This document shows, piece after piece, positions 1-64,000 of a stretch of 64,000 bases of DNA. The stretch is from contig CM000430.1 in the NCBI GenBank assembly GCA_000165345.1, positions 128,001-192,000 on the forward strand. Reading direction: 5' to 3'. Position numbers and translations under genes: made by a program. The notes under the pieces are model-generated. The model was given only the letters and a program-made list of their open reading frames with translations. It had not been told where the DNA came from and did not search any database. The first letter of the stretch is position 1. Each line of letters starts with the position of its first letter.

Positions 1-13
1 TTGGGATAATATA

Positions 14-5557
<5,544 letters not shown>

Positions 5558-5567
5558 AACTCTAGTA

Positions 5568-5619
5568 GGAGAGAGAGAGGAGAAAGGAAGAGAAAGGGAA
5601 AGAAAAGAAAAGAAAAAAG
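5568..5619 (+). repeat. Purine (GA)-rich tract immediately 3' of the first gene
   Basis: ggagagagagaggagaaaggaagagaaagggaaagaaaagaaaagaaaaaag; one strand is all A/G for about 50 nt. Confidence 0.8.
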
Positions 5620-6424
5620 TAATGAAATTGCAAGTATTTTTGGTATTTGTTATTTTGAATACACAATCTCATATGAATTGCTTGACTTCTCTCTCAACAA
5701 CATATTAATTTCTAGTTTGATTAAGTTTAGACTATGCTAACTCTAAAGTTAAATTCAACTGAAAATATGTATATTTTTTTACGTATATATATTATATATT
5801 AATCCCTTAAATTGATTTATCTTTCTCTCATGGCACTGCATTAGTGTAAATTGCTAATATTTTGCTTTTTTAATTATATGTATTTTCATGAATATGGAAA
5901 TTTAATGTATATCAAGACATACTTCTTGAATACTCTTTTCTCCATATATCATTATTTAAATTTTTTTTTAACTATTACATTTCTAATATATCTCCACGTC
6001 ATCATTTGTATGCAATTAATTTTATTTATTCATACTTTAATTCGAGGACCATGTGTGTGCATAATTTAATAGCCCGCGTACTTTTGTATTAAATTATGTG
6101 CAAATAATATAGGAAAAAAACTATACACGATAAAAAAAAAAAGCATTAATAAGAAAAAGTCTTCTTGACTATTAGGAAGGTTTGTTTAAGATAAAAAGGA
6201 AGAAATAGGAGTTTATCTATCTTTGAAAGTGGAAAATATCAAATTAATTGATAGAAATTTGTAATTAATATTACTAAAAACTACTACTTATATTATTTTT
6301 AGCTTGGTTAGCTATTAAAAAGCTTTTTATTTGCAATAATTTAAGTGAAAAAGTACTTTTCCCTTTTTTTAATTACCAAATTTGTTTCTTAATAAGTTAT
6401 TTGTTTTTATCAAAAGGACGAGAT

Positions 6425-7912
6425 ATGAAACCAGAAACTAATATTAAAGAGGTAGGTTTAGATTTATTTTTAATACATTAAATTGGCTATTTATACGTCA
6501 TAAATGTGAATATTTATATACTAATAATTAATTTCCTTATTATTTATTTGAATTCTTGAAAACTTATTGAAAAACAGGAACAGAAACAGAATATAAATGG
6601 TAATAACTCAAATAATAGCGATAATGAATATATGAAATATGTAGCTTTGTTCTGTTTAATCATTCAAACAGTGGCAGTAATTTTCTTTATGAGGATTTCT
6701 CGTATTAAAAAGTCAGAAAATGATGAATTATATTTTAATTCTTGTGCTGTGGTAATGTCAGAAATCCTCAAGCTTTTAAGTTCATTATTAATAGTATTAT
6801 ATTCTAATAATTTTAATATGGTTGAATTTTACAATACATTGAGATTTGAAGTATTTAACTCATTTAAAACTAATATTCTTGTAGGTGTTCCTGGGCTGCT
6901 CTATGTTGTCCAGAATAACTTACTATTTATTGCATTGTCAAATCTATCAGGAGCAGTATACCATGTTACTTATCAACTTAAGATCCTTGCAACGGCAATA
7001 TTATCAGTTATTATATTGAATAAACAACTTTCAAAAATAAGATGGTTGTCTTTACTTTTACTTACAATTGGAGCAGTACTAGTACAAACAGGAAAATCAT
7101 CGGAGTCAAAAACTCCAAATAACTCAGGTTTAGTTGCTGAAAATACTGACAATTTTTTGGGTCTTTGTTCAGTTTTATTAGCATGCTTTACCAGTGGTTT
7201 GGCAGGAGTTTTTGTTGAGAAACTTTTAAAAGATAGTAAAACCAGTATTTGGGGTAGAAATGTACAGCTTGCTTTGTATGGTATAATTTTTGGATTAATT
7301 GGATGCCTTACAGGAAAAGAAGGATTAGAAATTTCTCAAAAAGGTTTCTTTTTTGGATTCAACACTCTTGTTTGGTTTGTTATTATATTACAAGCTATTG
7401 GAGGAATTATTGTTGCTGCTGTGCTTAAATATGCCGATAACATCCTAAAATGCTTTGGTAATTCGTTTAGTATTATTATGAGCTGTATTCTATCCTGGTA
7501 TCTTGGTGATTATAGCATTACGCTAAATTTCTTTGCTGGTTCAGTTCTTGTAATTTGGTCAATATTTATTTATGGACTTGAAAGAGCTTTTCCTTGCTCT
7601 GAATATCTTCTCAAACTTAAACTAATTTTAAAAAGGAATTCCAGAAACAAAATTATTGCTAAATACAAGAATCTTAGAGAATCTAGCTCGGAAGCTTCTT
7701 TTGACTTTAATGACCAAAACTCTGGAACCAGGAATAATCATCTAAACAGCTTGAATAATCAAAATAAAAATAGCAATATACTGAGCAATAGCAAATTTAA
7801 GAATATCAATAACTTTATCAATCAGCAAAACCAAAATAGAGATAATTATGGCGAAATTGATGATGTTATACCAAAAGGTCTTCAGATGGCAATCATTTCT
7901 TCTGGTGTTTAA
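6425..7912 (+). CDS. Nucleotide-sugar transporter (SLC35 / UDP-Gal / CMP-Sia transporter family), proposed two exons 6425..6451 and 6578..7912
   Basis: The main ORF 6632..7912 has about 10 TM segments and the typical NST core (LLYVVQNNLLFIALSNL ... YQLKILATAILSVIILNKQLS ... LLLLTIGAVLVQ). The ORF stays open upstream of 6632 with no stop. An upstream ATG at 6425 (MKPETNIKE) is followed by a GTAGGT donor at 6452, and an acceptor AAAAACAG ends at 6577. This joins in frame, giving 18 extra codons before MKYVA. Confidence 0.75.
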
Positions 7913-7989
7913 ATACTCTTTTAATCTATTTTGAAGAATTATCTTCCCATGTTTAACTAAATTATTACTTCAATTCAACTAAACATATA

Positions 7990-8095
7990 TTTTATACAAC
8001 CCGCACCAACTCCATGAAATAATTGACTTCGCATGCACCATTGCAATGCATGCTCGAATTTTCGTGGAAGCGGGTCCAATGTGGACAAATATATA
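7990..8095. other. GC-rich structured island in a convergent 3'-3' spacer: ACCCGC ... GCATGCACC ... GCAATGCATGC ... GCGGGT-CCAATGTGGACAAAT
   Basis: ACCCGC/GCGGGT inverted repeats bracket about 75 nt containing two GCATGC boxes. Possible ncRNA or structured DNA element. Not a tRNA. Confidence 0.35.
8078..8092 (+). promoter_or_regulatory. AATGTGGACAAATAT dispersed motif copy (others at 1205..1220 minus, 1266..1275 plus, 18468..18485 minus, 52642..52658 plus)
   Basis: Five copies of the ATGTGGACAA 10-mer were read in 64 kb. Two share 15 of 16 nt. Confidence 0.5.
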
Positions 8096-8329
8096 ATTAA
8101 TATATATAGTTTTACTATTTGCTTTCTTCTTAGTTATAGATTCGTTCTTTTACTAAATTTTCTTCCGAAAGTTTTAGCTGAAAACTGCTAATTAGTATCT
8201 CTAGAATGGCTTTCTATATAAGAACTACTAAAAATAAAAAAAAATAAAAAATTGTTATTCATTATATAAACTTAGTGACTGATATCGTAAATCTAGCTAA
8301 AGTATTTCACTGATAGCTATAAAAAATAT

Positions 8330-8412
8330 ATTTGCCGCCTTTTCGGTGTGGGGAGGGAAGTCGTTACATAGAAAAGGTCACCTGGCCCGTTGGGCGGGCT
8401 CTCGAATTAAAT
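8330..8412. other. Second GC-rich island in the same spacer (GCCGCCTTTTCGGTGTGGGGAGGG ... GGTCACCTGGCCCGTTGGGCGGGCTCTCG)
   Basis: Local GC is far above the 30% background. Holds a GCCCG-TTGG-GCGGGC palindrome. Candidate small RNA or regulatory element. Confidence 0.3.
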
Positions 8413-8514
8413 AGAGTAAAAGTCAACCAGAACATTTCTTCCCTCTTGAATCCTAATTTACTTGGTTGATATCAAAGAATGAAAAGGAATTAAACTTCAA
8501 ATGATGAAAGTTGT

Positions 8515-10218
8515 TTACTCGTTTCCTTGTTGGTTCTCTACGGGTTTTACTTTAATGTAGTCATCAATACGGAGAAGCGTGATTGCAGCTTCTGTTGCAA
8601 ATCTTAAAGACTTAAGTTTGCTGATAGTTGGTTCCAAAACTCCTGCTTGGACATTATCTCTTACTGTTCCATTAATTAAATCAAGCCCAAAAAATTTGTA
8701 TTTATCTTGATCTTGAGATTTTACTGTTAAATCTGAAGAAGTTGGTTTAGTAGCATAGTTATTGAGTTGTCCTTGTTGGGCGCTTGCATGGTATGCTCTA
8801 AGTCTAGCAACCAAGTCTGTTGCATCTTTAGCGGAATTAATTGCCAAAGTTTTAGGAATAACCAAAAGTGCCTCAGCAAATTCCGCAATTGCAAGCTGTT
8901 CTCTAGACCCAAGAGTGCGAGCAAAGTCTTCTAAGTAAATACTCAAAGCAGCCTCCACTGCTCCTCCTCCTGCAACATATCCATTTGACTCTAAAAGCTT
9001 AGATACGGAACACAAAGCATCATTTAGAGAGCGCTCAAGCTCATCTAATAGAACCTCATTTGCTCCTCTTAATACAATTGAGGCTGCTCTATGAGTCTTG
9101 CAACCAAGGAACATCATATAATCAGTGTCTCCAATACGTTCTTCTCTTACTTCTTGGCATTCTCCAAGATAAGCCGGGTCAAATGATTCCTCTGAATCCT
9201 CTAATTGTGCCATTGTAAGGCAGATTGTCGCTCCTGTTGCCTTGGCAATTCTTCTTAAATCAACCTTCTCTACCCTTCTAACTGCAATACAACCAGCTGA
9301 GACAAAATATTTCATGCATTGATCATCAATACCCCCTGAAGTCAAAACTACATTACAACCTGTAGCCAAAATCTTTTCAATACGTTTGTGAATTACTTCC
9401 TTCTCTTCCAGTCTAATCCTTGCAAGTTCTTTTGGATCTTCCAATTCAACACGAATACCCATTTGCATTCTGTATTGTTTTAAAGGAAAGTCTATACATG
9501 CAATTTTGACATTTTTTACAGACGTTGGCATTCCCTGGCAAGCTCTACCTGTATGGGAGAGAGCATAACCCTCAACCAAAAATGACTCTGATAAACCTTT
9601 ACCATGAGTTTTTAATATGTTCAAAGATTTTACTGGATACTTGACAGCTCCTGTTAAGGGGTCTGTAGCCTTTACTGTCATTATTGAATCTACTACCAAC
9701 TTCCCAAAAAACTCTGAGTCTGCTCCTGCTAGCTTTGATGATAGCACAGTTTTAGCAACATTAAGGCAGCATTCCTCACTAATTGTCTCATTAATAGATA
9801 AAGACCCAGAAATATATCTCACACACTCCTTTAGAGCCAACTTATAACCAGAAATTACATTTGAAGGATGAGACCCATTGCTAACTAAAGATGTACCTCT
9901 CCTTAGTAACTCAGCAGCTAATAAAACTACAGATGTTGTGCCATCCCCCACTTCCTTGTCCTGTAGCTCACTCAAATCTACTAGTACTCGCCCAGCTGGG
10001 TGCTTTACTTCCAATTGGCTTAAAATTGTAGCACCATCATTAGTTACTATTACTTCGCCCACCTCATCAACAAGCATCTTATCCAACCCTTGGGGTCCCA
10101 ATGACGACTTTAATATATTTGCTATCGACATTACTGCTGTCAAATTATTAGACCTCACATCACTCCCATGTTGTCGCTCTCCGTGAATTGATTGATCCTG
10201 AGATGGTTTTGCCAACAT
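8515..10218 (-). CDS. TCP1: T-complex protein 1 alpha subunit (CCT1/TCP-1 alpha chaperonin)
   Basis: 567 aa. Group II chaperonin motifs GPQGLDKMLVDEVGEVIVTNDGATIL, EVGDGTTSVVLLAAELL and the VAGGGAVE apical/equatorial signature. Confidence 0.9.
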   Translation of the reverse strand: MLAKPSQDQSIHGERQHGSDVRSNNLTAVMSIANILKSSLGPQGLDKMLVDEVGEVIVTNDGATILSQLEVKHPAGRVLVDLSELQDKEVGDGTTSVVLLAAELLRRGTSLVSNGSHPSNVISGYKLALKECVRYISGSLSINETISEECCLNVAKTVLSSKLAGADSEFFGKLVVDSIMTVKATDPLTGAVKYPVKSLNILKTHGKGLSESFLVEGYALSHTGRACQGMPTSVKNVKIACIDFPLKQYRMQMGIRVELEDPKELARIRLEEKEVIHKRIEKILATGCNVVLTSGGIDDQCMKYFVSAGCIAVRRVEKVDLRRIAKATGATICLTMAQLEDSEESFDPAYLGECQEVREERIGDTDYMMFLGCKTHRAASIVLRGANEVLLDELERSLNDALCSVSKLLESNGYVAGGGAVEAALSIYLEDFARTLGSREQLAIAEFAEALLVIPKTLAINSAKDATDLVARLRAYHASAQQGQLNNYATKPTSSDLTVKSQDQDKYKFFGLDLINGTVRDNVQAGVLEPTISKLKSLRFATEAAITLLRIDDYIKVKPVENQQGNE

Positions 10219-10386
10219 ATTATATATATATGTTTTACTTGACTCCTTTATTTATGTTTTTTTATAAAATATATATATATAAATATTTATTTATGTACAA
10301 TCTTCTCTTTTTCCCTCTTCACTTCCTTCAAGACTTTTTCTTGCACTTTTAAAAGCCCCTTACCGCCCAAACTCAAATACCGGCCT

Positions 10387-10403
10387 GAGAGACGGCGCCA
10401 AAC
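10387..10403. promoter_or_regulatory. G-box-like GAGAGACGGCGCCAAAC element upstream of CCT-alpha
   Basis: Direct read, about 180 bp upstream of the minus-strand ATG at 10218. Confidence 0.45.
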
Positions 10404-11269
10404 CTGCCCCAATTAATTAACTGCTTGGCAAAAGTTATTTTTACCAAATTGTTGATGAAAATGTGAATATTTGTTTGATTTACTTTGTGTGGTTATGTGT
10501 GAATTACATTATATTGTAAATTATTGGGTTCTTATTTAGTTTACTTTTACAAATCTTGTGGCCTTTCATACAACTATACTTATACAATATATTTTGTCTC
10601 CGATAGCTAAGATTAGATTCAATGGCACTTATTAGAAATTTTGTCTATTGTAAACGTGTATGCTCACTATTCTAATATTCATTTTTTATTTAACACTTTT
10701 TTTCTCTCTCCAAGCTTAACATGAACTCATTCCTCTATTATTTGAAGAAAAAAAAGAGAACTGTCCCTCGTAACTCTATGCACTTCTACGAATTCTATAG
10801 TTATTCAGAGCCTTCTTTAACTAACAATGACTATCTTTGAACTCACAAATGTAAAAAAATCTCGCATGTTCAAATTCTCCAAACTCTGCTCAGAGAAATC
10901 ACTCAATTCCGCAATATTCAAATTATTCCTAAAAAAAAAAGAAAAACCTAAGATGTACTTATGTTCTACCAATTATCAATCAATTTATTCACAAAAAGAA
11001 AACAAATTTTATATGTTTATTAAAATTTTACTAATTAATATATCGCTAATTTGCATGTTTTTACCGCCAAATAATTGACGAATTTAAAGAATCATCCCTT
11101 GGTAATTGTTATTGCGTGGAGTATAAAAGCCAGAAATTCAAAAACAATCCTTTCATCTTTCGCTCTTTAATTACAATTATAGGCCATTAGAAGACTAAAA
11201 CTATGACTGGTTTCAAATTCAACCAAAACTCGAAATATACACACAATATTTAATAATCTCATCGTAAAG

Positions 11270-12103
11270 TTAATTCTTGAAGATCTTTGTCATCCTCCTG
11301 AGAGCTGAAGAAACCAAATGCACTGGAGTCCTAATTAAATCGCCAATCGCTCCTCCGTTAGTGGTTCCATGATCTGATTCAGCATCATTTGCAGCCATTA
11401 ATGATGAAATTGGTGTTGATGAGTAAGAAAGTCTTGAAGTTCTTGTAGGAGTTCTTAAGCTTGAATCACCTCCATTCTTTGCATCAACTTTCATTGAATT
11501 CTTTCTTGCTGTTAAGGAAGTTGCTGAAGCTGGTAGTTTTTTTAGTTTAGAAGATGATGATGAAGTCTTTGACTTGGGCTTTGTTGCCTTTTCAGTGGAA
11601 GCTGACTTCTTTTCCTTACTATTAGCCTTCGATATCTTGTTTTCCTTTAAATTACTCTCTGGTTTCTTTTTTTTATTTCCGGTTGATATTTCCTTAACAA
11701 TATTGTCCAAAATCTTGTTTTTTGCAACTTCACTCTTTGTGACCTTCTTAGTACTTGATGAGACACCCTTCTTAACTATTTCACTGATAGCTTTGGCTTC
11801 TGATCCCTTTGATTTAATTATCTTGTGATTCAGAATTTCTCCTCCCTTTTTGCTTGTCTTGCTAATTGTCTTCTTAACTACAGGTTTTACGGTTCCCTGC
11901 TCTTTTTTAATAGGATGCGAATTTGAAGCCTTAGTCGTTGCTATTGATGATTTTGACAACGAGCTTTTGCGAGACTTTGAAGATGATAAAGAAGTTGATT
12001 TTGGGGTTTCCTTCTTTACTGAAATCTTACTAGACTTTGAATTACAGCTCTTGGAAGCAGTTTTGCAGATAGACTTCTTTGAATCTGTTGAGCAACCACT
12101 CAT
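11270..12103 (-). CDS. Lys/Ser-rich basic low-complexity protein (hypothetical, possibly nuclear)
   Basis: 277-aa ORF with an ATG start. Composition is dominated by K, S and T (SKKS, KSKTSSSSSKLKK). The antisense ORFs 11574..12107 are mirror artefacts of the low-complexity sequence. Confidence 0.45.
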   Translation of the reverse strand: MSGCSTDSKKSICKTASKSCNSKSSKISVKKETPKSTSLSSSKSRKSSLSKSSIATTKASNSHPIKKEQGTVKPVVKKTISKTSKKGGEILNHKIIKSKGSEAKAISEIVKKGVSSSTKKVTKSEVAKNKILDNIVKEISTGNKKKKPESNLKENKISKANSKEKKSASTEKATKPKSKTSSSSSKLKKLPASATSLTARKNSMKVDAKNGGDSSLRTPTRTSRLSYSSTPISSLMAANDAESDHGTTNGGAIGDLIRTPVHLVSSALRRMTKIFKN

Positions 12104-12714
12104 CTAAAATCAAAAAATCATAAATAATATTGTATAAAATCGTTTAATTTCGTATTATTAAAAATAAATATTTTAGTTAATTTGTTATTTAATTATTGAA
12201 TAAATTTATAAAGGCAATAATTCAGAGACTTTCTCAAATTTCTTTATTCAGCTTATCTTTTCCTCCCCTCATTTTTTTGTAGGCTATAATTAGCTTTAAA
12301 AGTCAATTAAATCTGAAGAATTATCACTCATACCATCATGATATAATTTGATGTCAAAATTTTCTAGAAGCATCAACCCCACACCTGTATGTCATAGATA
12401 TTCGCAATTTATTCCCTTCATCTCCCTCCACTCCATCCCTTCTTCTTTGTAACCAAATCATCAAAGTCTCATTATTTGCCTTTCTATTGACTTACCTTTG
12501 ATCCACAAGCTTTTACTGAAGAACTTCCTTTCTTAGTGCAAGCCATTCTTAACTGATAAAAGTTTATCTTTTTTCCTTGTTAATTAAAAATCTATAATTG
12601 GTTTCCCCCAATCCCTTAAATATATTAATACTTGAAATTTAATCGTATTTACTACTTGTTCTGTTTAGTATTCGTGTATTAATTTAAAATTAATTTGCAT
12701 GCAAATAAATACAT

Positions 12715-12737
12715 TTGGCGCCCGACTGTGGGCGCGC
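12715..12737. promoter_or_regulatory. E2F-like GGCGCC core followed by TGTGGG box (TTGGCGCCcgacTGTGGGcgcgc)
   Basis: Direct read. Located 0.6 kb upstream of the minus-strand K/S-rich gene. Confidence 0.5.
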
Positions 12738-13402
12738 ATTTTGATCTTCAAGTGGTTAACCACAGTAACATGGCATTAAGTGTATAAATTAAGTTAATAA
12801 GGAAGAATGTGAGCACTAAAAAAAAGATATATTGGGAGAGATGATTTTTTTTTTTTTTTTTAAATCACTCAAGGTCCCAACCCACATTTGAATGTAATAC
12901 AACTCAGTCAAAATAAATCAATAGAGCACTCCTTTCTTTTTTCTTAGATATATTTTTGTGAATTTTTTCATCGACCCTTTGATAGTAAAATTTGTTTCAA
13001 TAACTCTATCATCAAGAGATGTCAACTTTGATCAAATGTAAGATGTAATACAAATGTTTAGTTTTTCGCTATCGTGGCTAATACATAGGAATTGTGAATG
13101 ATAGGCTTTTTAATTAAACGAAAACGTAATATTTAAAACAAGTATAATCAATTTATTAAGAGAGGAACTATTTAAAAGCTGTAACTTTTATCTATTACTA
13201 ACTTGTGGTTGTAGCTTCTTTTGAATAATACCTTCCATCAAAGTTGAAAAATCCAATCATAATTCACTTAAATTAAGCAAAGAAGAAAAGATCTTCGACA
13301 TGTGGAAATATACATATCCGTTACTAATTTAAAGTAAGTGTTTACGCTCGGTGAATTACAAGCTAAACCGGCTGATTATTCCCTACCTCTGATTCATTAC
13401 GC

Positions 13403-13706
13403 TTATCCCATGATCTTTTCCTTAAACTTTCCGAGAATATGAAGTACAATAACTATTGACATGTATGCCAAAGTCATTACGAGAACAGTCATTGGCCCAA
13501 GCTTGAGTCCTGGTGTATCATCAACGTAGTAACTCATCAAATTTTGAGCGAGGTTCTCTCTGCTGCTAGTTACAGAAGATGCCAATGCACGGCGTTGTCT
13601 AATTTATAGAAAGAAAAAAGTGAATAAAGATTCTCACATCCTATTATTTCTTAGCTTACCTCATTGTACTTGATCTTGCAATAGAACCTTTTCCTGCTGC
13701 TCCCAT
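13403..13706 (-). CDS. SEC61B: Sec61 beta subunit (Sbh1), two exons 13660..13706 and 13403..13598 with a 61-nt intron 13599..13659
   Basis: The C-terminal exon encodes YVDDTPGLKLGPMTVLVMTLAYMSIVIVLHILGKF (the Sec61beta TM motif). The track 'M' at 13585 is actually TTG. Upstream, ATG at 13704-13706 opens MGAAGKGSIARSSTM-R, followed by a GTAAGC donor. The acceptor CTATAAATTAG joins in frame to QRRALASSVTSS. Confidence 0.8.
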
Positions 13707-14543
13707 ATTGGATGAGCTTCCTGTTGATTGCGTTGAATTCTTTGTCTAAAAGAATAAGATGATTAATTTAAATATGAACTCTAAATAAGTTTATCATTTC
13801 GAGTTTAATAAACGAAGAGAACCTCCTTTGAAAATAGAATCTCTCCTATATGGAAATAATCCCAGCTAATATACTCGAAAAGATATAAAGATAAATATTC
13901 AAATGACTTACCATCTCTAATTCAATAAAATCTAAACGTTCTTAAAATTCCAAAGAATAAAATATTAGTTTTACTTTCTTTTAATTTTTCTTTTTTTTCC
14001 CCAATTTATTGAGCTTTATCCAGATATGGTAAAATATCTTTTCCCCTCTTATAACTCTATGTTTTTTTATTTTTGTCAATACACTCAAAAATTGAGTGAG
14101 TCTTGCGGTACCTCTTCAATTAATTAATTATTTCTTTATATGAATATACTATATAGTTATTAAGTTACCTTATTTAAATTTTTTTTATTCAAATACCCCC
14201 ACTATTCACTTTCCCGCTACACTTACCCTGAATTTACCGCCAAATTGCAAAACATTAAAATTTCGAAATATCCCATTAATCGAAATAGGAAATAATGACG
14301 ATAAAAATGCAGGCCCCACAGTTTTGGCGGCACATTTTGAGATTCTATTAATGTTAAATTTATAAAGTTAACTAAAAATGGAATCGAAAAAAGAATTGGG
14401 TAAGAAAACAAAATTTTAGAAAAAAAGGAAGAGATGGTCATTCAGCCGTATTCGAATGAGTTTGAAGTACTCCACTTCCCAATTTTTTTAAAGAAAAAAT
14501 CAACTAAATTTGATTATTTTGGTATATATTCCGACAAATAATA

Positions 14544-15749
14544 ATGAACATTGAACTTTCCAAGCCTTTATTAAAAACATACACTCAGGATCAAATGTAT
14601 TACAATAGTAAAAAAAATCAAATAAGTGATACTAGTAGTAATCAAAGCTATGAGAGCCCTGATTTAAGTGACCGAATTGAAACAAAAGCATCCGACTTCA
14701 TTTCATATAGCAACAGAAATCCTCCGAATATACTAATGGAAAATGGAACCTTAAATATAATGCATCACTGGGATAGACTCAGCCAATTCTTTGAATTTTG
14801 TTTACACGACAGATTCCATGTTATGCTTTCAATGAGTTGGGGAAGTCTTATTTTATTTATATTTCTCGTATATATTCTACTTGCAATTATCCTAGCAATA
14901 ATACATTTTATTATTACATTTGGTGATGCTGCTAATTGTATTGGGAGCGATAAATTTGGGAATATAGAATATTTTTTCTTTGCTGTTGAAACTATGTTTA
15001 GTATTGGCTACGGTTCCCCAAGATCACCATGTTGCTTAATTACCAACTACTTTACTTCAATTACGGTTATTAGTGGTTGCATCTTGAATTCAGTTACTGT
15101 TGGAATATTCTTTACAAAATTTTCAGAATCAACTTCTAGAAAATGGTCAATTTGTTTCTCCAAAGAACTTTGTGGAATTGGATTTAAAAGTATAACTCCT
15201 GAAGAAGTACTTGAAGTACCTAATCAATCAAACTTACCACCTATCACTTCATATGCCTTTACTAAGGCAGCTGAAACCACCTGTGAGAATTGTCCATTCA
15301 TTATTTCATTCAGACTTTTTAATATCTCTCAAGAACCATTTTTTTCGCCTGATCTTAAAATTTTCATTCTTATCCACGGTGACAACGGCCCATATATCAC
15401 AGAAATTTCATCATACAAACTTGATGTTCCTCTAGAATTTATGGAAACTCCTATCACTGTTTCGATATACTCAAACCAGCCTGACTCCCCTCTTAAAAAC
15501 TTTACTATTAATCATCTTAGAAATCAAGGGCATCTCATTGAACTCATGATATTGCTACGCTTCTCTGATAACAGAACATCAAAGAATTTGGAGGTCAGGA
15601 AGACCTGGAGACTTAATAATGTCTTCTGGGGATATAAATTTTCTTCTATTATTAAGAAACAAGTTTATCATGGCGGAACTATGTACAAAGTCGGAATTTC
15701 AGATCTCGATAACATTGAGCCTGTTATCTCCGGTACTCCATTTCTCTAA
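14544..15749 (+). CDS. Two-TM potassium channel with GYG selectivity filter, Kir (inward-rectifier)-like
   Basis: M1 is WGSLILFIFLVYILLAIILAIIHFII. The pore helix and filter are FFFAVETMFSIGYG. M2 is followed by FFTKF...SICFSKE, resembling the Kir post-M2 F-K-x-AETL-FS region, and by a beta-rich cytoplasmic C-terminus of about 230 aa. Confidence 0.6.
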   Translation: MNIELSKPLLKTYTQDQMYYNSKKNQISDTSSNQSYESPDLSDRIETKASDFISYSNRNPPNILMENGTLNIMHHWDRLSQFFEFCLHDRFHVMLSMSWGSLILFIFLVYILLAIILAIIHFIITFGDAANCIGSDKFGNIEYFFFAVETMFSIGYGSPRSPCCLITNYFTSITVISGCILNSVTVGIFFTKFSESTSRKWSICFSKELCGIGFKSITPEEVLEVPNQSNLPPITSYAFTKAAETTCENCPFIISFRLFNISQEPFFSPDLKIFILIHGDNGPYITEISSYKLDVPLEFMETPITVSIYSNQPDSPLKNFTINHLRNQGHLIELMILLRFSDNRTSKNLEVRKTWRLNNVFWGYKFSSIIKKQVYHGGTMYKVGISDLDNIEPVISGTPFL

Positions 15750-15855
15750 TTTATAGATCATATTTGCAAATACATAAGTATATAATTTAACTTGACTACC
15801 TTAGCTATTTCTTTTCCTTTCATCGTTTTTTTTATATTCTACAAGCAATGACTAA

Positions 15856-15867
15856 TTGGCGCCAAAA
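15856..15867. promoter_or_regulatory. Perfect palindromic E2F-type site TTGGCGCCAAAA
   Basis: Direct read. Lies in a convergent 3'-3' spacer, an unusual place for a promoter element. Confidence 0.45.
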
Positions 15868-16650
15868 TCATTTCCATGCAATACTTCCCGCCTTGTTTTT
15901 TATTTTAAAAGTTATTCATTGCCTCCAAATTAATTTTGTAACTATTCTTTAGTATCTTTTTTTTAGTAAAAAATATAATCATTGTTATAGTTTTTTTGAA
16001 ATAAAAATCAACATTGTCAACCTAAGTGTTTTCTAGTACTTTTCAAACTTGTACATGTGTTATCCACCACAAGCTACTTCAACCCTTCAATCACTTTACT
16101 CACTATTTTGTGTGGGGGAAAAATGCACACGTAATATGCATGCAAGTTGTAAATAAATAGAGAAAAAAAACTAAAATTGTAGATAAAAATAATTAACTCT
16201 CTTATATTATCACTACAATCTACTGTGCATTATTCACCCCTTCTACATGAAGTATTTAATATACTATTTATAAATCTACATATCCCAAAATGAATAACTC
16301 CAAGAAAGTAATATCCAAAATAAGAAGAGTAAGTGCTTAGTACTTTAAAATGATTACCATTCTTCATCATTTAATTCATTTGCTTGTAACAATAGCCATT
16401 AGCAACTTAATGTATTAATTATTCTTCTTAAAAACTAATAATATTAGCATTCTTCAACTTATGGCACTTTTCCCTGATCTAATTTATGTCTGAATATCAT
16501 TTATACTATATAGTTCATTTTCTATTATCAATATTGATTATATTATTATGCCTCAACATAAACTCTCCTCTCTCTCGCCCCACTCAAAAAAAAAAACTAG
16601 TCTTAATGAAAGATTAAATTCTGACTCGAGATTATCACTTATTCTTCTTT

Positions 16651-17670
16651 TTACTTTTTGTTAATAATCAATGAACCTATACAAGTTGCTAAGATCATTA
16701 ATCCTACAGTTCCAACGATCTTAAGGAAAGCTTCGCGTGATAAATGTTTAGCTCCCTTCTTGAATGTTAATTCAATCATCTCTAAAGCAGGTAATTCATC
16801 GCCAGCAATACCTTGGAATGATAAAGATGGAGATGGTAATTGAGTATTAATTGGTGATAATTCAACTTGATTACCATTTTGAATGATATATGGAACCATC
16901 TTGCTACCATCAACCTTAAATGAGCAATAAGAATCACAGTTCAAGAAAGTAGTACCTTCAATAGTTGAGTTGTATGTACCCCTATTTTGACCACTAATTA
17001 CAAGCTCAACATGAGTATCCAAAATAAGTTGTTGAACCTTCTTTAACGAAGAATCGATTGAATATGAAGAAGCCAAGTATTTGTTTCCAACTACAACAGT
17101 GAAATCATGATGTTTATGACCATAGTGTAAAGTTGCATTCAAATTTTGGAAGGCTTGTTCAGAAACTTTGTGGTCTGGGAAAGAGCTGGAAAGAATAAAA
17201 GTATCAATGAATACAAATAAAACAGTACCATCTCTTCTAGATAACACATTTGAAGTATCAGTATAGTGTGAAACATAATGATAAAAGTAATTTGGGAAAC
17301 TAAATCTTGGGAAAATATCATTATTGCTATCATAAGTTACATTATTTCTCTTCAATAGCAAGTTAGCATTCCCATTATCCCAATCAGCTTGACCCATTGC
17401 TGCGAACAATGGAATCTGGAGAGATTTTTCTGAGTAAATATTCTCAAAACAATGTTTGAAATCAATTCCACCAGGAAAGTTATCTCCAGGACTAACCAAT
17501 AATGAGAATGGAGTCTTCTCTGCTTGGGCTTTTAAAACAGAAGCTACCTTTTTTTGGTTTCCAGAACATCCATAATTTGATAATGATGCAAAATATAATT
17601 CTCCATTAACTCTATTTGAACTAACAAATATACACAAAACGATTCCAAAAACTAGAAGTAATGCTCTCAT
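16651..17670 (-). CDS. Calcineurin-like metallophosphoesterase / type-5 acid-phosphatase-like protein with signal peptide and C-terminal TM anchor (metal-binding motifs partly degenerate)
   Basis: N-terminal signal MRALLLVFGIVLCIFVSS. Motif remnants PGDNFPGGID (GDNFY-like), AMGQADWDNGN, HKHHDF (GHDH-like). C-terminal hydrophobic LMILATCIGSLII. Confidence 0.45.
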   Translation of the reverse strand: MRALLLVFGIVLCIFVSSNRVNGELYFASLSNYGCSGNQKKVASVLKAQAEKTPFSLLVSPGDNFPGGIDFKHCFENIYSEKSLQIPLFAAMGQADWDNGNANLLLKRNNVTYDSNNDIFPRFSFPNYFYHYVSHYTDTSNVLSRRDGTVLFVFIDTFILSSSFPDHKVSEQAFQNLNATLHYGHKHHDFTVVVGNKYLASSYSIDSSLKKVQQLILDTHVELVISGQNRGTYNSTIEGTTFLNCDSYCSFKVDGSKMVPYIIQNGNQVELSPINTQLPSPSLSFQGIAGDELPALEMIELTFKKGAKHLSREAFLKIVGTVGLMILATCIGSLIINKK

Positions 17671-18786
17671 CCTTTTATTAAAATATAAACAGTTGCTTTC
17701 ACTTTTTGTAATATTGTTTTATATAAGACTATAATTTTTCTTTTTCGGTAATGTGTTTCTTACTCACAATTTTTAATTAATATTTGGCTATTCAATAACC
17801 CAATAGTGGAATTCTTTAAATTCGATATTTATACTTAATTCCTAATTTTATTATTTAAAAAAAAAAAAAACCTACCTTTTTTACCTTTTCAAAATAATAA
17901 AAATGTCTTTTTTCCTTATAATATGCTTGCTTCCACCTTTTGATTAAGCCTCACACTATTTATAAACCTTGTTCCTCATTACAAAAATCAAATCTGTATG
18001 CAAGCACATCTACATACATTATTGACGACATTACGTCATTACAAATGGATCAAGTCTCCATGTACCCCATTTTACATACATTAACGTTTTGTCCTCACAA
18101 CTTTAAAAATTTAACATATGTCTCGTTTTCTTTTTTTGAATACTGTTAAATATTCGTGTTTTTTTTTTACGATCTCTTTAATTGATTTTTAACAGTTAAA
18201 TCTATTAAGATGAAAATTCTTTCTCATTTTCTTATTTTTCAATATTCCTCATCATTATCCGCATGCACAATTTTTCCCCAATTTGATGCGTGTGCACTGT
18301 GTCTTTTTTGTGAAATTTTATAACACTTAATTTTTGATATCAAGGCTTTTTTTTAATTAATTGAATCAAATATATTCGAATACAATTATCTAAATTCAAG
18401 CAGTATTTGAATCTTCATTTCAAGAATTTTGAATCCATCTTTTTTTTCCTAAAAATATGTGATAATTTGTTTGTCCACATAAGTGGGATATAGAAAAAAA
18501 ATTATGAAAGAGGGGAAAAATGCACGTAGAAAAATTAATAAATAGGAGAAAAAATTATAGCCAAGGGCTTGATTAGTAAAATATATTCATCAACGTAAAT
18601 TCAATATGCCTAATTATTGCATATATGTATAGAAGTAACGTAATTTGTTAATTTTCTTTTGCATCTTTCTCATTGCAATTTTGTAATTTTGAATTAATGA
18701 ATTTGATTTACAAATCATTGTCTTTTTTTTACCCTATTTGTTTTTACTCTTTTATTGATATTAATTAAAAAACCAATTACGTGTTG

Positions 18787-18806
18787 TTGGCGCCTACTTA
18801 TGTGGG
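18787..18806. promoter_or_regulatory. Bipartite TTGGCGCC-N5-ATGTGGG element
   Basis: ttggcgcctacttatgtggg, 350 bp upstream of the SUN-domain gene, in a divergent promoter. Confidence 0.5.
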
Positions 18807-19154
18807 TTAAATTACATGCAATTTATGCAAGTATGACAGTTGTAAAAGTCATGCAGTATCAAAAGTGTGATTTCTAGAATTTAATAAAGAATAAATCGTT
18901 AAATTATTATTTTGTTAATTGGAAGTAAACTATTGAGATTTTGAAATAATTATAAAAATGAATAAATTGTTAATTTTTCTATGAATATATTTCGGGGAAA
19001 AAATGACTCAAAGATGGTTAAACCTATAAAATAAGAAAATCCTAAATAAATTAAAACCTATTAAATAATTAATATTAAATTTAACGGAAAGTTTTGTTTG
19101 AGTAATGAATTAAAAAGAAACTTACAATACTTATGAAAACGTATTTATGTATGT

Positions 19155-21233
19155 ATGAAGAATAAAAATAATAAAAAAAGAATCCTGGTTGAGAAGGAAA
19201 AAAATTATCATGAGAAGGCAAACTTTGAGATTTGGAAAACAGATGGAATTTATAGAAATGAAAATGATAGAAGTTTTATGTTTGGAAATAGGAAATTGTC
19301 AAATATGAAAAAAATGCAAATCGATTATTACCCCTATAATGAGAAGTCAAAAATTGAGAATGAAATAAGAGGAAATGTTTTAATTAATACTAGAAAAGAT
19401 ACGGAATCAAGAAAAAAAGCCAGTTTAAGAATATGGATATATCGCAAATTAGGGAAAATATTGAATTATATTTTTAAAATTATTAAAACACTCAGTTTAT
19501 TCTTAATAATAGGTACTTTTCTATTTATTATTTGGAACTCAATTAATCATTTTGGACAATATGGAGAAAGTAAGATGATTTCTACTCAATTATTTGATCA
19601 ATTAATAAAAAAGGAAAAGCTTGTAAATTTAATTAAACAAAAAGAAAGTAATGGTTTATTTTCTGCAGATTATTATGATGAGACAGTAAGTTTTGTTGAA
19701 TTCCAGGAAAAATTTGAAGAGATTGAAGATCAAGTTATTGGATTAAATAAAAAAATTGCAATTTTAGCAGAAATTAATGAGTTTTCAAAAATGAATAGAA
19801 GTAATTTAGAACGTGATTTTCGTGAATTAATAAATAACAAGACATTCATCCTTGAAAATGAAATCATTGAATTAAATACAAAGCTTTTAAAAGAAATTAA
19901 ATCTGTTAAAAACGAAAGTTCAACAATATTCAAAAATTTTAATCGTTCGCTGAATGATATTTTAACGAAAGAGAAGAATCAAATTATTTATAAAAATAAT
20001 CATCCAGAGATTGAAAGCCAAATACAATTAATTATTAGAAATCTAACAGAGCACGAGAGATTTTATTTGAAATTGAGAAATGATTTAGAAAATATTTCGG
20101 AAGAAGTTAAGTTAATTGACGAGGCACAAGATGTTTTAAGGAGTTTGATTTGGTCAATGAATAAAAGAAATGAAGAATTATCAACTTTTAATTCAGAAAA
20201 TACAATAGGAAATTCTCAGCTTGAAGCTTTACAAGGTCAAAGCTCAGAAATTGGAGTTTACCTTAAAAAAATACTTGGGACAAAATTGGAAATGCAAGGT
20301 TATAATCAAGTTGACTGGGCACAATCTAGTATGGGAGGAAAAGTATTAAATCCTAAAAGTAATAAATTCTGTGAGGCAAATAAAGATAATAATAATAATA
20401 GTAATTCAATAATCATTAAGAGTTTGAGATACTTTCAAGATCAGCTTTTTAAGTTTTTGATTCAAAAAAACCATAGAACAACAACATTAAAAGTTCCCAT
20501 CTATAATTCTGAGTGTTTTGAGCCCAATCAACTTATCAAATCAAATCAAGAAAAAACTATTGGAAATTGTTTACTTGCTGAAGTTGGTACTAATATTGAT
20601 ATACAATTATCTGTTTTAATTAATGTAACATCAGTGGGAATAGATCATATTTTATTTCCCTTACAATATGATAATGGAGAAACTGTCCCAAGAAAATTTT
20701 CTGTTAAATGTATAAAAGGGAGCTCAATTGAGGAATACGAATATGGTCATTTTATGTATCACTATCCTCAAAATAATCAAGGTCTTGAAATTTTTCAGGT
20801 TAATTCAAATCATTTATGCAACATAATTAGATTTACAATTCACTCAAGTTATGGTGACAAATATTTTTGTTTGTACAAATTGAGAGTATATGGTGAGCAG
20901 GTTAATAATAACATTGAATTTGTTTCTGAGGTTAAAAGAAATTATTTTTTGAAATTATTTTGGAAAATAACCAGAAAAATAACAATTGCTCTTAGAAATG
21001 AAATATCTAATATGAATATTATATTATTAAATTGTTTTAATTATATTAAAGAGAACTTAAAAGTAGAAAATAAAGAAAAAATTGAGTTTGAAGAAGATAA
21101 TAATGATATAATGTTGGATAATGATGTTGAGATTGATGAAGATAAGGATGAATATGTACCAAATTATGGTAATTTTTCAGAAAGTAACAAATTCAAAACA
21201 AAAAATGATAAAAGAAGGAGAGAAATTGAGTAG
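19155..21233 (+). CDS. SUN-domain nuclear-envelope protein (TM + coiled coil + C-terminal SUN domain)
   Basis: TM segment LSLFLIIGTFLFIIW, then a long coiled coil, then VDWAQSSMGGKVLNPKS ... IRFTIHSSYGDKYFCLYKLRVYG, matching the SUN-domain beta-sandwich ends. Confidence 0.6.
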   Translation: MKNKNNKKRILVEKEKNYHEKANFEIWKTDGIYRNENDRSFMFGNRKLSNMKKMQIDYYPYNEKSKIENEIRGNVLINTRKDTESRKKASLRIWIYRKLGKILNYIFKIIKTLSLFLIIGTFLFIIWNSINHFGQYGESKMISTQLFDQLIKKEKLVNLIKQKESNGLFSADYYDETVSFVEFQEKFEEIEDQVIGLNKKIAILAEINEFSKMNRSNLERDFRELINNKTFILENEIIELNTKLLKEIKSVKNESSTIFKNFNRSLNDILTKEKNQIIYKNNHPEIESQIQLIIRNLTEHERFYLKLRNDLENISEEVKLIDEAQDVLRSLIWSMNKRNEELSTFNSENTIGNSQLEALQGQSSEIGVYLKKILGTKLEMQGYNQVDWAQSSMGGKVLNPKSNKFCEANKDNNNNSNSIIIKSLRYFQDQLFKFLIQKNHRTTTLKVPIYNSECFEPNQLIKSNQEKTIGNCLLAEVGTNIDIQLSVLINVTSVGIDHILFPLQYDNGETVPRKFSVKCIKGSSIEEYEYGHFMYHYPQNNQGLEIFQVNSNHLCNIIRFTIHSSYGDKYFCLYKLRVYGEQVNNNIEFVSEVKRNYFLKLFWKITRKITIALRNEISNMNIILLNCFNYIKENLKVENKEKIEFEEDNNDIMLDNDVEIDEDKDEYVPNYGNFSESNKFKTKNDKRRREIE

Positions 21234-21295
21234 AATTTATTAAAAAAAAAGAAATTCTGAACTTATAATATTTGTTAATAAGTTAAAATATCCTT

Positions 21296-22624
21296 CTAAC
21301 ATAATGAAAATATGGATTTTTGATTTGGTGCACTAATTGAAATATTTTCAATCATTGGGTAAATAATACAGTTATTTTTATTTGGGAGTCTTTCAATATA
21401 TTCACTAATAAAAATAATATCTTGTTTTGAGATTTTAATCATGGAATTTTTCTTTTTAAGATCATTTGCGTTCGAGATTTCAATCTGGGTTGCTAAATCT
21501 GAAGCAGAGTGACTATTTCTAAAGTCCTCAATAAAAGAATTAAATATATTTCCAAAGAAGCTGATAGTAATTCCAAGTATTTGAAGTAAAAAATTTGTTT
21601 GATAGTTATTCCTTCTATCACTAAAGAATTTCAAGAAATGTTTTTTTTGGCTCTTTTTAATATGCTTTTTGGAATATTTATAATATTCTTTAATGCTTTT
21701 AAATTGTTTAAAATTTGGTCCTATAAATTTCATTATACTGGTAATTCTTAGAATATCCTCTAGAAGTAATGCAATAAAGTCTGGCATTGAGTACCAAGGA
21801 GTACTATTTGTATCAATTGCATTATTAATGACAAATAAAAGGGATTGAGCAATCATAATAAGTTTTAAGTGTAATTTATGATCAGATTTACATTTACAAA
21901 AAGCAACTTGTTTATTAACTTTGGAGTTAATCATATGCAATTTCTTAAGACTTCTTTTATTTCCAAAAGCATCAATATTTGTATTTGAGTTCTTCATTTT
22001 GAGAAATGAAATAGGTCTAGCGCTCAAGAATTCAATCTGAGATGCTTCATTTTCAATAAAAGTGGAATGCTCATCTTGTTTATTTTTTGCATCCGAATCT
22101 TTGGTCATTAATCCAAAGTCTTCCAGAGTATTTGTTTTTGCAAATTGACTCTTCTTGATCATTTTTTTACTTAATTTTGGAAGTTTCTTCTTTATTGGTT
22201 TTTGTTGATGGTTTATCAATCTAAAGTAACCATTTGTATCAATTCCCATTAGCTTTATTTCTTCAATTTGAGACATATGATAAGTAAGAATAATTCCAAA
22301 TTCTTCAATATAAAACTTTATAAGCATTTTTCTCAGAATTTTATACAATTTCTTAACTTCTCTATGATTTTGAAGTAGTTCTTTTAATATGTAAACTTTT
22401 GGACCTGGTGAAAATCCATCATTTGCTAATGGAAAATTAACTTTTTCAAGATTATCCACAAAAATGGTATTTTTCAGGCTTCTTGAAATTGTTTCCACTG
22501 AATTCAGCTCAAAATGAGCCATTTTTTCACCATTACATCTTATTATATTAAAGCTTGAAAGTAAATATAAAAAGATTATTATATTAAAAATAATTGTTAA
22601 AGTACTCTTTTCATATTTAACCAT
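21296..22624 (-). CDS. Hypothetical protein with N-terminal signal/anchor, Lys-rich
   Basis: The track start at 22693 is a TTG codon. The first ATG is at 22622-22624 (MVKYEKSTLTIIFNIIIFLYLLSSF, signal-like). 442 aa, no recognisable domain. Confidence 0.45.
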   Translation of the reverse strand: MVKYEKSTLTIIFNIIIFLYLLSSFNIIRCNGEKMAHFELNSVETISRSLKNTIFVDNLEKVNFPLANDGFSPGPKVYILKELLQNHREVKKLYKILRKMLIKFYIEEFGIILTYHMSQIEEIKLMGIDTNGYFRLINHQQKPIKKKLPKLSKKMIKKSQFAKTNTLEDFGLMTKDSDAKNKQDEHSTFIENEASQIEFLSARPISFLKMKNSNTNIDAFGNKRSLKKLHMINSKVNKQVAFCKCKSDHKLHLKLIMIAQSLLFVINNAIDTNSTPWYSMPDFIALLLEDILRITSIMKFIGPNFKQFKSIKEYYKYSKKHIKKSQKKHFLKFFSDRRNNYQTNFLLQILGITISFFGNIFNSFIEDFRNSHSASDLATQIEISNANDLKKKNSMIKISKQDIIFISEYIERLPNKNNCIIYPMIENISISAPNQKSIFSLC

Positions 22625-22914
22625 CTTAATTAATCCTTTCTGAGTTTTTCCCCAGGTTCTTCCTACTTGAATTTCATTACAGTTTGCATCCAAATTTCTA
22701 TTTTATTTTCAATATATGAATAAATAGATGCCTTTGGATTAATTATTTTTATATAATTATCTTGCCAGAAAAAATGTATTATATCTAATATTATTATAAT
22801 TTTAACAATTTTTATGCTATTTTATTTCCAGATTATTCCTAATAAACACTAATATGGTCCCAAATAAGCATAAATTAATTAATTTAATAAAACAACCAGA
22901 AAAAGAATTGCATG

Positions 22915-22926
22915 TTTTGGCGGGCG
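22915..22926. promoter_or_regulatory. E2F-like TTTTGGCGGGCG site in divergent promoter
   Basis: Direct read. The same GCCCGCCAAAAG core appears in reverse at 24680..24691 upstream of the coiled-coil gene. Confidence 0.45.
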
Positions 22927-23216
22927 ATTTTGGTCCACAAATCAGATTATTTAAGGGGTAAAAATAATAATAATAATAATTTGACGGGTGAATGCAAATG
23001 GGATACAGTTAAAAAAAAAAAATGTAAATGCTCGAGAAATCGTTGTGAGGGGAGGGAGGAAAGATGCTGAATAAGGAAAAATAAGAGATAAAAGGCGAAT
23101 ATTAATATTACATATATATACATATATTTATAAATAAGGAAATATAACCAGTGTAAGGGGATATTTGTATATATCAATAATAAGCTTAGAAATCATATTA
23201 TTAAAGAGAAGAAAAA

Positions 23217-24329
23217 ATGAGTGAAAAAAATAGAAATACAGAGGTTATTGGTAAAACTTCAAATTCAACATTATATGAAAAGAGATTAGGATTATATGTA
23301 TTAATGGGTTCTGTATTATATATTTTAGCAATAAAAAATAAGCTTGAAAAAGGTTGGTTAGATACTCCTTATTCATGGATGCTGATACTATTTAGAGCTG
23401 GACCAATAGGAGGAATGATTTTAATGATACCTTATATGATTTCAAATTTAAGGACTCAAATAGAAAATATGTGTGAAACTTTAAGACTTTTTCATATTAA
23501 ATATCAAAAAAAAGAGCCTCTTACAATAGCTTTAGAACTTTTCCCAGATCTAGATAAACAATTCAATATGATGCAAAGTATGAGAAGATATATAGTACTA
23601 GGACTATTTTATTTTTGTATTGGAGAAAGTTTGAGCGAAATTTCTACTCAATATTCCAAAAATTCCAATATTTTTTTTCAAGTAATTCCAATCTCTGCTT
23701 CTTTATCACGTTCTATGGGAACTTACTCTTTTTGTAAATCAATTATATATGACTCAAAAAATACACGTAATCTTGTGCATGTTTTTGGCGCCACAACTGC
23801 ATGTATTTTGACATTTTTTGTATATATATTAGGAATATATATAAGCCATGAATCATTAATTGATGGAGTGAGGATGATATTAAGTCAGAGTTTGGTTGGT
23901 GGGGGGTTGGAAAAGGACTTTTTGAGAATATGTATTTACTTGGAATTATTTGTTCAGAGTATATTATTATCAGAATGTGTAATACGTAGGGGAAAAAATG
24001 AATATGCTTCTTTTGCTTCAAGAATATCTCCTATATTGGGCTCTCTTTTAATGATTATTTCTTTAGTATTAAGATGTTTACATTTGGAAACTAAAATGGT
24101 CCCATATTACATTCCATATTTGGAAATAGGTCCATATGTTTGGGGTTTGTTTATATTTATTCATTGTATAGCTTTTTATATTCGATATGATGATCAAGGC
24201 AATAATAGTAGAGATGAAGAAAATATTGTTTATATGAATAATAAAGTTGGCGAACAGATTAATTCTAAGCAAAATTATAATAATAGAGTTAGTTCTGAAT
24301 CTGTAACTATACAGAAAAAGAATCAATAA
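23217..24329 (+). CDS. Multi-pass membrane protein, hypothetical
   Basis: 370 aa with at least 7 hydrophobic helices and an ATG start. No conserved motif recognised. Confidence 0.45.
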   Translation: MSEKNRNTEVIGKTSNSTLYEKRLGLYVLMGSVLYILAIKNKLEKGWLDTPYSWMLILFRAGPIGGMILMIPYMISNLRTQIENMCETLRLFHIKYQKKEPLTIALELFPDLDKQFNMMQSMRRYIVLGLFYFCIGESLSEISTQYSKNSNIFFQVIPISASLSRSMGTYSFCKSIIYDSKNTRNLVHVFGATTACILTFFVYILGIYISHESLIDGVRMILSQSLVGGGLEKDFLRICIYLELFVQSILLSECVIRRGKNEYASFASRISPILGSLLMIISLVLRCLHLETKMVPYYIPYLEIGPYVWGLFIFIHCIAFYIRYDDQGNNSRDEENIVYMNNKVGEQINSKQNYNNRVSSESVTIQKKNQ

Positions 24330-24833
24330 ATGATTTCAATAATAAAAAAAGTTAATAAGGTAAAATAGTTATAGTTAAGATTTTTAATATATACTTGAGT
24401 ATTTTATTGTAAAACTTTGTTTTTTTTTAAAAAAAAGTCAATTAAATTTAATTAGTCGAGAATTTTATTCGAAATTTTGTTAAAGTTTAATAAAGAAAAC
24501 ATATAATTGAATGAATGTGTCTATCTATTTTTAAACCAGAATTAAAAAATGTATATTGGATTTTGAGTTAATTAAATACTCTAAATCTACTAAAAAACAA
24601 ACAAAATACATCTTTAATTCTTTTTTTCTATTAATAAATATTTAATATTAAAGGGTATCGAATAAGATCACAGGAAAAAGCCCGCCAAAAGAAAATGAAT
24701 TATTTGTGGAAAAAGAAAAAGGAAGAGGAAGAGGGGGAAAAAAAAGAAAGGAAGTTAACAAAATAAAATAAAGGAATAATTTGGGGTGAAAATAGGTTCG
24801 GAGTAGTAGAAAAGGAATACTGGTTGATGGATT

Positions 24834-27800
24834 ATGGACCAAGGAGGTGAATTAGAAACACAGGAAAAGGGAGGAATTTCTTCAGCAAAGGAGTTGTTGG
24901 TAGAGAACAAGGATGATGGAACCATTAATTTAGATACTTCCAACTTATTAGAAGAGAATAAGAAGTTGAAAGATAGAATAAAAGAATTAGAACAGAAACA
25001 TTATGTGGATAATATACAAGATGAGGGACAGGAAGAGAGGAGAAATCAGGTATCGATATTAACAGAGCAATTAGTTCATGAGAGAAATGAAAATGAGAGA
25101 TTACATGAGAATTTGAATGGATTACAGGAGTTATTAGTAAAGAGTAAACAAGAATTATTGGAGTTTCAGCAAAGAGTTTATGATTCAGAGATTATTTCAT
25201 CTAGAAGTCAACATGAAAGTAAGATTTTAGAACAAGAAAAGAATACTTTACAAGAATCTTTGAAGAAATATCAAGAGGAAGCTGGGATTATGGAGTCTAG
25301 GATGAAAGAACTTCATGCTTCTAAGAATAATATTATATTAGAATCAACAAAGAAGATTAGTAGTTTAGAGGTTTCATGTAGAGATTTTGAACATAAGATT
25401 ACTTTAATACAAAAAAGTAGGGATGAATTAGAAATGGAATATTCCAAGACTTGTGATGAACTTAGAAGAGTGAAATCTGAATTAGATTTTGCAAAAGGAC
25501 ATTATGAAGGGAAAATTAAGATAAAAGAAGAAGCAATAAGGCTTAAAGAAGAACAAGTACAGCAAATTCAAAGTCTTTTAGATATGAGTATAAGTACTGC
25601 TCAGAATTTAGAGTCAGAAATGGAGAAACTTCGATCTGGTATGATTGAGGAAGATCGTCATCAGGATGATGAAGCTTTAAGAAGTTCCGTTGAAGGAGGT
25701 TTAAGGGAGAAAACTCAAACAACTACCGGAATAGGTACCAAGCTTGAAAGAAAACAATTTACTGACAAACAAGCTTTAGAAATCCTTATAGGGATTTTTG
25801 GAGAAGAATATATACTAAGTGAGTCACATTCAGGAATTGATAGTCAACTTGTTACTCAAGAAGAAGAAATAGAAACAGGAACAGTAACCAGAAATTCTGG
25901 GGGAAGAAGAATTCTAATTGACCTTTTAACTCAATTAGAAGATTATCAACAAAGTATGGATGATCTAAGACATCAAAATCAAGCTTTAAAAGCAGATTTG
26001 AAGGAATGCCAATACCATCTAAAAGTTACTGTTCCTGATTTTGAATTAACTAGAGAAAAATATGAGTCATTACAAGCTGAAAATAATTTTGCTATTGAAC
26101 AAATACAATCTCTTACTCAAGAAAGACGAACATTAATCCATGAAGTCTCTGAATTAAAAACTTTATGGCAACATGAAACTAAAAAAAGAGAAATCTATGA
26201 AGAACAATGCAAAATAATTACTCAAAACTTTAATAAAATAATCAACAACCTTAATTATCCTGCTAATACTAGTGAAATTGATCCTATTCATGAAAATAGC
26301 GAATTCTATTCATATTCAAATTTGAGACATGATCTTGAAAATAAGGTATCGGATACCTTTAAATCATTTGAGAAAATTGATGATGAAAATTTGAAATATA
26401 ATAAAAATATTGTCGATAAGATATATTCTGATATAGTTGAGCAGAATACTCAATTAAAGATTCAGGTTTCGAGATTGATTGAAGGGATAGAATTGGATAG
26501 TCAGATACAGATAAGAAAGTTGACTTCTGATATTGCTTCATATAAGGATCAATTTGAAAGAATTCATCATGAAAGAGATGAATTAGTTTCTCAATATCAG
26601 GCATTGATAACTAAATTGGAGGATGAAAATGCTAATTTAAAACGTGAAAAGGATTCAATTAGGGAAAGTATTAGTAATGATGATTTACAATATAGAAAAA
26701 GCAAAGATGATCATGATTTTACTCCAATAAATCATGAAAAAGGGATTATATATGATGGAATTACGAATCCAAATATATTTGTTAAACAATTGGGAGAAGT
26801 AACAGAAATGTGTAAAACATTGAGTGAGAAACTTACAAGTGAGATAGAATCTTCTGCTCAGTGTAAGTCTGAGTTGTCACGTTATAAAGCTCAATGTGAA
26901 TATATGGAAAGTATGGGAGAAAGGAATAGAAAGCGTTTGGATGAGTTATTTCAAGAAAGAGATGGACTTTATATGCAAATCAATGATTTAAGAAGACAAC
27001 AAGATAGTAAAGATTTTCAAGTACAAGATCTTAAGGATAGGATTAGTACAAAAGAATCTGAGATTATGGATTTAAAGAGAGAGAATGAGCATCAGAAACA
27101 AAATATATCCAATTTAAATGCTTGTATTTTAGATTTGAGATCTGATATTGAGCAAGGAATAAAACAAAGGAGTCAAGATAATGCATTACAGAGGGATATG
27201 ATTAGTCAATTACAAGGAGAATTGGAAGGTAAATGTGTTGAAATTAATAGTATGAGAAAGAGTCAAGATGCTATTTTACAGAGAGAGTTTGAGGAATCTC
27301 AAAGATTAAGACAACAATTAAGATCAGAGCATGAAAAATACCAGAGTATGGAATCTAAACTTAAAGATTTACAGAATGAGAAAGAGAATCTGGAGAGACT
27401 TTTAGCTCAAATTGAGAAGGATGAAGAAATACAAGAAAAAAAGAGTAGAAAGAGTATATCAGCTTCACCAATTGGAGAATTATTTAATTTATCATTATCT
27501 TCTTCAGAATATCCAGAAAGAAGAATTTCTACAAGAAATAGTATTCATTCATCCAGTGATAATAAAATAGATTTGAATGATTCAGATGAAGGATTTAAAG
27601 ATCATTCAGGTATCGATAATGATGAGGTATCTGAATTACGTGTACAATTAGAAGAAAGTAAGAAATTACAAAATTACTGGAAAGAATTGGTACAATCAGT
27701 AGAGAAACAATTAGAGACAAAGACAAGAGATTTGGATGAATTGAAGATAATAGAGGAGAATTTGAAAGGGGAGTTAGAATCAAGAAGAGAGGAAGCAAAA

Positions 27801-30194
27801 CAAATGGAAGAGGAGAGTCAAAAAGAGCTGACTAGATTGAATGAGAGTATATCAGCAATGACTTTAAGGATATCATCAATAGATGAAGAGATAGCAAAAA
27901 GGGAAGCAGTTTTAAGAGAGAATTTATCACAAGTAACAGAGGAGAATATAATACTTAAGAAAGAGACGGATGAATTAAGGCGTATGGAACAAGATTTAAG
28001 GGGTCAGTACCAAAATATAGTAAGGATGCATAGTTTGGATATAGAGAGACTTCAAAATATGAATAAGCAATGTATGGAATTAAAGGAGGAATTAAGTAAT
28101 TTACAAGATAAATCAAAGAAATCAAATGATGAGAATACAAATTTGGTAATGGAGATGCAGAATGATATAGTTAATTTGAGACGTCAATTAGAATCTTATA
28201 TTAAAAAGTATGAGATAGCAAAGACAGATTATCAGAATTTGAGGGATATGATGAATAAGATTAAGACTGAGAATCAACTTCCAAGTAATTTGGAGAATAT
28301 GTTGGATATGGCAATGGTTTCATCTTCATTAACAGATGGTGTTGATATTATTGAAGGTAACGATAAAGTATCTGATGAGAGAAGATTATCAATACAATCA
28401 TCAGTGAATGGAGTACTTGGAAGTTCAGGAGGAGGTTTAACATCTTCATCTTCATCCTCATCATCAGTAACAGCTTCTTTATTACTGATGAGAAAAGTAC
28501 AGACATTGACAAGTTCTGTGGAAGAGTTGGATGCAAAATTGGATGAGTCAAAGATAGAGATTCAGCGTTTAACATTTGAAAGGAAATCTTTGCGTGAGGA
28601 GAATGAGGTTTTACAGAAAAGATTAAGTGAGGAATTAGAGAGAGCATCTGAATTTGCATCAAAAGCTGAAGCAAATGAGAGTACTTTGATTCGTCTTGGG
28701 GAGTTGGTAACATTAAGAGAATCAAATGATAGATTAAGACGAGAATTAATACAAGCAACAGAGAGACATAGTAATTTGGAGAAGCAATTGGAGCAGGAAT
28801 CAAGACAAAGTGATCCTTTGAGATGTGAGATTTCTAAGCTTGGAGCCCAAGTAGAGAGTTTAAAATCTCTTTGTGAGGAGAAATCAGCATTGAGCAAATC
28901 TTGGGAGGAGCAATATAATCGAGTTTTGTTGAATTATGAAAATATGAATCCAAATGAGATTACTCAGATGAAGGAAGAGATAAGTAAGCTTAAGACTCAG
29001 AATGAGGAGTTACGTGATTCTTTGGGAATGAAGGCCCAGGAGATAGAGAAATTACAGACAGAGAAACAACAAGAACATGTAAGTAATGAAGAGCTTCAGT
29101 TAACTAAACAGCAGATGGAACAGTTGAGGAAGGTTTATATGAGTACTAATCAGAAACTGAAAGAGGAAAGGAATAAGTGCACTCGTTTGGAGAATGACTT
29201 GAAGAGACTCAGTTCCCAAGTTCAGGCTCAAAATCAGAATCAGAGTCAGCCTCAAACTCAACCACAAATCCATATGGGCGGTATGGGTTTAAATTCCAGT
29301 TCAAGTAATTCACAGGATGGTAGCAATAGTAACAATAATAGCAGTAGCACAAGTAGTGGTAATAGCAGTAGTTCTTTGGATTATAAGCCTACTGCTCAGG
29401 AGATTAAGAGCATTTCACAGGCAACAGAAAATTTGGTTGACACAGTTTTGAAGTTAGCAAAACTCTCCATCTTGAGGATCGAGTCTGAAGGAGGAGGAAC
29501 GGGAGCGGGAGGAGGAACGGAAGAAGGAGGAGGTAGTTCGTCATCTTTGGCTGCTACATCCTCAGTGAACTCTATAAATCCTTCCGAAAGTGTTGGTACT
29601 GAAGGTAATTCGGCTGGAGTTACTGGAGATAATGCTGCATTTGGTATTTTTACAACTTCTAATAATACTATTGCTACATTTACAACTACATCTTCCTCTT
29701 TAGTTGATTCTTCTACTACTACTAATAATAATAATAATAACAATAACACAGCGGCTTCAAGTAACAACTTTCCAAGCATTGTAGGCTTTTCAGGAGTATC
29801 AGGGCAAAGCTCAAGTGAAATAACGACAACTTCGGCAATGACCTTGCAGCCTCTTCATTCGCCACCTCTGCTACCACCACCTCCACCTCCACCTCCACCT
29901 CCACCTCCACCACATACACTACCTCATTTGAGTCAATCCCAAAATTCTATCTCAAGTCAAAATTCAATGGAGATACAATCTTATACTTCAGGAAGTGGTT
30001 CTATTCCATGCGAAAATTCTTCTGATTCATCAAAACAACAAAGAATTCAAGATGACTTGGCTGGTATTTCTTCCATTCCTGCACAAAAAAAGAGACCATT
30101 AATGGGGGAAAATACTGAAATAAACGAAACAATAAGTAAAAATGTTCAAGAAAATTCTCAAAATAACACTAATACGAATACACAAATCATATAA
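24834..30194 (+). CDS. Giant coiled-coil protein (1786 aa) with Ser/Thr/Asn-rich and poly-Pro C-terminal tail
   Basis: About 1400 aa of uninterrupted heptad-like E/K/L/Q-rich sequence. The tail holds SSSSSSSS, NNNNNNNN and PPLLPPPPPPPPPPPPPH, the last encoded by a (CCACCT)n repeat. Confidence 0.55.
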   Translation: MDQGGELETQEKGGISSAKELLVENKDDGTINLDTSNLLEENKKLKDRIKELEQKHYVDNIQDEGQEERRNQVSILTEQLVHERNENERLHENLNGLQELLVKSKQELLEFQQRVYDSEIISSRSQHESKILEQEKNTLQESLKKYQEEAGIMESRMKELHASKNNIILESTKKISSLEVSCRDFEHKITLIQKSRDELEMEYSKTCDELRRVKSELDFAKGHYEGKIKIKEEAIRLKEEQVQQIQSLLDMSISTAQNLESEMEKLRSGMIEEDRHQDDEALRSSVEGGLREKTQTTTGIGTKLERKQFTDKQALEILIGIFGEEYILSESHSGIDSQLVTQEEEIETGTVTRNSGGRRILIDLLTQLEDYQQSMDDLRHQNQALKADLKECQYHLKVTVPDFELTREKYESLQAENNFAIEQIQSLTQERRTLIHEVSELKTLWQHETKKREIYEEQCKIITQNFNKIINNLNYPANTSEIDPIHENSEFYSYSNLRHDLENKVSDTFKSFEKIDDENLKYNKNIVDKIYSDIVEQNTQLKIQVSRLIEGIELDSQIQIRKLTSDIASYKDQFERIHHERDELVSQYQALITKLEDENANLKREKDSIRESISNDDLQYRKSKDDHDFTPINHEKGIIYDGITNPNIFVKQLGEVTEMCKTLSEKLTSEIESSAQCKSELSRYKAQCEYMESMGERNRKRLDELFQERDGLYMQINDLRRQQDSKDFQVQDLKDRISTKESEIMDLKRENEHQKQNISNLNACILDLRSDIEQGIKQRSQDNALQRDMISQLQGELEGKCVEINSMRKSQDAILQREFEESQRLRQQLRSEHEKYQSMESKLKDLQNEKENLERLLAQIEKDEEIQEKKSRKSISASPIGELFNLSLSSSEYPERRISTRNSIHSSSDNKIDLNDSDEGFKDHSGIDNDEVSELRVQLEESKKLQNYWKELVQSVEKQLETKTRDLDELKIIEENLKGELESRREEAKQMEEESQKELTRLNESISAMTLRISSIDEEIAKREAVLRENLSQVTEENIILKKETDELRRMEQDLRGQYQNIVRMHSLDIERLQNMNKQCMELKEELSNLQDKSKKSNDENTNLVMEMQNDIVNLRRQLESYIKKYEIAKTDYQNLRDMMNKIKTENQLPSNLENMLDMAMVSSSLTDGVDIIEGNDKVSDERRLSIQSSVNGVLGSSGGGLTSSSSSSSSVTASLLLMRKVQTLTSSVEELDAKLDESKIEIQRLTFERKSLREENEVLQKRLSEELERASEFASKAEANESTLIRLGELVTLRESNDRLRRELIQATERHSNLEKQLEQESRQSDPLRCEISKLGAQVESLKSLCEEKSALSKSWEEQYNRVLLNYENMNPNEITQMKEEISKLKTQNEELRDSLGMKAQEIEKLQTEKQQEHVSNEELQLTKQQMEQLRKVYMSTNQKLKEERNKCTRLENDLKRLSSQVQAQNQNQSQPQTQPQIHMGGMGLNSSSSNSQDGSNSNNNSSSTSSGNSSSSLDYKPTAQEIKSISQATENLVDTVLKLAKLSILRIESEGGGTGAGGGTEEGGGSSSSLAATSSVNSINPSESVGTEGNSAGVTGDNAAFGIFTTSNNTIATFTTTSSSLVDSSTTTNNNNNNNNTAASSNNFPSIVGFSGVSGQSSSEITTTSAMTLQPLHSPPLLPPPPPPPPPPPPPHTLPHLSQSQNSISSQNSMEIQSYTSGSGSIPCENSSDSSKQQRIQDDLAGISSIPAQKKRPLMGENTEINETISKNVQENSQNNTNTNTQII
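29862..29913 (+). repeat. (CCACCT)n hexanucleotide repeat, coding poly-Pro
   Basis: ccacctccacctccacctccacctccacctccaccac within the coiled-coil gene tail. Confidence 0.9.
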
Positions 30195-30480
30195 ATTAGC
30201 AAACAGTAATAATTCAAACTATCTGAAACAAAATATTGTTTTTCCTCCTTCTCCCTTCCCTCTGTTTCCTTCTTTAAGAAAAAAAAACAATTTTCTACAT
30301 TCACTTTAAAGTAATTTCCTTGACTGATTTTCATTTGTTGAAAAAGCGCTTCCCGCCTTTTGTGTGCATTATTCATAATACAAAATTACTAATAGTAATA
30401 ATAATAATGTTTTCCTTTAATTTACATAATAGGGCAAAACATAGTTGAAATAAAAATAATGTAATACAAATATGTAATAT

Positions 30481-30498
30481 ATATATATATATATATAT
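30481..30498. repeat. (AT)9 dinucleotide microsatellite
   Basis: atatatatatatatatat in the 3'-3' spacer. Confidence 0.9.
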
Positions 30499-31511
30499 TT
30501 AGCTATATTCTGCGATTTCTTTAATTCAGTCTATTTTATACAAGTTTTACTCTCTTTCTCTTTCTTTTATCAAAAAAAGAAAAAAAAATTCAATTGATAT
30601 AAGTCATATTTAAGACAAAAACTGTTGTTGACTGTATTTAATCCTTTCTTATTTTTTATATTTTTCCCAAAAAAAAACTTCATGTGGAAATTGAAAGATA
30701 TGGGGGTAGTGTAACTTTCATTAATAAATTTAACATAGTAATTATGGATTAATTAAGAAATAATATTAATTACTTAGTAATAATTTAACCAAATTAAATA
30801 AGTAGATATATATTTATGTATTAATATAAATCAATAAATCTAACAATTAAGAATAATTAAGTATTTCTTGATTCATGCCAATATTTGTTTTCATCAATTT
30901 ATATATCACCAGAAATATCTCTTATTTCCTTTTCTTATATATATCATAATAACTTTATATTAACAAAAAAAAAAGAAAAAGAATACATTCACAAATATTT
31001 TCTATTATCATATAACATAAAATATCTGTAACGTTATATTAATATTTGATTTCGAAACCAAAAAAAGACTTGGAGCTTCGAAAATATTTTCCAAAGAAAA
31101 GGAATTAAAAAAAAAAATTAAACAACCTCTATTTTTTGACTCCATTTCATCCCACCATTAGTTAATCAAATTAGGAAAAAACTACACCATTATTTATCCT
31201 GAATTATTCCCTTTTCTCTTCTATTCAAAACCCAAATAAAACAAAGAACAAAAGGAAACAAAAAAAAAAAAAAATACCACGCAATTATAAATTTGGTTGC
31301 ATGCAAAATTATAATATTGACCCCCCTTCCTTTCTTTCTTTTTTCCCGCCTTTCCCCTTTATTTAACTTGAATAATTTAATATTAATTTTCATGTAAATT
31401 AATATTAAAATTAATATTGATATAAGAAAATCACAAAAATTTGATTAATTTAGAATTGCATTCTGTTAAAAAAAATGTTTCCCTTCTTTTTAACAATAAA
31501 AACTACTATTA

Positions 31512-34500
31512 TTAAACACCAAGGCCTCTGAATAAATCAAGTAATTTTGAATCAGAAGAAACAATTTCTTCACTGAAATTATGATTTTTGTTATTTTTAT
31601 TGGAAAAATATTCTTGTAATAATTCACCATTTCCAATTAAATGATCACTTGTAAAAGGATTCCAATTACAAGATGACATCTTTTGTGAATCATTATTATC
31701 ATTAGTATTAGTATTATTGTTATTGTTATTATTATTACTATTGTTATTATTTTTGTTATTACTACTATCATTATTACTATTACCATCATCATTGTTATCG
31801 TCATCTCCTGAAATATTATTAAGTTCTCTATATTTCAAAATTTCATTCTGACCTAGTAATGTTTTTGAATCTAATAGAGATGAATGAGAAGATAATGAAG
31901 TACAAGTTGATGAATTTTTGTTATTAATCCACATATTTCCACGATTAATATCAGTTTCAAGACTTAAACCAAGACCAAAATTAAGATTTACACCAAAATC
32001 TAAATTCTTCTCATTATTATTTCCTCCCTTAATTGTTGTTTTATCAAAAATATTTAATGATATATTATTTTTGTATTGATCTTCAGCTCCTAATCCTTTA
32101 GTAAAATTGTTATTTATATTACTATTCCCTATATATTGACTTTCAAAATCTTCATCTTTATTTTCTTTCTTTTTTCCCTCTTCATCATCAATACGATCAT
32201 TTGAATTCCCAAACATTTGATAATATCGATAATTATTATTTAAATTATCAAATTGATTCTGTTTTTTCTTATTTTGATTTGATTGAATTGGGTTAATTTC
32301 TGATGATAATAATAAGTTGCTTGGACTATTACAGTGGCTCTGTTTGCCAAAACTAAATTCTTTATTTATATTACCACCAGTTTTCATAAAGGTAAAATTG
32401 CTCGAACTATTAAAATCACTACAATTATTATTATTCATTGATTTTCGACGATAATTACCACCACTATTTGACCAAATAATGTTATTATTGTGTAAGTTTG
32501 ATGGAAATGTATGGATTTCACCATTATTTTGAGAATACATACTTTTTATTGAAGATGATGAAGTTGATAACAATGATTTATTATTATTATTACCATTATG
32601 TTGACTAACACTACCACTATAATGAAGTCCAGAATAATCATAGTTTGAATTTATCATATCAAAATTATTAACACTATTAGAATGATCTGTATATAAAGAT
32701 GACATATTTTGAATACCATTCATGTAATTATTATTATTATTATTACGACGATTATTCATATTTGAACTCCAAGATGTTTGAAATGGTGAAGTATTATTAT
32801 TACCAGTAAAACAACTTTGATTAGAAATTAAACTTTGTTGAGCAAAATGTAAATGTTGATGATGATAATGATGATTATCATTTACATTACGACTAGCATT
32901 TTGGCCTTGTCCATATTGGTTATGAGACCATCCATGGTATCCATTATTACCAATACCATTACCAATGCCATTACCAATACCATTGCCATTACCGTTACCA
33001 TTACCATTACCGTTACCATTACCATTACCATTAAAATAACTATTATTATAATTATTATTATTACTAACAAAGCCATTAAAGTGATTGTTATTTTGGTGAG
33101 TTTTTTTTGATGAAGATTGATAATTTTGAAATCTACCAACATCTATCATTCCCATTCCTGATCTTCTTGTTCCATCAAAATTCGAAAAGTTACCTTCTTT
33201 GTTATTATATCCAATTAAGTTTTTTGTATGATTAATATTATTATTACCATTTAATCTACCATTTGAAAAAGCACCTCCTAATCTTCCAGAATAAAATTCA
33301 TTTTCTCTTGTTTGAACATATCCTCCTCCTAAAAGACGATTCTGCATAGAATTGTGTTTACGTTGTTGTGAAGATACATCCATAACACTCTTATCTAAGT
33401 TCTTGAAAGATTTCTGTCCTAAACCTGAAAAAGAAGAAACATCCATACCTGATGAAGAAGATTTCATTACTCTAGTATTCATATTACTAGCTCTGAATTC
33501 TCCTCTTATTCCTCCCATTCTTACTTCTCCTTCTTCTTCCTCTCCTACTCCTACCCCTAATCCTGCTCTTCTCCCTTCCTCCTCCATTGTCCCATTAAAA
33601 CCGGAACCATGACCAGGACCAGGGCCAAGACCAAGACCAATATCAAAACCAAATCCAAGCCGACTAAACTCCGCTTCTTGTCCTTGTAACAAACTATATG
33701 ACATCTTCCGAACTACATTATTGGAATTCAAAGATCTCGAGTAGTTATTATTACAGCTTACTGGAAGTGGAGGCGGACTTGGTATACCACTACTGCCACT
33801 AATGCTATTATTACTACTACTACCAACTCCACCACCAATACCAACGCCACCAACATTAACACCACTACCACCACTACTACCACCACCAACATCACCACCA
33901 CCACTGCTCTCAAAGCCACCCATCTCCACCACCGAGTTGTTTGACGCTGAAAACGATGAAAAAGATGGGTTTGAATTCATATTGGAATTTGATGTTGAAG
34001 CAGACAAATTCCCCCCGGAATTACTTAAACCATCATCTAAACTTTGGTTAGACGAAGTTATAGTGGAAATTGATGAAGAATATGGACGACATGATAGCAT
34101 ACCAAAAATATTATTGTTAATACTTTTGTTATTATTATTATTATTATTATTAATAAATCCCATATTAATATCGGTATCTAAGGTACTGATATTAAAATCA
34201 TATATAGAATCTAAAATGCCATCATTATTATTGCCATTACCATTGTTCACGTTATGTTCGGAAATCGAATTCAAATCAAAATCTTGGATTCCTGATTCTT
34301 CCTCCATATTGAATTCATCCTCGGTTTCATCATCAGAAGAAATAAAACCAACATTACTCACTGATGACTGAATCACAGTATCTATATCTAAAATCCCTGT
34401 TAATGATTTTGTATTTAAATAATGTTGAATACATAATTTAACAAATTTGTTTTCTACTTGAAGAGATTCTGGATTTCTACTCCACTTTGTATGGCAAATT

Positions 34501-35597
34501 GGACAATTCTTAAATGGACGATTCTTTATCTTCTTAAAAGAATATGGGGAACAACAATTCACGGAATTTGATACGGTTGTTTGATCTGAAACATTTAATA
34601 ATCCATCTGTTTCATAATCATCATATTGTTTCGAAATTATTGAAGGAGATTGTAATGCATTACTATTACTATTATTATTAGGGTTCAAATTAAAATCGTT
34701 TTTTGATGTATTTGAATCCAAATAAAATATCTCATCCACATTAATAATGCATTTCCAACATAATATATGATTACATATACTTTTAATAGGTTCACTGGTT
34801 TTTTTTTTACATTTCTGACAATAATCAGAAAACATATCTTTTCTAAACACTTTAAGCATTAGATTTCTTAAATTCTTATTCAAGTAATCCAAAGTAATAC
34901 TTTTGTAAAATTCGTGAGAGTTTAACAAAGAATAAGCATCCAATGGATTTTTTATATGTCTGTTGATTGAAACTTTTTTTCTCCTTTTTTTTAGTACTTT
35001 TATTACGGCAATACTATTCCAAATAATATAAGATCTTAATTTTGCGAGTTTGCCACAACATTCTAATAAGTTGTATAGCCATTCTATGACTCGCTTATCA
35101 TGTACTGATATTTCTATACCAGGATTTACTATATTTGAAAGAGATGAAAAGAACATGAATGATGTATTACCATTACAATTATTATTATTTTTATTGTTAT
35201 TATTATGAATAACATTTCCAATACTCTCACTAAAATGATCTCCATGAAAAACATTCATTTGACCAAAATTTTGATGACAAGATAATAATAGGCTCCAAAT
35301 GTCTCTAGACAAGATGCATAATAAGTCCCTAATATAATTGATATCTCGATTATACATTGCGTCCATTCTGTTCATATCTCGCAGTAGTATATCCTTAAAT
35401 ATTAAATCATATCTTTGAGCTTCAGTCCAATTCTCTTGAGACTCTTGCTCAGAAACCCAACGTATTTTTCGAATTAATAATTTGTAATTTAAATATCTAG
35501 TACCTCTATTATTTCTTGCTTGGACTTGTATTCCTTTAGAGAATTTTACAATCTCCAAGCCAGACTCGGAAATTCTTACGTTTGGTTTATTCGTCAT
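31512..35597 (-). CDS. RING-finger (C3HC4-like) protein with very long Asn/Ser/Gly low-complexity regions
   Basis: The track start at 35621 is TTG. The first ATG at 35595-35597 gives MTNKPNVRISE. Zinc-ligand pattern CQKC...CNHILCWKC...CPICHTKW. Contains (GN)n/GIGN repeats and poly-N. Confidence 0.55.
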   Translation of the reverse strand: MTNKPNVRISESGLEIVKFSKGIQVQARNNRGTRYLNYKLLIRKIRWVSEQESQENWTEAQRYDLIFKDILLRDMNRMDAMYNRDINYIRDLLCILSRDIWSLLLSCHQNFGQMNVFHGDHFSESIGNVIHNNNNKNNNNCNGNTSFMFFSSLSNIVNPGIEISVHDKRVIEWLYNLLECCGKLAKLRSYIIWNSIAVIKVLKKRRKKVSINRHIKNPLDAYSLLNSHEFYKSITLDYLNKNLRNLMLKVFRKDMFSDYCQKCKKKTSEPIKSICNHILCWKCIINVDEIFYLDSNTSKNDFNLNPNNNSNSNALQSPSIISKQYDDYETDGLLNVSDQTTVSNSVNCCSPYSFKKIKNRPFKNCPICHTKWSRNPESLQVENKFVKLCIQHYLNTKSLTGILDIDTVIQSSVSNVGFISSDDETEDEFNMEEESGIQDFDLNSISEHNVNNGNGNNNDGILDSIYDFNISTLDTDINMGFINNNNNNNNKSINNNIFGMLSCRPYSSSISTITSSNQSLDDGLSNSGGNLSASTSNSNMNSNPSFSSFSASNNSVVEMGGFESSGGGDVGGGSSGGSGVNVGGVGIGGGVGSSSNNSISGSSGIPSPPPLPVSCNNNYSRSLNSNNVVRKMSYSLLQGQEAEFSRLGFGFDIGLGLGPGPGHGSGFNGTMEEEGRRAGLGVGVGEEEEGEVRMGGIRGEFRASNMNTRVMKSSSSGMDVSSFSGLGQKSFKNLDKSVMDVSSQQRKHNSMQNRLLGGGYVQTRENEFYSGRLGGAFSNGRLNGNNNINHTKNLIGYNNKEGNFSNFDGTRRSGMGMIDVGRFQNYQSSSKKTHQNNNHFNGFVSNNNNYNNSYFNGNGNGNGNGNGNGNGNGIGNGIGNGIGNNGYHGWSHNQYGQGQNASRNVNDNHHYHHQHLHFAQQSLISNQSCFTGNNNTSPFQTSWSSNMNNRRNNNNNNYMNGIQNMSSLYTDHSNSVNNFDMINSNYDYSGLHYSGSVSQHNGNNNNKSLLSTSSSSIKSMYSQNNGEIHTFPSNLHNNNIIWSNSGGNYRRKSMNNNNCSDFNSSSNFTFMKTGGNINKEFSFGKQSHCNSPSNLLLSSEINPIQSNQNKKKQNQFDNLNNNYRYYQMFGNSNDRIDDEEGKKKENKDEDFESQYIGNSNINNNFTKGLGAEDQYKNNISLNIFDKTTIKGGNNNEKNLDFGVNLNFGLGLSLETDINRGNMWINNKNSSTCTSLSSHSSLLDSKTLLGQNEILKYRELNNISGDDDNNDDGNSNNDSSNNKNNNNSNNNNNNNNTNTNDNNDSQKMSSCNWNPFTSDHLIGNGELLQEYFSNKNNKNHNFSEEIVSSDSKLLDLFRGLGV
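32947..33031 (-). repeat. Imperfect (AATGGT)n hexamer array encoding (GN)n / GIGN repeats
   Basis: On the plus strand accattaccaat[a/g]ccattaccaat... repeats about 14 times. The two mirror antisense ORFs 32853..33142 are artefacts of it. Confidence 0.85.
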
Positions 35598-36579
35598 TGC
35601 TCTTTTCCTTAAAAAGAACAAAATTTCTATTAATAATAGTTTCTTTAATTATTTCAAAAAAAAAAAACAATATATTTATATATATACTTTTGATTTATAT
35701 ATTGTTTATTTAGAATGTTAATGCATGCATAAATCTTATATTATTTATACCAAAATTAAACAAGAAGAAATGTTCAATCCAATTATTTTCCTCTTATTAA
35801 TATTATATGTATAAAATATACTTATCGATTTATTTCTTGTCCTTCTAAAACAGTAATCTTTTTGATACTCTTAACTAAGAACACAACTTGAATTATTCAA
35901 TAATCAATGATCTAATGTAAACATGTAACAACACTGATTAGTCTTTTGTATATTATATATTATATTTTGTATTCACACATTAATACATACATTCGAATAA
36001 TACTAATAAATAGTATGTATTTGTGCTAATACTTAACATAAAATATAAATATATATATATAACTAGTCCAATCAGCTGCTGTTATCTCGTACGTATAAAT
36101 GTTAAAGTTATGAAACACTTTAATTCATCTCCTATAAGACAAGACCAACAATTTAATTAAAGGGTTTGAGTTTCAACTTCTTGATAACATAAGAAAAAAA
36201 AAGTTTACTTTCTTTCTCTCCCTCTCCCACTTGTAATTCACTCACTTATTTATCTGCCTAATTTGAATATAATATAATATGAGATATATTTCATTAAATG
36301 CCCTTATATAATGATTATTTCTCCCTTAACCAAAGAAATAAAAAAAAAAGGAGAGGTAATAGAGAATGATAATTATAATAAAGTGAAAATATATAGATGA
36401 ACAGAATAAAATGAGACCCAACTCCCTTCTTTCTCTAATTCACCTTTATAATCACCTTGCTATTATTTATTAACTTTGTATATTCCAAAAGGTATTAATT
36501 TTAATCACTTTCTGTTTGTTAAGTATGTCAATTATTAGATAGGTGTTTCTTAACCTCTAATATTACATACATTAAGATA

Positions 36580-36662
36580 TAAATATATATTGTAAATGTA
36601 AATATAAATATAAATATAAATATATATATATATATATTTATATATTATATTTATATATATGT
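36580..36662. repeat. AT-only compound microsatellite (ATAAAT)n(AT)n
   Basis: aaatgtaaatataaatataaatataaatatatatatatatatattta... read directly. Confidence 0.85.
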
Positions 36663-37209
36663 AATTCCAAGATTACTTTTTTTTTCTTTTATATATTTAT
36701 GTTTTTTTCTCCTTTTTTTTTCCCCTTATTCTTCTTTTTCCGTCCTTGAAATTCAAACAATATTTAATTTACTTATTTTTAATTTTACTATTATTGATTT
36801 CTAATGTTATTGGCCTTTAATTAGTATCAAAATCATTATTATTTTTTTTATTTAATTTATAAATTATTACGCCAAGTCTCATTTAGACAAATTATTTTCT
36901 TGACATTTTATATCTTTTCTAATATTTATTAATTATTAAGAAATAAAACAATAAAATAATAATAATAATAATTCTGCAGGATTTTACCGCCTAACACGTA
37001 ATTTATATAAAAATTAATAATTAAAATAGCCCGGGCAAATTGGGAACAAATAATTTTGCATGGCTAGGGTTAACATGTAGATTATTATTAAATTTTTTTT
37101 TTTTGAATGAGTGGCGATGGTAGTGGGAATGTAAAGAAGAAAAGAAATACGAAGAAGAGAATTTTGAAGGAAATGGGTGTGGAGAAAAGAAGGATGTAGA
37201 TAAGTGTGA

Positions 37210-37355
37210 GGAGTGGGAGGAGGAATGAGAGAAGTAGGGGTATGGGGAATGGGAGGAATAGGAGTAGGGGTGAGAGGAGGAGGAATGAGGAGTATGAGGA
37301 ATGAGGAGTGAGAGGAGGAATGAGGAGTGAGAGGAGGAATGAGAGGATATCAATA
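37210..37355. repeat. Degenerate purine-rich minisatellite (about 19-21 bp unit GAGGAATGAGGAGTGAGAGGAG, roughly 6 copies)
   Basis: Tandem units are visible on the plus strand. The 119-aa SSHSS-rich minus ORF 37021..37380 is its translation artefact. Confidence 0.75.
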
Positions 37356-37498
37356 TCGTGACAGGTTTTGACAAGACCAATCTTTATCTAAATTTTGTGT
37401 TCTTTTTTTTTTTTTTGAAATATTTATTAGTGAATAACTCACTAGTGAATTAGTTAGTAAATTATATAGTTGGTTAAATTCCTATTATATACTCTGGA

Positions 37499-40400
37499 TT
37501 ATAAAGCTGAGAAATGTCCTAAATGTCTTATAGATGGCCTGCCATGAGGACAGTTCCAAGGCGACTTTAATGTACTCATAGTTTTAACAATACTTTTCAT
37601 CTTTGGAAGATTAAGATCATCTCCAATCATAACAGCACTTCTACAAGCTCTAAAATTAATTATTTAAGTAAAAAAAAAAAGAAGATATACGTATATGAAT
37701 AAACTTACTTGGAAGCAAGTATTGACCAAATCCTTCTTGGTCTTGGAACAATACCTGATGGACACCATAACGTGACATTAGTATTTTCTTGGTCTCCAGT
37801 TGATACTGAAATTGAGTCTTCTTTCTCTTCTTCTTCTTCCTCTTCTTCTACTTCTTCCTCTTCTTCTAATTCTTTGGTTTTCTTCTCCATTAGTTGTTTA
37901 TTTTGTCTACATTCTACACTGATATTAGAGGAAATCTGTCTTGGAAGATCTAAAATTTTTGACTTGGAATCATCAATAATAGATACTCTCACTTTATATT
38001 TATTAATTTGGGAAAGTAAATCCAAGAAATCAATTTGTTTCAATGGAATACCAAGAATTACTGGTAATTGAGTAAGTTGAATTCTAGATCCAATTTCACT
38101 ATTACTATTAAATATAAATCTGAACCCATTTTGCTCAAAGATATCTTTATAACTAATTACTAATTGTTCTTGAGACGGAGTTAAGGATACAGAAAGTGGA
38201 GAAATAAGTTTTTGAGTTTGGATATTACTTAAATCACTATTTAACTTCTCAAATCGAGCCTTTTCATCAGATGCATGTTGATCTATTATAAATATATGTA
38301 ATGATTCCATCATATTTTCCCCATTTTTTTCATTATTCTTATGATTTATGTAATTTTGTTCTTCTTTAATAGAAAGTTTTGTCAAGATAAATCCTTTGTT
38401 AAATTGTCCTATAACTTGTAATTGATTAAAGAGATGCTTCTTAAAGTTAAAACAACGATTACTACTTTGATCATTTTCGGTATCTTTTAACTCAGAAACT
38501 CCACTTTCATTTTTATGAATAATTTTAGTTATATCTTCATTGGGAAGAAACTTCTTTTCATCTCTATTGACTTTTTTTTTATTAAATCTTCCACCAAAAT
38601 GTATACAAACTCCTTTACTATTATTCCATATTCCTTCTTGTTCTGTCTTGTTATACCTCAACTCCATTATTGATTCTACTGGAATACAATTCTTTAGTCG
38701 AATCTTTGTTAAGTTCCTAGGGACTACCTGATTCAAAACAACCTTACCTTTATCCGTGTCCTTTTCCTTGTACTTTTCCTTGTACTTTTCCTTTTCCTCT
38801 TTCTCTTCATTTTCCTTGTTCTTGTCTTTGGTCTTGCTCTTATCCTTGTTTTTGCTCTTATCCTTGTTCTCATCCATATCCACATCCATGCCCTCATCCA
38901 TGTTCTCGTTAAATGAAGGCAAAACAATCTTTCTTATGTTTGAATCCTTTTCTTGATTTGTTAAAAAATCATTTGGATAAAATTCTCTCAAAGATACCTC
39001 ATCTGAACGATGCCTTTTAGTTCCTATAGTCTGATGGGATAATTCTATTGATTCCATTTTTGATTCAGAAAAAGATGTATTGCTAATTTCATCTTTATTC
39101 TCACTCTCATTATTATTTTTCTCATCCTCATTAATTTTCTTTTCTCCAAGTCTTGATGACTCCTCTGAAAAGACCAACTCTGGAGCTTTGCCAGAGTTGG
39201 ATAAATTATCAGTTAAGTGATTATAAGATAAAACAACTTTATCTTTAGGCTTTTGTGAAGAAGAAATCTGAGATTGAGAAATTTCCGTAGTTAAATGATC
39301 TTGAGATGTTGATGGATAATTTAATATACTATTCTGATAACGATTCTCCATAAATTCTTCTCTTTTTATTGGAATATTGTTCTGATAAGAATCTTGAAGA
39401 AATTGTTGTATATTTTCAGCTAATACTGTCTCAACTTTTGCTGGAAGCATAACTATTCTTTTATTTGGAGTAACATTAATATCCAATAAAGATTGGGGAA
39501 GATGAATATTAATCACAAAAGCTGGATAAAGTTTTCTATTATTAAAAGATGATAAAGTTGAATGAATTGAAGAAATTACACGAGAAATTCTTTTTATTGG
39601 ATCAACTGGCCTATTATTAACAGTAAATATTTGGTGATCTGGAGATGGTCTACCTTTATCTAATGATGATATAAAACCAGAAATAATCCATTTTCCACCA
39701 ACCAAAGACTCATCTTGTATTTTTGAATCCATATTTTGTAATTTTGGAACAAAAACTTCTCCCTCCAGTTTAAAGTCTAATGAATTCCCAAGAACAGATT
39801 TACCCCATATATACTGAGCAACTTCTTTTTGACTTGATACTTTTCCTCTTGTCATAATCAACTCTGATTGTATTTGGTTACTTTGATATTTAATTTCACT
39901 TGATTCTCCTATTAACAATCTCTTATGAATCTTCTCTTTCTCAGTATCTGAAAGTGTTCTATTTGAAAGTAAAAATCTGATCATTGGATAACATATAGCA
40001 TATTCTTCTATTAATACTATTAAAGACTTTAGTTGTAATCTTATATTTCTTAAAAATTGTGTTCTTCTTGAAATATATGGAAGAAAAAGACCAATAACTC
40101 TTATTCTTGTTCCTGATTTACTAGAAAAATGATACTTATGAAATTTATCAGAATTCTGATTTTTATTCTCTATTATTAATTCCTCTATCAGACATTTACC
40201 TTTCTCAAAAACAATTTTATTTTCCTTATTGTCATATTTTGTATCAATCTCAACAATCTCTGAACTATTAATTATTGAATTCAAACCTTCTCCTCTAAAT
40301 CCTAAAGTACTTAAATCTTCATGAATGTTATCAAAATTCTCCAATTTGGATGTTACACCTCTCTCACCAATCTTATTCAAGTCTTCTATACCTTTTCCAT

Positions 40401-40572
40401 TATCTAAAACTTCAATTGTTGATGATCCAAAATCTGTTAGAGAAATTAAAATTTCAGTACATCCAGCATCTATTGCATTATCTACTAACTCCTTAATACA
40501 ATCTTGTAATTCTGTTATTACTTGCTGACTACATATTCTATCCTGGTCCTCTTTACTCAATTTCTTTAACAT
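37499..40572 (-). CDS. PMS1: MutL homologue PMS1/PMS2-type mismatch-repair endonuclease, two exons 37755..40572 and 37499..37647, intron 37648..37754 (107 nt)
   Basis: N-terminal GHKL ATPase motifs (IKELVDNAIDAG, DNGKGI, GFRGEGL). C-terminal domain with the DQHASDEKARFE (DQHAxxExxxxE) endonuclease motif. The long ORF ends ...WCPSG, then a GTATTG donor. After the TTAATTTTAGAG acceptor the frame continues ACRSAVMIGDDLN...SPWNCPHGRPSIRHLGHFSAL. These are the conserved ACR, C-P-H-G-R-P and FxxL C-terminal signatures, which lie out of frame beyond the ORF-track stop. Confidence 0.8.
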
Positions 40573-40796
40573 AGTAGAAATATTTGCAACTTTAGTTTGA
40601 ATAATAAAACCTCCATAAATTTAACTATACTATTATAATTAAATAACAATGATTCCAATAATAAATTATTTGAGATCCCCTTGTCCTATTCTCCCTCTTT
40701 TTTTCCTCCTTTATCTCCTATTGTTTATTTTATTCCATCAAATTAATATTTAAAAAAAAAAAATTCCAATAATAATGTATTATTAGGTACGCACAT

Positions 40797-40814
40797 TTTG
40801 GCGCCTAATGTGGG
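40797..40814. promoter_or_regulatory. Bipartite TTTTGGCGCC-N2-ATGTGGG element in the PMS1/PPPDE divergent promoter
   Basis: ttttggcgcctaatgtgggtt lies 225 bp upstream of the PMS1 ATG (minus) and 330 bp upstream of the PPPDE ATG. Confidence 0.55.
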
Positions 40815-41143
40815 TTTCATGTTTTTTTTTTAATATTTATTAGGAAGCCACAAGAGTGAAAGAGCATTTAAAGAAATTAATTATTTAATTAATTAAAAGA
40901 ATACAAGAAGAAAATAACACATTGAGTATTATTATATTGACAAATAGATCTGTATACAAATAACTAAATATATACATATACAAGCTTAAACAACACTCCA
41001 CACAATAGAAAAACAATAAGAGAAATTATCTCGAATAGAGATTTTTTTTTTTTTTCTCCTTCCCATGGATAAATCAGAAATATTAAATAATATCAGTTTT
41101 AGTAAATTAGGCAATTAATTTCAATAATTATTTGGGTAAAACA

Positions 41144-41953
41144 ATGAATGGAGAATTGAATAAAACCCAATATAATACAAATATAAAAACAACAAATACA
41201 GATTATTTTGACCAAATGGAGAATATTTCAGGATCAAATGTAAGAGGACGCTTGACTTACTCTGATTTACATGTCAAGGATAGCTTCTCGCATGCATATA
41301 GTAATAATAATATTACCAGATGTTCATCAAATTATAGAGAAGAAAACTTTGACAGAGATTCTGGTAGCAACATGGTAATTCTTAATGTATATGATTTAGA
41401 TGCAATTAGTGGAAGTATTAATAGATTTACAAGAGTATTCGAATTGGGAGCTTTTCATGCAGGAATTGAAATTTATGGAGTAGAATACTGTTTTGGATCA
41501 ACTAGTGATGGAAGTAGTGGTATCACAGTAAATCTTCCAAGAAGGCATCCAATACATATCTATAGAGAAAGTGTTAAGATGGGTAGAACTAACTATTCTA
41601 GGGGAGAAATTAAGAGAATTATTAACGAAATGAAGCCTTTATGGCTTGGTTCAGATTATAATATATTCAGGAGAAATTGTTTAACTTTTGCTGACGAACT
41701 TTGTATGGTTCTAAATGTTGGACAAATTCCAAATTATGTCAAACTTCTCCCTGAACTTCTTTGTCAAGCTGGAGATGGACTTGACAAAGTCACCAAACAT
41801 ATTTCAACAATTTTTGACCGTATTGCCTCTAATTGTTCTAATCTTGCAATCGTTGAAAGCGAACAAGAAGAAAAAAATGATCAATCAACGACTAATTCCT
41901 CAGGAATGTCGCCCAAAAAATTTCCTTTTGGAATTAAAAATCCCCTTTTATAA
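41144..41953 (+). CDS. PPPDE / DeSI-type (DUF862) cysteine isopeptidase
   Basis: VILNVYDL ... GAFHAGIEIYGVEYCFG ... FRRNCLTFADEL: the His and Cys dyad context of the PPPDE fold. The track start at 41132 is TTG. The first ATG is at 41144. Confidence 0.75.
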   Translation: MNGELNKTQYNTNIKTTNTDYFDQMENISGSNVRGRLTYSDLHVKDSFSHAYSNNNITRCSSNYREENFDRDSGSNMVILNVYDLDAISGSINRFTRVFELGAFHAGIEIYGVEYCFGSTSDGSSGITVNLPRRHPIHIYRESVKMGRTNYSRGEIKRIINEMKPLWLGSDYNIFRRNCLTFADELCMVLNVGQIPNYVKLLPELLCQAGDGLDKVTKHISTIFDRIASNCSNLAIVESEQEEKNDQSTTNSSGMSPKKFPFGIKNPLL

Positions 41954-41987
41954 ATATTCCTTGTTACAAGCGCATTAATTAATGACA

Positions 41988-42003
41988 TTGGCGCCCAATG
42001 TGG
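41988..42003. promoter_or_regulatory. Bipartite TTGGCGCC-N2-ATGTGG element
   Basis: ttggcgcccaatgtgg, about 500 bp upstream of the BAR-like gene. Confidence 0.45.
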
Positions 42004-42325
42004 TAAATAAAGATATGCAATGTTTGCATGTACAATTTTTAATTGAAAAAACGAGAATAAATATAATTTTAAAAGGAGAAAATAAATTAGATAAATTTTA
42101 TAAATTTCAAAAGGTACAAATTCAGGTAATTAAATCATTAGACTAAAGATTCTATTAAATTATGAGCCCTCACTTTTTTTTTCTTTTTTTGAATGAGATA
42201 GTCTGTCATTGAATTCATTTCTCCATTTTTTACGCAAAATCTACTTTTTTTAAAATTTTTAATAAATAATTTATTTTTATATATTTTCTAGAACTATTTG
42301 AGGTAGAAGGGGTACAAAGTTGGAG

Positions 42326-42342
42326 TTCCCGCCAAAAGTTCA
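42326..42342. promoter_or_regulatory. E2F-like site (reverse orientation TGAACTTTTGGCGGGAA)
   Basis: ttcccgccaaaagttca shares the 15-mer CCCGCCAAAAGTTCA with 63331..63347. Confidence 0.5.
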
Positions 42343-42495
42343 GGCTCTAAAGTTTATTAATAAGAGGAGATAGGCAGAAAAAACGATCAAGCTGAATATA
42401 CGGGCTATTATTATTTTTTTTCCTTGTAAAAATAAAAAACAATAAAATTTTAATAAAATTCTATTTACGACTTGTTGACCATTGTATTAAAAAAG

Positions 42496-43638
42496 ATGAT
42501 GAAATTTCTAAGAAAGGTACGTTAATTAGTAAGTATGAATTGGCCACATTTTACACGTAAATTTGGTCATAGGTATAGAATTAAATTTGAGCAAGTAAAT
42601 AACTCTTTTTTCTTTTAGATTTTTTATGTAAAGAAGATTGCTAATGATCCTTTAGAGTCTTTGACAGGAGAGTTGGATAATGTTTTAAAATTTGCAAAAA
42701 AAATGCAAATAGCTGTAGATAAAAGCATTACAAGTGTTACAAATCTATGTTATTCAAGAGAATTAATTCTAAATGGAATTGGAAATTTGTTTCCTCAAGA
42801 AGCTATAGAATATGGAAGCTTAATGAATTCTATGGAATGTATGGGTGGTTTAACAACAGCTAGAGAACATTTTAATGTTGATTGCGATCAGGTAAAAATC
42901 TTGATCCAGGAAATGGTTTTAAGTGTAAATAGTATCCAAAAGCGTCTAGTAAAGAGAAGAATCGCATACTCTGAGAGAATTCACTATGAAAAGAAATTAA
43001 AGAAGCGACAACAAAGAATGAATTCTGGAAAAAGTATTTCCTTAAACGATAACGTCAAATTGGATAGAACCCAAAGAAAATGCGGAGATGCTTTAGATGA
43101 GTTCACTAGAATTGATGATGATGTACAACAAGAACTCCAACAATTTTTAACAAGAAGCCATGAAATATCACTAAACATTATCTCCAAATATAACTACGCA
43201 GTCGGAAGCTTTTTCTCTTTTGTTTATTCTCATTATGATAATATGGTCAATGGAGAAATTCCAACTAATAATCTAATGATACCTGACCAGCCACAAGTAT
43301 CAATCACCAATTCTAATTCCACGCCAAATGCAGATTTAGTGGTTTCTCCAGGTAAGGTTTCTGGAACAGCCATGAACTCAGCGACATCCGTATCCACTTC
43401 TTCTTCAAACCAAGTACAATCAACGCCAAATCTCCGTCAAACTGGAAATACATCAATGGGTACCATTAACTCTCAAAAAATGGATAGCTCAGAAACATTA
43501 ACTAGACCAGCATCCACATCTACACTTAAAAAATCAGACTCAGGGTGCTTCTCTGGAGTGGAGTTTGCTTCAAGGAGAAATACAAAGAGTATGCATCAAA
43601 ATAGCTCCTCTATGGAAATTAACTTAAATAAAGCCTAA
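42496..43638 (+). CDS. BAR-domain-like (amphiphysin/Rvs-like) protein with Ser/Thr-rich C-terminus, proposed exons 42496..42516 and 42619..43638
   Basis: The track ORF begins with TTG at 42661 and is open back to a TCTTTTAG acceptor at 42618. An upstream ATGATGAAATTTCTAAGAAAG is followed by a GTACGT donor at 42517 and joins in frame. The central KRRIAYSERIHYEKKLKK resembles the BAR D-Y-D-x-x-R-x-x-YE-x-L-x-x-KK signature. Confidence 0.45.
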
Positions 43639-43748
43639 ATGATTTTTTTTAAAAAATTTTTAATTTGCACATGTATATATTTAAAATACTAGTGCTCAAG
43701 AGGTGAGAAAGAACGCGCGGGAAAATTCGGGAGAGGCAGAAAGCGATA

Positions 43749-44972
43749 TTAGCTATTCTCCAATTGTCTCATCTGTTCACATTTAAGTGAAAGTAACTCT
43801 CTAATTTGGTCAATTACCGACTTTTTAAGCCAACCTGATTCCCTTGTACATGATTCCAAAGGAACAGCCTCTTTTAATATTTTTTTAATGTGATTATCTT
43901 CTATGTTGGAAAGCTGATATAGTTGGGACCCCCTTTTTGGAGGTACTTTGAACTGCCAGTCTAAGATGGTTTCTCCCAAATCTTCTTCAACTTTAACATT
44001 GATCCCGATCCTTTTTTCTTTCAGAACTTTTCTAAGATATGGGTCCCTAAAATCCAAAGTTTGGTATATCCTCGACTCTGGATCTTTTCTTGGATCGTAA
44101 CCTAATCTACAAAGACATGCTCTCCATGGCCCGTCACTAATATTATAGCAGACCTGTGTAAACAATAATTTTCTCTTCCAAGTTGAGATTTCTGGAGAGA
44201 TTTTAGATTCTATCACTGGCCTTAGCCACAATGGCTGCTCCTCAAATAATTCTTTTAATGTGCCTAGTGCTTGTTTGTCCAGATTTATACTAGAAGATAT
44301 TTTTAACGGCATGCTTGGAACTATGCTGTCTGAATATTTAAATACTACATTCCAATACTGTTGACCCTCGCTTTTCATTTGTTCTTCCTGTTCTTCTGTT
44401 ATATCCATCATTTCTACTTCGTTTCCTCCAGATTCTACCCGAACATCCAATGCTGAGGGAGTCCCTGCTGTGTCTCCTGCTATACTAGATGCAATATTAT
44501 TGATATTTGTTGATTTATCAAAATTGTCATTAGTACTTATCCACTTGATATTTACAGGATGAGTCACTTTCGAAAATACCGCTGGAGGGATAAATGGTGT
44601 TCCAACAATTTCTTCATTAATCTCCTCGTGAATTGTCTTCTTATCTCTAAATCCTGGTGGAGGAATAAAATAAAAGTCAGCCATTTGGATAAATTGGTGG
44701 ACAAGAGAAACATCACCTATTACTCTCCACTCTATCCTCCCATTTGCATACTTCAACTTTCGTAGAAGGACTCCTGTTCTTTTCATGAAATCTGAGTAAA
44801 TAGGACGGTTATACGGATCTTCTCTACAAAACAATAGTTTCATTGGTGCTTTTGAGTTTATTGATTCCTCAATACCTTCCATACCTCCTAAAGCAAATAT
44901 TGCATTGTCCAAGTTCTCCACTCTACCAGGAATCTCAACACATACTATTGACTTTATTGGTATTTCAATCAT
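43749..44972 (-). CDS. Transcription factor IIIC subunit 5 (tau95 / GTF3C5 / Sfc1 family)
   Basis: The N-terminus IVCVEIPGRVENLDNAIFALGGMEGIEE...LLFCREDPYNRPI aligns with the human GTF3C5 MVCVEYPGVVRDV...LGGEEGVSRIY...YFRPKDPYCHPV triple-barrel region. Confidence 0.65.
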   Translation of the reverse strand: MIEIPIKSIVCVEIPGRVENLDNAIFALGGMEGIEESINSKAPMKLLFCREDPYNRPIYSDFMKRTGVLLRKLKYANGRIEWRVIGDVSLVHQFIQMADFYFIPPPGFRDKKTIHEEINEEIVGTPFIPPAVFSKVTHPVNIKWISTNDNFDKSTNINNIASSIAGDTAGTPSALDVRVESGGNEVEMMDITEEQEEQMKSEGQQYWNVVFKYSDSIVPSMPLKISSSINLDKQALGTLKELFEEQPLWLRPVIESKISPEISTWKRKLLFTQVCYNISDGPWRACLCRLGYDPRKDPESRIYQTLDFRDPYLRKVLKEKRIGINVKVEEDLGETILDWQFKVPPKRGSQLYQLSNIEDNHIKKILKEAVPLESCTRESGWLKKSVIDQIRELLSLKCEQMRQLENS

Positions 44973-45021
44973 TTACCTTTCCCTTTTTCATATCATTGTT
45001 TATGCTATATTAGACTCTGAA

Positions 45022-45033
45022 TTGGCGGGAAAC
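45022..45033. promoter_or_regulatory. E2F-like TTGGCGGGAAAC site 50 bp upstream of TFIIIC-tau95 ATG
   Basis: Direct read. Confidence 0.5.
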
Positions 45034-45700
45034 CCAAATTGCCTTTGCTTTATCCCCACATTTCGTGGCAATTAAACGTATTTGTTTTCAAAATGTTGCA
45101 TGCGCATGCAGGAATAGCTTTTGAAATATTAAAGCGTATAGAGTTTACTATAATCTAGAAATATGATCAAATAAGAGATAATCTAGCGGATGATCATGAT
45201 AATTAGAGATAATATAGTAATAGATATACTGTATAAAAAAGGTCTAACACCTGATACAAAATTAAAGTTGGAATTGTTGGAATACACACACACAAACATA
45301 AATATTTTCCTTAGTGATAGTTAGGAGGAATCAAGCTAGGCTATTTGGTTTGATAATGCAAATAAACTTCATCTAACAGAAATGGGAATAGGTGAATATT
45401 CTCATGAATGTAATTACATAAAATTTCACAAATATAGCTTCAGATATTTGATATCACGGGATTTTTTTTCGAAATCTTTGAAGGAATTAAATTAATAGAA
45501 TACACTTAAAATATTTTAATTTAAAATTTATTTAAAAATAAAACAATTTCTTAACAAAATAGGCGCCAAAGTCCCCACCTTACGTCTGTAATTTAGATCT
45601 GAGTGTATGTAAATATTACGAGGAAAATTTTGTAAAGACTGGAAGGAAAGAAAAAAAAAAAAAAGAAAAACAGGAATATTAATATTAAGAATAAATAAAA

Positions 45701-45970
45701 ATGAGTGAGAAGAAAGCAGTAATAAAAAATGCAGATATGTCCGATGAAATGCAACAAGATGCTATTTCATGTGCAGCTGCAGCTATTGAACGACACAATG
45801 TGGAAAAAGATATAGCAGCATATATAAAGAAGGAGTTTGACAGAAAGTATAATCCAACATGGCACTGCGTTGTTGGTCGTAATTTCGGATCTTATGTGAC
45901 ACACGAAACAAGACATTTTATTTACTTTTATATGGGTCAAATTGCTGTGCTATTATTTAAATCAGGATAA
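45701..45970 (+). CDS. DYNLL: Dynein light chain LC8
   Basis: 89 aa. [47 protein letters not shown] is near-identical to LC8 across eukaryotes. Confidence 0.92.
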
Positions 45971-46174
45971 GCAATGTCAAGTATATGGAAAAAAAGAGAA
46001 ATAGGGGGGAAATGCTGCTTTTAGCAGAATCTATATTGAAAAAGAGTCTAATGGAAGGATGGTGAGCTTTGAGCAGAGAAACTTATAGAAATAATATTTT
46101 GATCAAAGTTCATGTTACAAATTTTTGTGATTTAGAAAACAGCTTGAAAAACAAGTATGTTTATAATAAAATAG

Positions 46175-47443
46175 CTATTCTAAGGGTTTGACTCCATGAA
46201 CAGAGTGGAATATGATGGAAGACCTCTGAACTGGAATGGAGTTAGACCCATCATTGGCCTGGTCTCTAGTTTCGGAGCTGAGTCTGCAGGACTGGTCGAA
46301 AGTATCACAGCACGAGGAAATTAAATAAGGAAGAGTTGGATGAAATTTCAAGGATGATATACTTTCGTTGCATACTCTGATAAGATTTTTATCAGAGTCA
46401 ACTAACTGGAAGTTTGAGTTCCTCCAAAGTCGTTTCTTTGCACTTGTATCCCAAAGAAAAACACTTGCATCGCTTCCTCCTGTAGCTAAAACATTTGCAA
46501 ATTGAGGATGAAAACACACACTATTGACGGGGTAGATAGTTTCAGTCATCATAGAGTTATCTTTGGTTCTGTGGCACTTAAATGCATAATTATCTTTAGG
46601 ACTTTCTTTACTATTGACCTCTCCTTTTAAAGCCTTTTCTACACTTGTGATTTGCACTCTTCCTTCTATAGAGCTTGTGGCAAACACATCTTTGTGTTTG
46701 TTTGCACAGATATTGCGTAGTTGATATTTCATGAAATTGGGGACAACTTCAGTTGGGGTTGTCGCCTCTATGCCAGATGAGAGTTTTTTCAGATTAATTA
46801 AGTTCATATTTTTTAAAGAATCTCCCACCAAGAGCCATTCTTCATTGTATGAATAATCCATACAAAATACCTTACCAGGAAGGGAGATTTTGGATATTTG
46901 AGAGCCAAAACTGCCTTCATTAACACAGGTTAATAGAACTTCTCCATTCCAATCCCCACTAGCCAGTATTGAACTATTTTCCAATAAAGAAAGACATCTT
47001 ACGGGAGCCAAGTGTCCTACTAACTTTCTCGGACTATAGAGAGAATCTTGCAAATTAATAACATCTACAGCTTCGTTAAACCCTCCAAAAAATATGGTTG
47101 AATCATTCTTAAATTTGCATGCAAGATAAATATACTCGCACTGAAGACTTTGTAAACACTTTCCCGTAGATATATACTTTGTATTTTGTACTGAGGTTGA
47201 AGTATTTTGCAATTCATCAGAGCGTTCTATTGACTCGTTGGAAGGGTTATACTTAAAATTATCATTTAAGCTCGCCCCATAAGGTATCTGAGGGTCGTAA
47301 AATTTCACACTCTTGTTCCAACAAGTCAGTGCCAAAAGGCAACCCTCGTTCTGACCAAGTATTTCTTGCCTATTGTAGCTTTTTATAACATCTATTGAAC
47401 CGATTGGTTCCTCAGGACATTCTGAAAGAAAATAGCTCTGCAT
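46175..47443 (-). CDS. WD40 protein of the Bub3/Rae1 family (likely mitotic checkpoint Bub3-like)
   Basis: YAFKCHR ... IYPVNSVCFHPQFANVLATGGSDASVFLWDTSAKKRLW is the hallmark C-terminal block of Bub3/Rae1. Several WD repeats lie upstream. Confidence 0.65.
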   Translation of the reverse strand: MQSYFLSECPEEPIGSIDVIKSYNRQEILGQNEGCLLALTCWNKSVKFYDPQIPYGASLNDNFKYNPSNESIERSDELQNTSTSVQNTKYISTGKCLQSLQCEYIYLACKFKNDSTIFFGGFNEAVDVINLQDSLYSPRKLVGHLAPVRCLSLLENSSILASGDWNGEVLLTCVNEGSFGSQISKISLPGKVFCMDYSYNEEWLLVGDSLKNMNLINLKKLSSGIEATTPTEVVPNFMKYQLRNICANKHKDVFATSSIEGRVQITSVEKALKGEVNSKESPKDNYAFKCHRTKDNSMMTETIYPVNSVCFHPQFANVLATGGSDASVFLWDTSAKKRLWRNSNFQLVDSDKNLIRVCNESISSLKFHPTLPYLISSCCDTFDQSCRLSSETRDQANDGSNSIPVQRSSIIFHSVHGVKPLE

Positions 47444-47528
47444 CGCCAGAGTTTTGTATTGTCTTTACCTTTTGTCCTCTTAATTCCACCTTTTTACTAG
47501 CAATTCTATTGACTAAAGAAAACAAGTG

Positions 47529-47565
47529 TTGGCGCCTTATGGCGGCACACTGGGTTTGTGGGACC
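47529..47565. promoter_or_regulatory. E2F-like cluster TTGGCGCCttATGGCGGcacacTGGGTTTGTGGGac in the Bub3-like/alpha-SNAP divergent promoter
   Basis: Direct read. 90-130 bp from each ATG. Confidence 0.55.
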
Positions 47566-47671
47566 CGTGCACTTGTTAGGGTAGTAAGGTAGAGAATAAA
47601 GGAGAAGGTTGAAAAAGAGATAATTGAAGATTTTGTATTGTATTACGAGCTTTAACTGTTGATGATTTGAT

Positions 47672-48682
47672 ATGGAAGAAGCTCAGGAATTATTTAGAAA
47701 GGCGGAGAAGGCAGGGAAAGGCTCCACAGGATTCTTTTCTTCATTATTATCAGGGGGCCCAGACTACGATGAAGCAATACAGTTATATTCTGAAGCAGGA
47801 AATAAGTTCAAGATTTTAAAGGCATGGATGGATGGTTGTGAATGCTTTAGTAGGGCAGCAGAGCTTTCTCTGAAACAGAATGATCTGGTCACTGCTTCTA
47901 ATTATTACACAGAGTGCGGAAATATAATGAAGAGGTCTGATTTGCAAAAGGCTATCCCATACTTTTTGAAAGCAGTAGAACTTTACAACAAGAATGGGAG
48001 GTTTAGCCAGAGTGGAAAGCTCTATAAGAATATCGCAGAGTCGCTTGAAAGTGATTTTCAATATGTAGAGTGTTGTGAATTCTATAAGAAGGCTGCTGAC
48101 ATGTTTGATATGGATGAATACAGCAAGACAGCTTATTCATCTTGCATTCTAAAGTATGCAGATAACTTTTCCCTTTCTATTAATGATGAATATTCTAACC
48201 ATTCGATTTCCAATACTGAGAAAACAGCTCTAGGAAATAACAGCCTTTTAGAGGCTGTTGAGATATATGAGAAAGAGGCAAAAAAAGCTCTAAGTAACTC
48301 CTTGATTAAGTATAATGCAAAGGAGTATTTGTTCAAGGCTTTTTTGATTATTCTTTCTTTGGAAGATAATGTGGACGCTCAAATTAAATGGGAAAAGTAC
48401 TCATCAATCGACCAGAGTTTTTGTACATCTCCTCAAGGAAAGCTTTGTCGCTCTATTCTGGATATAATGGAAAGAAGGCAAAACTCAGTTGGTGAAGAGA
48501 ATGACGATTTAGATAAGAATAGATTTGTTGAGGAGTTTACGAGTCTGATTGAAGAATATAATAACATATATCCAGTAGACGATTGGAAGGTCCATTTCCT
48601 TTCCATTATTAAAAAGAACTTATCAAGAATAGCTATGAATCTCATAGAAAAGGCAGAAAATAATGAATTTGACTTAACTTAG
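47672..48682 (+). CDS. Alpha/gamma-soluble NSF attachment protein (SNAP)
   Basis: The N-terminus GFFSSLLSGGPDYDEAIQLYSEAGNKFKILKAWMDGCECFSRAAEL and the TPR-like repeats parallel alpha-SNAP (SFFSGLFGG...[20 protein letters not shown]...). Confidence 0.75.
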   Translation: MEEAQELFRKAEKAGKGSTGFFSSLLSGGPDYDEAIQLYSEAGNKFKILKAWMDGCECFSRAAELSLKQNDLVTASNYYTECGNIMKRSDLQKAIPYFLKAVELYNKNGRFSQSGKLYKNIAESLESDFQYVECCEFYKKAADMFDMDEYSKTAYSSCILKYADNFSLSINDEYSNHSISNTEKTALGNNSLLEAVEIYEKEAKKALSNSLIKYNAKEYLFKAFLIILSLEDNVDAQIKWEKYSSIDQSFCTSPQGKLCRSILDIMERRQNSVGEENDDLDKNRFVEEFTSLIEEYNNIYPVDDWKVHFLSIIKKNLSRIAMNLIEKAENNEFDLT

Positions 48683-48783
48683 CTTAAATTATATTTCCCC
48701 TAAATCTAAATTAAACTTTGATTCTACATTAAGAAAAAGGTATAACTCAGTCTCTAAACTCAGTTTAACGGTACTTTTTGCCA

Positions 48784-50376
48784 CTATAGCGGAGCATAAG
48801 TCATTCTCATACCTAGTTGGAATCCCTCAAGCATATCTGTATTCCGATACTTTATTGGGGCTGAGAACAGTAAACTTAAGTCGGCAGGGCCTAACGGAAC
48901 AGAAAGTCCAATTCCAGTTGTCACCCTAATATTTTGTCTAAATTTTTCCAATACTGATCGCTTTTCCTTATTGTCATTTCTGTCAAGAACTATCGCGCCA
49001 CCTACAAAAGCCTGTACATCCGGCTTTACATCTGTCCCCATTCCACTTAGGTCCAGAGGATGAGAGATCCTCACCTCTGACGCAATAAATGAGTCCCCTC
49101 CCAAGTACACATTTTCTCTATTCTCAACTATTTTGGAATCTTCCTCTTTTCCTTGTGCTCTTGTAATGCGTGTGCATGGTCCGACTGATCTTGGTGCGAA
49201 ACCTGGCAAACAATAGTGAGCCCCACAGTTGCCGCCCAAAAAGAATTTGTCATGCATGGAAGCTTTAAATATAGACTTATTGATGAAATTTGGTAGTAGA
49301 GCGCCAAACCCAAGGCAAAAATCTAGACTTGGATTTTTCAGGAAATTGAAGCCATATCTATTCCTGGAGAACTTGGAGCTCCATGTATAGAAGCCTTGTG
49401 TCTTGATAAAACTTACATCTCCGTTAAATCCTGCGAGCTCAATGCTAAGCTGTTTAATAGTATGGTTGCTATTAATTTTGTAGAAAGCATTAGAACGTTT
49501 CTCAGTTTCAGCTTCAGATGAATCCTCTTCCTTTTCATTATAATGATTGCTTTTAATTTTGTTCCATGAATAACATATACTGTTTTTAAGAGTTTGAATA
49601 CTTTGACCAAAAAATCGATTTGAACTGTCAGTATCGCAATCTTGTAGTCTTTCCCCAATTTGTTCATGCAACAATCTGGGGAATTCTCTGATTCTAGATT
49701 CGACTGTAAGGTTGTGATGATTATTCGGGCCAGAAAACCTAACTAAACCTCCAAAAGAGTTTTCTGTATACGATGAACTTTTATTGTAATCTACTATTGA
49801 CTTTGAAAGATTATATAACATATCAATATTTGTAGAAAATATCTTTGGGGTAAAATGGCTTATACTTAGCTCTCTAGAACTGGTTCCAAAAGTCGCAATA
49901 CTAAATTTGCTCGTACTTAATGTTCCAAATAAGTTTGGGAAAAATGCTGAAGCTTCGAAACCTATTTTTCCTCGTCTGTTAATTGTACTTCCCAATGTGA
50001 ATCTTTTCTTGTTCTCCCTAAGTTTGAATACCACGTCAATATCTAAAGGATTGCCAGTATTTGGAGTCACATTATGTGAAACTGATGAGAAAGCATCTAA
50101 TGAAGAAAGTTCTTCTTGCACATTTTTGGCTTTCATTATAATATTCTCAAAATCACACTCTCCTTGGAATGCATGTTTGTAGCTATTTAGAAGATTGGGG
50201 TCTAATTAAATTCAAAAAAGATGTAAAACACAAAAATTCGAGTTTTAGTTATTATTATAACAAATTCTCACAATTTTTTTAAACTTACTTATACTCCTCA
50301 ATCCCTCAAAAACAACATTAACTCTACGAATTGGCTTCCCATCATTAGAATTAAATTCCATAGAAGCTCCAGGCAT
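48784..50376 (-). CDS. SAM50: Sam50/Tob55 (Omp85-family beta-barrel assembly protein of the mitochondrion-derived organelle), exons 50289..50376 and 48784..50201, intron 50202..50288
   Basis: The C-terminal Omp85 barrel signature is GGDSFIASEVRISHPL...AFVGGAIVLD...VTTGIGLSVPLGP...GFQLGMRMTYAPL. The ORF is open upstream of its internal ATG. ATG at 50374-50376 encodes MPGASMEFNSNDGKPIRRVNVVFEGLRSI, a POTRA-like start, then a GTAAGT donor and an ATTTAATTAG acceptor. Phase 1 joins in frame (…RSI-N-PNLLNSYKHAFQ…). Confidence 0.72.
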
Positions 50377-50461
50377 TTGATAAAATACTGTTACCTCTCA
50401 AATTAATTGTTATTGGTGAATTTCTAATTGACAATTCTTATCCCGGCGATGTAATTTAAAG

Positions 50462-50475
50462 TTTGGGCGGGAAAA
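50462..50475. promoter_or_regulatory. E2F-like TTTGGGCGGGAAAA site about 90 bp upstream of Sam50 ATG
   Basis: Direct read. Confidence 0.5.
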
Positions 50476-51051
50476 TTGCAGTCAAAAAATACACATGGAA
50501 AAATGGTAATGATAAACTGAGCAAGATATTAAAAAGAGATGGATTTTTTGAGGGAGGTAAGTTAAAGAAAGTAAAATTGATATTTATTGGGCTGGTTAAT
50601 CTGGAATATGATTTAGAAATATTACTCCTCCAGAAAGTTTGAGAACACCACAATACAAACTCATTTAAATGGGTACGTTAAGAATATTACTAGATTTTTT
50701 GACTTAATTTTCAGCTAATATAATAAATATCTAAAAATGGTTAAAGAGTTTCAATAATTTTTTTTTCTTTCCCAAATACTCCTGAAAATAGATCATTTGA
50801 AAGTATTGAATTTACTGAAGAAATATTGGCAAATGTAGATAATATAAATGGGATAATGACAAAGAATATAAAAATATCACCAAATGATCCATTATGCACA
50901 ATAACTTTAAGAAATGGAGTAAAAGAAGTAATAAAAAGCCATATAGGTGGAGAATTGACTGAGATAAATATGAAAATAAAAAATATTAATGGTGAATGTA
51001 AATCTTCTTCTTGGATTGCTATAATAACTAATTCTAAATACTAATAAATGA

Positions 51052-52152
51052 CTATTTCGTAATCTTCATCATATTATTTTGGTATGTAAAGAAGTAATCT
51101 TGATCAGTAGGTCTTGTAGTAGCTTTTTGAAGTTCTCCATAAACGACTTTAGCATCAAATTTGGGATCATTAAGCCTTCCTAACCTGATCATAGCTTCAT
51201 TCTTCTCCTTGAAATCTTTCTTGACAATTGTATTAGGCATATCAAATTCTGTATTCCACATTACTCTACCCTGAAATACTGTGACTCTAAATCCTTCTGA
51301 AACCTTTAATCTTGTTTCATGATCATGACTAAATTCACTAATTACATGCTCCCTAAGGCTTTTAATATCTTTGAATCCGAAAACTCTTGGACCTGTTTCA
51401 TATTTTGAAGATGCATCCAATAATAAATATGTAACATTGGTTTTATCTTCGCTTGCTTGAGAGTAAAATGCAAAGCACCTTCCTCTAGAAATGATTGCAA
51501 GAATGGAATATTTTGGTGAATAATAACTTAGAATTTCATTAAATGCTTCATCAACTGTAACAGAAAGTCCATCCCTATGTAACTTCATGATTTGTAAATC
51601 AGGATTTGACTTATATTCTTTAATTATATCAGAAGTCTCTCTTCTTTCTTTGGCCGCTTCGAATATTTTTTGAATACTTTTTTCTGTAGTAACTAATCCA
51701 TATTCGTTCTTAATACCCCATAATAAGCAGGCAAATTGTCTTTGTGTTTCAGTGATAATTGGTATTCCATATTCATAGGGGACCAAAATATACCACATAA
51801 TGCTTTTACTTTGTTTTGAGAGAGTTTCCACATTTTCCGTTTCGTTTTCATTAATTCCAAATTTATTTGCTATTTCAATACTTGCAATGCTAGTTCTTGT
51901 GGTTGTAGAATATGACGAGATATTGATTTTAATTTTTTTTTCACTTCTAGATCTAGGAGCGCAACATTGCATAAAAGGTCGTAAAAAAAGCTGAATAGGA
52001 GAAAGAGCCTCCTCTTTAACTATTCTTTGTGGTGGCTTTTTGCATCTTGGGTCGTTTACTAATATAAAAGAATCAAATGAAAGTCCTTCAGAAAAAGAAT
52101 ATTCATCTCTAAAAGCGTCATACTGTGGCTTTGATGCTGTTGTAACTGACAT
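51052..52152 (-). CDS. Hypothetical protein (366 aa)
   Basis: Clean ATG-to-stop ORF with ordinary, not low-complexity, composition. No motif recognised by eye. Confidence 0.45.
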   Translation of the reverse strand: MSVTTASKPQYDAFRDEYSFSEGLSFDSFILVNDPRCKKPPQRIVKEEALSPIQLFLRPFMQCCAPRSRSEKKIKINISSYSTTTRTSIASIEIANKFGINENETENVETLSKQSKSIMWYILVPYEYGIPIITETQRQFACLLWGIKNEYGLVTTEKSIQKIFEAAKERRETSDIIKEYKSNPDLQIMKLHRDGLSVTVDEAFNEILSYYSPKYSILAIISRGRCFAFYSQASEDKTNVTYLLLDASSKYETGPRVFGFKDIKSLREHVISEFSHDHETRLKVSEGFRVTVFQGRVMWNTEFDMPNTIVKKDFKEKNEAMIRLGRLNDPKFDAKVVYGELQKATTRPTDQDYFFTYQNNMMKITK

Positions 52153-52603
52153 TTTCAGAATCTTATTCTATCTTTATTTATAGGCTTACAATGATTAGCT
52201 AACTTGTTGCTTTCACACAGAACTTTTTAAAACTTGAGTAGAGTAAACAAACTTCTAAATTTTTGTACATTAACTTTTATTTCTATTTGTTTATTTTCCT
52301 GATACTTATTTTATTAATAAATCAGCATCACAAAACATGTCAAAATGACGTAATAGGCGCCGCGAATTACCCGCCACGGCCTTGTTTTCATGTTGACATT
52401 TTAAAAGAAAATATTTTTCATGGGGGTAATATTTTTGGCAAGTGAAAGGTTTAATAAAATGATATTAAATTTTGTCAATTTACTTAGTATTCTATGCCTC
52501 TATATTTAGTTGTAAATATTCCGGAAAATTATATTAATTATTTTAAATCAGCAAAATTTAATTAAATCTCATTAGGAGTTTTTGTTTAATTTCATGCATT
52601 TTT

Positions 52604-52693
52604 TTGCATGCATGACTGGTTATTCTTTTTTGAATTAAAATTTAATGTGGACAAATATTTAGTACCGGTGTATTAGTAATGCGCATGCATGTG
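52604..52693. promoter_or_regulatory. Motif cluster upstream of the LCCL gene: TGCATGCATG, AATGTGGACAAAT, GCGCATGCATG
   Basis: tttgcatgcatgactgg ... ttaatgtggacaaatat ... aatgcgcatgcatgtg, 210-300 bp upstream of the ATG at 52906. Confidence 0.55.
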
Positions 52694-52905
52694 AAAGAAA
52701 AAATAATTGCAAAATGTTTGTATAGAATGAATTTTATAGAATTGTATAATTTGACCAAAAAAAAATTGCATGTATATTTATTAACTTTTTTTTCTTTAAA
52801 TTAAGAGTTATTAAAGAAAAAGTGGAGTGAACCAGAATTAAAAGAAAAAAGAAGAAATTCACTCTTCATTTACAAGAATTAGAGTTGAGAATAATTGACT
52901 AGAGG

Positions 52906-55900
52906 ATGAGTGCTACTCAGGGAAAAGCAGAATATGGAAAAAAGAGAGTGAGTACTATTATTAAGGCTTTGGCATGGATTGCAATAGTGTGTCTAGTTAA
53001 AAATGCAAGCTCAGAGGGATTATCTGGAGAGAAAAGGCATATTTCTAAGGACTATTGTAGAGCAGTCCCATTAGATGGATTTGCAGATTTTGCTGAATGC
53101 GCACCTCCAAGCAATGAAGCAGAATACACTATTGAAGTGGTCCCAGTGGTCGCATCTGGAATCGATTTAAGAAGTGAGGTAGATATAGTTTTATATGGAG
53201 GTGATGATACACAGACATCCCCAATTCCAATTTCATCGTCAATAACAGGTACTGTTAGATCTTTAAGTACAAAACAATTGGATATTGGAGCTCCACAGCA
53301 AGTCGGAATATTCTTAAAGAGTAATACAAGGTGGAAGTGTTTAAAGATTACTGTTGTTAAAGATTATAGATATTGGGTATTCTCATGTAATGGAGAACTT
53401 ACTCCTCAACACCGTTCATTGACTTATGGAGTTACTGGAAATAAATTATATACTGCAAGCATTATGACAGGAAAGAGTGGTGAAGCAGGAACAAAAGGTG
53501 GAGTAGAAATTAGCATTTCAGGAGAAGCTGGTCAAAGTGATAAGATTTTACTCAAACAAGGATTTTACTCTTCAACTTTGAGGAGGATGCTTTTCAGAGC
53601 TGCAGATGTTGGAAAGATTAAGGAAATTAGTTTAACAAATACAGCTTTAGATGATCCGTGGTACTGTGAGTATGTTAGAATTCAGTCTGAGGATGGTGAA
53701 AGTATCGACTTTACCGTTAGAAGATGGATTGGAAGGCCATTCTCTCAGATGGTAACACTAACAAACAGTATATCTGGGTCAGAAAACTCTCCTGCTCAAG
53801 ATATTGACTGCAATACCAGAGCAATTGATATTGTCCCAAGAGCTCCAGTTACTACAATTACTTTCAAAGTCAAATGCCCAGTAAATTGTGGTTCAGAAAA
53901 GTTTGCAACCATTTATGGTACAGGAATTCATGCAGCTTCATCTTCAATCTGTAAATCTGCGATATTTGACAATATTCTAACTCCTTCAGGAGGAGAGTTA
54001 GTACTAACAATAGTCCCAAGTTTACCAAAATATTTTGGTGGAAAGGGTGCATACTCTATAGAATCTTCAGATTTCTTCCCAAAGCCTGGAAGTGAAATTT
54101 TTAGCTTCTATACATATTTGAGTGACTCTATTGACTTTATACAGTCTGAAGTCAGAGTCGTTGATTCTACAGGTAACTTGGCATCTTCTGGTAGGCTTGA
54201 AGTCAGAAGAAATGGTATTTGGGGAAGCGTTTCATTAAAGGGAGAATCTACTGTAACTAATGAACTTGCTGCTACACTTGCATGCAAACAATTAGGTTAC
54301 TCATTTGGATCCATTCTTCCTTCTTGCACATATGTTAATGGAGGTAACGTTTGTACTCCGAAAGGATACCCAATCTCTGTTGCTGGATTACAATGTAATG
54401 GAAATGAAATCGATATTGCTCAGTGTATGTTCGAGGAACCAAAGACTACTAATAGCATGACAACTGTTGCCATACAGTGCAGTTCAATTGCTCCAAAAGA
54501 TACGATGCATGGAGCTCTCAGAATTGTTGATTCCACCGGTGTACCTTCAAGAACAGGAGCAGGAAGACTACAAGTTTATATGGATGGATGGGGATCAGTA
54601 TGTAGTGATGGTTTTAATAGTGTTTCTGAAAGAGTTGCATGTACACAAATGGGATACTCTGGAGTTAAAAATGGAGGAGCTTCAACTAAAAGTTGTAAAG
54701 ACTTTGGAGGCGAAGATGTATGCGGAAGTGAACAAGAACAAATTCTTATGGTAGATGTTGCATGTAAGGGTGACGAAGAAAAGCTTGTCAACTGTCAGCA
54801 CTACTCATCAAATAATATTTACTGTGTACATGAGGAAGATGTTGTTGTAAGCTGCTCAGGATCAGGTGACCCAACAGGTAATGGTGCCTATTTATCTGAA
54901 AAGTCTCCGTCAATCCTGCCATCTATTCCATACAATAAGTACCAATTCGACTGTAATGACAGTCCTGTAAGTATTAAAGGTGCTGTAGGTACAGGTGCAA
55001 TCATTGCATGTCCATCAAAATGTTCTAAAGCATCTTCTCACATTAAGGGAAGCTATATCTACTCTGACGATACTCCTGTATGTAAGGCTGCCATTCATGC
55101 AGGTATTATCACTGATGAAGTTGGAGGAGAAGTTGTTATTACCTTTGTATCTGGTCAGAAACAGTACTTTGGAAGCTTTAACAATGGAATTCAAAGTAGA
55201 AGTATTGAAACAAGCGCCTCTAAATCAAAGATTAGAGGCTCAGATTTAGCTTCTATAAGATCCTTCACTATTTCAAAGCTTTCAGCAACAATTAACAGAA
55301 GAGAAAATGATTTCAGTCAACAAATTGTTAATGAAGAGCTTCCAGCTATTTCTCCCCCAGTATTATCATGGGTCTGCCCAACAGACTATCCTGGATTCAG
55401 AGGTGGAAAGAATGACTTTATTGATGCCACTAACTTACCAGGAGGTGATAGAATCAGCTCTCTAGATGATTTTACTATCTCTGCTAGAGTTCTCATTACT
55501 GGTGGACAAGGTACCTGGAGAACTATTATGGCACATACTGAATGCTTGGGTATATCATTATACATTGATAGAGACAACACTATTCATTTTGATCAATTAT
55601 GTAATTCTGATACTGTCTCAACTTCATATGCACCAGCTATTAACGAATGGTTATTCTTAACTGTTGCATACAACTTTAATGAAAAGAGAGTTGTAATGTA
55701 TATAAATGGTAACGAAGTTGCTAATAAGGTAACAGGTTTTGTTTTCAATCTCAAGACTAAGCTAATAATTGGAAGAAGTTCAGATTCTGACAGTGAATAC
55801 TTCTTGGGCCAAATTTCTAATGTTAATATATGGGATAAATTCTTCACTCCAAGTGAGGTCAAATCTGCTATGGAGAAATCTTGGCATCAAAAAGGAATAT

Positions 55901-56649
55901 CTGGTGGTGGAGAGCTTAAAGGTAAAAGACATACAATTGATGGAAGACAATGTATCACTTCCTGTCAATCAGAATTCCCTGTTGCCTATAAAATGGGAGG
56001 AATTAACTATGCAACTAATCCATCCATTCAAATCAAATGCGATACTAATTTAGACAATGCAAGATTCTCATCAAAAGCCAATAAATTCAGAGTTGAATGC
56101 CCAGCTGGATGTTCAAAAAGTCGATATCCTGTTAAAGGTCATAAAGTATATTCACCAAAGAGTTCAATCTGTCAAGCCGCTATGCATATGGGCATAATAA
56201 GTGATACAGGTGGTGAATTTGTTGTTGCTCTTTATCCAGGACTTAAGCAATATACTGGGGCTGCTGGAAAAAACAATATTGTTAGTACCGATGAAAATAC
56301 TCCACAAACAAGATCATTTGTTGTTGGAGCTGCTCCAAAACCAAGACAACTTACTTGCTCTGATACTGCAAGCTTTATTTTCCAGTTACCAGTTGGTGAG
56401 AGAGAACTAGTTTCTTGCCCAAGCAACTGTGGATTAGAATCTGATGCTAAAGTCTACGGAATGGATATCTATTCTCCTATAAGTTCTATTTGCAGAGCTG
56501 CAATTCATGCTTCCAAGCTTTCTTCTGGCACTGCTGGTGAAATTCAAATTGAAGTCGGACCTGAGCAATTCCACTTTGAACAATCTAATAGAAATGGTAT
56601 TCAGTCTCAATCTACAGGGTATTATATAAGAAGCTTCAAAATAGTCTAA
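52906..56649 (+). CDS. Secreted multi-domain adhesive protein of the apicomplexan LCCL family (CCp3/LAP1-like): signal anchor, PLAT/LH2-like region, 4 LCCL domains, 2 SRCR domains, pentraxin/LamG-like domain
   Basis: Four LCCL cores (CPVNCGSEKFATIYGTGIHAASSSICKSAIFDNILTPSGGELVLTIVPSLPKYFGG; CPSKCSKASSHIKGSYIYSDDTPVCKAAIHAGII..GGEVVITFVSGQKQYFGS; CPAGCSKSRYPVKGHKVYSPKSSICQAAMHMGIIS; CPSNCGLESDAKVYGMDIYSPISSICRAAIHASKL). Two SRCR-like blocks (GRLEVRRNGIWGSVS...LACKQLGY; GRLQVYMDGWGSVCSDGF...VACTQMGY). A LamG/pentraxin-like block (ISARVLITGGQGTWRTIMAH...FLTVAYNFNEKRVVMYINGNEV...IGRS). This domain combination is specific to CCp/LAP proteins. Confidence 0.85.
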   Translation: MSATQGKAEYGKKRVSTIIKALAWIAIVCLVKNASSEGLSGEKRHISKDYCRAVPLDGFADFAECAPPSNEAEYTIEVVPVVASGIDLRSEVDIVLYGGDDTQTSPIPISSSITGTVRSLSTKQLDIGAPQQVGIFLKSNTRWKCLKITVVKDYRYWVFSCNGELTPQHRSLTYGVTGNKLYTASIMTGKSGEAGTKGGVEISISGEAGQSDKILLKQGFYSSTLRRMLFRAADVGKIKEISLTNTALDDPWYCEYVRIQSEDGESIDFTVRRWIGRPFSQMVTLTNSISGSENSPAQDIDCNTRAIDIVPRAPVTTITFKVKCPVNCGSEKFATIYGTGIHAASSSICKSAIFDNILTPSGGELVLTIVPSLPKYFGGKGAYSIESSDFFPKPGSEIFSFYTYLSDSIDFIQSEVRVVDSTGNLASSGRLEVRRNGIWGSVSLKGESTVTNELAATLACKQLGYSFGSILPSCTYVNGGNVCTPKGYPISVAGLQCNGNEIDIAQCMFEEPKTTNSMTTVAIQCSSIAPKDTMHGALRIVDSTGVPSRTGAGRLQVYMDGWGSVCSDGFNSVSERVACTQMGYSGVKNGGASTKSCKDFGGEDVCGSEQEQILMVDVACKGDEEKLVNCQHYSSNNIYCVHEEDVVVSCSGSGDPTGNGAYLSEKSPSILPSIPYNKYQFDCNDSPVSIKGAVGTGAIIACPSKCSKASSHIKGSYIYSDDTPVCKAAIHAGIITDEVGGEVVITFVSGQKQYFGSFNNGIQSRSIETSASKSKIRGSDLASIRSFTISKLSATINRRENDFSQQIVNEELPAISPPVLSWVCPTDYPGFRGGKNDFIDATNLPGGDRISSLDDFTISARVLITGGQGTWRTIMAHTECLGISLYIDRDNTIHFDQLCNSDTVSTSYAPAINEWLFLTVAYNFNEKRVVMYINGNEVANKVTGFVFNLKTKLIIGRSSDSDSEYFLGQISNVNIWDKFFTPSEVKSAMEKSWHQKGISGGGELKGKRHTIDGRQCITSCQSEFPVAYKMGGINYATNPSIQIKCDTNLDNARFSSKANKFRVECPAGCSKSRYPVKGHKVYSPKSSICQAAMHMGIISDTGGEFVVALYPGLKQYTGAAGKNNIVSTDENTPQTRSFVVGAAPKPRQLTCSDTASFIFQLPVGERELVSCPSNCGLESDAKVYGMDIYSPISSICRAAIHASKLSSGTAGEIQIEVGPEQFHFEQSNRNGIQSQSTGYYIRSFKIV

Positions 56650-57393
56650 GCAACTTAATTATATAGCAACCATAATATTAAAAAAGTCAATTATTGTTAA
56701 ATAGTTTACTAATTTATTTAATAATGAATTTAATGACTTGATAATATTAAGAGAACAAAAAACATATAGAAAGAAACAAGTAAGAAAACTAAATACGCTT
56801 TTTGTCCCTAAAATTAATTATATTTTCTATTTCCATTTCTTCTTTAATTTAGTAACATTGAAATTTAATTCATAATAAGAATTTCAAAAGAAAACTAATG
56901 AATAGAAACGAGATATGTGAAGTTATGGAAACTCAATTCCTAACTAATATACTTTCCTGAGCTCCTTAATTCATTCGTAATTGTCAAATAATGGCTCCGA
57001 AAACTAGAAAGTTGCTATTCCATAATAACTTATTTAACAAATAATTAATAGTTTTTATATATAAAAATAAATTACGTGTGAAAATGAATTCATGTGGCGG
57101 TATATAATTAGATTATAAATTTTTATGTAATTGCTAATTTAGGAAAAACCAAAGCAGAAATAATTTTTTTTAGAAAAGAAAAGAGGAAAAAACAGATTCT
57201 AATACGAGGCTTATTCCAGATAACCAAATTCTATGAAAGAAGATCCAAGCAGATTTTCAAGCTAGAAATTCGAAATTACAAATAATTAATTAACAAAGTT
57301 TTGGCTATATTAAAAAAAAAGCCGAGTAGATTTTGGCAACACACACACAAATTAATTTAGTCCAAAGACCAATAAGCTCATTTTTGTATTCAT

Positions 57394-57407
57394 GTATGCA
57401 TGCAAAA
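57394..57407. promoter_or_regulatory. TGCATGCA box 50 bp upstream of MFS transporter ATG
   Basis: gtatgcatgcaaaa read directly. Further GCATGC boxes at 8030, 8045, 12696, 16135, 18259, 31306, 35720 and 45096 (the 45096 copy is doubled, GCATGCGCATGC). Confidence 0.5.
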
Positions 57408-57454
57408 TAGCGAAAACCACTTAATACACAAAAAAAAACAATATATAGTTAGGA

Positions 57455-59269
57455 ATGAGTGTTGGAACAGTTTCAACAGCATCAACCCCATCAAAATCCC
57501 ATAGATCTAGGTCTGAATCTTATCAAAAGTTAAAAGAAGAAAAAGATTTTGCAACAACATCTTTTGAAAGCGATACAGATGATGGTTTGTATAGAAAATT
57601 GATACCAAGTCTTTATGCTTACTCCTCTCTACATGGATGTATTGACCAGCTAATCCCTACAAACTACAAATTCTTAGAAAGTTCGATAGGGCTCTCACCA
57701 AAATCTTTGGGAATGCTAACTTTTGCTCAGAAATTCACACAAGGACTATTCACAATTATTAGTGGGATAATATGTGACCGACAAATAAGTGCTACTAATA
57801 AACAACTTGAGAATAACCACAAGAATTTAATTTCCCTAGAGGAAGGTGATAGAGACTCAGAATTTACTCAAGTCAGTTATAGAAATGTAGAGGATGGAAA
57901 TCAAAGTGGAAACAGGATAGAAAGGGGGAGTGAATATGGAGAGGAGGAATACGAGGCTAGAAGCCTTTCCTCCAGGTCAGAGGCTTCTGAAGAAAGCCAA
58001 CTTCTACAGTACTCGGAAGATATTAATTTCTTAAGAATTTGGCCTGCCTATTTTATGATGGTAACCACAATTGGATGGGGAATGGTAATGATTTCAATGA
58101 TATTTGCCTCAAATTTTCTCCAAATGCTTATCTTACTTTGCTTCATGGGAGCTTTTTTGTCACTCATGGGGCCGCTCACACAATCAGTCATTGGAACTTT
58201 CAACAATATTGGTAGAAGTGAGCATTTTGGAAATCTCTTTCTCTCACAAAATATTGGAAGACTATTCTGTATCTCTGCTACTGCCAATATTATGGGGCAT
58301 TACTTTGACTTCACATGGGCCCTACTTACATTTTCTTTCCTCTCCTTCTTGTTTTCTATTTTCCTATACAAGTCATGCATTGAACATGCACTCCAACAAA
58401 AAGGCGGCAAAACCCTCCATAGGAAAATTTTGTCATATACCGGCGAACATGCATATATTATCCACATAAGTATGCAAATAAGAGGAATTTTTAGTAAGTT
58501 ATCATATGGAAAGTTGAAGGAATTTGTAAATGATTATTCATATGTGATATCAAATAAAAGTGCCTGGTTGATGTTGGTGATGGGTATTGTTAATGGAATC
58601 CCAAGACACTCTTTAAATTTTACAATGATGTGGTTACAATATTGTGGGTTAAGCCCTTTATTGGCAACTACAGTATATTCCTCCAGTTGGATCTCTGCAA
58701 TTTTGATCTCTCCATTTGTAGGGAAGGCTTCTGATTATATTGAGTCCATTTATCCTTGGATTGGAAGACAAGCATTGGCTCAAACTGCTATATTATTAAG
58801 AATTATATTTATGATCATCCTATTGAGATATATTCCTTGGGGAAGTCATTATTTCTTCTACTACTTAGTGGTCAGTATTTTAATTGGTTTTATGGCAGGA
58901 TGGCCAGGAGTTGGAGCGAGCAGACCTATTCTTTGCCAAATTGTTTTGCCTCACCATAGAGCAACATTGTTTGCAATGTTTTCATTATTTGAGACCATCG
59001 GATCTGCAATCTTTGGAGCTCCTATTGTTGGTCTTTTAGCTCAAAATTATTTTGGTTATGATTCATCCCTAAAGAAGGAAATTGGAGAAATTATATCATC
59101 CAACAATCTACATGCTTTACAAACTCTTCAACTTAATGCAAATGCTCTCGCTAATTCCATGCTTATTATGACTGTTATTCCCTGGATCCTAACTATTGCT
59201 TTATTTGGGCTTTTGAGATTAACCTATAAGCAAGATCAAAATGGTAATAACCAGGCAATTCTTAGCTAA
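57455..59269 (+). CDS. Major-facilitator-superfamily-type transporter with large acidic cytoplasmic loop
   Basis: About 12 hydrophobic helices in a 6+6 arrangement. G-x3-DR motif after TM2 (FTIISGIICDRQ). Loop rich in E/S. Confidence 0.55.
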   Translation: MSVGTVSTASTPSKSHRSRSESYQKLKEEKDFATTSFESDTDDGLYRKLIPSLYAYSSLHGCIDQLIPTNYKFLESSIGLSPKSLGMLTFAQKFTQGLFTIISGIICDRQISATNKQLENNHKNLISLEEGDRDSEFTQVSYRNVEDGNQSGNRIERGSEYGEEEYEARSLSSRSEASEESQLLQYSEDINFLRIWPAYFMMVTTIGWGMVMISMIFASNFLQMLILLCFMGAFLSLMGPLTQSVIGTFNNIGRSEHFGNLFLSQNIGRLFCISATANIMGHYFDFTWALLTFSFLSFLFSIFLYKSCIEHALQQKGGKTLHRKILSYTGEHAYIIHISMQIRGIFSKLSYGKLKEFVNDYSYVISNKSAWLMLVMGIVNGIPRHSLNFTMMWLQYCGLSPLLATTVYSSSWISAILISPFVGKASDYIESIYPWIGRQALAQTAILLRIIFMIILLRYIPWGSHYFFYYLVVSILIGFMAGWPGVGASRPILCQIVLPHHRATLFAMFSLFETIGSAIFGAPIVGLLAQNYFGYDSSLKKEIGEIISSNNLHALQTLQLNANALANSMLIMTVIPWILTIALFGLLRLTYKQDQNGNNQAILS

Positions 59270-60139
59270 ACTTTGCAATATAAGATTAAGAAAGTCCATT
59301 AGACGTTAGAATTTTAATTCGGCCTACCTTATTTTGAAGAAAGTTGTAGATAATACTTTCTCTCTAATACACTTAATAGATATTTGTAATACAAACACAA
59401 TATCTAAGCTAAATATTTACAAATGCATAAAGAAGTCTAGTTATACTAATCAACTTTTCCCTAACTTTAAATCTACTCAAAAACTCTCTACTAAATACAA
59501 TTCAATCATACAAAAAAAAACACACACAATACCTCATTCATTTTAAAAATGACTTAGTGTTATTCTGATTGTGATATTTTCATTTGTAACTAACGATTAA
59601 TATGATAATCATATACTCCATTTTATTGAATTCGATTTCTATTATAGTTTAGCGCTTTTCAACATTCAAAAGAACTTGTCAATCATTTTGAACTAATAGA
59701 AGGAATAACCACAAGCCTTAGAAATTACAGAAAGCATTGGAATAAGCTGACTCGATACCTGTAACCTTTATTGTTACATTGGATGAGTTAAAACAAGACA
59801 CATCCGATATTTACTGAGGTCATATCCTCAATGCTATAAACTCATTCCTGTACTTATTTGGACTGTTTGGTTCTTCCTCATTCTACTAATACTCTTTAGA
59901 ATGAATAAGATGATAAATATAGCAATTCTTAGCAGTAATTTGGAAGAGTAAGGAAGAAGAGGAGGAGCAATTAGATATAATATTACAAGGCATTCCAACC
60001 AATTTCTTGGCAGTTCGCTATACCTTGTTGCAATCAGCTCAGCTTTGAATAACAAAAGGTAAAATTGAGCCAAACATTTTCTTCATCTACAAATTATTGC
60101 TTTAAGATCGATGAAACATTAGAGCAACAAAAAATCCAA

Positions 60140-60589
60140 TTACTTGGAAAGCATCATCTTAGTGAACTCCTCGTACATAATCTGACCGTCACCATCAACG
60201 TCAGCTTCTCTAATCATTTCATCGACTTCTTCGTCAGATAACTTCTCACCCAAATTTGTCATTACGTGTCTCAATTCAGCTGCAGAAATAAAGCCATTGC
60301 CATCTCTATCAAATACCTTGAATGCTTCAATAAGTTCATCTTCAGTATCAGTATCCTTCATTTTTCTAGCCATAAGACTTAAAAATTCTGGGAAATCGAT
60401 TGTACCATTACCATCAGCATCAACTTCATTAATCATATCAAGCAACTCAGCTTCAGTCGGATTCTGTCCAAGAGATCTCATTACAGTTCCCAACTCCTTT
60501 GTAGTAATGCTACCATCACCATCCTTATCAAAGAGTGAGAAAGCTTCCTTGAATTCTGCAATCTGTTCTTCAGTTAATTGTTCTGCCAT
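60140..60589 (-). CDS. CAM: Calmodulin
   Basis: 149 aa with four EF hands ([48 protein letters not shown]). Near-identical to canonical calmodulin. Confidence 0.95.
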
Positions 60590-61464
60590 TTTCTAGATTC
60601 TCTTAGATTACAGTAAAATAATAGGAATATAAATATAACAAAAAGATTTCAATACCAAATAGTACCTATTTATTTGCAGAAATATAACTCTTGGCTTTCA
60701 AAAAAAAGATTAAAGAGTTTATTACTTCAAATATTAAATTATCTATGTATATGAAATTGGAGTATTATATATTTCCAAAAAAAATAATAATAAATTTTAG
60801 GGAAAAATTTATTATTTACATATATATTATTTTCTTGGATTTTATTAATTTATTAATTCTTTAATTGGGTTCTTATATACATGAATTAGTAATTATGGAT
60901 AGGTGTGTGAATCACGTCTTGTCCCCGCAAATTTTAGGCGGGGGGTCGTGCAGGTTGAGAAATCTATACCTTGGAAAAATTAAATATATAAAAAATATGC
61001 TTGAACAATAATGCTTGATGAAGATTCAATTACATCTCCCAACTTGGAATATTTAGCAAAAAACAAAAAAGGAACATTTAGTCGAATCAGCCTCTCAAGT
61101 ATCTCAGAACTACGGTAAAGAACAAGAAATGCGAGAAAATACGTTAAAAATACTTAAATATTCGTTATCTCTAATGGTAGCCATTAATAGAAATTTAAAT
61201 GTCAAAATAGCACTTTTTTTGAACTAGGAATACGCTAGCTACTATTTAAACTAGTTAGATTAAAATTATTCCCGGTAGAGGTGAGTTTGAACGTGTTATA
61301 AAAGAATAATGATAGGGTGGTGATCGTCGTATTAATCTATGAAGTTTTGAAATAGCTTCATGAACGAAGTATTGCACATAGGAGCTTCTCCTAATGTATC
61401 CCCAAGAAAAAAAAAAGTTAATATGACTCAGACCTTGTGAAAATTGAGTGGTTCCTGAAAAGTC

Positions 61465-61803
61465 TCAAGCTCCGTGTATCTTTATTTCGTCAGAATTAAC
61501 AATATTCTCTCCAACTAGGAACCTAGCTACGTTGTGTCGATGATCTCCCTGAATTTGAAGAATTGGTCCATGCTCTGGGTCATCAATTATTGTTCCATTA
61601 CAGCTGAAGTTTTTCTTGAAAGCTTTTAATAACCTTTTTAAGTCAAACTCAGCGCTGAGTCCCTGTACAGTTGTTAAACTCTTCTTGCCATTACGTTGTT
61701 GGTTTCTTATGTGAACGTAGCCAGAGGAGCTCTTTCCAACTTCTGATAGTGCGTCTACGACAAACGGTGTGGGAATTCCAACCGTATCTGAAGATGAGGC
61801 CAT
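61465..61803 (-). CDS. SUI1: Translation initiation factor eIF1 / SUI1
   Basis: 112 aa. IRNQQRNGKKSLTTVQGL...KLLKAFKKNFSCNGTI...ILQIQGDHRHNVARFL is the SUI1 fold signature. Confidence 0.9.
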   Translation of the reverse strand: MASSSDTVGIPTPFVVDALSEVGKSSSGYVHIRNQQRNGKKSLTTVQGLSAEFDLKRLLKAFKKNFSCNGTIIDDPEHGPILQIQGDHRHNVARFLVGENIVNSDEIKIHGA

Positions 61804-62561
61804 ACAATTAAACTTGAACTTTTAAGCAAAAATTGCCTTGCAATAATTATTTATCCATTTAAAAGGATAAAAAAAGGAGACGCGGCCATTTATACCGCCA
61901 AGTAATATTTTGAGGGCTGGCGCCCGCAATATAAACTTTCCAAGTAATGTCTACTATAATAATATCCTTTAAGATAAGTTTTGGGTGGGGTGTGTCGAGG
62001 GGGGAAGATATGTGCGTAAAAAAGTAAGAAACAGTACAAAATTTAAATATAATAATATTGGTATTAATCATTTTATTTTCGTAACTACTCTGAGCAAATA
62101 ATTGCCACTGTCAAATTTTTGTATAAATATCAATTTACTGCCTCCCAACTTTTTTCTTTTATTTCTGATAGTTGGCGCTGCCGACGTTTTAACTTAATAG
62201 CTAGGCATTAAATTAAATTAAATTTTGAAATATATTCAAGGAATGTTTGAAAGAATTCCCTTTCATTGTGTTTAACATAATTTTTTTATTGCTACAATCG
62301 TGTGGCTTGTATTTGAGCACCCCAAAATCTTACCTATTCAAGGGATTCCCTGTCATTTTAAGAACACTGGCCTCTGCAGTTTTTTTTAGCAGATTCATGA
62401 TTGTATATAAAGATAGTAATAGGTAAGAGTAGATATATCGTTACTATTATAAAGTTTGCTCGACTGTTTAACTTTGATTTGTACTACTCTTTGTCCGGTT
62501 AGAAATCTTTTTTCCTAAATACGATAATTTATTGGTTTTGCATCGAAAATTATAGTAAGGA

Positions 62562-63242
62562 CTAAACCATATTTTGAGCATTACTCATAATTGTCTTAAC
62601 TGCAATATTAGTAATCCAATCCTTTTGAATATTTCTGGACGAACGAATACACTTTGTATATCCAATTAAGTTTGAGAATGAAAGTGTAATAGCTATTACT
62701 GAAAGTGAAATCCACTGAAATTTCAGTGAAAGAAATTGAAATACTATAATAACAACCCAAAGTAAAGCCCATCCATATGTTGTAACCCAAAAGACTGATT
62801 TGTCAGTGCTTGATGAAACATTGGTATTTGTATTTTTAGATTCATTACAATTTTCAAACATCCAAACGGTCTCCCCGTCCTTAGTAATCTCATACCACCA
62901 TCTCATTCCAACCAAAATTCTTCCTGTCACATTCTTTACAGTCCAGAAATCCAAAGAAAGTAATATAGATGTAAGGAAAAATGTCAAAATAAAGCTATTA
63001 TTAGAAAAAAATCTGAAAAAAAATGGTCCAAAAATAAAAGATAAAAATGCTAGAACCTTAAATAGAACTTGGAAAAGACAAATCGTAGGATGAGTTGCGG
63101 AATTTAGTATGCTTGCCATAATTGGTGCTCCTGCTACATCTTCATTCATCATTGCATTCTTATGATTAACGTTATTTAGCTGATTCATGCCAGCTGGATT
63201 AGACAGGCTACTTTGCCCCACAAACTCCAACTCCATATTCAT
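62562..63242 (-). CDS. TVP23: Golgi membrane protein TVP23 (FAM18/DUF846) family
   Basis: HPTICLFQVLFKVLAFLSFIFG ... LDFWTVKNVTGRILVGMRWWYEI ... WMFE: the diagnostic DFW-x-KNV-x-GR-x-LVG-x-RWW block, four TM helices. Confidence 0.72.
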   Translation of the reverse strand: MNMELEFVGQSSLSNPAGMNQLNNVNHKNAMMNEDVAGAPIMASILNSATHPTICLFQVLFKVLAFLSFIFGPFFFRFFSNNSFILTFFLTSILLSLDFWTVKNVTGRILVGMRWWYEITKDGETVWMFENCNESKNTNTNVSSSTDKSVFWVTTYGWALLWVVIIVFQFLSLKFQWISLSVIAITLSFSNLIGYTKCIRSSRNIQKDWITNIAVKTIMSNAQNMV

Positions 63243-63330
63243 ATGCCAGTCCTGTTATAAACATATATTTACTTTGCTTCCTTAATTATCACTTTTTATT
63301 CTTTCAGCTTTAAGTAATATGGACAGCCAT

Positions 63331-63347
63331 TCCCCGCCAAAAGTTCA
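63331..63347. promoter_or_regulatory. E2F-like site in TVP23/PIG-P divergent promoter (TGAACTTTTGGCGGGGA)
   Basis: tccccgccaaaagttca. Same 15-mer as at 42328. Confidence 0.5.
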
Positions 63348-63496
63348 TGTATTATTTTCAAGCCAAATTTTCTTATAAACCTAAATCAAAAAAACTAAAA
63401 TAAGAGAATGTAATAGCATTTAATTTGATTGATTTCATATTAATTCCAAAAGGGGTATAATCAACTCATTTAAATTATAAGATCAGCTTTGAAAGT

Positions 63497-64000
63497 ATGA
63501 GTATAACAGTGCCTGCTGCCGATGTATCGAGTTTTGTAAGCTGGATATTAAGTTGGATTTCTATAGGTAAGTTCAATTTGTCTTGGTATTTAGTGGTTTT
63601 GGGCTAAAATCCAAATTATTGAGCTTTTCCTTACTTTTTAACTGCAATTTGTTGTCAAAGCTATTGAAATAAGTTTTCATGAGTAATTCAAGGGAAAAGC
63701 AAATTTAATAATAATGGATGTGAGATTCAGAAACGCTAACTCAAAAAACTAAATATTTCAATTCTATTAACTGCTGTTTTAATTTAGTTGTATATTTATG
63801 TTGGATGTTTATACCTGATGAGTACTTAAATCAAATCAATATAACATATTACCCAGATAGGATGTGGGGAATTACTGTTCCAATATATATGTTATTTTTG
63901 CCCTTCATGACAATAATAACATATAATTGTATATCAATTCTTAATGTCAGGCCAACCAATTCATTTGACCTGATTATAGATGAATCAACAAGATACATTG
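63497..64000 (+). CDS. PIGP: GPI-GlcNAc transferase subunit PIG-P (partial, runs off the window), exons 63497..63566 and 63788..>64000, intron 63567..63787 (221 nt)
   Basis: Exon 1 encodes MSITVPAADVSSFVSWILSWISI, then a GTAAGT donor. The acceptor TTTTAATTTAG joins in frame to VVYLCWMFIPDEYLNQINITYYPDRMWGITVPIYM...NVRPTNSFDLIIDESTRY. This aligns residue for residue with human PIG-P [46 protein letters not shown]...TSPLDSIHTITDNYAK. Confidence 0.7.

Follow-up and report, generated by a model that had tools for sequence, protein, structure and literature searches.

Several short motif families are over-represented upstream of Cryptosporidium parvum genes, including the ApiAP2 motif BGCATGCAH, which is bound by cgd2_3490 (Oberstaller et al. 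2013, PMC3734150, Table 1), and, from the same study, the G-box-like DTGTGGGG and the E2F-like DTTGSCGCCH and TTTGGCGGGAAV. A scan of the 100 bp upstream of 396 C. parvum lncRNAs identified E2F, ApiAP2, T-run, and CCCATACCAGGTGGA motifs together with “Motif5”, TTGTCCACATK (Li et al. 2021, PMC7840661, Table S3). In that study, the 100 bp preceding the lncRNAs contain E2F and ApiAP2 motifs, and the lncRNAs tend to be located at the 3′ ends of genes (PMC7840661). A further catalog describes 79 is-ncRNAs, of which 43 are novel and intergenic and 15 of those are found only in close relatives of C. parvum (Li et al. 2022, PMC9465071).

Here we examine a 602-bp spacer on C. parvum chromosome 2, at positions 7913-8514 of a 64-kb window that comprises the whole stretch of DNA analyzed. 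The spacer separates the 3′ ends of a nucleotide-sugar transporter gene on the plus strand and a TCP-1 alpha gene on the minus strand, and the open reading frames (Table 1) agree with an earlier sequence-only reading in which both genes terminate there. The same TCP-1 alpha protein is encoded identically on chromosome-scale C. parvum records such as CP044421.1 of GCA_015245375.1, in which the spacer falls at about 849,750-850,360, and is named C. parvum TCP-1 alpha (CPATCC_000891). Other convergent spacers in the window measure 62, 101, and 110 bp; the 602-bp spacer is 5-10 times longer than these three shortest ones, none of which contains a match to the promoter-motif families. GC content in 60-nt windows peaks at 0.47 in island 1 (8000-8079) and 0.58 in island 2 (8340-8399), compared to 0.15-0.30 in the surroundings. 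Every element that the sequence-only reading had placed in island 1, namely ACCCGC/GCGGGT flanks around GCATGC boxes and an adjoining motif, is present, and the GCCCG-TTGG-GCGGGC palindrome of island 2 also lies in GC-rich sequence where it was reported. The island 1 repeat pairs CCATGAAA with TTTCGTGG and encloses GCATGC boxes at 8031-8036 and 8048-8053, while AATGTGGACAAAT occupies 8078-8090. With a probability of roughly 0.6, we read the islands as clusters of Pol II transcription-factor motifs that form an orphan promoter region between the convergent genes. By analogy with a mapped lncRNA promoter in the same window, they probably drive an unannotated non-coding transcript.

Table 1 Features of the convergent spacer and its flanking genes (window coordinates).
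Feature	Position	Strand	Remark
Nuc_sug_transp ORF, nucleotide-sugar transporter	6632-7912	+	ends at spacer
Island 1 imperfect inverted repeat	7999-8075		ACCCGC 7999-8004 pairs with GCGGGT 8070-8075
AP2_1 box CGCATGCAC	8030-8038	+	full match to ApiAP2 BGCATGCAH
Second palindromic AP2-type box TGCATGC	8047-8053		sequence; conservation of ATGCATGCTCGAAT
AATGTGGACAA	8078-8088	+	reverse complement of lncRNA-upstream Motif5 TTGTCCACATK
AT-only stretch ATATATAATTAATATATATA	8089-8108	+	between AATGTGGACAA motif and predicted start
Predicted transcription start window	8101-8136	+	from Table S3 motif offsets
Block B, AT-rich	8255-8331		TATATAAA box 8263-8270; TTAGTGA/TCACTGA imperfect inverted repeat; two TAGCTA boxes
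E2F-like site TTTGCCGCCT	8331-8340	+	full match to DTTGSCGCCH
G-box-like site GTGTGGGG	8346-8353	+	full match to DTGTGGGG
GCCCG-TTGGG-CGGGC palindrome	8385-8399		GCCCG 8385-8389, (G)CGGGC 8394-8399; E2F-type core GGCGGG 8393-8398
AGTAAA poly(A)-signal match, TCP-1 alpha mRNA	8457-8462	-	53-58 nt past stop codon
Cpn60_TCP1 ORF, TCP-1 (CCT) alpha	8515-10218	-	ends at spacer

The motif content of the spacer carries this assignment. Four full-length IUPAC matches of four different kinds (CGCATGCAC, AATGTGGACAA, TTTGCCGCCT, and GTGTGGGG) fall within the 602 bp, compared to an expectation of 0.026, and none of 2000 dinucleotide shuffles equals that number. None of the other 20 spacers of the window contains as many hits to these motif families. 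The same motifs are enriched in the window at large, where GCATGC occurs 18 times (4.2 expected), GGCGGG 13 times (1.1 expected), and ATGTGGACAA with at most one mismatch 12 times (4.8 expected; five of the 12 are exact). Open reading frames cover 66% of the window, and 12 of the 13 GGCGGG and 26 of the 31 SSCGCC occurrences lie outside them. Two of the five exact ATGTGGACAA sites are situated in divergent 5′-5′ spacers, adjoining GCATGC boxes, and the same promoter motifs occur with ATGTGGACAA at 52600-52690, upstream of the gene at 52906. The islands are ordinary for the C. parvum genome and composed of promoter motif families that are already known. The sequence-only reading had called promoter motifs unexpected where two genes converge, and promoter-type motifs do occur here without an annotated gene start, suggesting a transcription unit that has escaped annotation and is probably non-coding.

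The closest counterpart of island 1 lies 7 kb away. When all 130-nt windows were tested, the best local match to island 1 was a cluster at 1195-1320 (score 56, compared to 22 ± 3.8 in shuffles) that contains CCCGCACC, GCATGC, GGCGGGTG, and two inverted copies of ATGTGGACAA. The published Cp_lnc_106(-) sequence starts with TCGCAACATTTTTTTGGGG, placing its 5′ end at window position 1175 on the minus strand with the cluster directly upstream; the Table S3 entries for this transcript, TTGTCCACATG at -99 and TTGTCCACATT at -42, fit the window coordinates exactly. Island 1 aligns to the cluster in the sense orientation of Cp_lnc_106. Moreover, the exact-core motif, written as ATGTGGACAA in the orientation of the transcript, starts between -23 and -58 in seven of eight Table S3 cases (PMC7840661), with Cp_lnc_106 at -42. 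Applied to island 1, these offsets predict a start near 8101-8136 on the plus strand.

In island 1, inverted GCGGG half-sites, which are E2F-like, flank a pair of ApiAP2-type TGCATGC boxes; next come AATGTGGACAA and then the AT-only stretch, which may serve as a TATA-like core element. In the arrangement we propose, island 1 together with island 2 makes up the promoter region. Island 1 would fire a non-coding transcript from the predicted start window, running toward the TCP-1 alpha gene and possibly antisense into it. Island 2, with its E2F site, G-box, and GGCGGG core, could together with block B form a second promoter of either direction, or could belong to a conserved portion of the island 1 transcript. 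As a promoter, this pair might fire antisense into TCP-1 alpha, or it might act on the minus strand through the TATATAAA box. We infer transcription at the islands, its direction, and its start site from the Cp_lnc_106 analogy.

A spacer transcript was also sought in the catalog of 396 lncRNAs (PMC7840661): of 13 strings taken from the spacer and from the neighboring 3′ end of TCP-1, none occurs among the FASTA entries listed. Cp_lnc_106 and Cp_lnc_107, which carry consecutive numbers, map to window positions 1175 and 18950 and so flank the spacer, and CPATCC_0008900, CPATCC_0008910, and CPATCC_0008920 are present only in the mRNA cluster list of the same supplement. Among Logan contigs that carry the flanking TCP-1 protein, none is short and transcript-like. 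One catalogued transcript, Cp_lnc_128, has an upstream 11-mer, AGCCCGCCCAA, that is the reverse complement of 8390-8400. Strings past its implied start are absent among the lncRNA FASTA entries listed and its identifier is off the positional numbering, so we regard this match as a coincidence of E2F-like sites. AP2 motifs are reportedly missing from sporozoite ATAC-seq peaks. This report counts against the promoter reading, as do the lack of a catalogued spacer lncRNA among the entries listed and the lack of islands in C. ryanae and the gastric species.

To place the islands in an evolutionary context, we compared the syntenic loci of C. hominis, C. meleagridis, C. ubiquitum, chipmunk genotype I, C. 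canis, C. felis, C. ryanae, C. andersoni, and C. serpentis, together with two Logan assemblies, L020 (nearly identical to C. parvum) and L021 (a distinct species). Identity to C. parvum at 4-fold sites of TCP-1 served as the neutral baseline and amounts to 0.86 in C. meleagridis, 0.73 in chipmunk genotype I, 0.63 in C. ubiquitum, and 0.34 in both C. canis and L021. Gene order around the spacer is conserved in every species compared. The spacer itself measures 410-609 bp in intestinal species (the L020 contig ends inside it), whereas C. ryanae has just 109 bp. The spacers of C. andersoni and C. serpentis span 791-871 bp with 21-23% GC and contain no islands. A search for the islands in C. ryanae and these two gastric species found none, nhmmer and blastn detected no relocated copies of the conserved blocks at the C. 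ryanae, C. andersoni, C. serpentis, and C. felis loci, and a 24-base pattern from island 1 returned no match when metagenomes were scanned for it.

The GC islands are real and partly conserved, and not noise. The 3′ half of island 1 (8030-8100) retains an identity of 0.65 in C. canis and 0.66 in L021, compared to 0.34 at 4-fold sites. The 5′ half of the island 1 hairpin falls to 0.25 and 0.03 in the same two genomes, and the 5′ arm is missing in L021. Block B, which the sequence-only reading overlooked, is the best-conserved stretch of the spacer, at 0.77 compared to a baseline of 0.63 in C. ubiquitum and 0.55 compared to 0.34 in C. canis. Island 2 is conserved in the closest clade only (0.73-0.74), dropping to 0.20-0.25 outside it, and is unrecognizable in C. 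canis, L021, and C. felis. The sequence just after the predicted start (8101-8254) scores 0.46 in C. ubiquitum, below the 0.63 baseline; its poor conservation indicates that the post-start transcript sequence is not under constraint and weighs against the promoter reading. In syntenic spacers, conservation is seen for the island 1 core and block B and not for the 5′ half of the hairpin, and C. ryanae and the gastric species lack the islands.

Conservation tracks the motifs and not the arms of the hairpin. The run kept in island 1 reads GCATGC ... ATGCATGCTCGAAT ... GGCGGG ... TGTGGACAA, and the segment from GCATGC through TGTGGACAA is preserved in six intestinal lineages. GCATGC, GCGGG, and TGTGGACA are all found in C. 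parvum, C. hominis, C. meleagridis, chipmunk genotype I, C. canis, and L021, and mostly in C. ubiquitum; the GCATGC core of the first AP2 box is present in most of the aligned species. ATGCATGCTCGAAT is the same in C. parvum, C. hominis, C. meleagridis, and L021; the chipmunk genotype I and C. canis versions each differ by one change. The GTGGAC of AATGTGGACAA is invariant in all seven aligned sequences. In island 2, the E2F site and G-box are retained in the five closest species: the E2F position reads TCCCCGCCTTT in C. meleagridis, which is still E2F-like, and the G-box occurs in C. hominis, C. meleagridis, and chipmunk genotype I, while C. ubiquitum has it in the form ATGTGGGG. Across five species, the island 2 palindrome has one pair changed on both sides (C. 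ubiquitum) and one pair broken (C. meleagridis).

The sequence-only reading had proposed that the islands are unannotated small RNAs, either Pol III/snRNA-type genes or the promoters of such genes, and had found no match to tRNA, U1-U6, 5S, or SRP consensus by eye. Covariance-model and tRNA searches bear out the latter point. ARAGORN identified no tRNA or tmRNA in the whole 64-kb window, no Rfam covariance model reached its gathering score in the window, and at E ≤ 10 the only matches in 7600-8900 were two chance ones, both within the TCP-1 coding region. T4 runs, the possible Pol III terminators that the earlier reading had wanted checked downstream, lie inside the islands on the plus strand, at 8059 in island 1 and at 8340 in island 2, making a Pol III transcript that spans either island on that strand unlikely; an A4 run at 8372 is likewise a T4 run on the minus strand of island 2. 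Together with the unconserved hairpin and the low structure conservation described below, these results indicate that the islands are probably not structured Pol III/snRNA-type genes. What stands of the original proposal is the presence of promoter-type motifs, which match Pol II families and not Pol III/snRNA ones and suggest an unannotated, probably non-coding, unit; the idea of the islands as folded small-RNA genes is not supported.

We also considered individual RNA families. An H/ACA snoRNA would feature a hairpin-hinge(ANANNA)-hairpin-ACA arrangement with a large pseudouridylation pocket and an ACA 3 nt from the 3′ end. Island 1 instead forms a single hairpin with internal loops of just 2-4 nt and stems that are not conserved, and the nearest ACA (8085-8087) starts 10 nt past the stem and belongs to the conserved TGTGGACA DNA motif. 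C/D box snoRNAs carry a C box (RUGAUGA) near the 5′ end, a D box (CUGA) near the 3′ end, and a terminal stem; the sole RTGATGA in the spacer is at 8501 on the plus strand, beside the TCP-1 stop codon, with none near the islands on either strand. The annotated C/D snoRNA of chromosome 2, cgd2_3583, probably lies elsewhere, judging from its chromosome position and orientation. CUUUUACUAAA at 8147-8157 resembles loop I of U5 snRNA, a likeness we attribute to chance since neither C. meleagridis nor C. ubiquitum has the same sequence. By eye, GGGAAGUCG in island 2 looks like the CR-I element of RNase P/MRP; it does not fit the GNAANNUCNGNG pattern, however, and no covariance model matches it. The telomerase repeat unit is TTTAGG, and inspection of the spacer by eye revealed no template for it.

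Among the alternatives to the promoter reading, an unlikely one is that the conserved blocks encode a small or intermediate-size ncRNA restricted to the C. parvum-like clade (C. parvum, C. hominis, C. meleagridis, and C. ubiquitum). Such a gene would lie outside Rfam, would correspond to the island 1 hairpin or to block B plus island 2 (roughly 8255-8420), and would use island 1 with its little-studied TGTGGACA element as promoter; its product might belong to the unassigned intergenic is-ncRNAs described by Li et al. 2022 (PMC9465071). The thermodynamics of island 1 in C. parvum favor this possibility: the plus strand folds at -34.5 kcal/mol with z = -4.5, and none of 200 shuffles is as stable. 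The orthologues, however, give weak z-scores (-2.2, 0.0, -1.1, -1.0, and -2.2), L021 folds differently and lacks the 5′ arm of the hairpin, and island 2 is unremarkable (z = -2.2 on the plus strand and -1.3 on the minus strand). RNAz-type criteria ask for a z clearly below -2 along with a high SCI across species. Island 1 yields an SCI of 0.34 on the plus strand and 0.06 on the minus strand with a mean z of -1.6, and block B plus island 2 yields 0.59 and 0.41 with mean z values of -1.0 and +0.2; both fall short on both counts, and the RNAalifold covariation term is unfavorable at +1.12. Imposing the C. parvum hairpin on seven sequences leaves 82% of cells paired, compared to 79% in column shuffles, with four double-sided pair changes, compared to 2.1 in shuffles (58/500), and a covariation score of 0.151, compared to 0.119 (19/500), all from only seven sequences and a structure derived from one of them. 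Shuffle controls of 9/500 to 58/500 are in the range documented for unstructured related sequences. There is no positive evidence for conserved RNA structure on either strand of island 1 or of block B plus island 2.

Other evidence for an ncRNA comes from the extent of conservation and its distribution among species. Block B and island 2 form about 165 nt of continuous conservation in C. parvum, C. hominis, C. meleagridis, C. ubiquitum, and chipmunk genotype I, and block B by itself contributes approximately 75 nt that are nearly continuous, which is long for a promoter and weighs against our preferred reading. We retain the ncRNA as an unlikely candidate because 15 is-ncRNAs (PMC9465071) are confined to the same close relatives of C. 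parvum as island 2. Against it stand the empty Rfam (E ≤ 10) and tRNA searches, and the T4 and A4 runs, which would stop Pol III within the islands.

It is quite unlikely that the islands are instead structured or protein-binding elements of 3′ UTRs or of 3′-end formation, with island 1 as part of the transporter mRNA and island 2 as part of that of TCP-1 alpha. Both islands do lie 80-185 nt beyond a stop codon on the strand that would be transcribed, and the plus strand, sense for the transporter, is the one on which island 1 forms its more stable hairpin. The poly(A) signal consensus of C. parvum is A(A/G)TAAA (bioRxiv 10.1101/2025.01.17.633476). The first such signal on the plus strand occurs at 8233, with none from 7913 up to that point, and the transporter mRNA may therefore well extend across island 1. 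The promoter and transporter 3′ UTR readings of island 1 can coexist in so compact a genome. On the TCP-1 alpha side, the AGTAAA signal just past the stop codon is conserved (its complement, TTTACT, is found in four of five close species), which probably leaves island 2 outside the 3′ UTR. Nor are such islands needed for 3′-end formation, since three other convergent gene pairs in the window have spacers of just 62-110 bp that lack these motifs, and the orthologous C. ryanae pair has one of 109 bp. In addition, structure is not conserved, and the motifs match promoter families, including the cluster upstream of the mapped lncRNA 5′ end.

Very improbable is a lack of present function, with the islands as GC-rich patches that arose by chance, or as the decaying remains of a lost gene, within a spacer of unusual length: the 5-10-fold excess over the three shortest convergent spacers, the shrinkage in C. 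ryanae, and the unrecognizable island 2 of C. canis, L021, and C. felis would fit, but the island 1 core and block B stand well above the 4-fold baseline where synonymous sites are saturated (0.65 vs 0.34), four specific published motifs occur where 0.026 are expected, interspecies indels are not multiples of three, and none of the small ORFs in the spacer (52 aa, 45 aa, and 13 aa after the predicted start) is conserved between species.

The promoter reading has a practical use in annotation. A long, motif-dense 3′-3′ spacer flags a putative transcription unit that is missing among the listed entries of the 396-lncRNA catalog, here probably a non-coding or antisense RNA beside a chaperonin subunit gene. 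The TTGTCCACAT / ATGTGGACAA motif is conserved here at an orthologous site in at least six Cryptosporidium lineages, is paired with AP2 boxes, and has a preferred position and orientation with respect to lncRNA 5′ ends; these properties make it a reasonable candidate transcription-factor site. In the literature searched, the motif appears only in a supplementary table, with no named binding factor. Cross-species support for the TGTGGACA element as a candidate regulatory site is a mildly interesting by-product. The general view of Cryptosporidium gene regulation is unchanged by these findings.

Compared to known systems, the islands share with Pol III/snRNA-type genes (tRNA, 5S, U6, SRP, RNase P/MRP, and U1-U5) a GC-rich composition in AT-rich surroundings, the ability to form a hairpin, and a nearby TATA-like box (8263-8270), but differ in having no covariance-model or ARAGORN match and in carrying T4 runs internally. 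Like the is-ncRNAs of PMC9465071, they are intergenic, fall in the 70-200 nt length range, and are conserved only in close relatives of C. parvum; they differ in showing no conserved-structure signal. The AP2_1, E2F, and G-box families of PMC3734150 were defined upstream of coding genes, whereas this spacer adjoins no coding-gene start, yet it matches IUPAC motifs 1, 2, and 3 of that set, which in the window are mostly intergenic. Cp_lnc_106 is an antisense lncRNA with RNA-seq support and a mapped 5′ end, whereas the island 1 transcript is a prediction; the Cp_lnc_106 promoter also sits inside a coding region rather than in a 3′-3′ spacer, and it holds two copies of the TGTGGACA motif where island 1 has one. 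On the same chromosome, however, both display a CCCGCACC/GCGGGT inverted pair, GCATGC boxes, and AATGTGGACAA followed by an AT-only run, with a (ATT)n run in the Cp_lnc_106 promoter at the place occupied in island 1 by the AT-only stretch 8089-8108.

The spacer between the convergent transporter and TCP-1 alpha genes differs widely among Cryptosporidium species. The C. andersoni and C. serpentis spacers are 90% identical to one another, and their comparison with the two GC-rich islands of C. parvum revealed no similarity. Together with the 109-bp C. ryanae spacer, these island-free spacers indicate that the islands constitute an extra element specific to intestinal C. parvum-like lineages. The C. 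ryanae record fuses the transporter with the large upstream gene in a single 2195-aa model (L010 5832-9722, minus strand); since the ORF listing gives a distinct 375-aa transporter ORF at L010 5832-6959, the fusion probably reflects a mistake in annotation.

Within the C. parvum spacer, the 11-mer CUUUUACUAAA at 8147-8157 (plus strand), approximately 30-40 nt downstream of the predicted transcription start, resembles the invariant loop I of U5 snRNA. It is not kept in C. meleagridis or C. ubiquitum, and we therefore judged the likeness to be a chance match.

Spacers and motif-bearing features (locus-numbered positions refer to the syntenic loci, all others to the window)
Feature	Position	Strand	Details
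Convergent-pair spacer, C. ryanae	L010 5723-5831		109 bp
Convergent-pair spacers, C. andersoni; C. serpentis	L011 5699-6489; L018 5699-6569		791-871 bp, 21-23% GC
Motif cluster	1195-1320		within large plus-strand ORF 14-5557
Partial block B copy	11746-11792	+	within minus-strand ORF 11270-12103
Exact ATGTGGACAA	18471-18480	-	same strand as Cp_lnc_107, ~130 nt past its 3' end
Cp_lnc_107 (published lncRNA)	18950-18609	-	inside divergent spacer 17671-19154
GCATGCA - ATGTGGACAA - GCATGCA array	52600-52690	+	~250 bp upstream of plus-strand ORF starting 52906

Block B, the conserved AT-rich stretch between the islands (8255-8331), has a partial copy elsewhere in the window. This copy ends in a 16-mer, TATTTCACTGATAGCT (11777-11792), that matches block B exactly, and also contains CTTAGT.ACTTGAT with nearly the same spacing as at 8270-8318. 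The likeness may be coincidental or may stem from a motif pair that both sites share.

E2F, AP2, and G-box motifs also occur in two other long "convergent" spacers, 15750-16650 (901 bp) and 30195-31511 (1317 bp), with five matches each. These may likewise harbor hidden unannotated transcription units or small exons.

The ATGTGGACAA copy near Cp_lnc_107 lies approximately 800 nt upstream of a minus-strand ORF starting at 17670. Given the array ahead of the ORF at 52906, TGTGGACA is present in an apparent mRNA promoter too, and not solely upstream of lncRNAs. In the motif cluster at 1195-1320, ATGTGGACAA is present twice, as inverted copies, alongside CCCGCACC, GCATGC, and GGCGGGTG. This cluster sits immediately upstream of the 5' end (1175, minus strand) of the published antisense transcript Cp_lnc_106 (Li et al. 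2021, PMC7840661), where it appears to form an intragenic promoter within coding sequence.

Follow-up and report, generated by a model that had tools for sequence, protein, structure and literature searches.

Genes and E2F-type sites in the window

The window, a single 64-kb stretch of the Cryptosporidium parvum genome, contains 11 GGCGCC hexamers and about seven oriented copies of an E2F-type core followed by TGTGG (Table 1). The SUN protein encoded in it shares 100% identity with that of the Iowa II strain. In C. parvum, no known upstream motif is more over-represented than the GGCGCC E2F-type motif (PMC3734150); published work places the E2F motif ahead of 161 of 200 expression clusters (PMC4117751) and shows it to dominate the peaks of open chromatin (bioRxiv 10.1101/2025.01.17.633476). 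Across the whole window, shuffling gives an expectation of 0.56 GGCGCC, versus the 11 observed, and ten of these are intergenic. The initial annotation of GGCGCC as an E2F/DP-type core is supported. The single coding occurrence (23787) specifies Gly-Ala in a membrane protein gene, and was rejected as a promoter element.

Table 1. E2F-type sites, paired elements and neighbouring genes in the 64-kb window.
Feature	Position	Strand	Context
GCCGCC-TTTTCGG-TGTGGGG	8334..8353	+	Convergent 3'-3' spacer, nucleotide-sugar transporter / TCP-1
Solo GGCGCC	10394..10399	.	176 nt upstream of TCP-1 chaperonin ATG; no neighbouring TGTGG
Tandem E2F pair TTGGCGCC-CGAC-TGTG-GGCGCG	12715..12736	+	Cores 12717-12722 and 12731-12736; 171 nt upstream of exon-1 ATG (12546, minus) of 294-aa gene
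Palindrome GTGGTTAACCAC within conserved block GATCTTCAAGTGGnnnnCCACAGT	12752..12763	.	Directly past the E2F pair
GCCGCC-AAAAC-TGTGGGG, then CCTGCATTTT (TGCAT, AP2_1-like)	14314..14331	-	Divergent promoter, Sec61beta (ATG 13914, minus) / IRK (ATG 14544, plus)
GGCGCC ... CCATGCAA ... CCCGCC	15858..15892	.	Convergent 3'-3' spacer, IRK / acid-phosphatase
TTGGCGCC-TACTTA-TGTGGGTTAA	18787..18810	+	354 nt upstream of SUN-domain ATG; 1131 nt from acid-phosphatase gene
Coding GGCGCC (Gly-Ala)	23787..23792	+	Conserved multi-pass membrane protein gene (23217-24329)
TTTTGGCGCC-TAA-TGTGGGTTTCATG (best copy)	40796..40821	+	E2F core 40800-40805, TGTGGG 40809-40814; divergent promoter, PMS1 (ATG 40572, minus) / PPPDE (ATG 41144, plus)
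TTGGCGCC-CAA-TGTGGTAA	41988..42006	+	37 nt past PPPDE stop codon; 506 nt upstream of ATG (42496) of 346-aa gene of unknown function
Reversed: GGCGCC-AAAGT-CCCCAC, then ACGTCTGTAATTTAGATCT	45562..45597	+	139 nt upstream of dynein light chain ATG (45701)
TTGGCGCC-TTAT-GGCGG tandem pair + TGTGGG (47557-47562)	47529..47562	+	228-bp divergent promoter, WD40 (Rae1-like) / alpha-SNAP
GGCGCC-N8-CCCGCC pair	52356..52375	.	Divergent promoter, 366-aa gene / LCCL protein
Solo GGCGCC	61919..61924	.	116 nt upstream of SUI1 (eIF1) ATG

The five sites initially cited as a bipartite element (cores at 12717, 18789, 40800, 41990 and 47531) are all present, although the start quoted as 40797 is off by one, since the TTTT run of that copy begins at 40796. 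Their E2F halves read TTGGCGCC or TTTTGGCGCC, those of the additional copies TTTGCCGCC or TGTGCCGCC, and the T/A-rich flank is found throughout. Among the genes named as targets, PMS1 and the SUN-domain gene do carry copies, but two other labels could not be upheld: the supposed Bub3-like WD40 protein best matches the mRNA-export factor Rae1 (1e-12), and neither Pfam nor PDB supports the BAR-like assignment. The gene next downstream of the 41990 copy is unnamed and is none of those listed. Genes beyond replication and mitosis also lie downstream of GGCGCC/E2F sites (Sec61beta, IRK, PPPDE peptidase, the chaperonin TCP-1, SUI1, SNAP, dynein light chain, TFIIIC-Tau95 and the LCCL protein), so the proposed cell-cycle specificity is unsupported.

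Pairing of E2F cores with TGTGGG

Tight, oriented adjacency of an E2F core and TGTGGG exceeds chance. The pattern GGCGCC-N2-5-TGTGG has three matches in the window against 0.00 expected, and TGTGG lies 0-8 nt from GGCGCC in 4 of 20 outward flanks, a count reached in none of 5000 draws of random non-coding positions; in a family-wise k-mer control, any G+C-rich 5-mer attained four in just 4 of 5000 draws. Viewed from the other half, five of the 11 non-coding TGTGGG are preceded on the 5' side by GGCGCC or GCCGCC, the core ending 3-7 nt away, where random controls gave a maximum of three in 20,000 draws. TGTGGG is itself concentrated in non-coding DNA, which makes up 32% of the window (11/15 occurrences, p=0.0014), as is GTGGGG (10/15, p=0.0067).

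The second site proposed to lie near GGCGCC is thus non-random against these controls, and it is conserved at some loci. The set of four copies, however, was incomplete, lacking the two oriented GCCGCC copies at 8334-8353 and 14314-14331 and a reversed one, GGCGCC-N5-CCCCAC, at 45562-45578, and was heterogeneous; the copy at 12717, and the 'looser fifth' at 47531, exist but are actually tandem E2F pairs. At 18789 the spacing is N5 to ATGTGG and N6 to TGTGG, and the N2-5 rule needs the optional A. The claimed overlap with the dispersed motif ATGTGGACAA comes down to one site, GCGGG-N5-TGTGGACAA at 8070-8088, which is also present in C. canis.

Conservation among Cryptosporidium species

Orthologous promoters of nine other Cryptosporidium species were compared, with coverage varying by locus, and most E2F cores are retained over 4-7 species. 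The PMS1/PPPDE copy is kept genus-wide: in a seven-species alignment that spans C. parvum to C. muris, neither the core CGC nor GTGGGTT varies, while the surrounding spacer otherwise aligns poorly. Six species share a spacing of exactly 3 nt, and the E2F core is degenerate in C. felis. At Sec61beta/IRK, a copy overlooked initially, CCGC-N5-6-TGTGGGG-YYTGCATTTT is common to C. meleagridis, C. ubiquitum, C. canis, C. felis and C. bovis, and no such module was seen in C. muris. The reversed module upstream of dynein light chain is kept in 7/7 species, C. muris among them, and gagacGGCGCC at TCP-1 is likewise kept out to C. muris.

Other copies are less stable. The 18789 copy is conserved only loosely, with variable spacing; the SUN promoter reads GGCGCC-aag-TGTGGGTAA in C. 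canis, GGCGCC-cacac-GTGGTTAA in C. meleagridis and GGCCAC-aaatat-GCGGGTAA in C. ubiquitum, where the E2F core is lost, and no recognisable counterpart was found in C. felis, C. bovis or C. muris. At 41990 six species retain the GGCGCC core (in C. muris the sequence is TGGCGCAA), whereas TGTGG is kept in C. meleagridis only, the others having CGTGG, CATGG, GGTGG or none. Among the species compared, the 8334..8353 copy was not found in C. canis, C. felis, C. bovis or C. muris, and the 15858..15892 element is kept in C. canis only. Within the palindrome at 12752..12763, GTGG-N4-CCAC persists across species from C. parvum as far as C. bovis; as regards a non-coding RNA explanation for this conserved block, the window contains no Rfam match at gathering score and no tRNA. 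The sequences of these elements, their oriented adjacency, their intergenic position and their conservation are direct observations.

Interpretation and comparison with known systems

This pairing is genuine and in part ancient, and represents a refinement of known promoter motifs, not a cell-cycle switch. Our preferred explanation, to which we assign a probability of roughly 55%, is that these are compact promoter modules in which an E2F/DP site is followed at 3-7 bp by the G-box-like motif 2. The module would consist of TTTG[G/C]CGCC (motif 3), then TGTGGG[G/T] (motif 2), with side and strand almost always the same, often with a TGCAT (AP2_1) motif 10-30 bp beyond. E2F/DP would bind the GC core, the mark of this 9-Mb genome's promoters, which are short, nucleosome-free and often bidirectional, and a second sequence-specific factor would occupy the abutting TGTGGG. 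The latter is probably a G-box (ApiAP2) site, for which the ApiAP2 domains of cgd8_810, cgd2_2990 and cgd1_3520 (secondary motif) are the best candidates; we infer both the binding proteins and their interaction. With only 3-7 bp between the cores, the two footprints would touch, and the second factor would therefore be expected to cooperate or compete with E2F/DP, giving stage-specific output from a broadly used E2F promoter. Points against this explanation are the small sample of about seven oriented copies in one 64-kb window, the poor conservation of TGTGG at 41990 and 12717, and the TGCGGG that stands for TGTGGG at the SUN promoter of C. ubiquitum.

A bolder version, which we put forward tentatively, is that the oriented arrangement, with the G-rich half always on one side of E2F/DP at 3-7 bp, is a genus-wide unit of promoter grammar that predates the split of C. 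muris and C. parvum and reflects direct cooperation or competition of the ancestral E2F/DP factors with a partner specific to the lineage, which would be a G-box ApiAP2 or else an unknown protein that binds GTGGGTT. If true, it would be the first cis-evidence of an E2F partner in the sole apicomplexan genus that retains E2F.

The strongest rival, though rather unlikely, is motif crowding, whereby E2F-like, G-box-like and TGCAT motifs would be enriched independently in promoter cores of ~50-100 bp, with no cooperation and no spacing rule; a compact genome would yield frequent close neighbours, some of them conserved since each site matters alone. Spacing is indeed not fixed, ranging over 3-7 nt among loci and 3-6 nt among SUN-promoter orthologues, which disfavours a rigid protein-protein composite and suits crowding. 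So do the reversed G-box of one conserved module, the other TGTGGG sites, which either stand 10-40 nt away from a core or lack one inside 60 nt, the tandem E2F pairs that fill the same 3-8 nt range (12717, 47531, 52356 and the C. canis TCP-1 promoter), and the variable orientation and spacing of motifs in published genome-wide work. Crowding accounts poorly, however, for the placement of the seven (of 11) non-coding TGTGGG with any E2F core within 60 nt, five of which fall in one oriented 5-nt window. It also sits uneasily with the order of the halves in non-coding DNA (E2F first in seven cases, TGTGG first in one), and with the exact 3 nt at PMS1 in six species whose sequences cannot otherwise be aligned at that promoter.

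It is improbable that the second half (TGTGGGTT / TGTGGGG) is a degenerate E2F half-site, the true unit being a tandem E2F pair whose second site drifts among GGCGGG, GGCGCG, TGCGGG and TGTGGG. This reading draws on the identical spacing range of the tandem pairs and on 12717, where the GG of TGTGGG falls in a second core (GGCGCG), the TGTGG is found in C. parvum alone among the species examined, and two E2F-like cores recur in each orthologue (C. meleagridis, C. ubiquitum, C. canis, C. felis and C. bovis). At 47531 the element next to GGCGCC is GGCGG and TGTGGG follows 10 nt further on; the E2F pair is kept in close species, and TGTGGGA solely in C. meleagridis, chipmunk genotype I and C. ubiquitum. 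TGCGGG in C. ubiquitum also takes the place of the C. parvum TGTGGG at the SUN gene. Against such drift, GTGGGTT at PMS1 and TGTGGGG at Sec61beta are invariant over deep divergence and never contain GCG, and TGTGGGG has been recovered alone as motif 2 and is AP2-bound. The central CGCG contacts are essential in E2F/DP binding, and a T-for-C change would break them.

[quoted passage not shown]

The E2F half shares its core and T-rich flank (TTTTGGCGCC, TTGGCGCC, TTTGCCGCC) with published motifs 3 and 4 (DTTGSCGCCH and TTTGGCGGGAAV; Oberstaller et al. 2013, PMC3734150), and like them it is intergenic, precedes many unrelated genes and occurs in bidirectional promoters. Those motifs were published as stand-alone elements in variable context, whereas here a subset has TGTGGG 3-7 nt away on one side. 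As a partner motif, the TGTGGG half is not new, having already been published as motif 2 (DTGTGGGG; PMC3734150). Like motif 2, TGTGGG(G) is over-represented outside coding sequence. Agreement with DTGTGGGG differs among the copies, being exact (8/8) at 14314 and 8347, 7/8 at 18789 and 40800 (ATGTGGGT) and 6/8 at 12717 and 41990. The G-box is bound by cgd8_810 on protein-binding microarrays (PMC3734150), and G[T/C]GGGG by three AP2 domains (PMC4117751); against the preferred explanation, a sporozoite ATAC-seq study found AP2 motifs absent from open chromatin. Unlike motif 2, the four cited copies have T, C or TA for the fourth G and miss the microarray core (GTGGGT, GTGGGT, GTGGGC and GTGGTA), which is present solely at 14314, 8347 and 45573. 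We found no published statement linking motif 2 with a neighbouring site of E2F type, and the per-cluster MEME consensus sequences of a genome-wide motif study contain no recurring E2F-TGTGG composite.

In animals, CDE/CHR and E2F composites consist of an E2F-type GC core and, at a distance of a few bp and in fixed order, a second element; in CDE/CHR the CHR lies about 4 nt from the core. The modules described here differ in that CHR (TTYGAA or its complement) is absent from the 20-nt flanks of all 11 GGCGCC, and in that their targets are not cell-cycle specific. The CDE/CHR tandem is nevertheless the closest analogue for a possible mode of action, in which a partner complex would modulate E2F output.

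Gene map and distribution of the two motifs

The window has a G+C content of about 30%, with densely packed, long and intron-poor ORFs. Genes were mapped by Pfam scans and gene calls on orthologous contigs; the SUN-domain protein matches a C. parvum Iowa II protein at 100% identity, and PMS1 shares 94% identity with the C. hominis protein, which identifies the window as Cryptosporidium parvum. A plain ORF list is blind to small or spliced genes (Sec61beta, dynein light chain and the first exons of a 294-aa and a 346-aa gene), and adding these to the map changes the motif-to-gene distances.

Coordinates of genes and motif copies (window positions unless a syntenic locus of another species, L004 to L010, is named)
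Feature	Position	Strand	Remark
SUN-domain protein	19155-21233		
PMS1	37705-40572	-	
Dynein light chain	45701-45970	+	89 aa; absent from ORF list
Sec61beta	13403-13914	-	intron directly after ATG; absent from ORF list
294-aa gene, exon 1	12496-12546, ATG 12546	-	absent from ORF list
346-aa gene, first exon/true ATG	42496	+	absent from ORF list
TGTGGG with 5' core	8347	+	spacing N7
TGTGGG with 5' core	12727	+	spacing N4
TGTGGG with 5' core	14320	-	spacing N5
TGTGGG with 5' core	18801	+	spacing N6
TGTGGG with 5' core	40809	+	spacing N3
GCCGCC-type copy	8334-8353	+	found from TGTGGG; newly added
GCCGCC-type copy	14314-14331	-	found from TGTGGG; newly added
Reversed copy, GGCGCC-N5-CCCCAC	45562		G-box reversed; newly added
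ATGTGGACAA copies	1208-1217	-	
	1266-1275	+	
	8079-8088	+	
	18471-18480	-	
	52645-52654	+	
ATGTGGACAA orthologue copies	L004 9650-9658		
	L005 9690-9698		
	L007 18780-18788		
	L008 9332-9340		
	L010 13625-13633		

The E2F core GGCGCC occurs 11 times in the window against 0.56 expected, with ten copies intergenic and one coding; the latter (23787), a Gly-Ala codon pair in the gene of a conserved membrane protein, was rejected as a promoter site. The initial annotation had proposed a bipartite element, GGCGCC-N2-5-(A)TGTGG(G), in four copies (cores at 12717, 18789, 40800 and 41990) and a looser fifth (47531). All five quoted strings are present, the start given as 40797 being off by one. GGCGCC-N2-5-TGTGG has three matches (0 expected), and the proposed spacing holds at 18789 as N5 to ATGTGG, but is N6 for TGTGG. 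In four cases TGTGG lies 0–8 nt from a GGCGCC flank, a number reached in 0 of 5000 draws of random non-coding controls, and a count of four for any G+C-rich 5-mer was reached in just 4 of 5000. Because control draws so rarely reach four, the adjacency exceeds chance even with the post hoc choice of word allowed for.

Most TGTGGG sites (11/15, p=0.0014) fall in the non-coding 32% of the window. At five of these 11, a GGCGCC or GCCGCC core ends 3–7 nt 5' on the same strand, and random controls peaked at three or fewer in 20,000 draws. When the second word is taken as TGTGG or GTGGGG, the order E2F then TGTGG occurs seven times in non-coding DNA, and the reverse once. The search from the TGTGGG side brought to light two GCCGCC-variant copies that had escaped the initial annotation; its set consisted of real strings but was incomplete, lacking also one reversed copy. 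A rival explanation for the pairing is that independent motifs are simply crowded together in very small promoters, against which may be set the tight clustering of the sites: a core lies within 60 nt of seven of the 11 non-coding TGTGGG sites, and five of these seven fall inside one 5-nt oriented window.

GGCGGCAACTGTGGGG (49215-49236, minus strand) mimics the composite inside an Omp85/Sam50-like ORF (48784-50136), where it encodes LGGNCGA and is kept in other species because it is coding. As this copy shows, the composite pattern by itself is no promoter marker.

Conservation at individual promoters

Footprinting used syntenic loci (L001-L012) from C. meleagridis, chipmunk genotype I, C. ubiquitum, C. 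canis, C. felis, C. ryanae, C. bovis and C. muris; these 12 orthologous loci represent the same promoters again and add no independent ones. Viewed as one conserved element, the originally proposed set held at 40800, but was loose at 18789, and TGTGG(G) was poorly kept at the other three sites. At 40800, between PMS1 and PPPDE, four species share the block GGTACGCACATTTTGGCGCCTAATGTGGGTTTCATGTTTTT almost unchanged, with one base differing in C. ubiquitum. The C. felis orthologue has a degenerate core adjoining a retained TGTGGGTTTCATG, that of C. ryanae reads GGCGCG-TAA-TGTGGGTTTCGTG and that of C. muris AGCGCC-AA-GTGGGTT; over the seven-species alignment GTGGGTT and the core CGC are invariant, and the rest of the spacer has diverged. 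A non-coding RNA reading of this block was rejected (0 Rfam matches, 0 tRNAs).

The Sec61beta/IRK copy, CCGC-N5-6-TGTGGGG-YYTGCATTTT, is retained from C. parvum to C. bovis. A second G-box in this spacer (14197-14215, minus strand; tACCCCCACtattcac on the plus strand), with E2F-like CCGCC cores 10–40 nt off, is retained over the same range, so that the G-boxes of this promoter number at least two, and its E2F-like cores two or three. Upstream of dynein light chain, GCGCCAA-N3-6-CCCCAC-ACGTCTGTAATTTAGATCT, with its G-box reversed, is retained out to C. muris. The ACGTCTGTAATTTAGATCT stretch directly after this pair (45579-45597) is near-invariant in seven species including C. muris, far above the neighbouring spacer, and is a possible start-site or 5'-UTR element or further factor site.

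At 18789 (SUN) the second half differs between species (TGTGGGTTAA, CGTGGTTAA, TGCGGGTAA, TGTGGGTAA; spacing 3–6 nt), the core is lost in C. ubiquitum, and the C. felis, C. bovis and C. muris loci have no recognisable counterpart. The core at 41990 is retained, with TGTGG kept in C. meleagridis only. A further rival takes the second half to be a drifted second E2F half-site. At 12717, TGTGG is restricted to C. parvum and its GG is part of a second core, GGCGCG; two E2F-like cores without TGTGG stand here in all other species, followed by a conserved GATCTTCAAGTGG-N4-CCACAGT palindrome. Likewise, the looser fifth site proved to be a tandem E2F pair, GGCGCC-TTAT-GGCGG, with TGTGGG 10 nt beyond it and conserved in close species only. 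Against this rival may be set the invariant GTGGGTT at 40800.

Right after the tandem pair at 12717, and some 200 nt upstream of the 294-aa gene, lies a conserved block GATCTTCAAGTGGTTAACCACAGT (12745-12768) with a perfect palindrome, GTGGTTAACCAC, inside it. Its GTGG-N4-CCAC is retained from C. parvum to C. bovis, and it resembles a binding site for a dimer; it was matched to no published motif.

Target genes, other candidate partners and additional motifs

Cell-cycle control, suggested initially from the downstream genes, was not supported: GGCGCC also lies upstream of TCP-1, SUI1, alpha-SNAP, dynein light chain, Tau95, an LCCL protein and Sec61beta/IRK, and 161 of 200 expression clusters are reported to carry the E2F motif upstream (PMC4117751). 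The WD40 protein labelled Bub3-like has Rae1 as its best match, and the BAR-like label found no support. A CHR/DREAM-type partner was rejected, as no TTYGAA is near any core. AATGT occurs in 5/20 GGCGCC flanks, and 12717, 40800 and 41990 carry it on their far side; an extended dyad, CACAT-N-GGCGCC-N-ATGTG, was dropped because its far-side half is conserved in the closest species only. Resemblances to RUNX (TGTGGT) and plant telo-box (AAACCCTAA) sites were partial and set aside; we know of no RUNX-type or telo-box-binding factors in Apicomplexa.

Two convergent 3'-3' spacers carry E2F-type sites with no protein-coding gene start: IRK/acid phosphatase (15858-15892), where the pair of sites has a CCATGCAA motif between them and is retained in C. 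canis, and nucleotide-sugar transporter/TCP-1 (8334-8353). These sites may drive antisense or intergenic lncRNAs, given the E2F motifs reported to precede C. parvum lncRNAs (PMC7840661).

The 10-mer ATGTGGACAA has five exact copies and 12 with one mismatch or fewer (4.8 expected), one copy preceding the LCCL-protein gene by 261 nt. Distant species have it again at orthologous intergenic places: C. canis in the nucleotide-sugar-transporter/TCP-1 spacer, C. felis in the acid-phosphatase/SUN spacer, and both C. felis and C. ryanae near the PPPDE ATG. It fits an unnamed motif, A[T/A]G[T/A]GGA.A, reported from the upstream regions of class II oocyst-wall genes (PMC3734150).

A putative promoter module and its relation to published motifs

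To our knowledge, Cryptosporidium is the sole apicomplexan genus retaining E2F/DP, and most of its promoters carry E2F motifs. Of the readings considered, the one best supported is a compact promoter module in which a G-box-like site abuts one side of an E2F/DP site, often with TGCAT near; the binding proteins and any interaction between them are inferred, and the evidence for pairing is drawn from one 64-kb window. An E2F/DP footprint covers about 12 bp, and with 3–7 bp between cores it would touch that of an AP2-domain factor, making cooperation or competition between the two plausible. Several points argue against a rigid composite: spacing varies, the G-box of one conserved module is reversed, the fourth G of the microarray core is missing from the four copies first proposed, AP2 motifs were not found in sporozoite open chromatin, and the per-cluster MEME/AlignACE consensus sequences for motifs 2-4 from the published genome-wide study hold no recurrent E2F-TGTGG composite, only isolated extensions past the GGCGCC/GCCGCC core such as GGCGCCACATAGGGGCAGG and GCCGCCAAATCTG.

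The text of Mullapudi 2007, in which the composite was also sought, does not spell out its motifs, and a full-text literature search for TGTGG in Cryptosporidium returned only papers with no apparent relation to promoter motifs (epidemiology, genotyping, host response). No E2F-interacting partners are known in Cryptosporidium according to a 2025 review (PMC12246861). The oriented, close-spaced pairing, and the depth to which two or three promoters conserve it, were not found in the literature searchable here. If the pairing is absent genome-wide, the finding shrinks to instances of two catalogued motifs; a conserved, oriented second site at a subset of E2F sites would be a testable handle on how a ubiquitous motif leads to different expression programmes, with 40796-40821 and 14314-14331 as specific probes for binding and reporter work. 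[quoted passage not shown]

Follow-up and report, generated by a model that had tools for sequence, protein, structure and literature searches.

CpCCp3 (cgd2_790), the LAP1-type LCCL-domain protein of Cryptosporidium parvum, and a conserved four-box promoter module upstream of its gene

The gene found at 52906..56649 (+) of the window (the whole stretch of DNA analysed, 64,000 nucleotides) is cgd2_790 / CpCCp3 of C. parvum, which was already annotated. Its product is the single Cryptosporidium LCCL-domain modular protein of LAP1 type (PfCCp3 / PbSR / TgSR1), and its domain layout is canonical. The protein is likely to follow a stepwise path from expression in the female to the crystalloid body. 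The gene adds nothing new: it was named in 2004, appeared in 2023 among the crystalloid-body genes that depend on AP2-F and was placed in the LAP1 clade in 2024. The only new element is a conserved promoter module of four boxes, a small lead.

The gene is an uninterrupted single-exon ORF of 1247 codons, with an ATG start and the stop included. Its translation matches GenBank EAK88868.1 / QOY43155.1 "CpCCp3" (C. parvum Iowa II) residue for residue. The computed mass (134.5 kDa) equals the value given for cgd2_790 (134.53 kDa, PMC9508764). The name dates from the 2004 genome annotation and paper; the placement of cgd2_790 in the LAP1 clade and the count of one LAP1 in Cryptosporidia come from the 2024 study (PMC11285972). 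The neighbouring 366-aa ORF (51052..52152, -; EAK88869.1) is divergently transcribed. Synteny around CCp3 is conserved within the genus Cryptosporidium: the order Omp85 / 366-aa gene / CCp3 / MFS / EF-hand is retained in C. xiaoi and C. andersoni. The features of the locus are given in the table.

Features of the CpCCp3 locus, in window coordinates; aa, amino-acid positions in CpCCp3
Feature	Position	Strand	Evidence
E2F-like GGCGCC site; within the shared intergenic region it lies in the half on the side of the 366-aa gene	52356..52361	.	
Box A, TGCATGCATG (AP2_1 motif; TGCATGCA at 52605-52612), about -300 from the ATG	52605..52614	+	
Box B, AATGTGGACAAAT, conserved core ATGTGGA	52644..52656	+	
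Box C, GTACCGGT, conserved core TACCGG	52662..52669	+	
Box D, GCATGCATG	52683..52691	+	
Complete gene cgd2_790 = CpCCp3 (LAP1-type)	52906..56649	+	ORF list, exact GenBank match, mass match
Signal-peptide-like N-terminal region: basic n-region, h-region about aa 17-31 (IIKALAWIAIVCLV)	52906..53010	+	Hydropathy; GenBank name
Cryptic PLAT/LH2-like beta-sandwich, about aa 72-178	53119..53439	+	hhalign, AF2, Foldseek
PLAT/LH2, aa 182-281	53449..53748	+	Pfam PF01477 1.2e-13 (fragment); PDB 5-lipoxygenase; AF2 and Foldseek
LCCL domain 1, aa 300-393, 4 Cys	53803..54084	+	Pfam PF03815 2.3e-20; Cys count
SRCR domain 1, aa 422-525, 6 Cys	54169..54480	+	Pfam PF00530 2.5e-14; CD163 and PIT54 matches
SRCR domain 2, aa 550-651, 8 Cys	54553..54858	+	Pfam PF00530 3.3e-18; CD163 1.7e-30 (whole protein)
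LCCL domain 2, about aa 681-772, Pfam core 690-770	54946..55221	+	Pfam PF03815 5.3e-24
LamG / concanavalin-A-like (pentraxin-like), aa 850-986	55453..55863	+	Fragment Pfam: Laminin_G_3 1.8e-19, Pentaxin 4.3e-6
LCCL domain 3, aa 1043-1132, 4 Cys	56032..56301	+	Pfam PF03815 1.8e-25; cochlin LCCL 1jbi_A 1.4e-9
LCCL domain 4, aa 1149-1244, 4 Cys	56350..56637	+	Pfam PF03815 1.3e-22

The order of modules in CpCCp3 is signal peptide, PLAT, PLAT, LCCL, SRCR, SRCR, LCCL, LamG, LCCL, LCCL. It is collinear with the order of LAP1 / CCp3 / SR proteins and agrees with published descriptions (PMC11285972, PMC2211786, PMC10892792). The earlier note had read LCCL (four copies), SRCR, PLAT and LamG modules in one protein, and Pfam confirmed them in the whole protein and in fragments. 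Whole-protein values were 2e-89 for LCCL (4 stretches), 2.6e-30 for SRCR (2 stretches), 2.6e-18 for Laminin_G_3, with Pentaxin (6.9e-5) on the same stretch, and 1.5e-14 for PLAT. Nine sub-fragments were also scanned; every domain was placed separately, far over the gathering cut-off. A PDB sequence search returned CD163 SRCR, cochlin LCCL and 5-lipoxygenase PLAT. The cysteines form frameworks of the disulfide type (four in each LCCL, six in SRCR1, eight in SRCR2; 41 in the whole protein). Four Cys columns are invariant in an alignment of 16 LCCL copies, in which LCCL domain 2 keeps all four, one of them lying upstream of its Pfam core.

The first PLAT is cryptic: Pfam gave no match on aa 1-180. 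When compared with canonical PLAT by hhalign, aa 74-153 gave a probability of 94.7% and an E of 6e-8. The AF2 (AlphaFold2) model of aa 46-178 has a pLDDT of 89.5, and its best Foldseek matches are PLAT-bearing structures of lipoxygenase and pancreatic lipase (E 1.3e-7, TMq 0.68). A second PLAT in LAP1 was already reported in 2024 (PMC11285972). By hydropathy, aa 17-31 is the sole strongly hydrophobic segment; neither a second TM segment nor a hydrophobic C-terminal tail was found over the whole protein. This profile agrees with the GenBank name of EAK88868.1 ("with a signal peptide") and with the LAP1 type, an ER signal peptide at the N-terminus and no membrane anchor.

The assignment to the CCp3/LAP family, proposed from the sequence alone, is borne out by the exact GenBank match and by the closest homologues. 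These are SR1/CCp3/LAP1-type proteins of Toxoplasma (TgSR1), Besnoitia and Babesia, aligned in full length over 96-100% of the query (E = 0 to 1e-227). In a 12-sequence CCp3 alignment, Cys and Trp are invariant in each module. The orthologues scanned (Cryptosporidium, Toxoplasma, Besnoitia, Babesia and several further relatives) share the Pfam domain set, with some exceptions: a single SRCR stretch was scored in the Besnoitia paralogue P0010, and Laminin_G_3 was under threshold in B. ovata P0013 and in the relative P0012.

Two claims of the earlier note did not hold. Four LCCL modules are not more than in described CCp3 orthologues: four were found by Pfam in 12/12 orthologues scanned, and PfCCp3 carries four as well (PMC2211786; PMC10892792), together with tandem SR, LH2 and a pentraxin-like region, C. 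parvum orthologues being noted (PMC2211786). The impression of an excess may come from a 2013 count of three LCCL in CCp3 of Babesia bovis / Theileria equi (PMC3701008). That count probably reflects a detection limit; current Pfam finds four in both named Babesia orthologues tested (B. ovis and B. ovata). Nor is the family still held to be specific to Apicomplexa, LAPs occurring also in chromerids and colponemids (PMC11285972).

The promoter motif cluster reported earlier is real, correctly placed and conserved in seven Cryptosporidium species. TGCATGCA, AATGTGGACAAAT, TACCGG and GCATGCATG sit 300 to 215 bp upstream of the CpCCp3 ATG, in a module of 90 bp: TGCATGCA, 31 nt, ATGTGGA, 11 nt, TACCGG, 14 nt, GCATGCATG. 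The order A-B-C-D is kept in all seven species, also in C. andersoni, a distant species with a protein identity of only 70%. Box A: in five species GCATGC lies at -300/-297/-300/-311/-298, even though their intergenic region ranges from 652 to 847 bp; C. felis has it at -269 and C. andersoni at -189. Box B: ATGTGG is at the matching position in 5/7 species; C. felis has a degenerate form and C. andersoni the reverse complement (CCACATG). Box C: TACCGG is at the matching position in 6/7 species and TACCGT in C. canis; from composition one would expect about 0.05 sites in each region. Box D: GCATGCATG is an invariant 9-mer in 7/7 species, against an expectation from composition of about 0.001 per region.

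The AP2_1 motif, already described, corresponds to TGCATGCA, and boxes A and D both match AP2_1 exactly. In vitro binding to such motifs is known for cgd2_3490 (female-specific), cgd1_3520, cgd8_3230 and cgd5_4250; AP2-F has been classed as AP2_1-like, and TGCAT-type motifs are also bound by several further AP2 proteins. Boxes of the TGCATGCA type, expected of a female promoter under AP2-F / AP2_1 control, are found at 52605-52614 and 52683-52691, conserved in 7 species. Neither the ATGTGGA nor the TACCGG box was described in the literature searched or listed in the published motif table (PMC12246861), and nothing relevant was found on TGTGGAC with Cryptosporidium. No ChIP/CUT&RUN occupancy or promoter mutagenesis for these boxes was found in the literature searched. 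The GGCGCC site (E2F motif as defined in PMC12246861) is probably outside the CCp3 promoter; GGCGCC or GCGCC is at the matching position in 7/7 species.

Within the window, TGCATGCA occurs 9 times (0.58 expected; 0/100 shuffles reach 9). At 3 loci, with 4 ATGTGGA sites in all, GCATGCA and ATGTGGA are no more than 150 bp apart, where 200 simulations give 0.095 sites as the expectation. Elsewhere in the window the box set recurs twice, inside ORF 14..5557 and in a 3'-3' spacer. The 90-bp module may tentatively be read as a composite cis-regulatory code that serves the AP2-F regulon (female / crystalloid-body). A further factor would bind ATGTGGA and/or TACCGG between two AP2_1 sites, and the other two window copies would mark unannotated stage-specific internal or antisense transcription starts. 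It is unlikely that the cluster has no specific meaning, its boxes being instances of the commonest over-represented motif, chance or low-complexity relics of the 13-mer, or boxes of the divergent 366-aa neighbour. Such a reading would fit the over-representation of TGCATGCA genome-wide and its use at every life-cycle time point (PMC12246861), its presence upstream of the MFS gene and within ORFs of the window, the restriction of the full box B 13-mer to the C. parvum / C. meleagridis group, and the position of one of the three exact window copies of AATGTGGACAAAT within a long ORF. It is opposed by the ordered set in seven species, by the invariance of GCATGCATG against its expected frequency, and by the spacing: in five species the boxes keep a near-constant distance from the CCp3 ATG, whereas their distance from the divergent gene shifts by about 100-200 bp. 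The CCp3-to-MFS spacer, used as a control, has no comparably deep conservation, and its box is lost beyond the closest species.

The suggested link with sexual stages and co-regulation with other CCp genes has been published for Cryptosporidium (Tandel 2023; PMC12246861). According to that work, cgd2_790 is transcribed in the female gamete and needs the female-specific AP2-F for full expression. Genes of crystalloid proteins are expressed exclusively in female gametes (Tandel 2023). Ablation of AP2-F gave log2FC values of -1.249 for cgd2_790, -1.54 for cgd7_1730 and -1.16 for cgd7_300 (Tandel 2023 Data Set S1); the effect on cgd2_790 is modest (about 2.4-fold) and could be indirect. AP2-F would probably act through the conserved TGCATGCA / GCATGCATG boxes, as several AP2 domains of C. 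parvum, that of female-specific cgd2_3490 among them, bind AP2_1-type motifs. The N-terminal signal sequence is predicted to direct CpCCp3 into the secretory pathway. By analogy with Plasmodium, in which LAP1 nucleates the LAP complex and its SRCR modules recruit LAP4-6 (PMC5482319), the protein would then form a complex with CpCCp1 and CpCCp2, which are of LAP2/4 type and co-regulated with it, and with further partners. This complex would reach the sporozoite crystalloid body; cgd2_790 is on the crystalloid-body gene list derived from hyperLOPIT (Tandel 2023). Plasmodium knock-outs and the AP2-F phenotype suggest that CpCCp3 may be needed for the formation of sporozoites or oocysts, hence for transmission. 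No experiments on the C. parvum protein itself (tagging, knock-out, interaction) were found in the literature searched; a shortage of crystalloid reagents is remarked in Tandel 2023.

The earlier label "adhesive secreted protein" was drawn from the domains, and current data place CpCCp3 in the crystalloid body. In the original "multi-adhesion domain" model, the protein is mainly an extracellular adhesin, exported to the gamete or sporozoite surface or to the parasitophorous vacuole, where lectin-like modules bind glycans, lipids or proteins of the host or of a partner cell. Every module is of a type known in extracellular binding proteins (SRCR/CD163, LCCL/cochlin, LamG, PLAT), PfCCp proteins were seen on the surface of gametocytes and surrounding emerging gametes (PMC2211786), and Cpa135/CpCCp1 is found in sporozoite apical organelles and the parasitophorous vacuole (PMC11285972). 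The model is nevertheless improbable: cgd2_790 is listed as a crystalloid-body protein by C. parvum spatial proteomics (Tandel 2023), CpCCp3 has no membrane anchor, and P. berghei LAPs are in the crystalloid, their knock-out affecting sporogony rather than gamete adhesion or fertilisation (PMC11285972; PMC2211786). A structural or matrix role in the oocyst wall or residuum, with deposition by the female gamete as for COWPs, is very improbable: it would suit the 41 cysteines, the female-specific expression, as for wall proteins (Tandel 2023), and the rank of CpCCp3, CpCCp1 and CpCCp2 among the highest-intensity proteins of the enriched oocyst-wall fraction, but the authors of that proteome suspect contamination by sporozoites or residual bodies (PMC9508764), and on loss of AP2-F crystalloid genes drop while oocyst-wall genes are unchanged (Tandel 2023), which separates the regulon of cgd2_790 from that of wall proteins. 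The localisation of CpCCp3 may be stage-dependent, given its abundance in the oocyst-wall proteome (PMC9508764) and the detection of the P. falciparum orthologue in the parasitophorous vacuole and on the surface of gametocytes (PMC2211786).

As a candidate transmission-blocking target cgd2_790 is reasonable, since LAP/CCp proteins are essential to Plasmodium transmission and loss of AP2-F blocks Cryptosporidium oocyst shedding. Should the four-box module turn out to be common to the crystalloid regulon, it would provide a compact female-specific promoter for transgenic work and would suggest that the AP2 proteins binding TGCATGCA have a partner factor.

Plasmodium CCp3 / LAP1 / PbSR / PSLAP, compared by literature description only, is of the same family type, with the module order LH2/PLAT, LCCL, two SRCR, LCCL, LamG/pentraxin-like, two LCCL. 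Like CpCCp3, it has a second N-terminal PLAT, four LCCL and a signal peptide (PMC11285972, PMC2211786). It is made in female sexual stages and is tied to the crystalloid organelle and to sporozoite formation (PMC11285972, PMC5482319, PMC2211786, PMC10892792); assembly of the LAP complex and its crystalloid localisation were demonstrated in P. berghei (PMC11285972, PMC5482319). Cryptosporidium, in contrast, has no ookinete or mosquito stage, and its crystalloid body is in sporozoites inside the oocyst (Tandel 2023). Cryptosporidia also lack LAP3 and LAP6 (PMC11285972 Table 1), so their LAP complex must be smaller. Toxoplasma gondii SR1 (TgSR1) is 41% identical over 96-99% of the length, with equal Pfam counts (4 LCCL, 2 SRCR, PLAT, LamG); coccidia have two LAP1 paralogues from a lineage-specific duplication, Cryptosporidium one (PMC11285972). 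Babesia CCp3 shows 33-36% identity across 96% of the length. In both B. ovis and B. ovata, Pfam gives 4 LCCL, 2 SRCR and PLAT; unlike in CpCCp3, LamG is weak in B. ovis (under the Pfam cut-off) and undetected in B. ovata. CpCCp1 (Cpa135, cgd7_1730) and CpCCp2 (cgd7_300), of LAP2/4 type, are LCCL-domain secretory proteins co-regulated with cgd2_790 by AP2-F, and share with it the crystalloid-body gene list (Tandel 2023) and the oocyst proteome (PMC9508764). Their layout differs: ricin, discoidin, NEC, one LCCL, levanase and ApicA, without SRCR or PLAT. Compared with the AP2_1 (TGCATGCA) cis-element of Cryptosporidium / Plasmodium, the CCp3 promoter has two AP2_1 boxes that flank conserved ATGTGGA and TACCGG.

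CCp3 (cgd2_790, GenBank EAK88868.1, a LAP1-type LCCL protein) is a gene already annotated and already studied, with an architecture canonical for its family. The uninterrupted ORF of 1247 codons and its Pfam matches lie exactly where the earlier note had placed the feature (52906-56649, plus strand), in a sequence that is AT-rich (~30-37% G+C), dense in genes and apparently poor in introns. The translation is also identical to C. parvum QOY43155.1, WKS76373.1 and WRK30866.1. Its 90%-identity cluster includes the orthologues of C. hominis, C. tyzzeri, C. meleagridis, C. ubiquitum, C. canis and C. felis. For the mass, computation gave 134.5 kDa; the oocyst proteome of PMC9508764 lists 134.53 kDa for 'cgd2_790 CpCCp3', the same value. 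These identities, with that of the neighbouring gene, assign the window to C. parvum, and the gene number assigns it to chromosome 2. Full-length distant homologues (96-100% query cover) are T. gondii SR1, Besnoitia SR proteins and Babesia CCp3-type proteins, the last named 'scavenger receptor cysteine-rich domain-containing'. Gene order in the window between 48784 and 59269 is: Omp85-family protein, 366-aa hypothetical gene (divergently transcribed, identical to EAK88869.1), CCp3, MFS transporter. This order, followed by an EF-hand gene taken from the annotations of the other species, is shared with C. xiaoi and C. andersoni. Synteny around CCp3 thus reaches from C. parvum to a gastric species, C. 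andersoni.

All the modules that had been read from the sequence (LCCL, SRCR, PLAT, LamG) were detected by Pfam in the whole protein: LCCL, 2e-89, four stretches; SRCR, 2.6e-30, two stretches; Laminin_G_3, 2.6e-18; PLAT, 1.5e-14. Pentaxin matched more weakly, on the same residues as Laminin_G_3. Rxt3 was not counted as an extra module, its weak match overlapping an LCCL domain. Nine sub-fragments were scanned singly, so that each module was located independently (table). Relatives with solved structures include the CD163 SRCR repeats, cochlin LCCL and 5-lipoxygenase PLAT. The four cysteines of the LCCL fold are invariant in every copy of an alignment of 16 LCCL copies. A profile of these 16 copies, run against a set of 5.8 billion proteins, returned short metagenomic or amphibian LCCL fragments and neither Cryptosporidium paralogue (CpCCp1, CpCCp2). 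The sole hydrophobic segment is at aa 17-31, preceded by a basic n-region; hydropathy of the whole protein gave neither a second membrane segment nor a hydrophobic C-terminus. This pattern is what a soluble secretory protein with a cleaved signal peptide would show.

Residues 1-180 had no Pfam match. A profile of orthologue residues 48-178 matched the canonical PLAT profile (179-292) with a probability of 94.7% and an E-value of 6e-8. AlphaFold2 models of aa 40-295 (pLDDT 85.7) are all-beta, consistent with two sandwiches in tandem; the N-terminal piece alone (aa 46-178) reached pLDDT 89.5. Its best Foldseek matches are lipoxygenase and pancreatic lipase structures (E 1.3e-7, TM 0.68), which carry PLAT domains. 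A previously undetected second PLAT of LAP1 was reported in 2024 (PMC11285972): the domain in CCp3 is a confirmation of that report, not a discovery.

The suggestion that CCp3 has more LCCL modules than described orthologues did not hold: four stretches were found by Pfam in 12/12 orthologues, and four are given in the family literature. Four is therefore canonical and was rejected as an unusual feature. The orthologues scanned were those of C. xiaoi, C. andersoni, T. gondii (two entries), Besnoitia (two paralogues), Babesia ovis and B. ovata, and four metagenomic or Logan relatives. The module order in a 2024 review (PMC10892792) agrees with Pradel et al. Three LCCL were reported in 2013 in CCp3 of B. 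bovis and T. equi (PMC3701008); this count is probably a limit of sensitivity, because with current Pfam the Babesia proteins scanned under a species name have four each. Two SRCR stretches were found in 11 of the 12, one being scored in the Besnoitia paralogue P0010. This LAP1 paralogue model (Besnoitia besnoiti BESB_050440) also has a Mago-nashi domain at its C-terminus (PF02792, 9.5e-74); the likeliest explanation is fusion or misprediction of the gene model, not a real architecture. Restriction of the family to Apicomplexa, also claimed earlier, is no longer held, since chromerids and colponemids have LAPs (PMC11285972).

Sequence, architecture, orthology, AP2-F-dependent female-stage expression and crystalloid proteome listing are established for CCp3. 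The checks advised in the earlier note (domains, orthology, sexual-stage expression, co-expression with the other CCp genes) had all been done and published. Cryptosporidia encode one LAP1, two LAP2/4 and one LAP5, without LAP3 and LAP6 (PMC11285972, Table 1). In P. berghei, six LAPs form a complex begun in macrogametocytes with LAP1-3, and LAP1 brings in LAP4-6 mainly via its SRCR modules (PMC5482319). Loss of LAPs leads to loss of the crystalloid and to a block of sporozoite development or egress (PMC11285972, PMC2211786). When the female-specific AP2-F is ablated in C. parvum, a focused set of female transcripts declines, foremost those of crystalloid-body proteins, and oocyst shedding by mice falls (PMC10233709). 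Data Set S1 of Tandel 2023 gives 16 down-regulated genes. The log2 fold changes are -1.54 for CpCCp1 (cgd7_1730) and -1.16 for CpCCp2 (cgd7_300); cgd2_2110, cgd8_4290 and cgd7_5140 are likewise reduced (Tandel 2023). The hyperLOPIT-derived crystalloid gene list of the same study includes cgd2_790 (summarised in PMC12246861); beside this listing, a role of the LCCL/SRCR protein as an adhesin of the surface or vacuole appears unlikely. Oocyst-wall genes are unchanged on AP2-F ablation (PMC10233709), and it is highly improbable that CCp3, found in the oocyst proteome, is a component of the oocyst wall or residuum. As a crystalloid protein, CCp3 would enter the ER by its signal peptide and join CpCCp1, CpCCp2 and other partners in a LAP complex with the LAP1-type protein as nucleator. 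The complex would be packed in vesicles that turn into the sporozoite crystalloid body, and CCp3 would be required for maturation of the sporozoite and oocyst.

The motif cluster noticed in the CCp3 promoter was borne out. The spacer of 753 bp between the divergent 366-aa gene and CCp3 contains four motifs within 52605-52691 (boxes A to D), and their ordered set recurs in the orthologous spacers of all six other species compared (C. meleagridis, C. ubiquitum, C. canis, C. felis, C. xiaoi and C. andersoni), hence in seven with C. parvum. Box D is invariant (7/7) and the GCATGC of box A is kept in all seven. TACCGG (box C) is found in 6/7, being TACCGT in C. canis; ATGTGG (box B) is found in 5/7, being reverse-complemented in C. 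andersoni and degenerate in C. felis. Numbers expected per spacer from base composition are ~0.001 for GCATGCATG and ~0.05 for TACCGG. The distance from box A to the CCp3 ATG is steady (297-311 bp in five species) and the spacer length is variable (652-847 bp), which indicates that the module belongs to CCp3, not to the divergent gene. On the side of the divergent gene, an E2F-like GGCGCC is conserved in 7/7 species (GCGCC in C. xiaoi). Motif positions suggest that the bidirectional spacer has two sides, one controlled by E2F and the other through AP2_1. The spacer between CCp3 and the MFS gene was used as a control: TACCGG is absent from it, and its lone GCATGC box is kept in the three closest species only. 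The TGCATGCA box of this spacer is present in C. meleagridis and C. ubiquitum and not in C. felis, C. xiaoi and C. andersoni; it is conserved less deeply than the CCp3 module.

Downstream of box D (52710-52760), ATTGCAAA and GTATAGAATGAATTTT(A/C)TAGA are shared by four species: C. parvum, C. meleagridis, C. ubiquitum and C. canis (orthologous spacers L004, L006 and L007). Both strings may belong to the CCp3 core promoter or to its transcription start.

Positions of promoter motifs, protein modules and further motif copies. L001 and L002: orthologous loci of other Cryptosporidium species. Nucleotide positions are those of the window unless stated.
Feature	Position	Strand	Location or method
Box A TGCATGCATG	52605-52614		CCp3 upstream spacer
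Box B AATGTGGACAAAT	52644-52656		CCp3 upstream spacer
Box C GTACCGGT	52662-52669		CCp3 upstream spacer
Box D GCATGCATG	52683-52691		CCp3 upstream spacer
E2F-like GGCGCC	52356-52361; L001 ~2500; L002 ~2549		spacer half nearer 366-aa gene (EAK88869.1)
TGCATGCA box	57397-57404		58 bp upstream of MFS transporter gene (57455..59269)
PLAT	aa 182-281		Pfam on sub-fragments
LCCL1	aa 300-393		Pfam on sub-fragments
SRCR1	aa 422-525		Pfam on sub-fragments
SRCR2	aa 550-651		Pfam on sub-fragments
LCCL2	aa 690-770		Pfam on sub-fragments
LamG	aa 850-986		Pfam on sub-fragments
LCCL3	aa 1043-1132		Pfam on sub-fragments
LCCL4	aa 1149-1244		Pfam on sub-fragments
(AAT)n microsatellite encoding poly-Asn	1180-1207
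AATGTGGACAAAT	1206-1218	minus	in ORF 14..5557
GTGCATGTGGACAATGCATG	1265-1284		in ORF 14..5557
TGCATGCA	1292-1299		in ORF 14..5557
TACCGGTA	1327-1334		in ORF 14..5557

A second set of the CCp3-promoter boxes (span 1206-1334) lies inside ORF 14..5557, directly after an (AAT)n/poly-Asn tract. It could be a stage-specific start, internal or antisense, or coincidental coding sequence. This ORF (1847 aa) had no Pfam match, and exact look-up with six alternative starts gave no match, probably because the poly-Asn length differs among isolates. Logan contigs with the neighbouring gene stop at the tract near 1180 (4/4 among the contigs listed). The broken contigs and the unmatched ORF are consistent with repeat length polymorphism between isolates. 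A third copy, of a motif pair, is found at 8031-8090: GCATGCA, ATGCATGC, then exact AATGTGGACAAAT. It lies in a 3'-3' spacer, where a promoter is not expected, flanked by the genes of a nucleotide-sugar transporter (6632..7912, plus strand) and a TCP-1/cpn60 chaperonin (8515..10218, minus strand). Rfam (gathering thresholds) and ARAGORN across the window found no ncRNA or tRNA to explain it. This copy might promote an antisense transcript or a non-coding one.

TGCATGCA is the known AP2_1 element, and AP2-F is classed as AP2_1-like (PMC12246861). In vitro binders of AP2_1 are: cgd2_3490 (female-specific), cgd1_3520, cgd8_3230 and cgd5_4250. The ATGTGGA and TACCGG boxes are missing from the published C. 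parvum motif table (PMC12246861). Full texts on Cryptosporidium searched for 'TGTGGAC' gave primer matches only and no motif description. As a working hypothesis, the deeply conserved composite promoter module of CCp3 is the sole lead beyond the literature. Box B (TGTGGACAAA) may resemble the female ten-base element of Plasmodium, TGTRNNYACA, at 9 of 10 positions.
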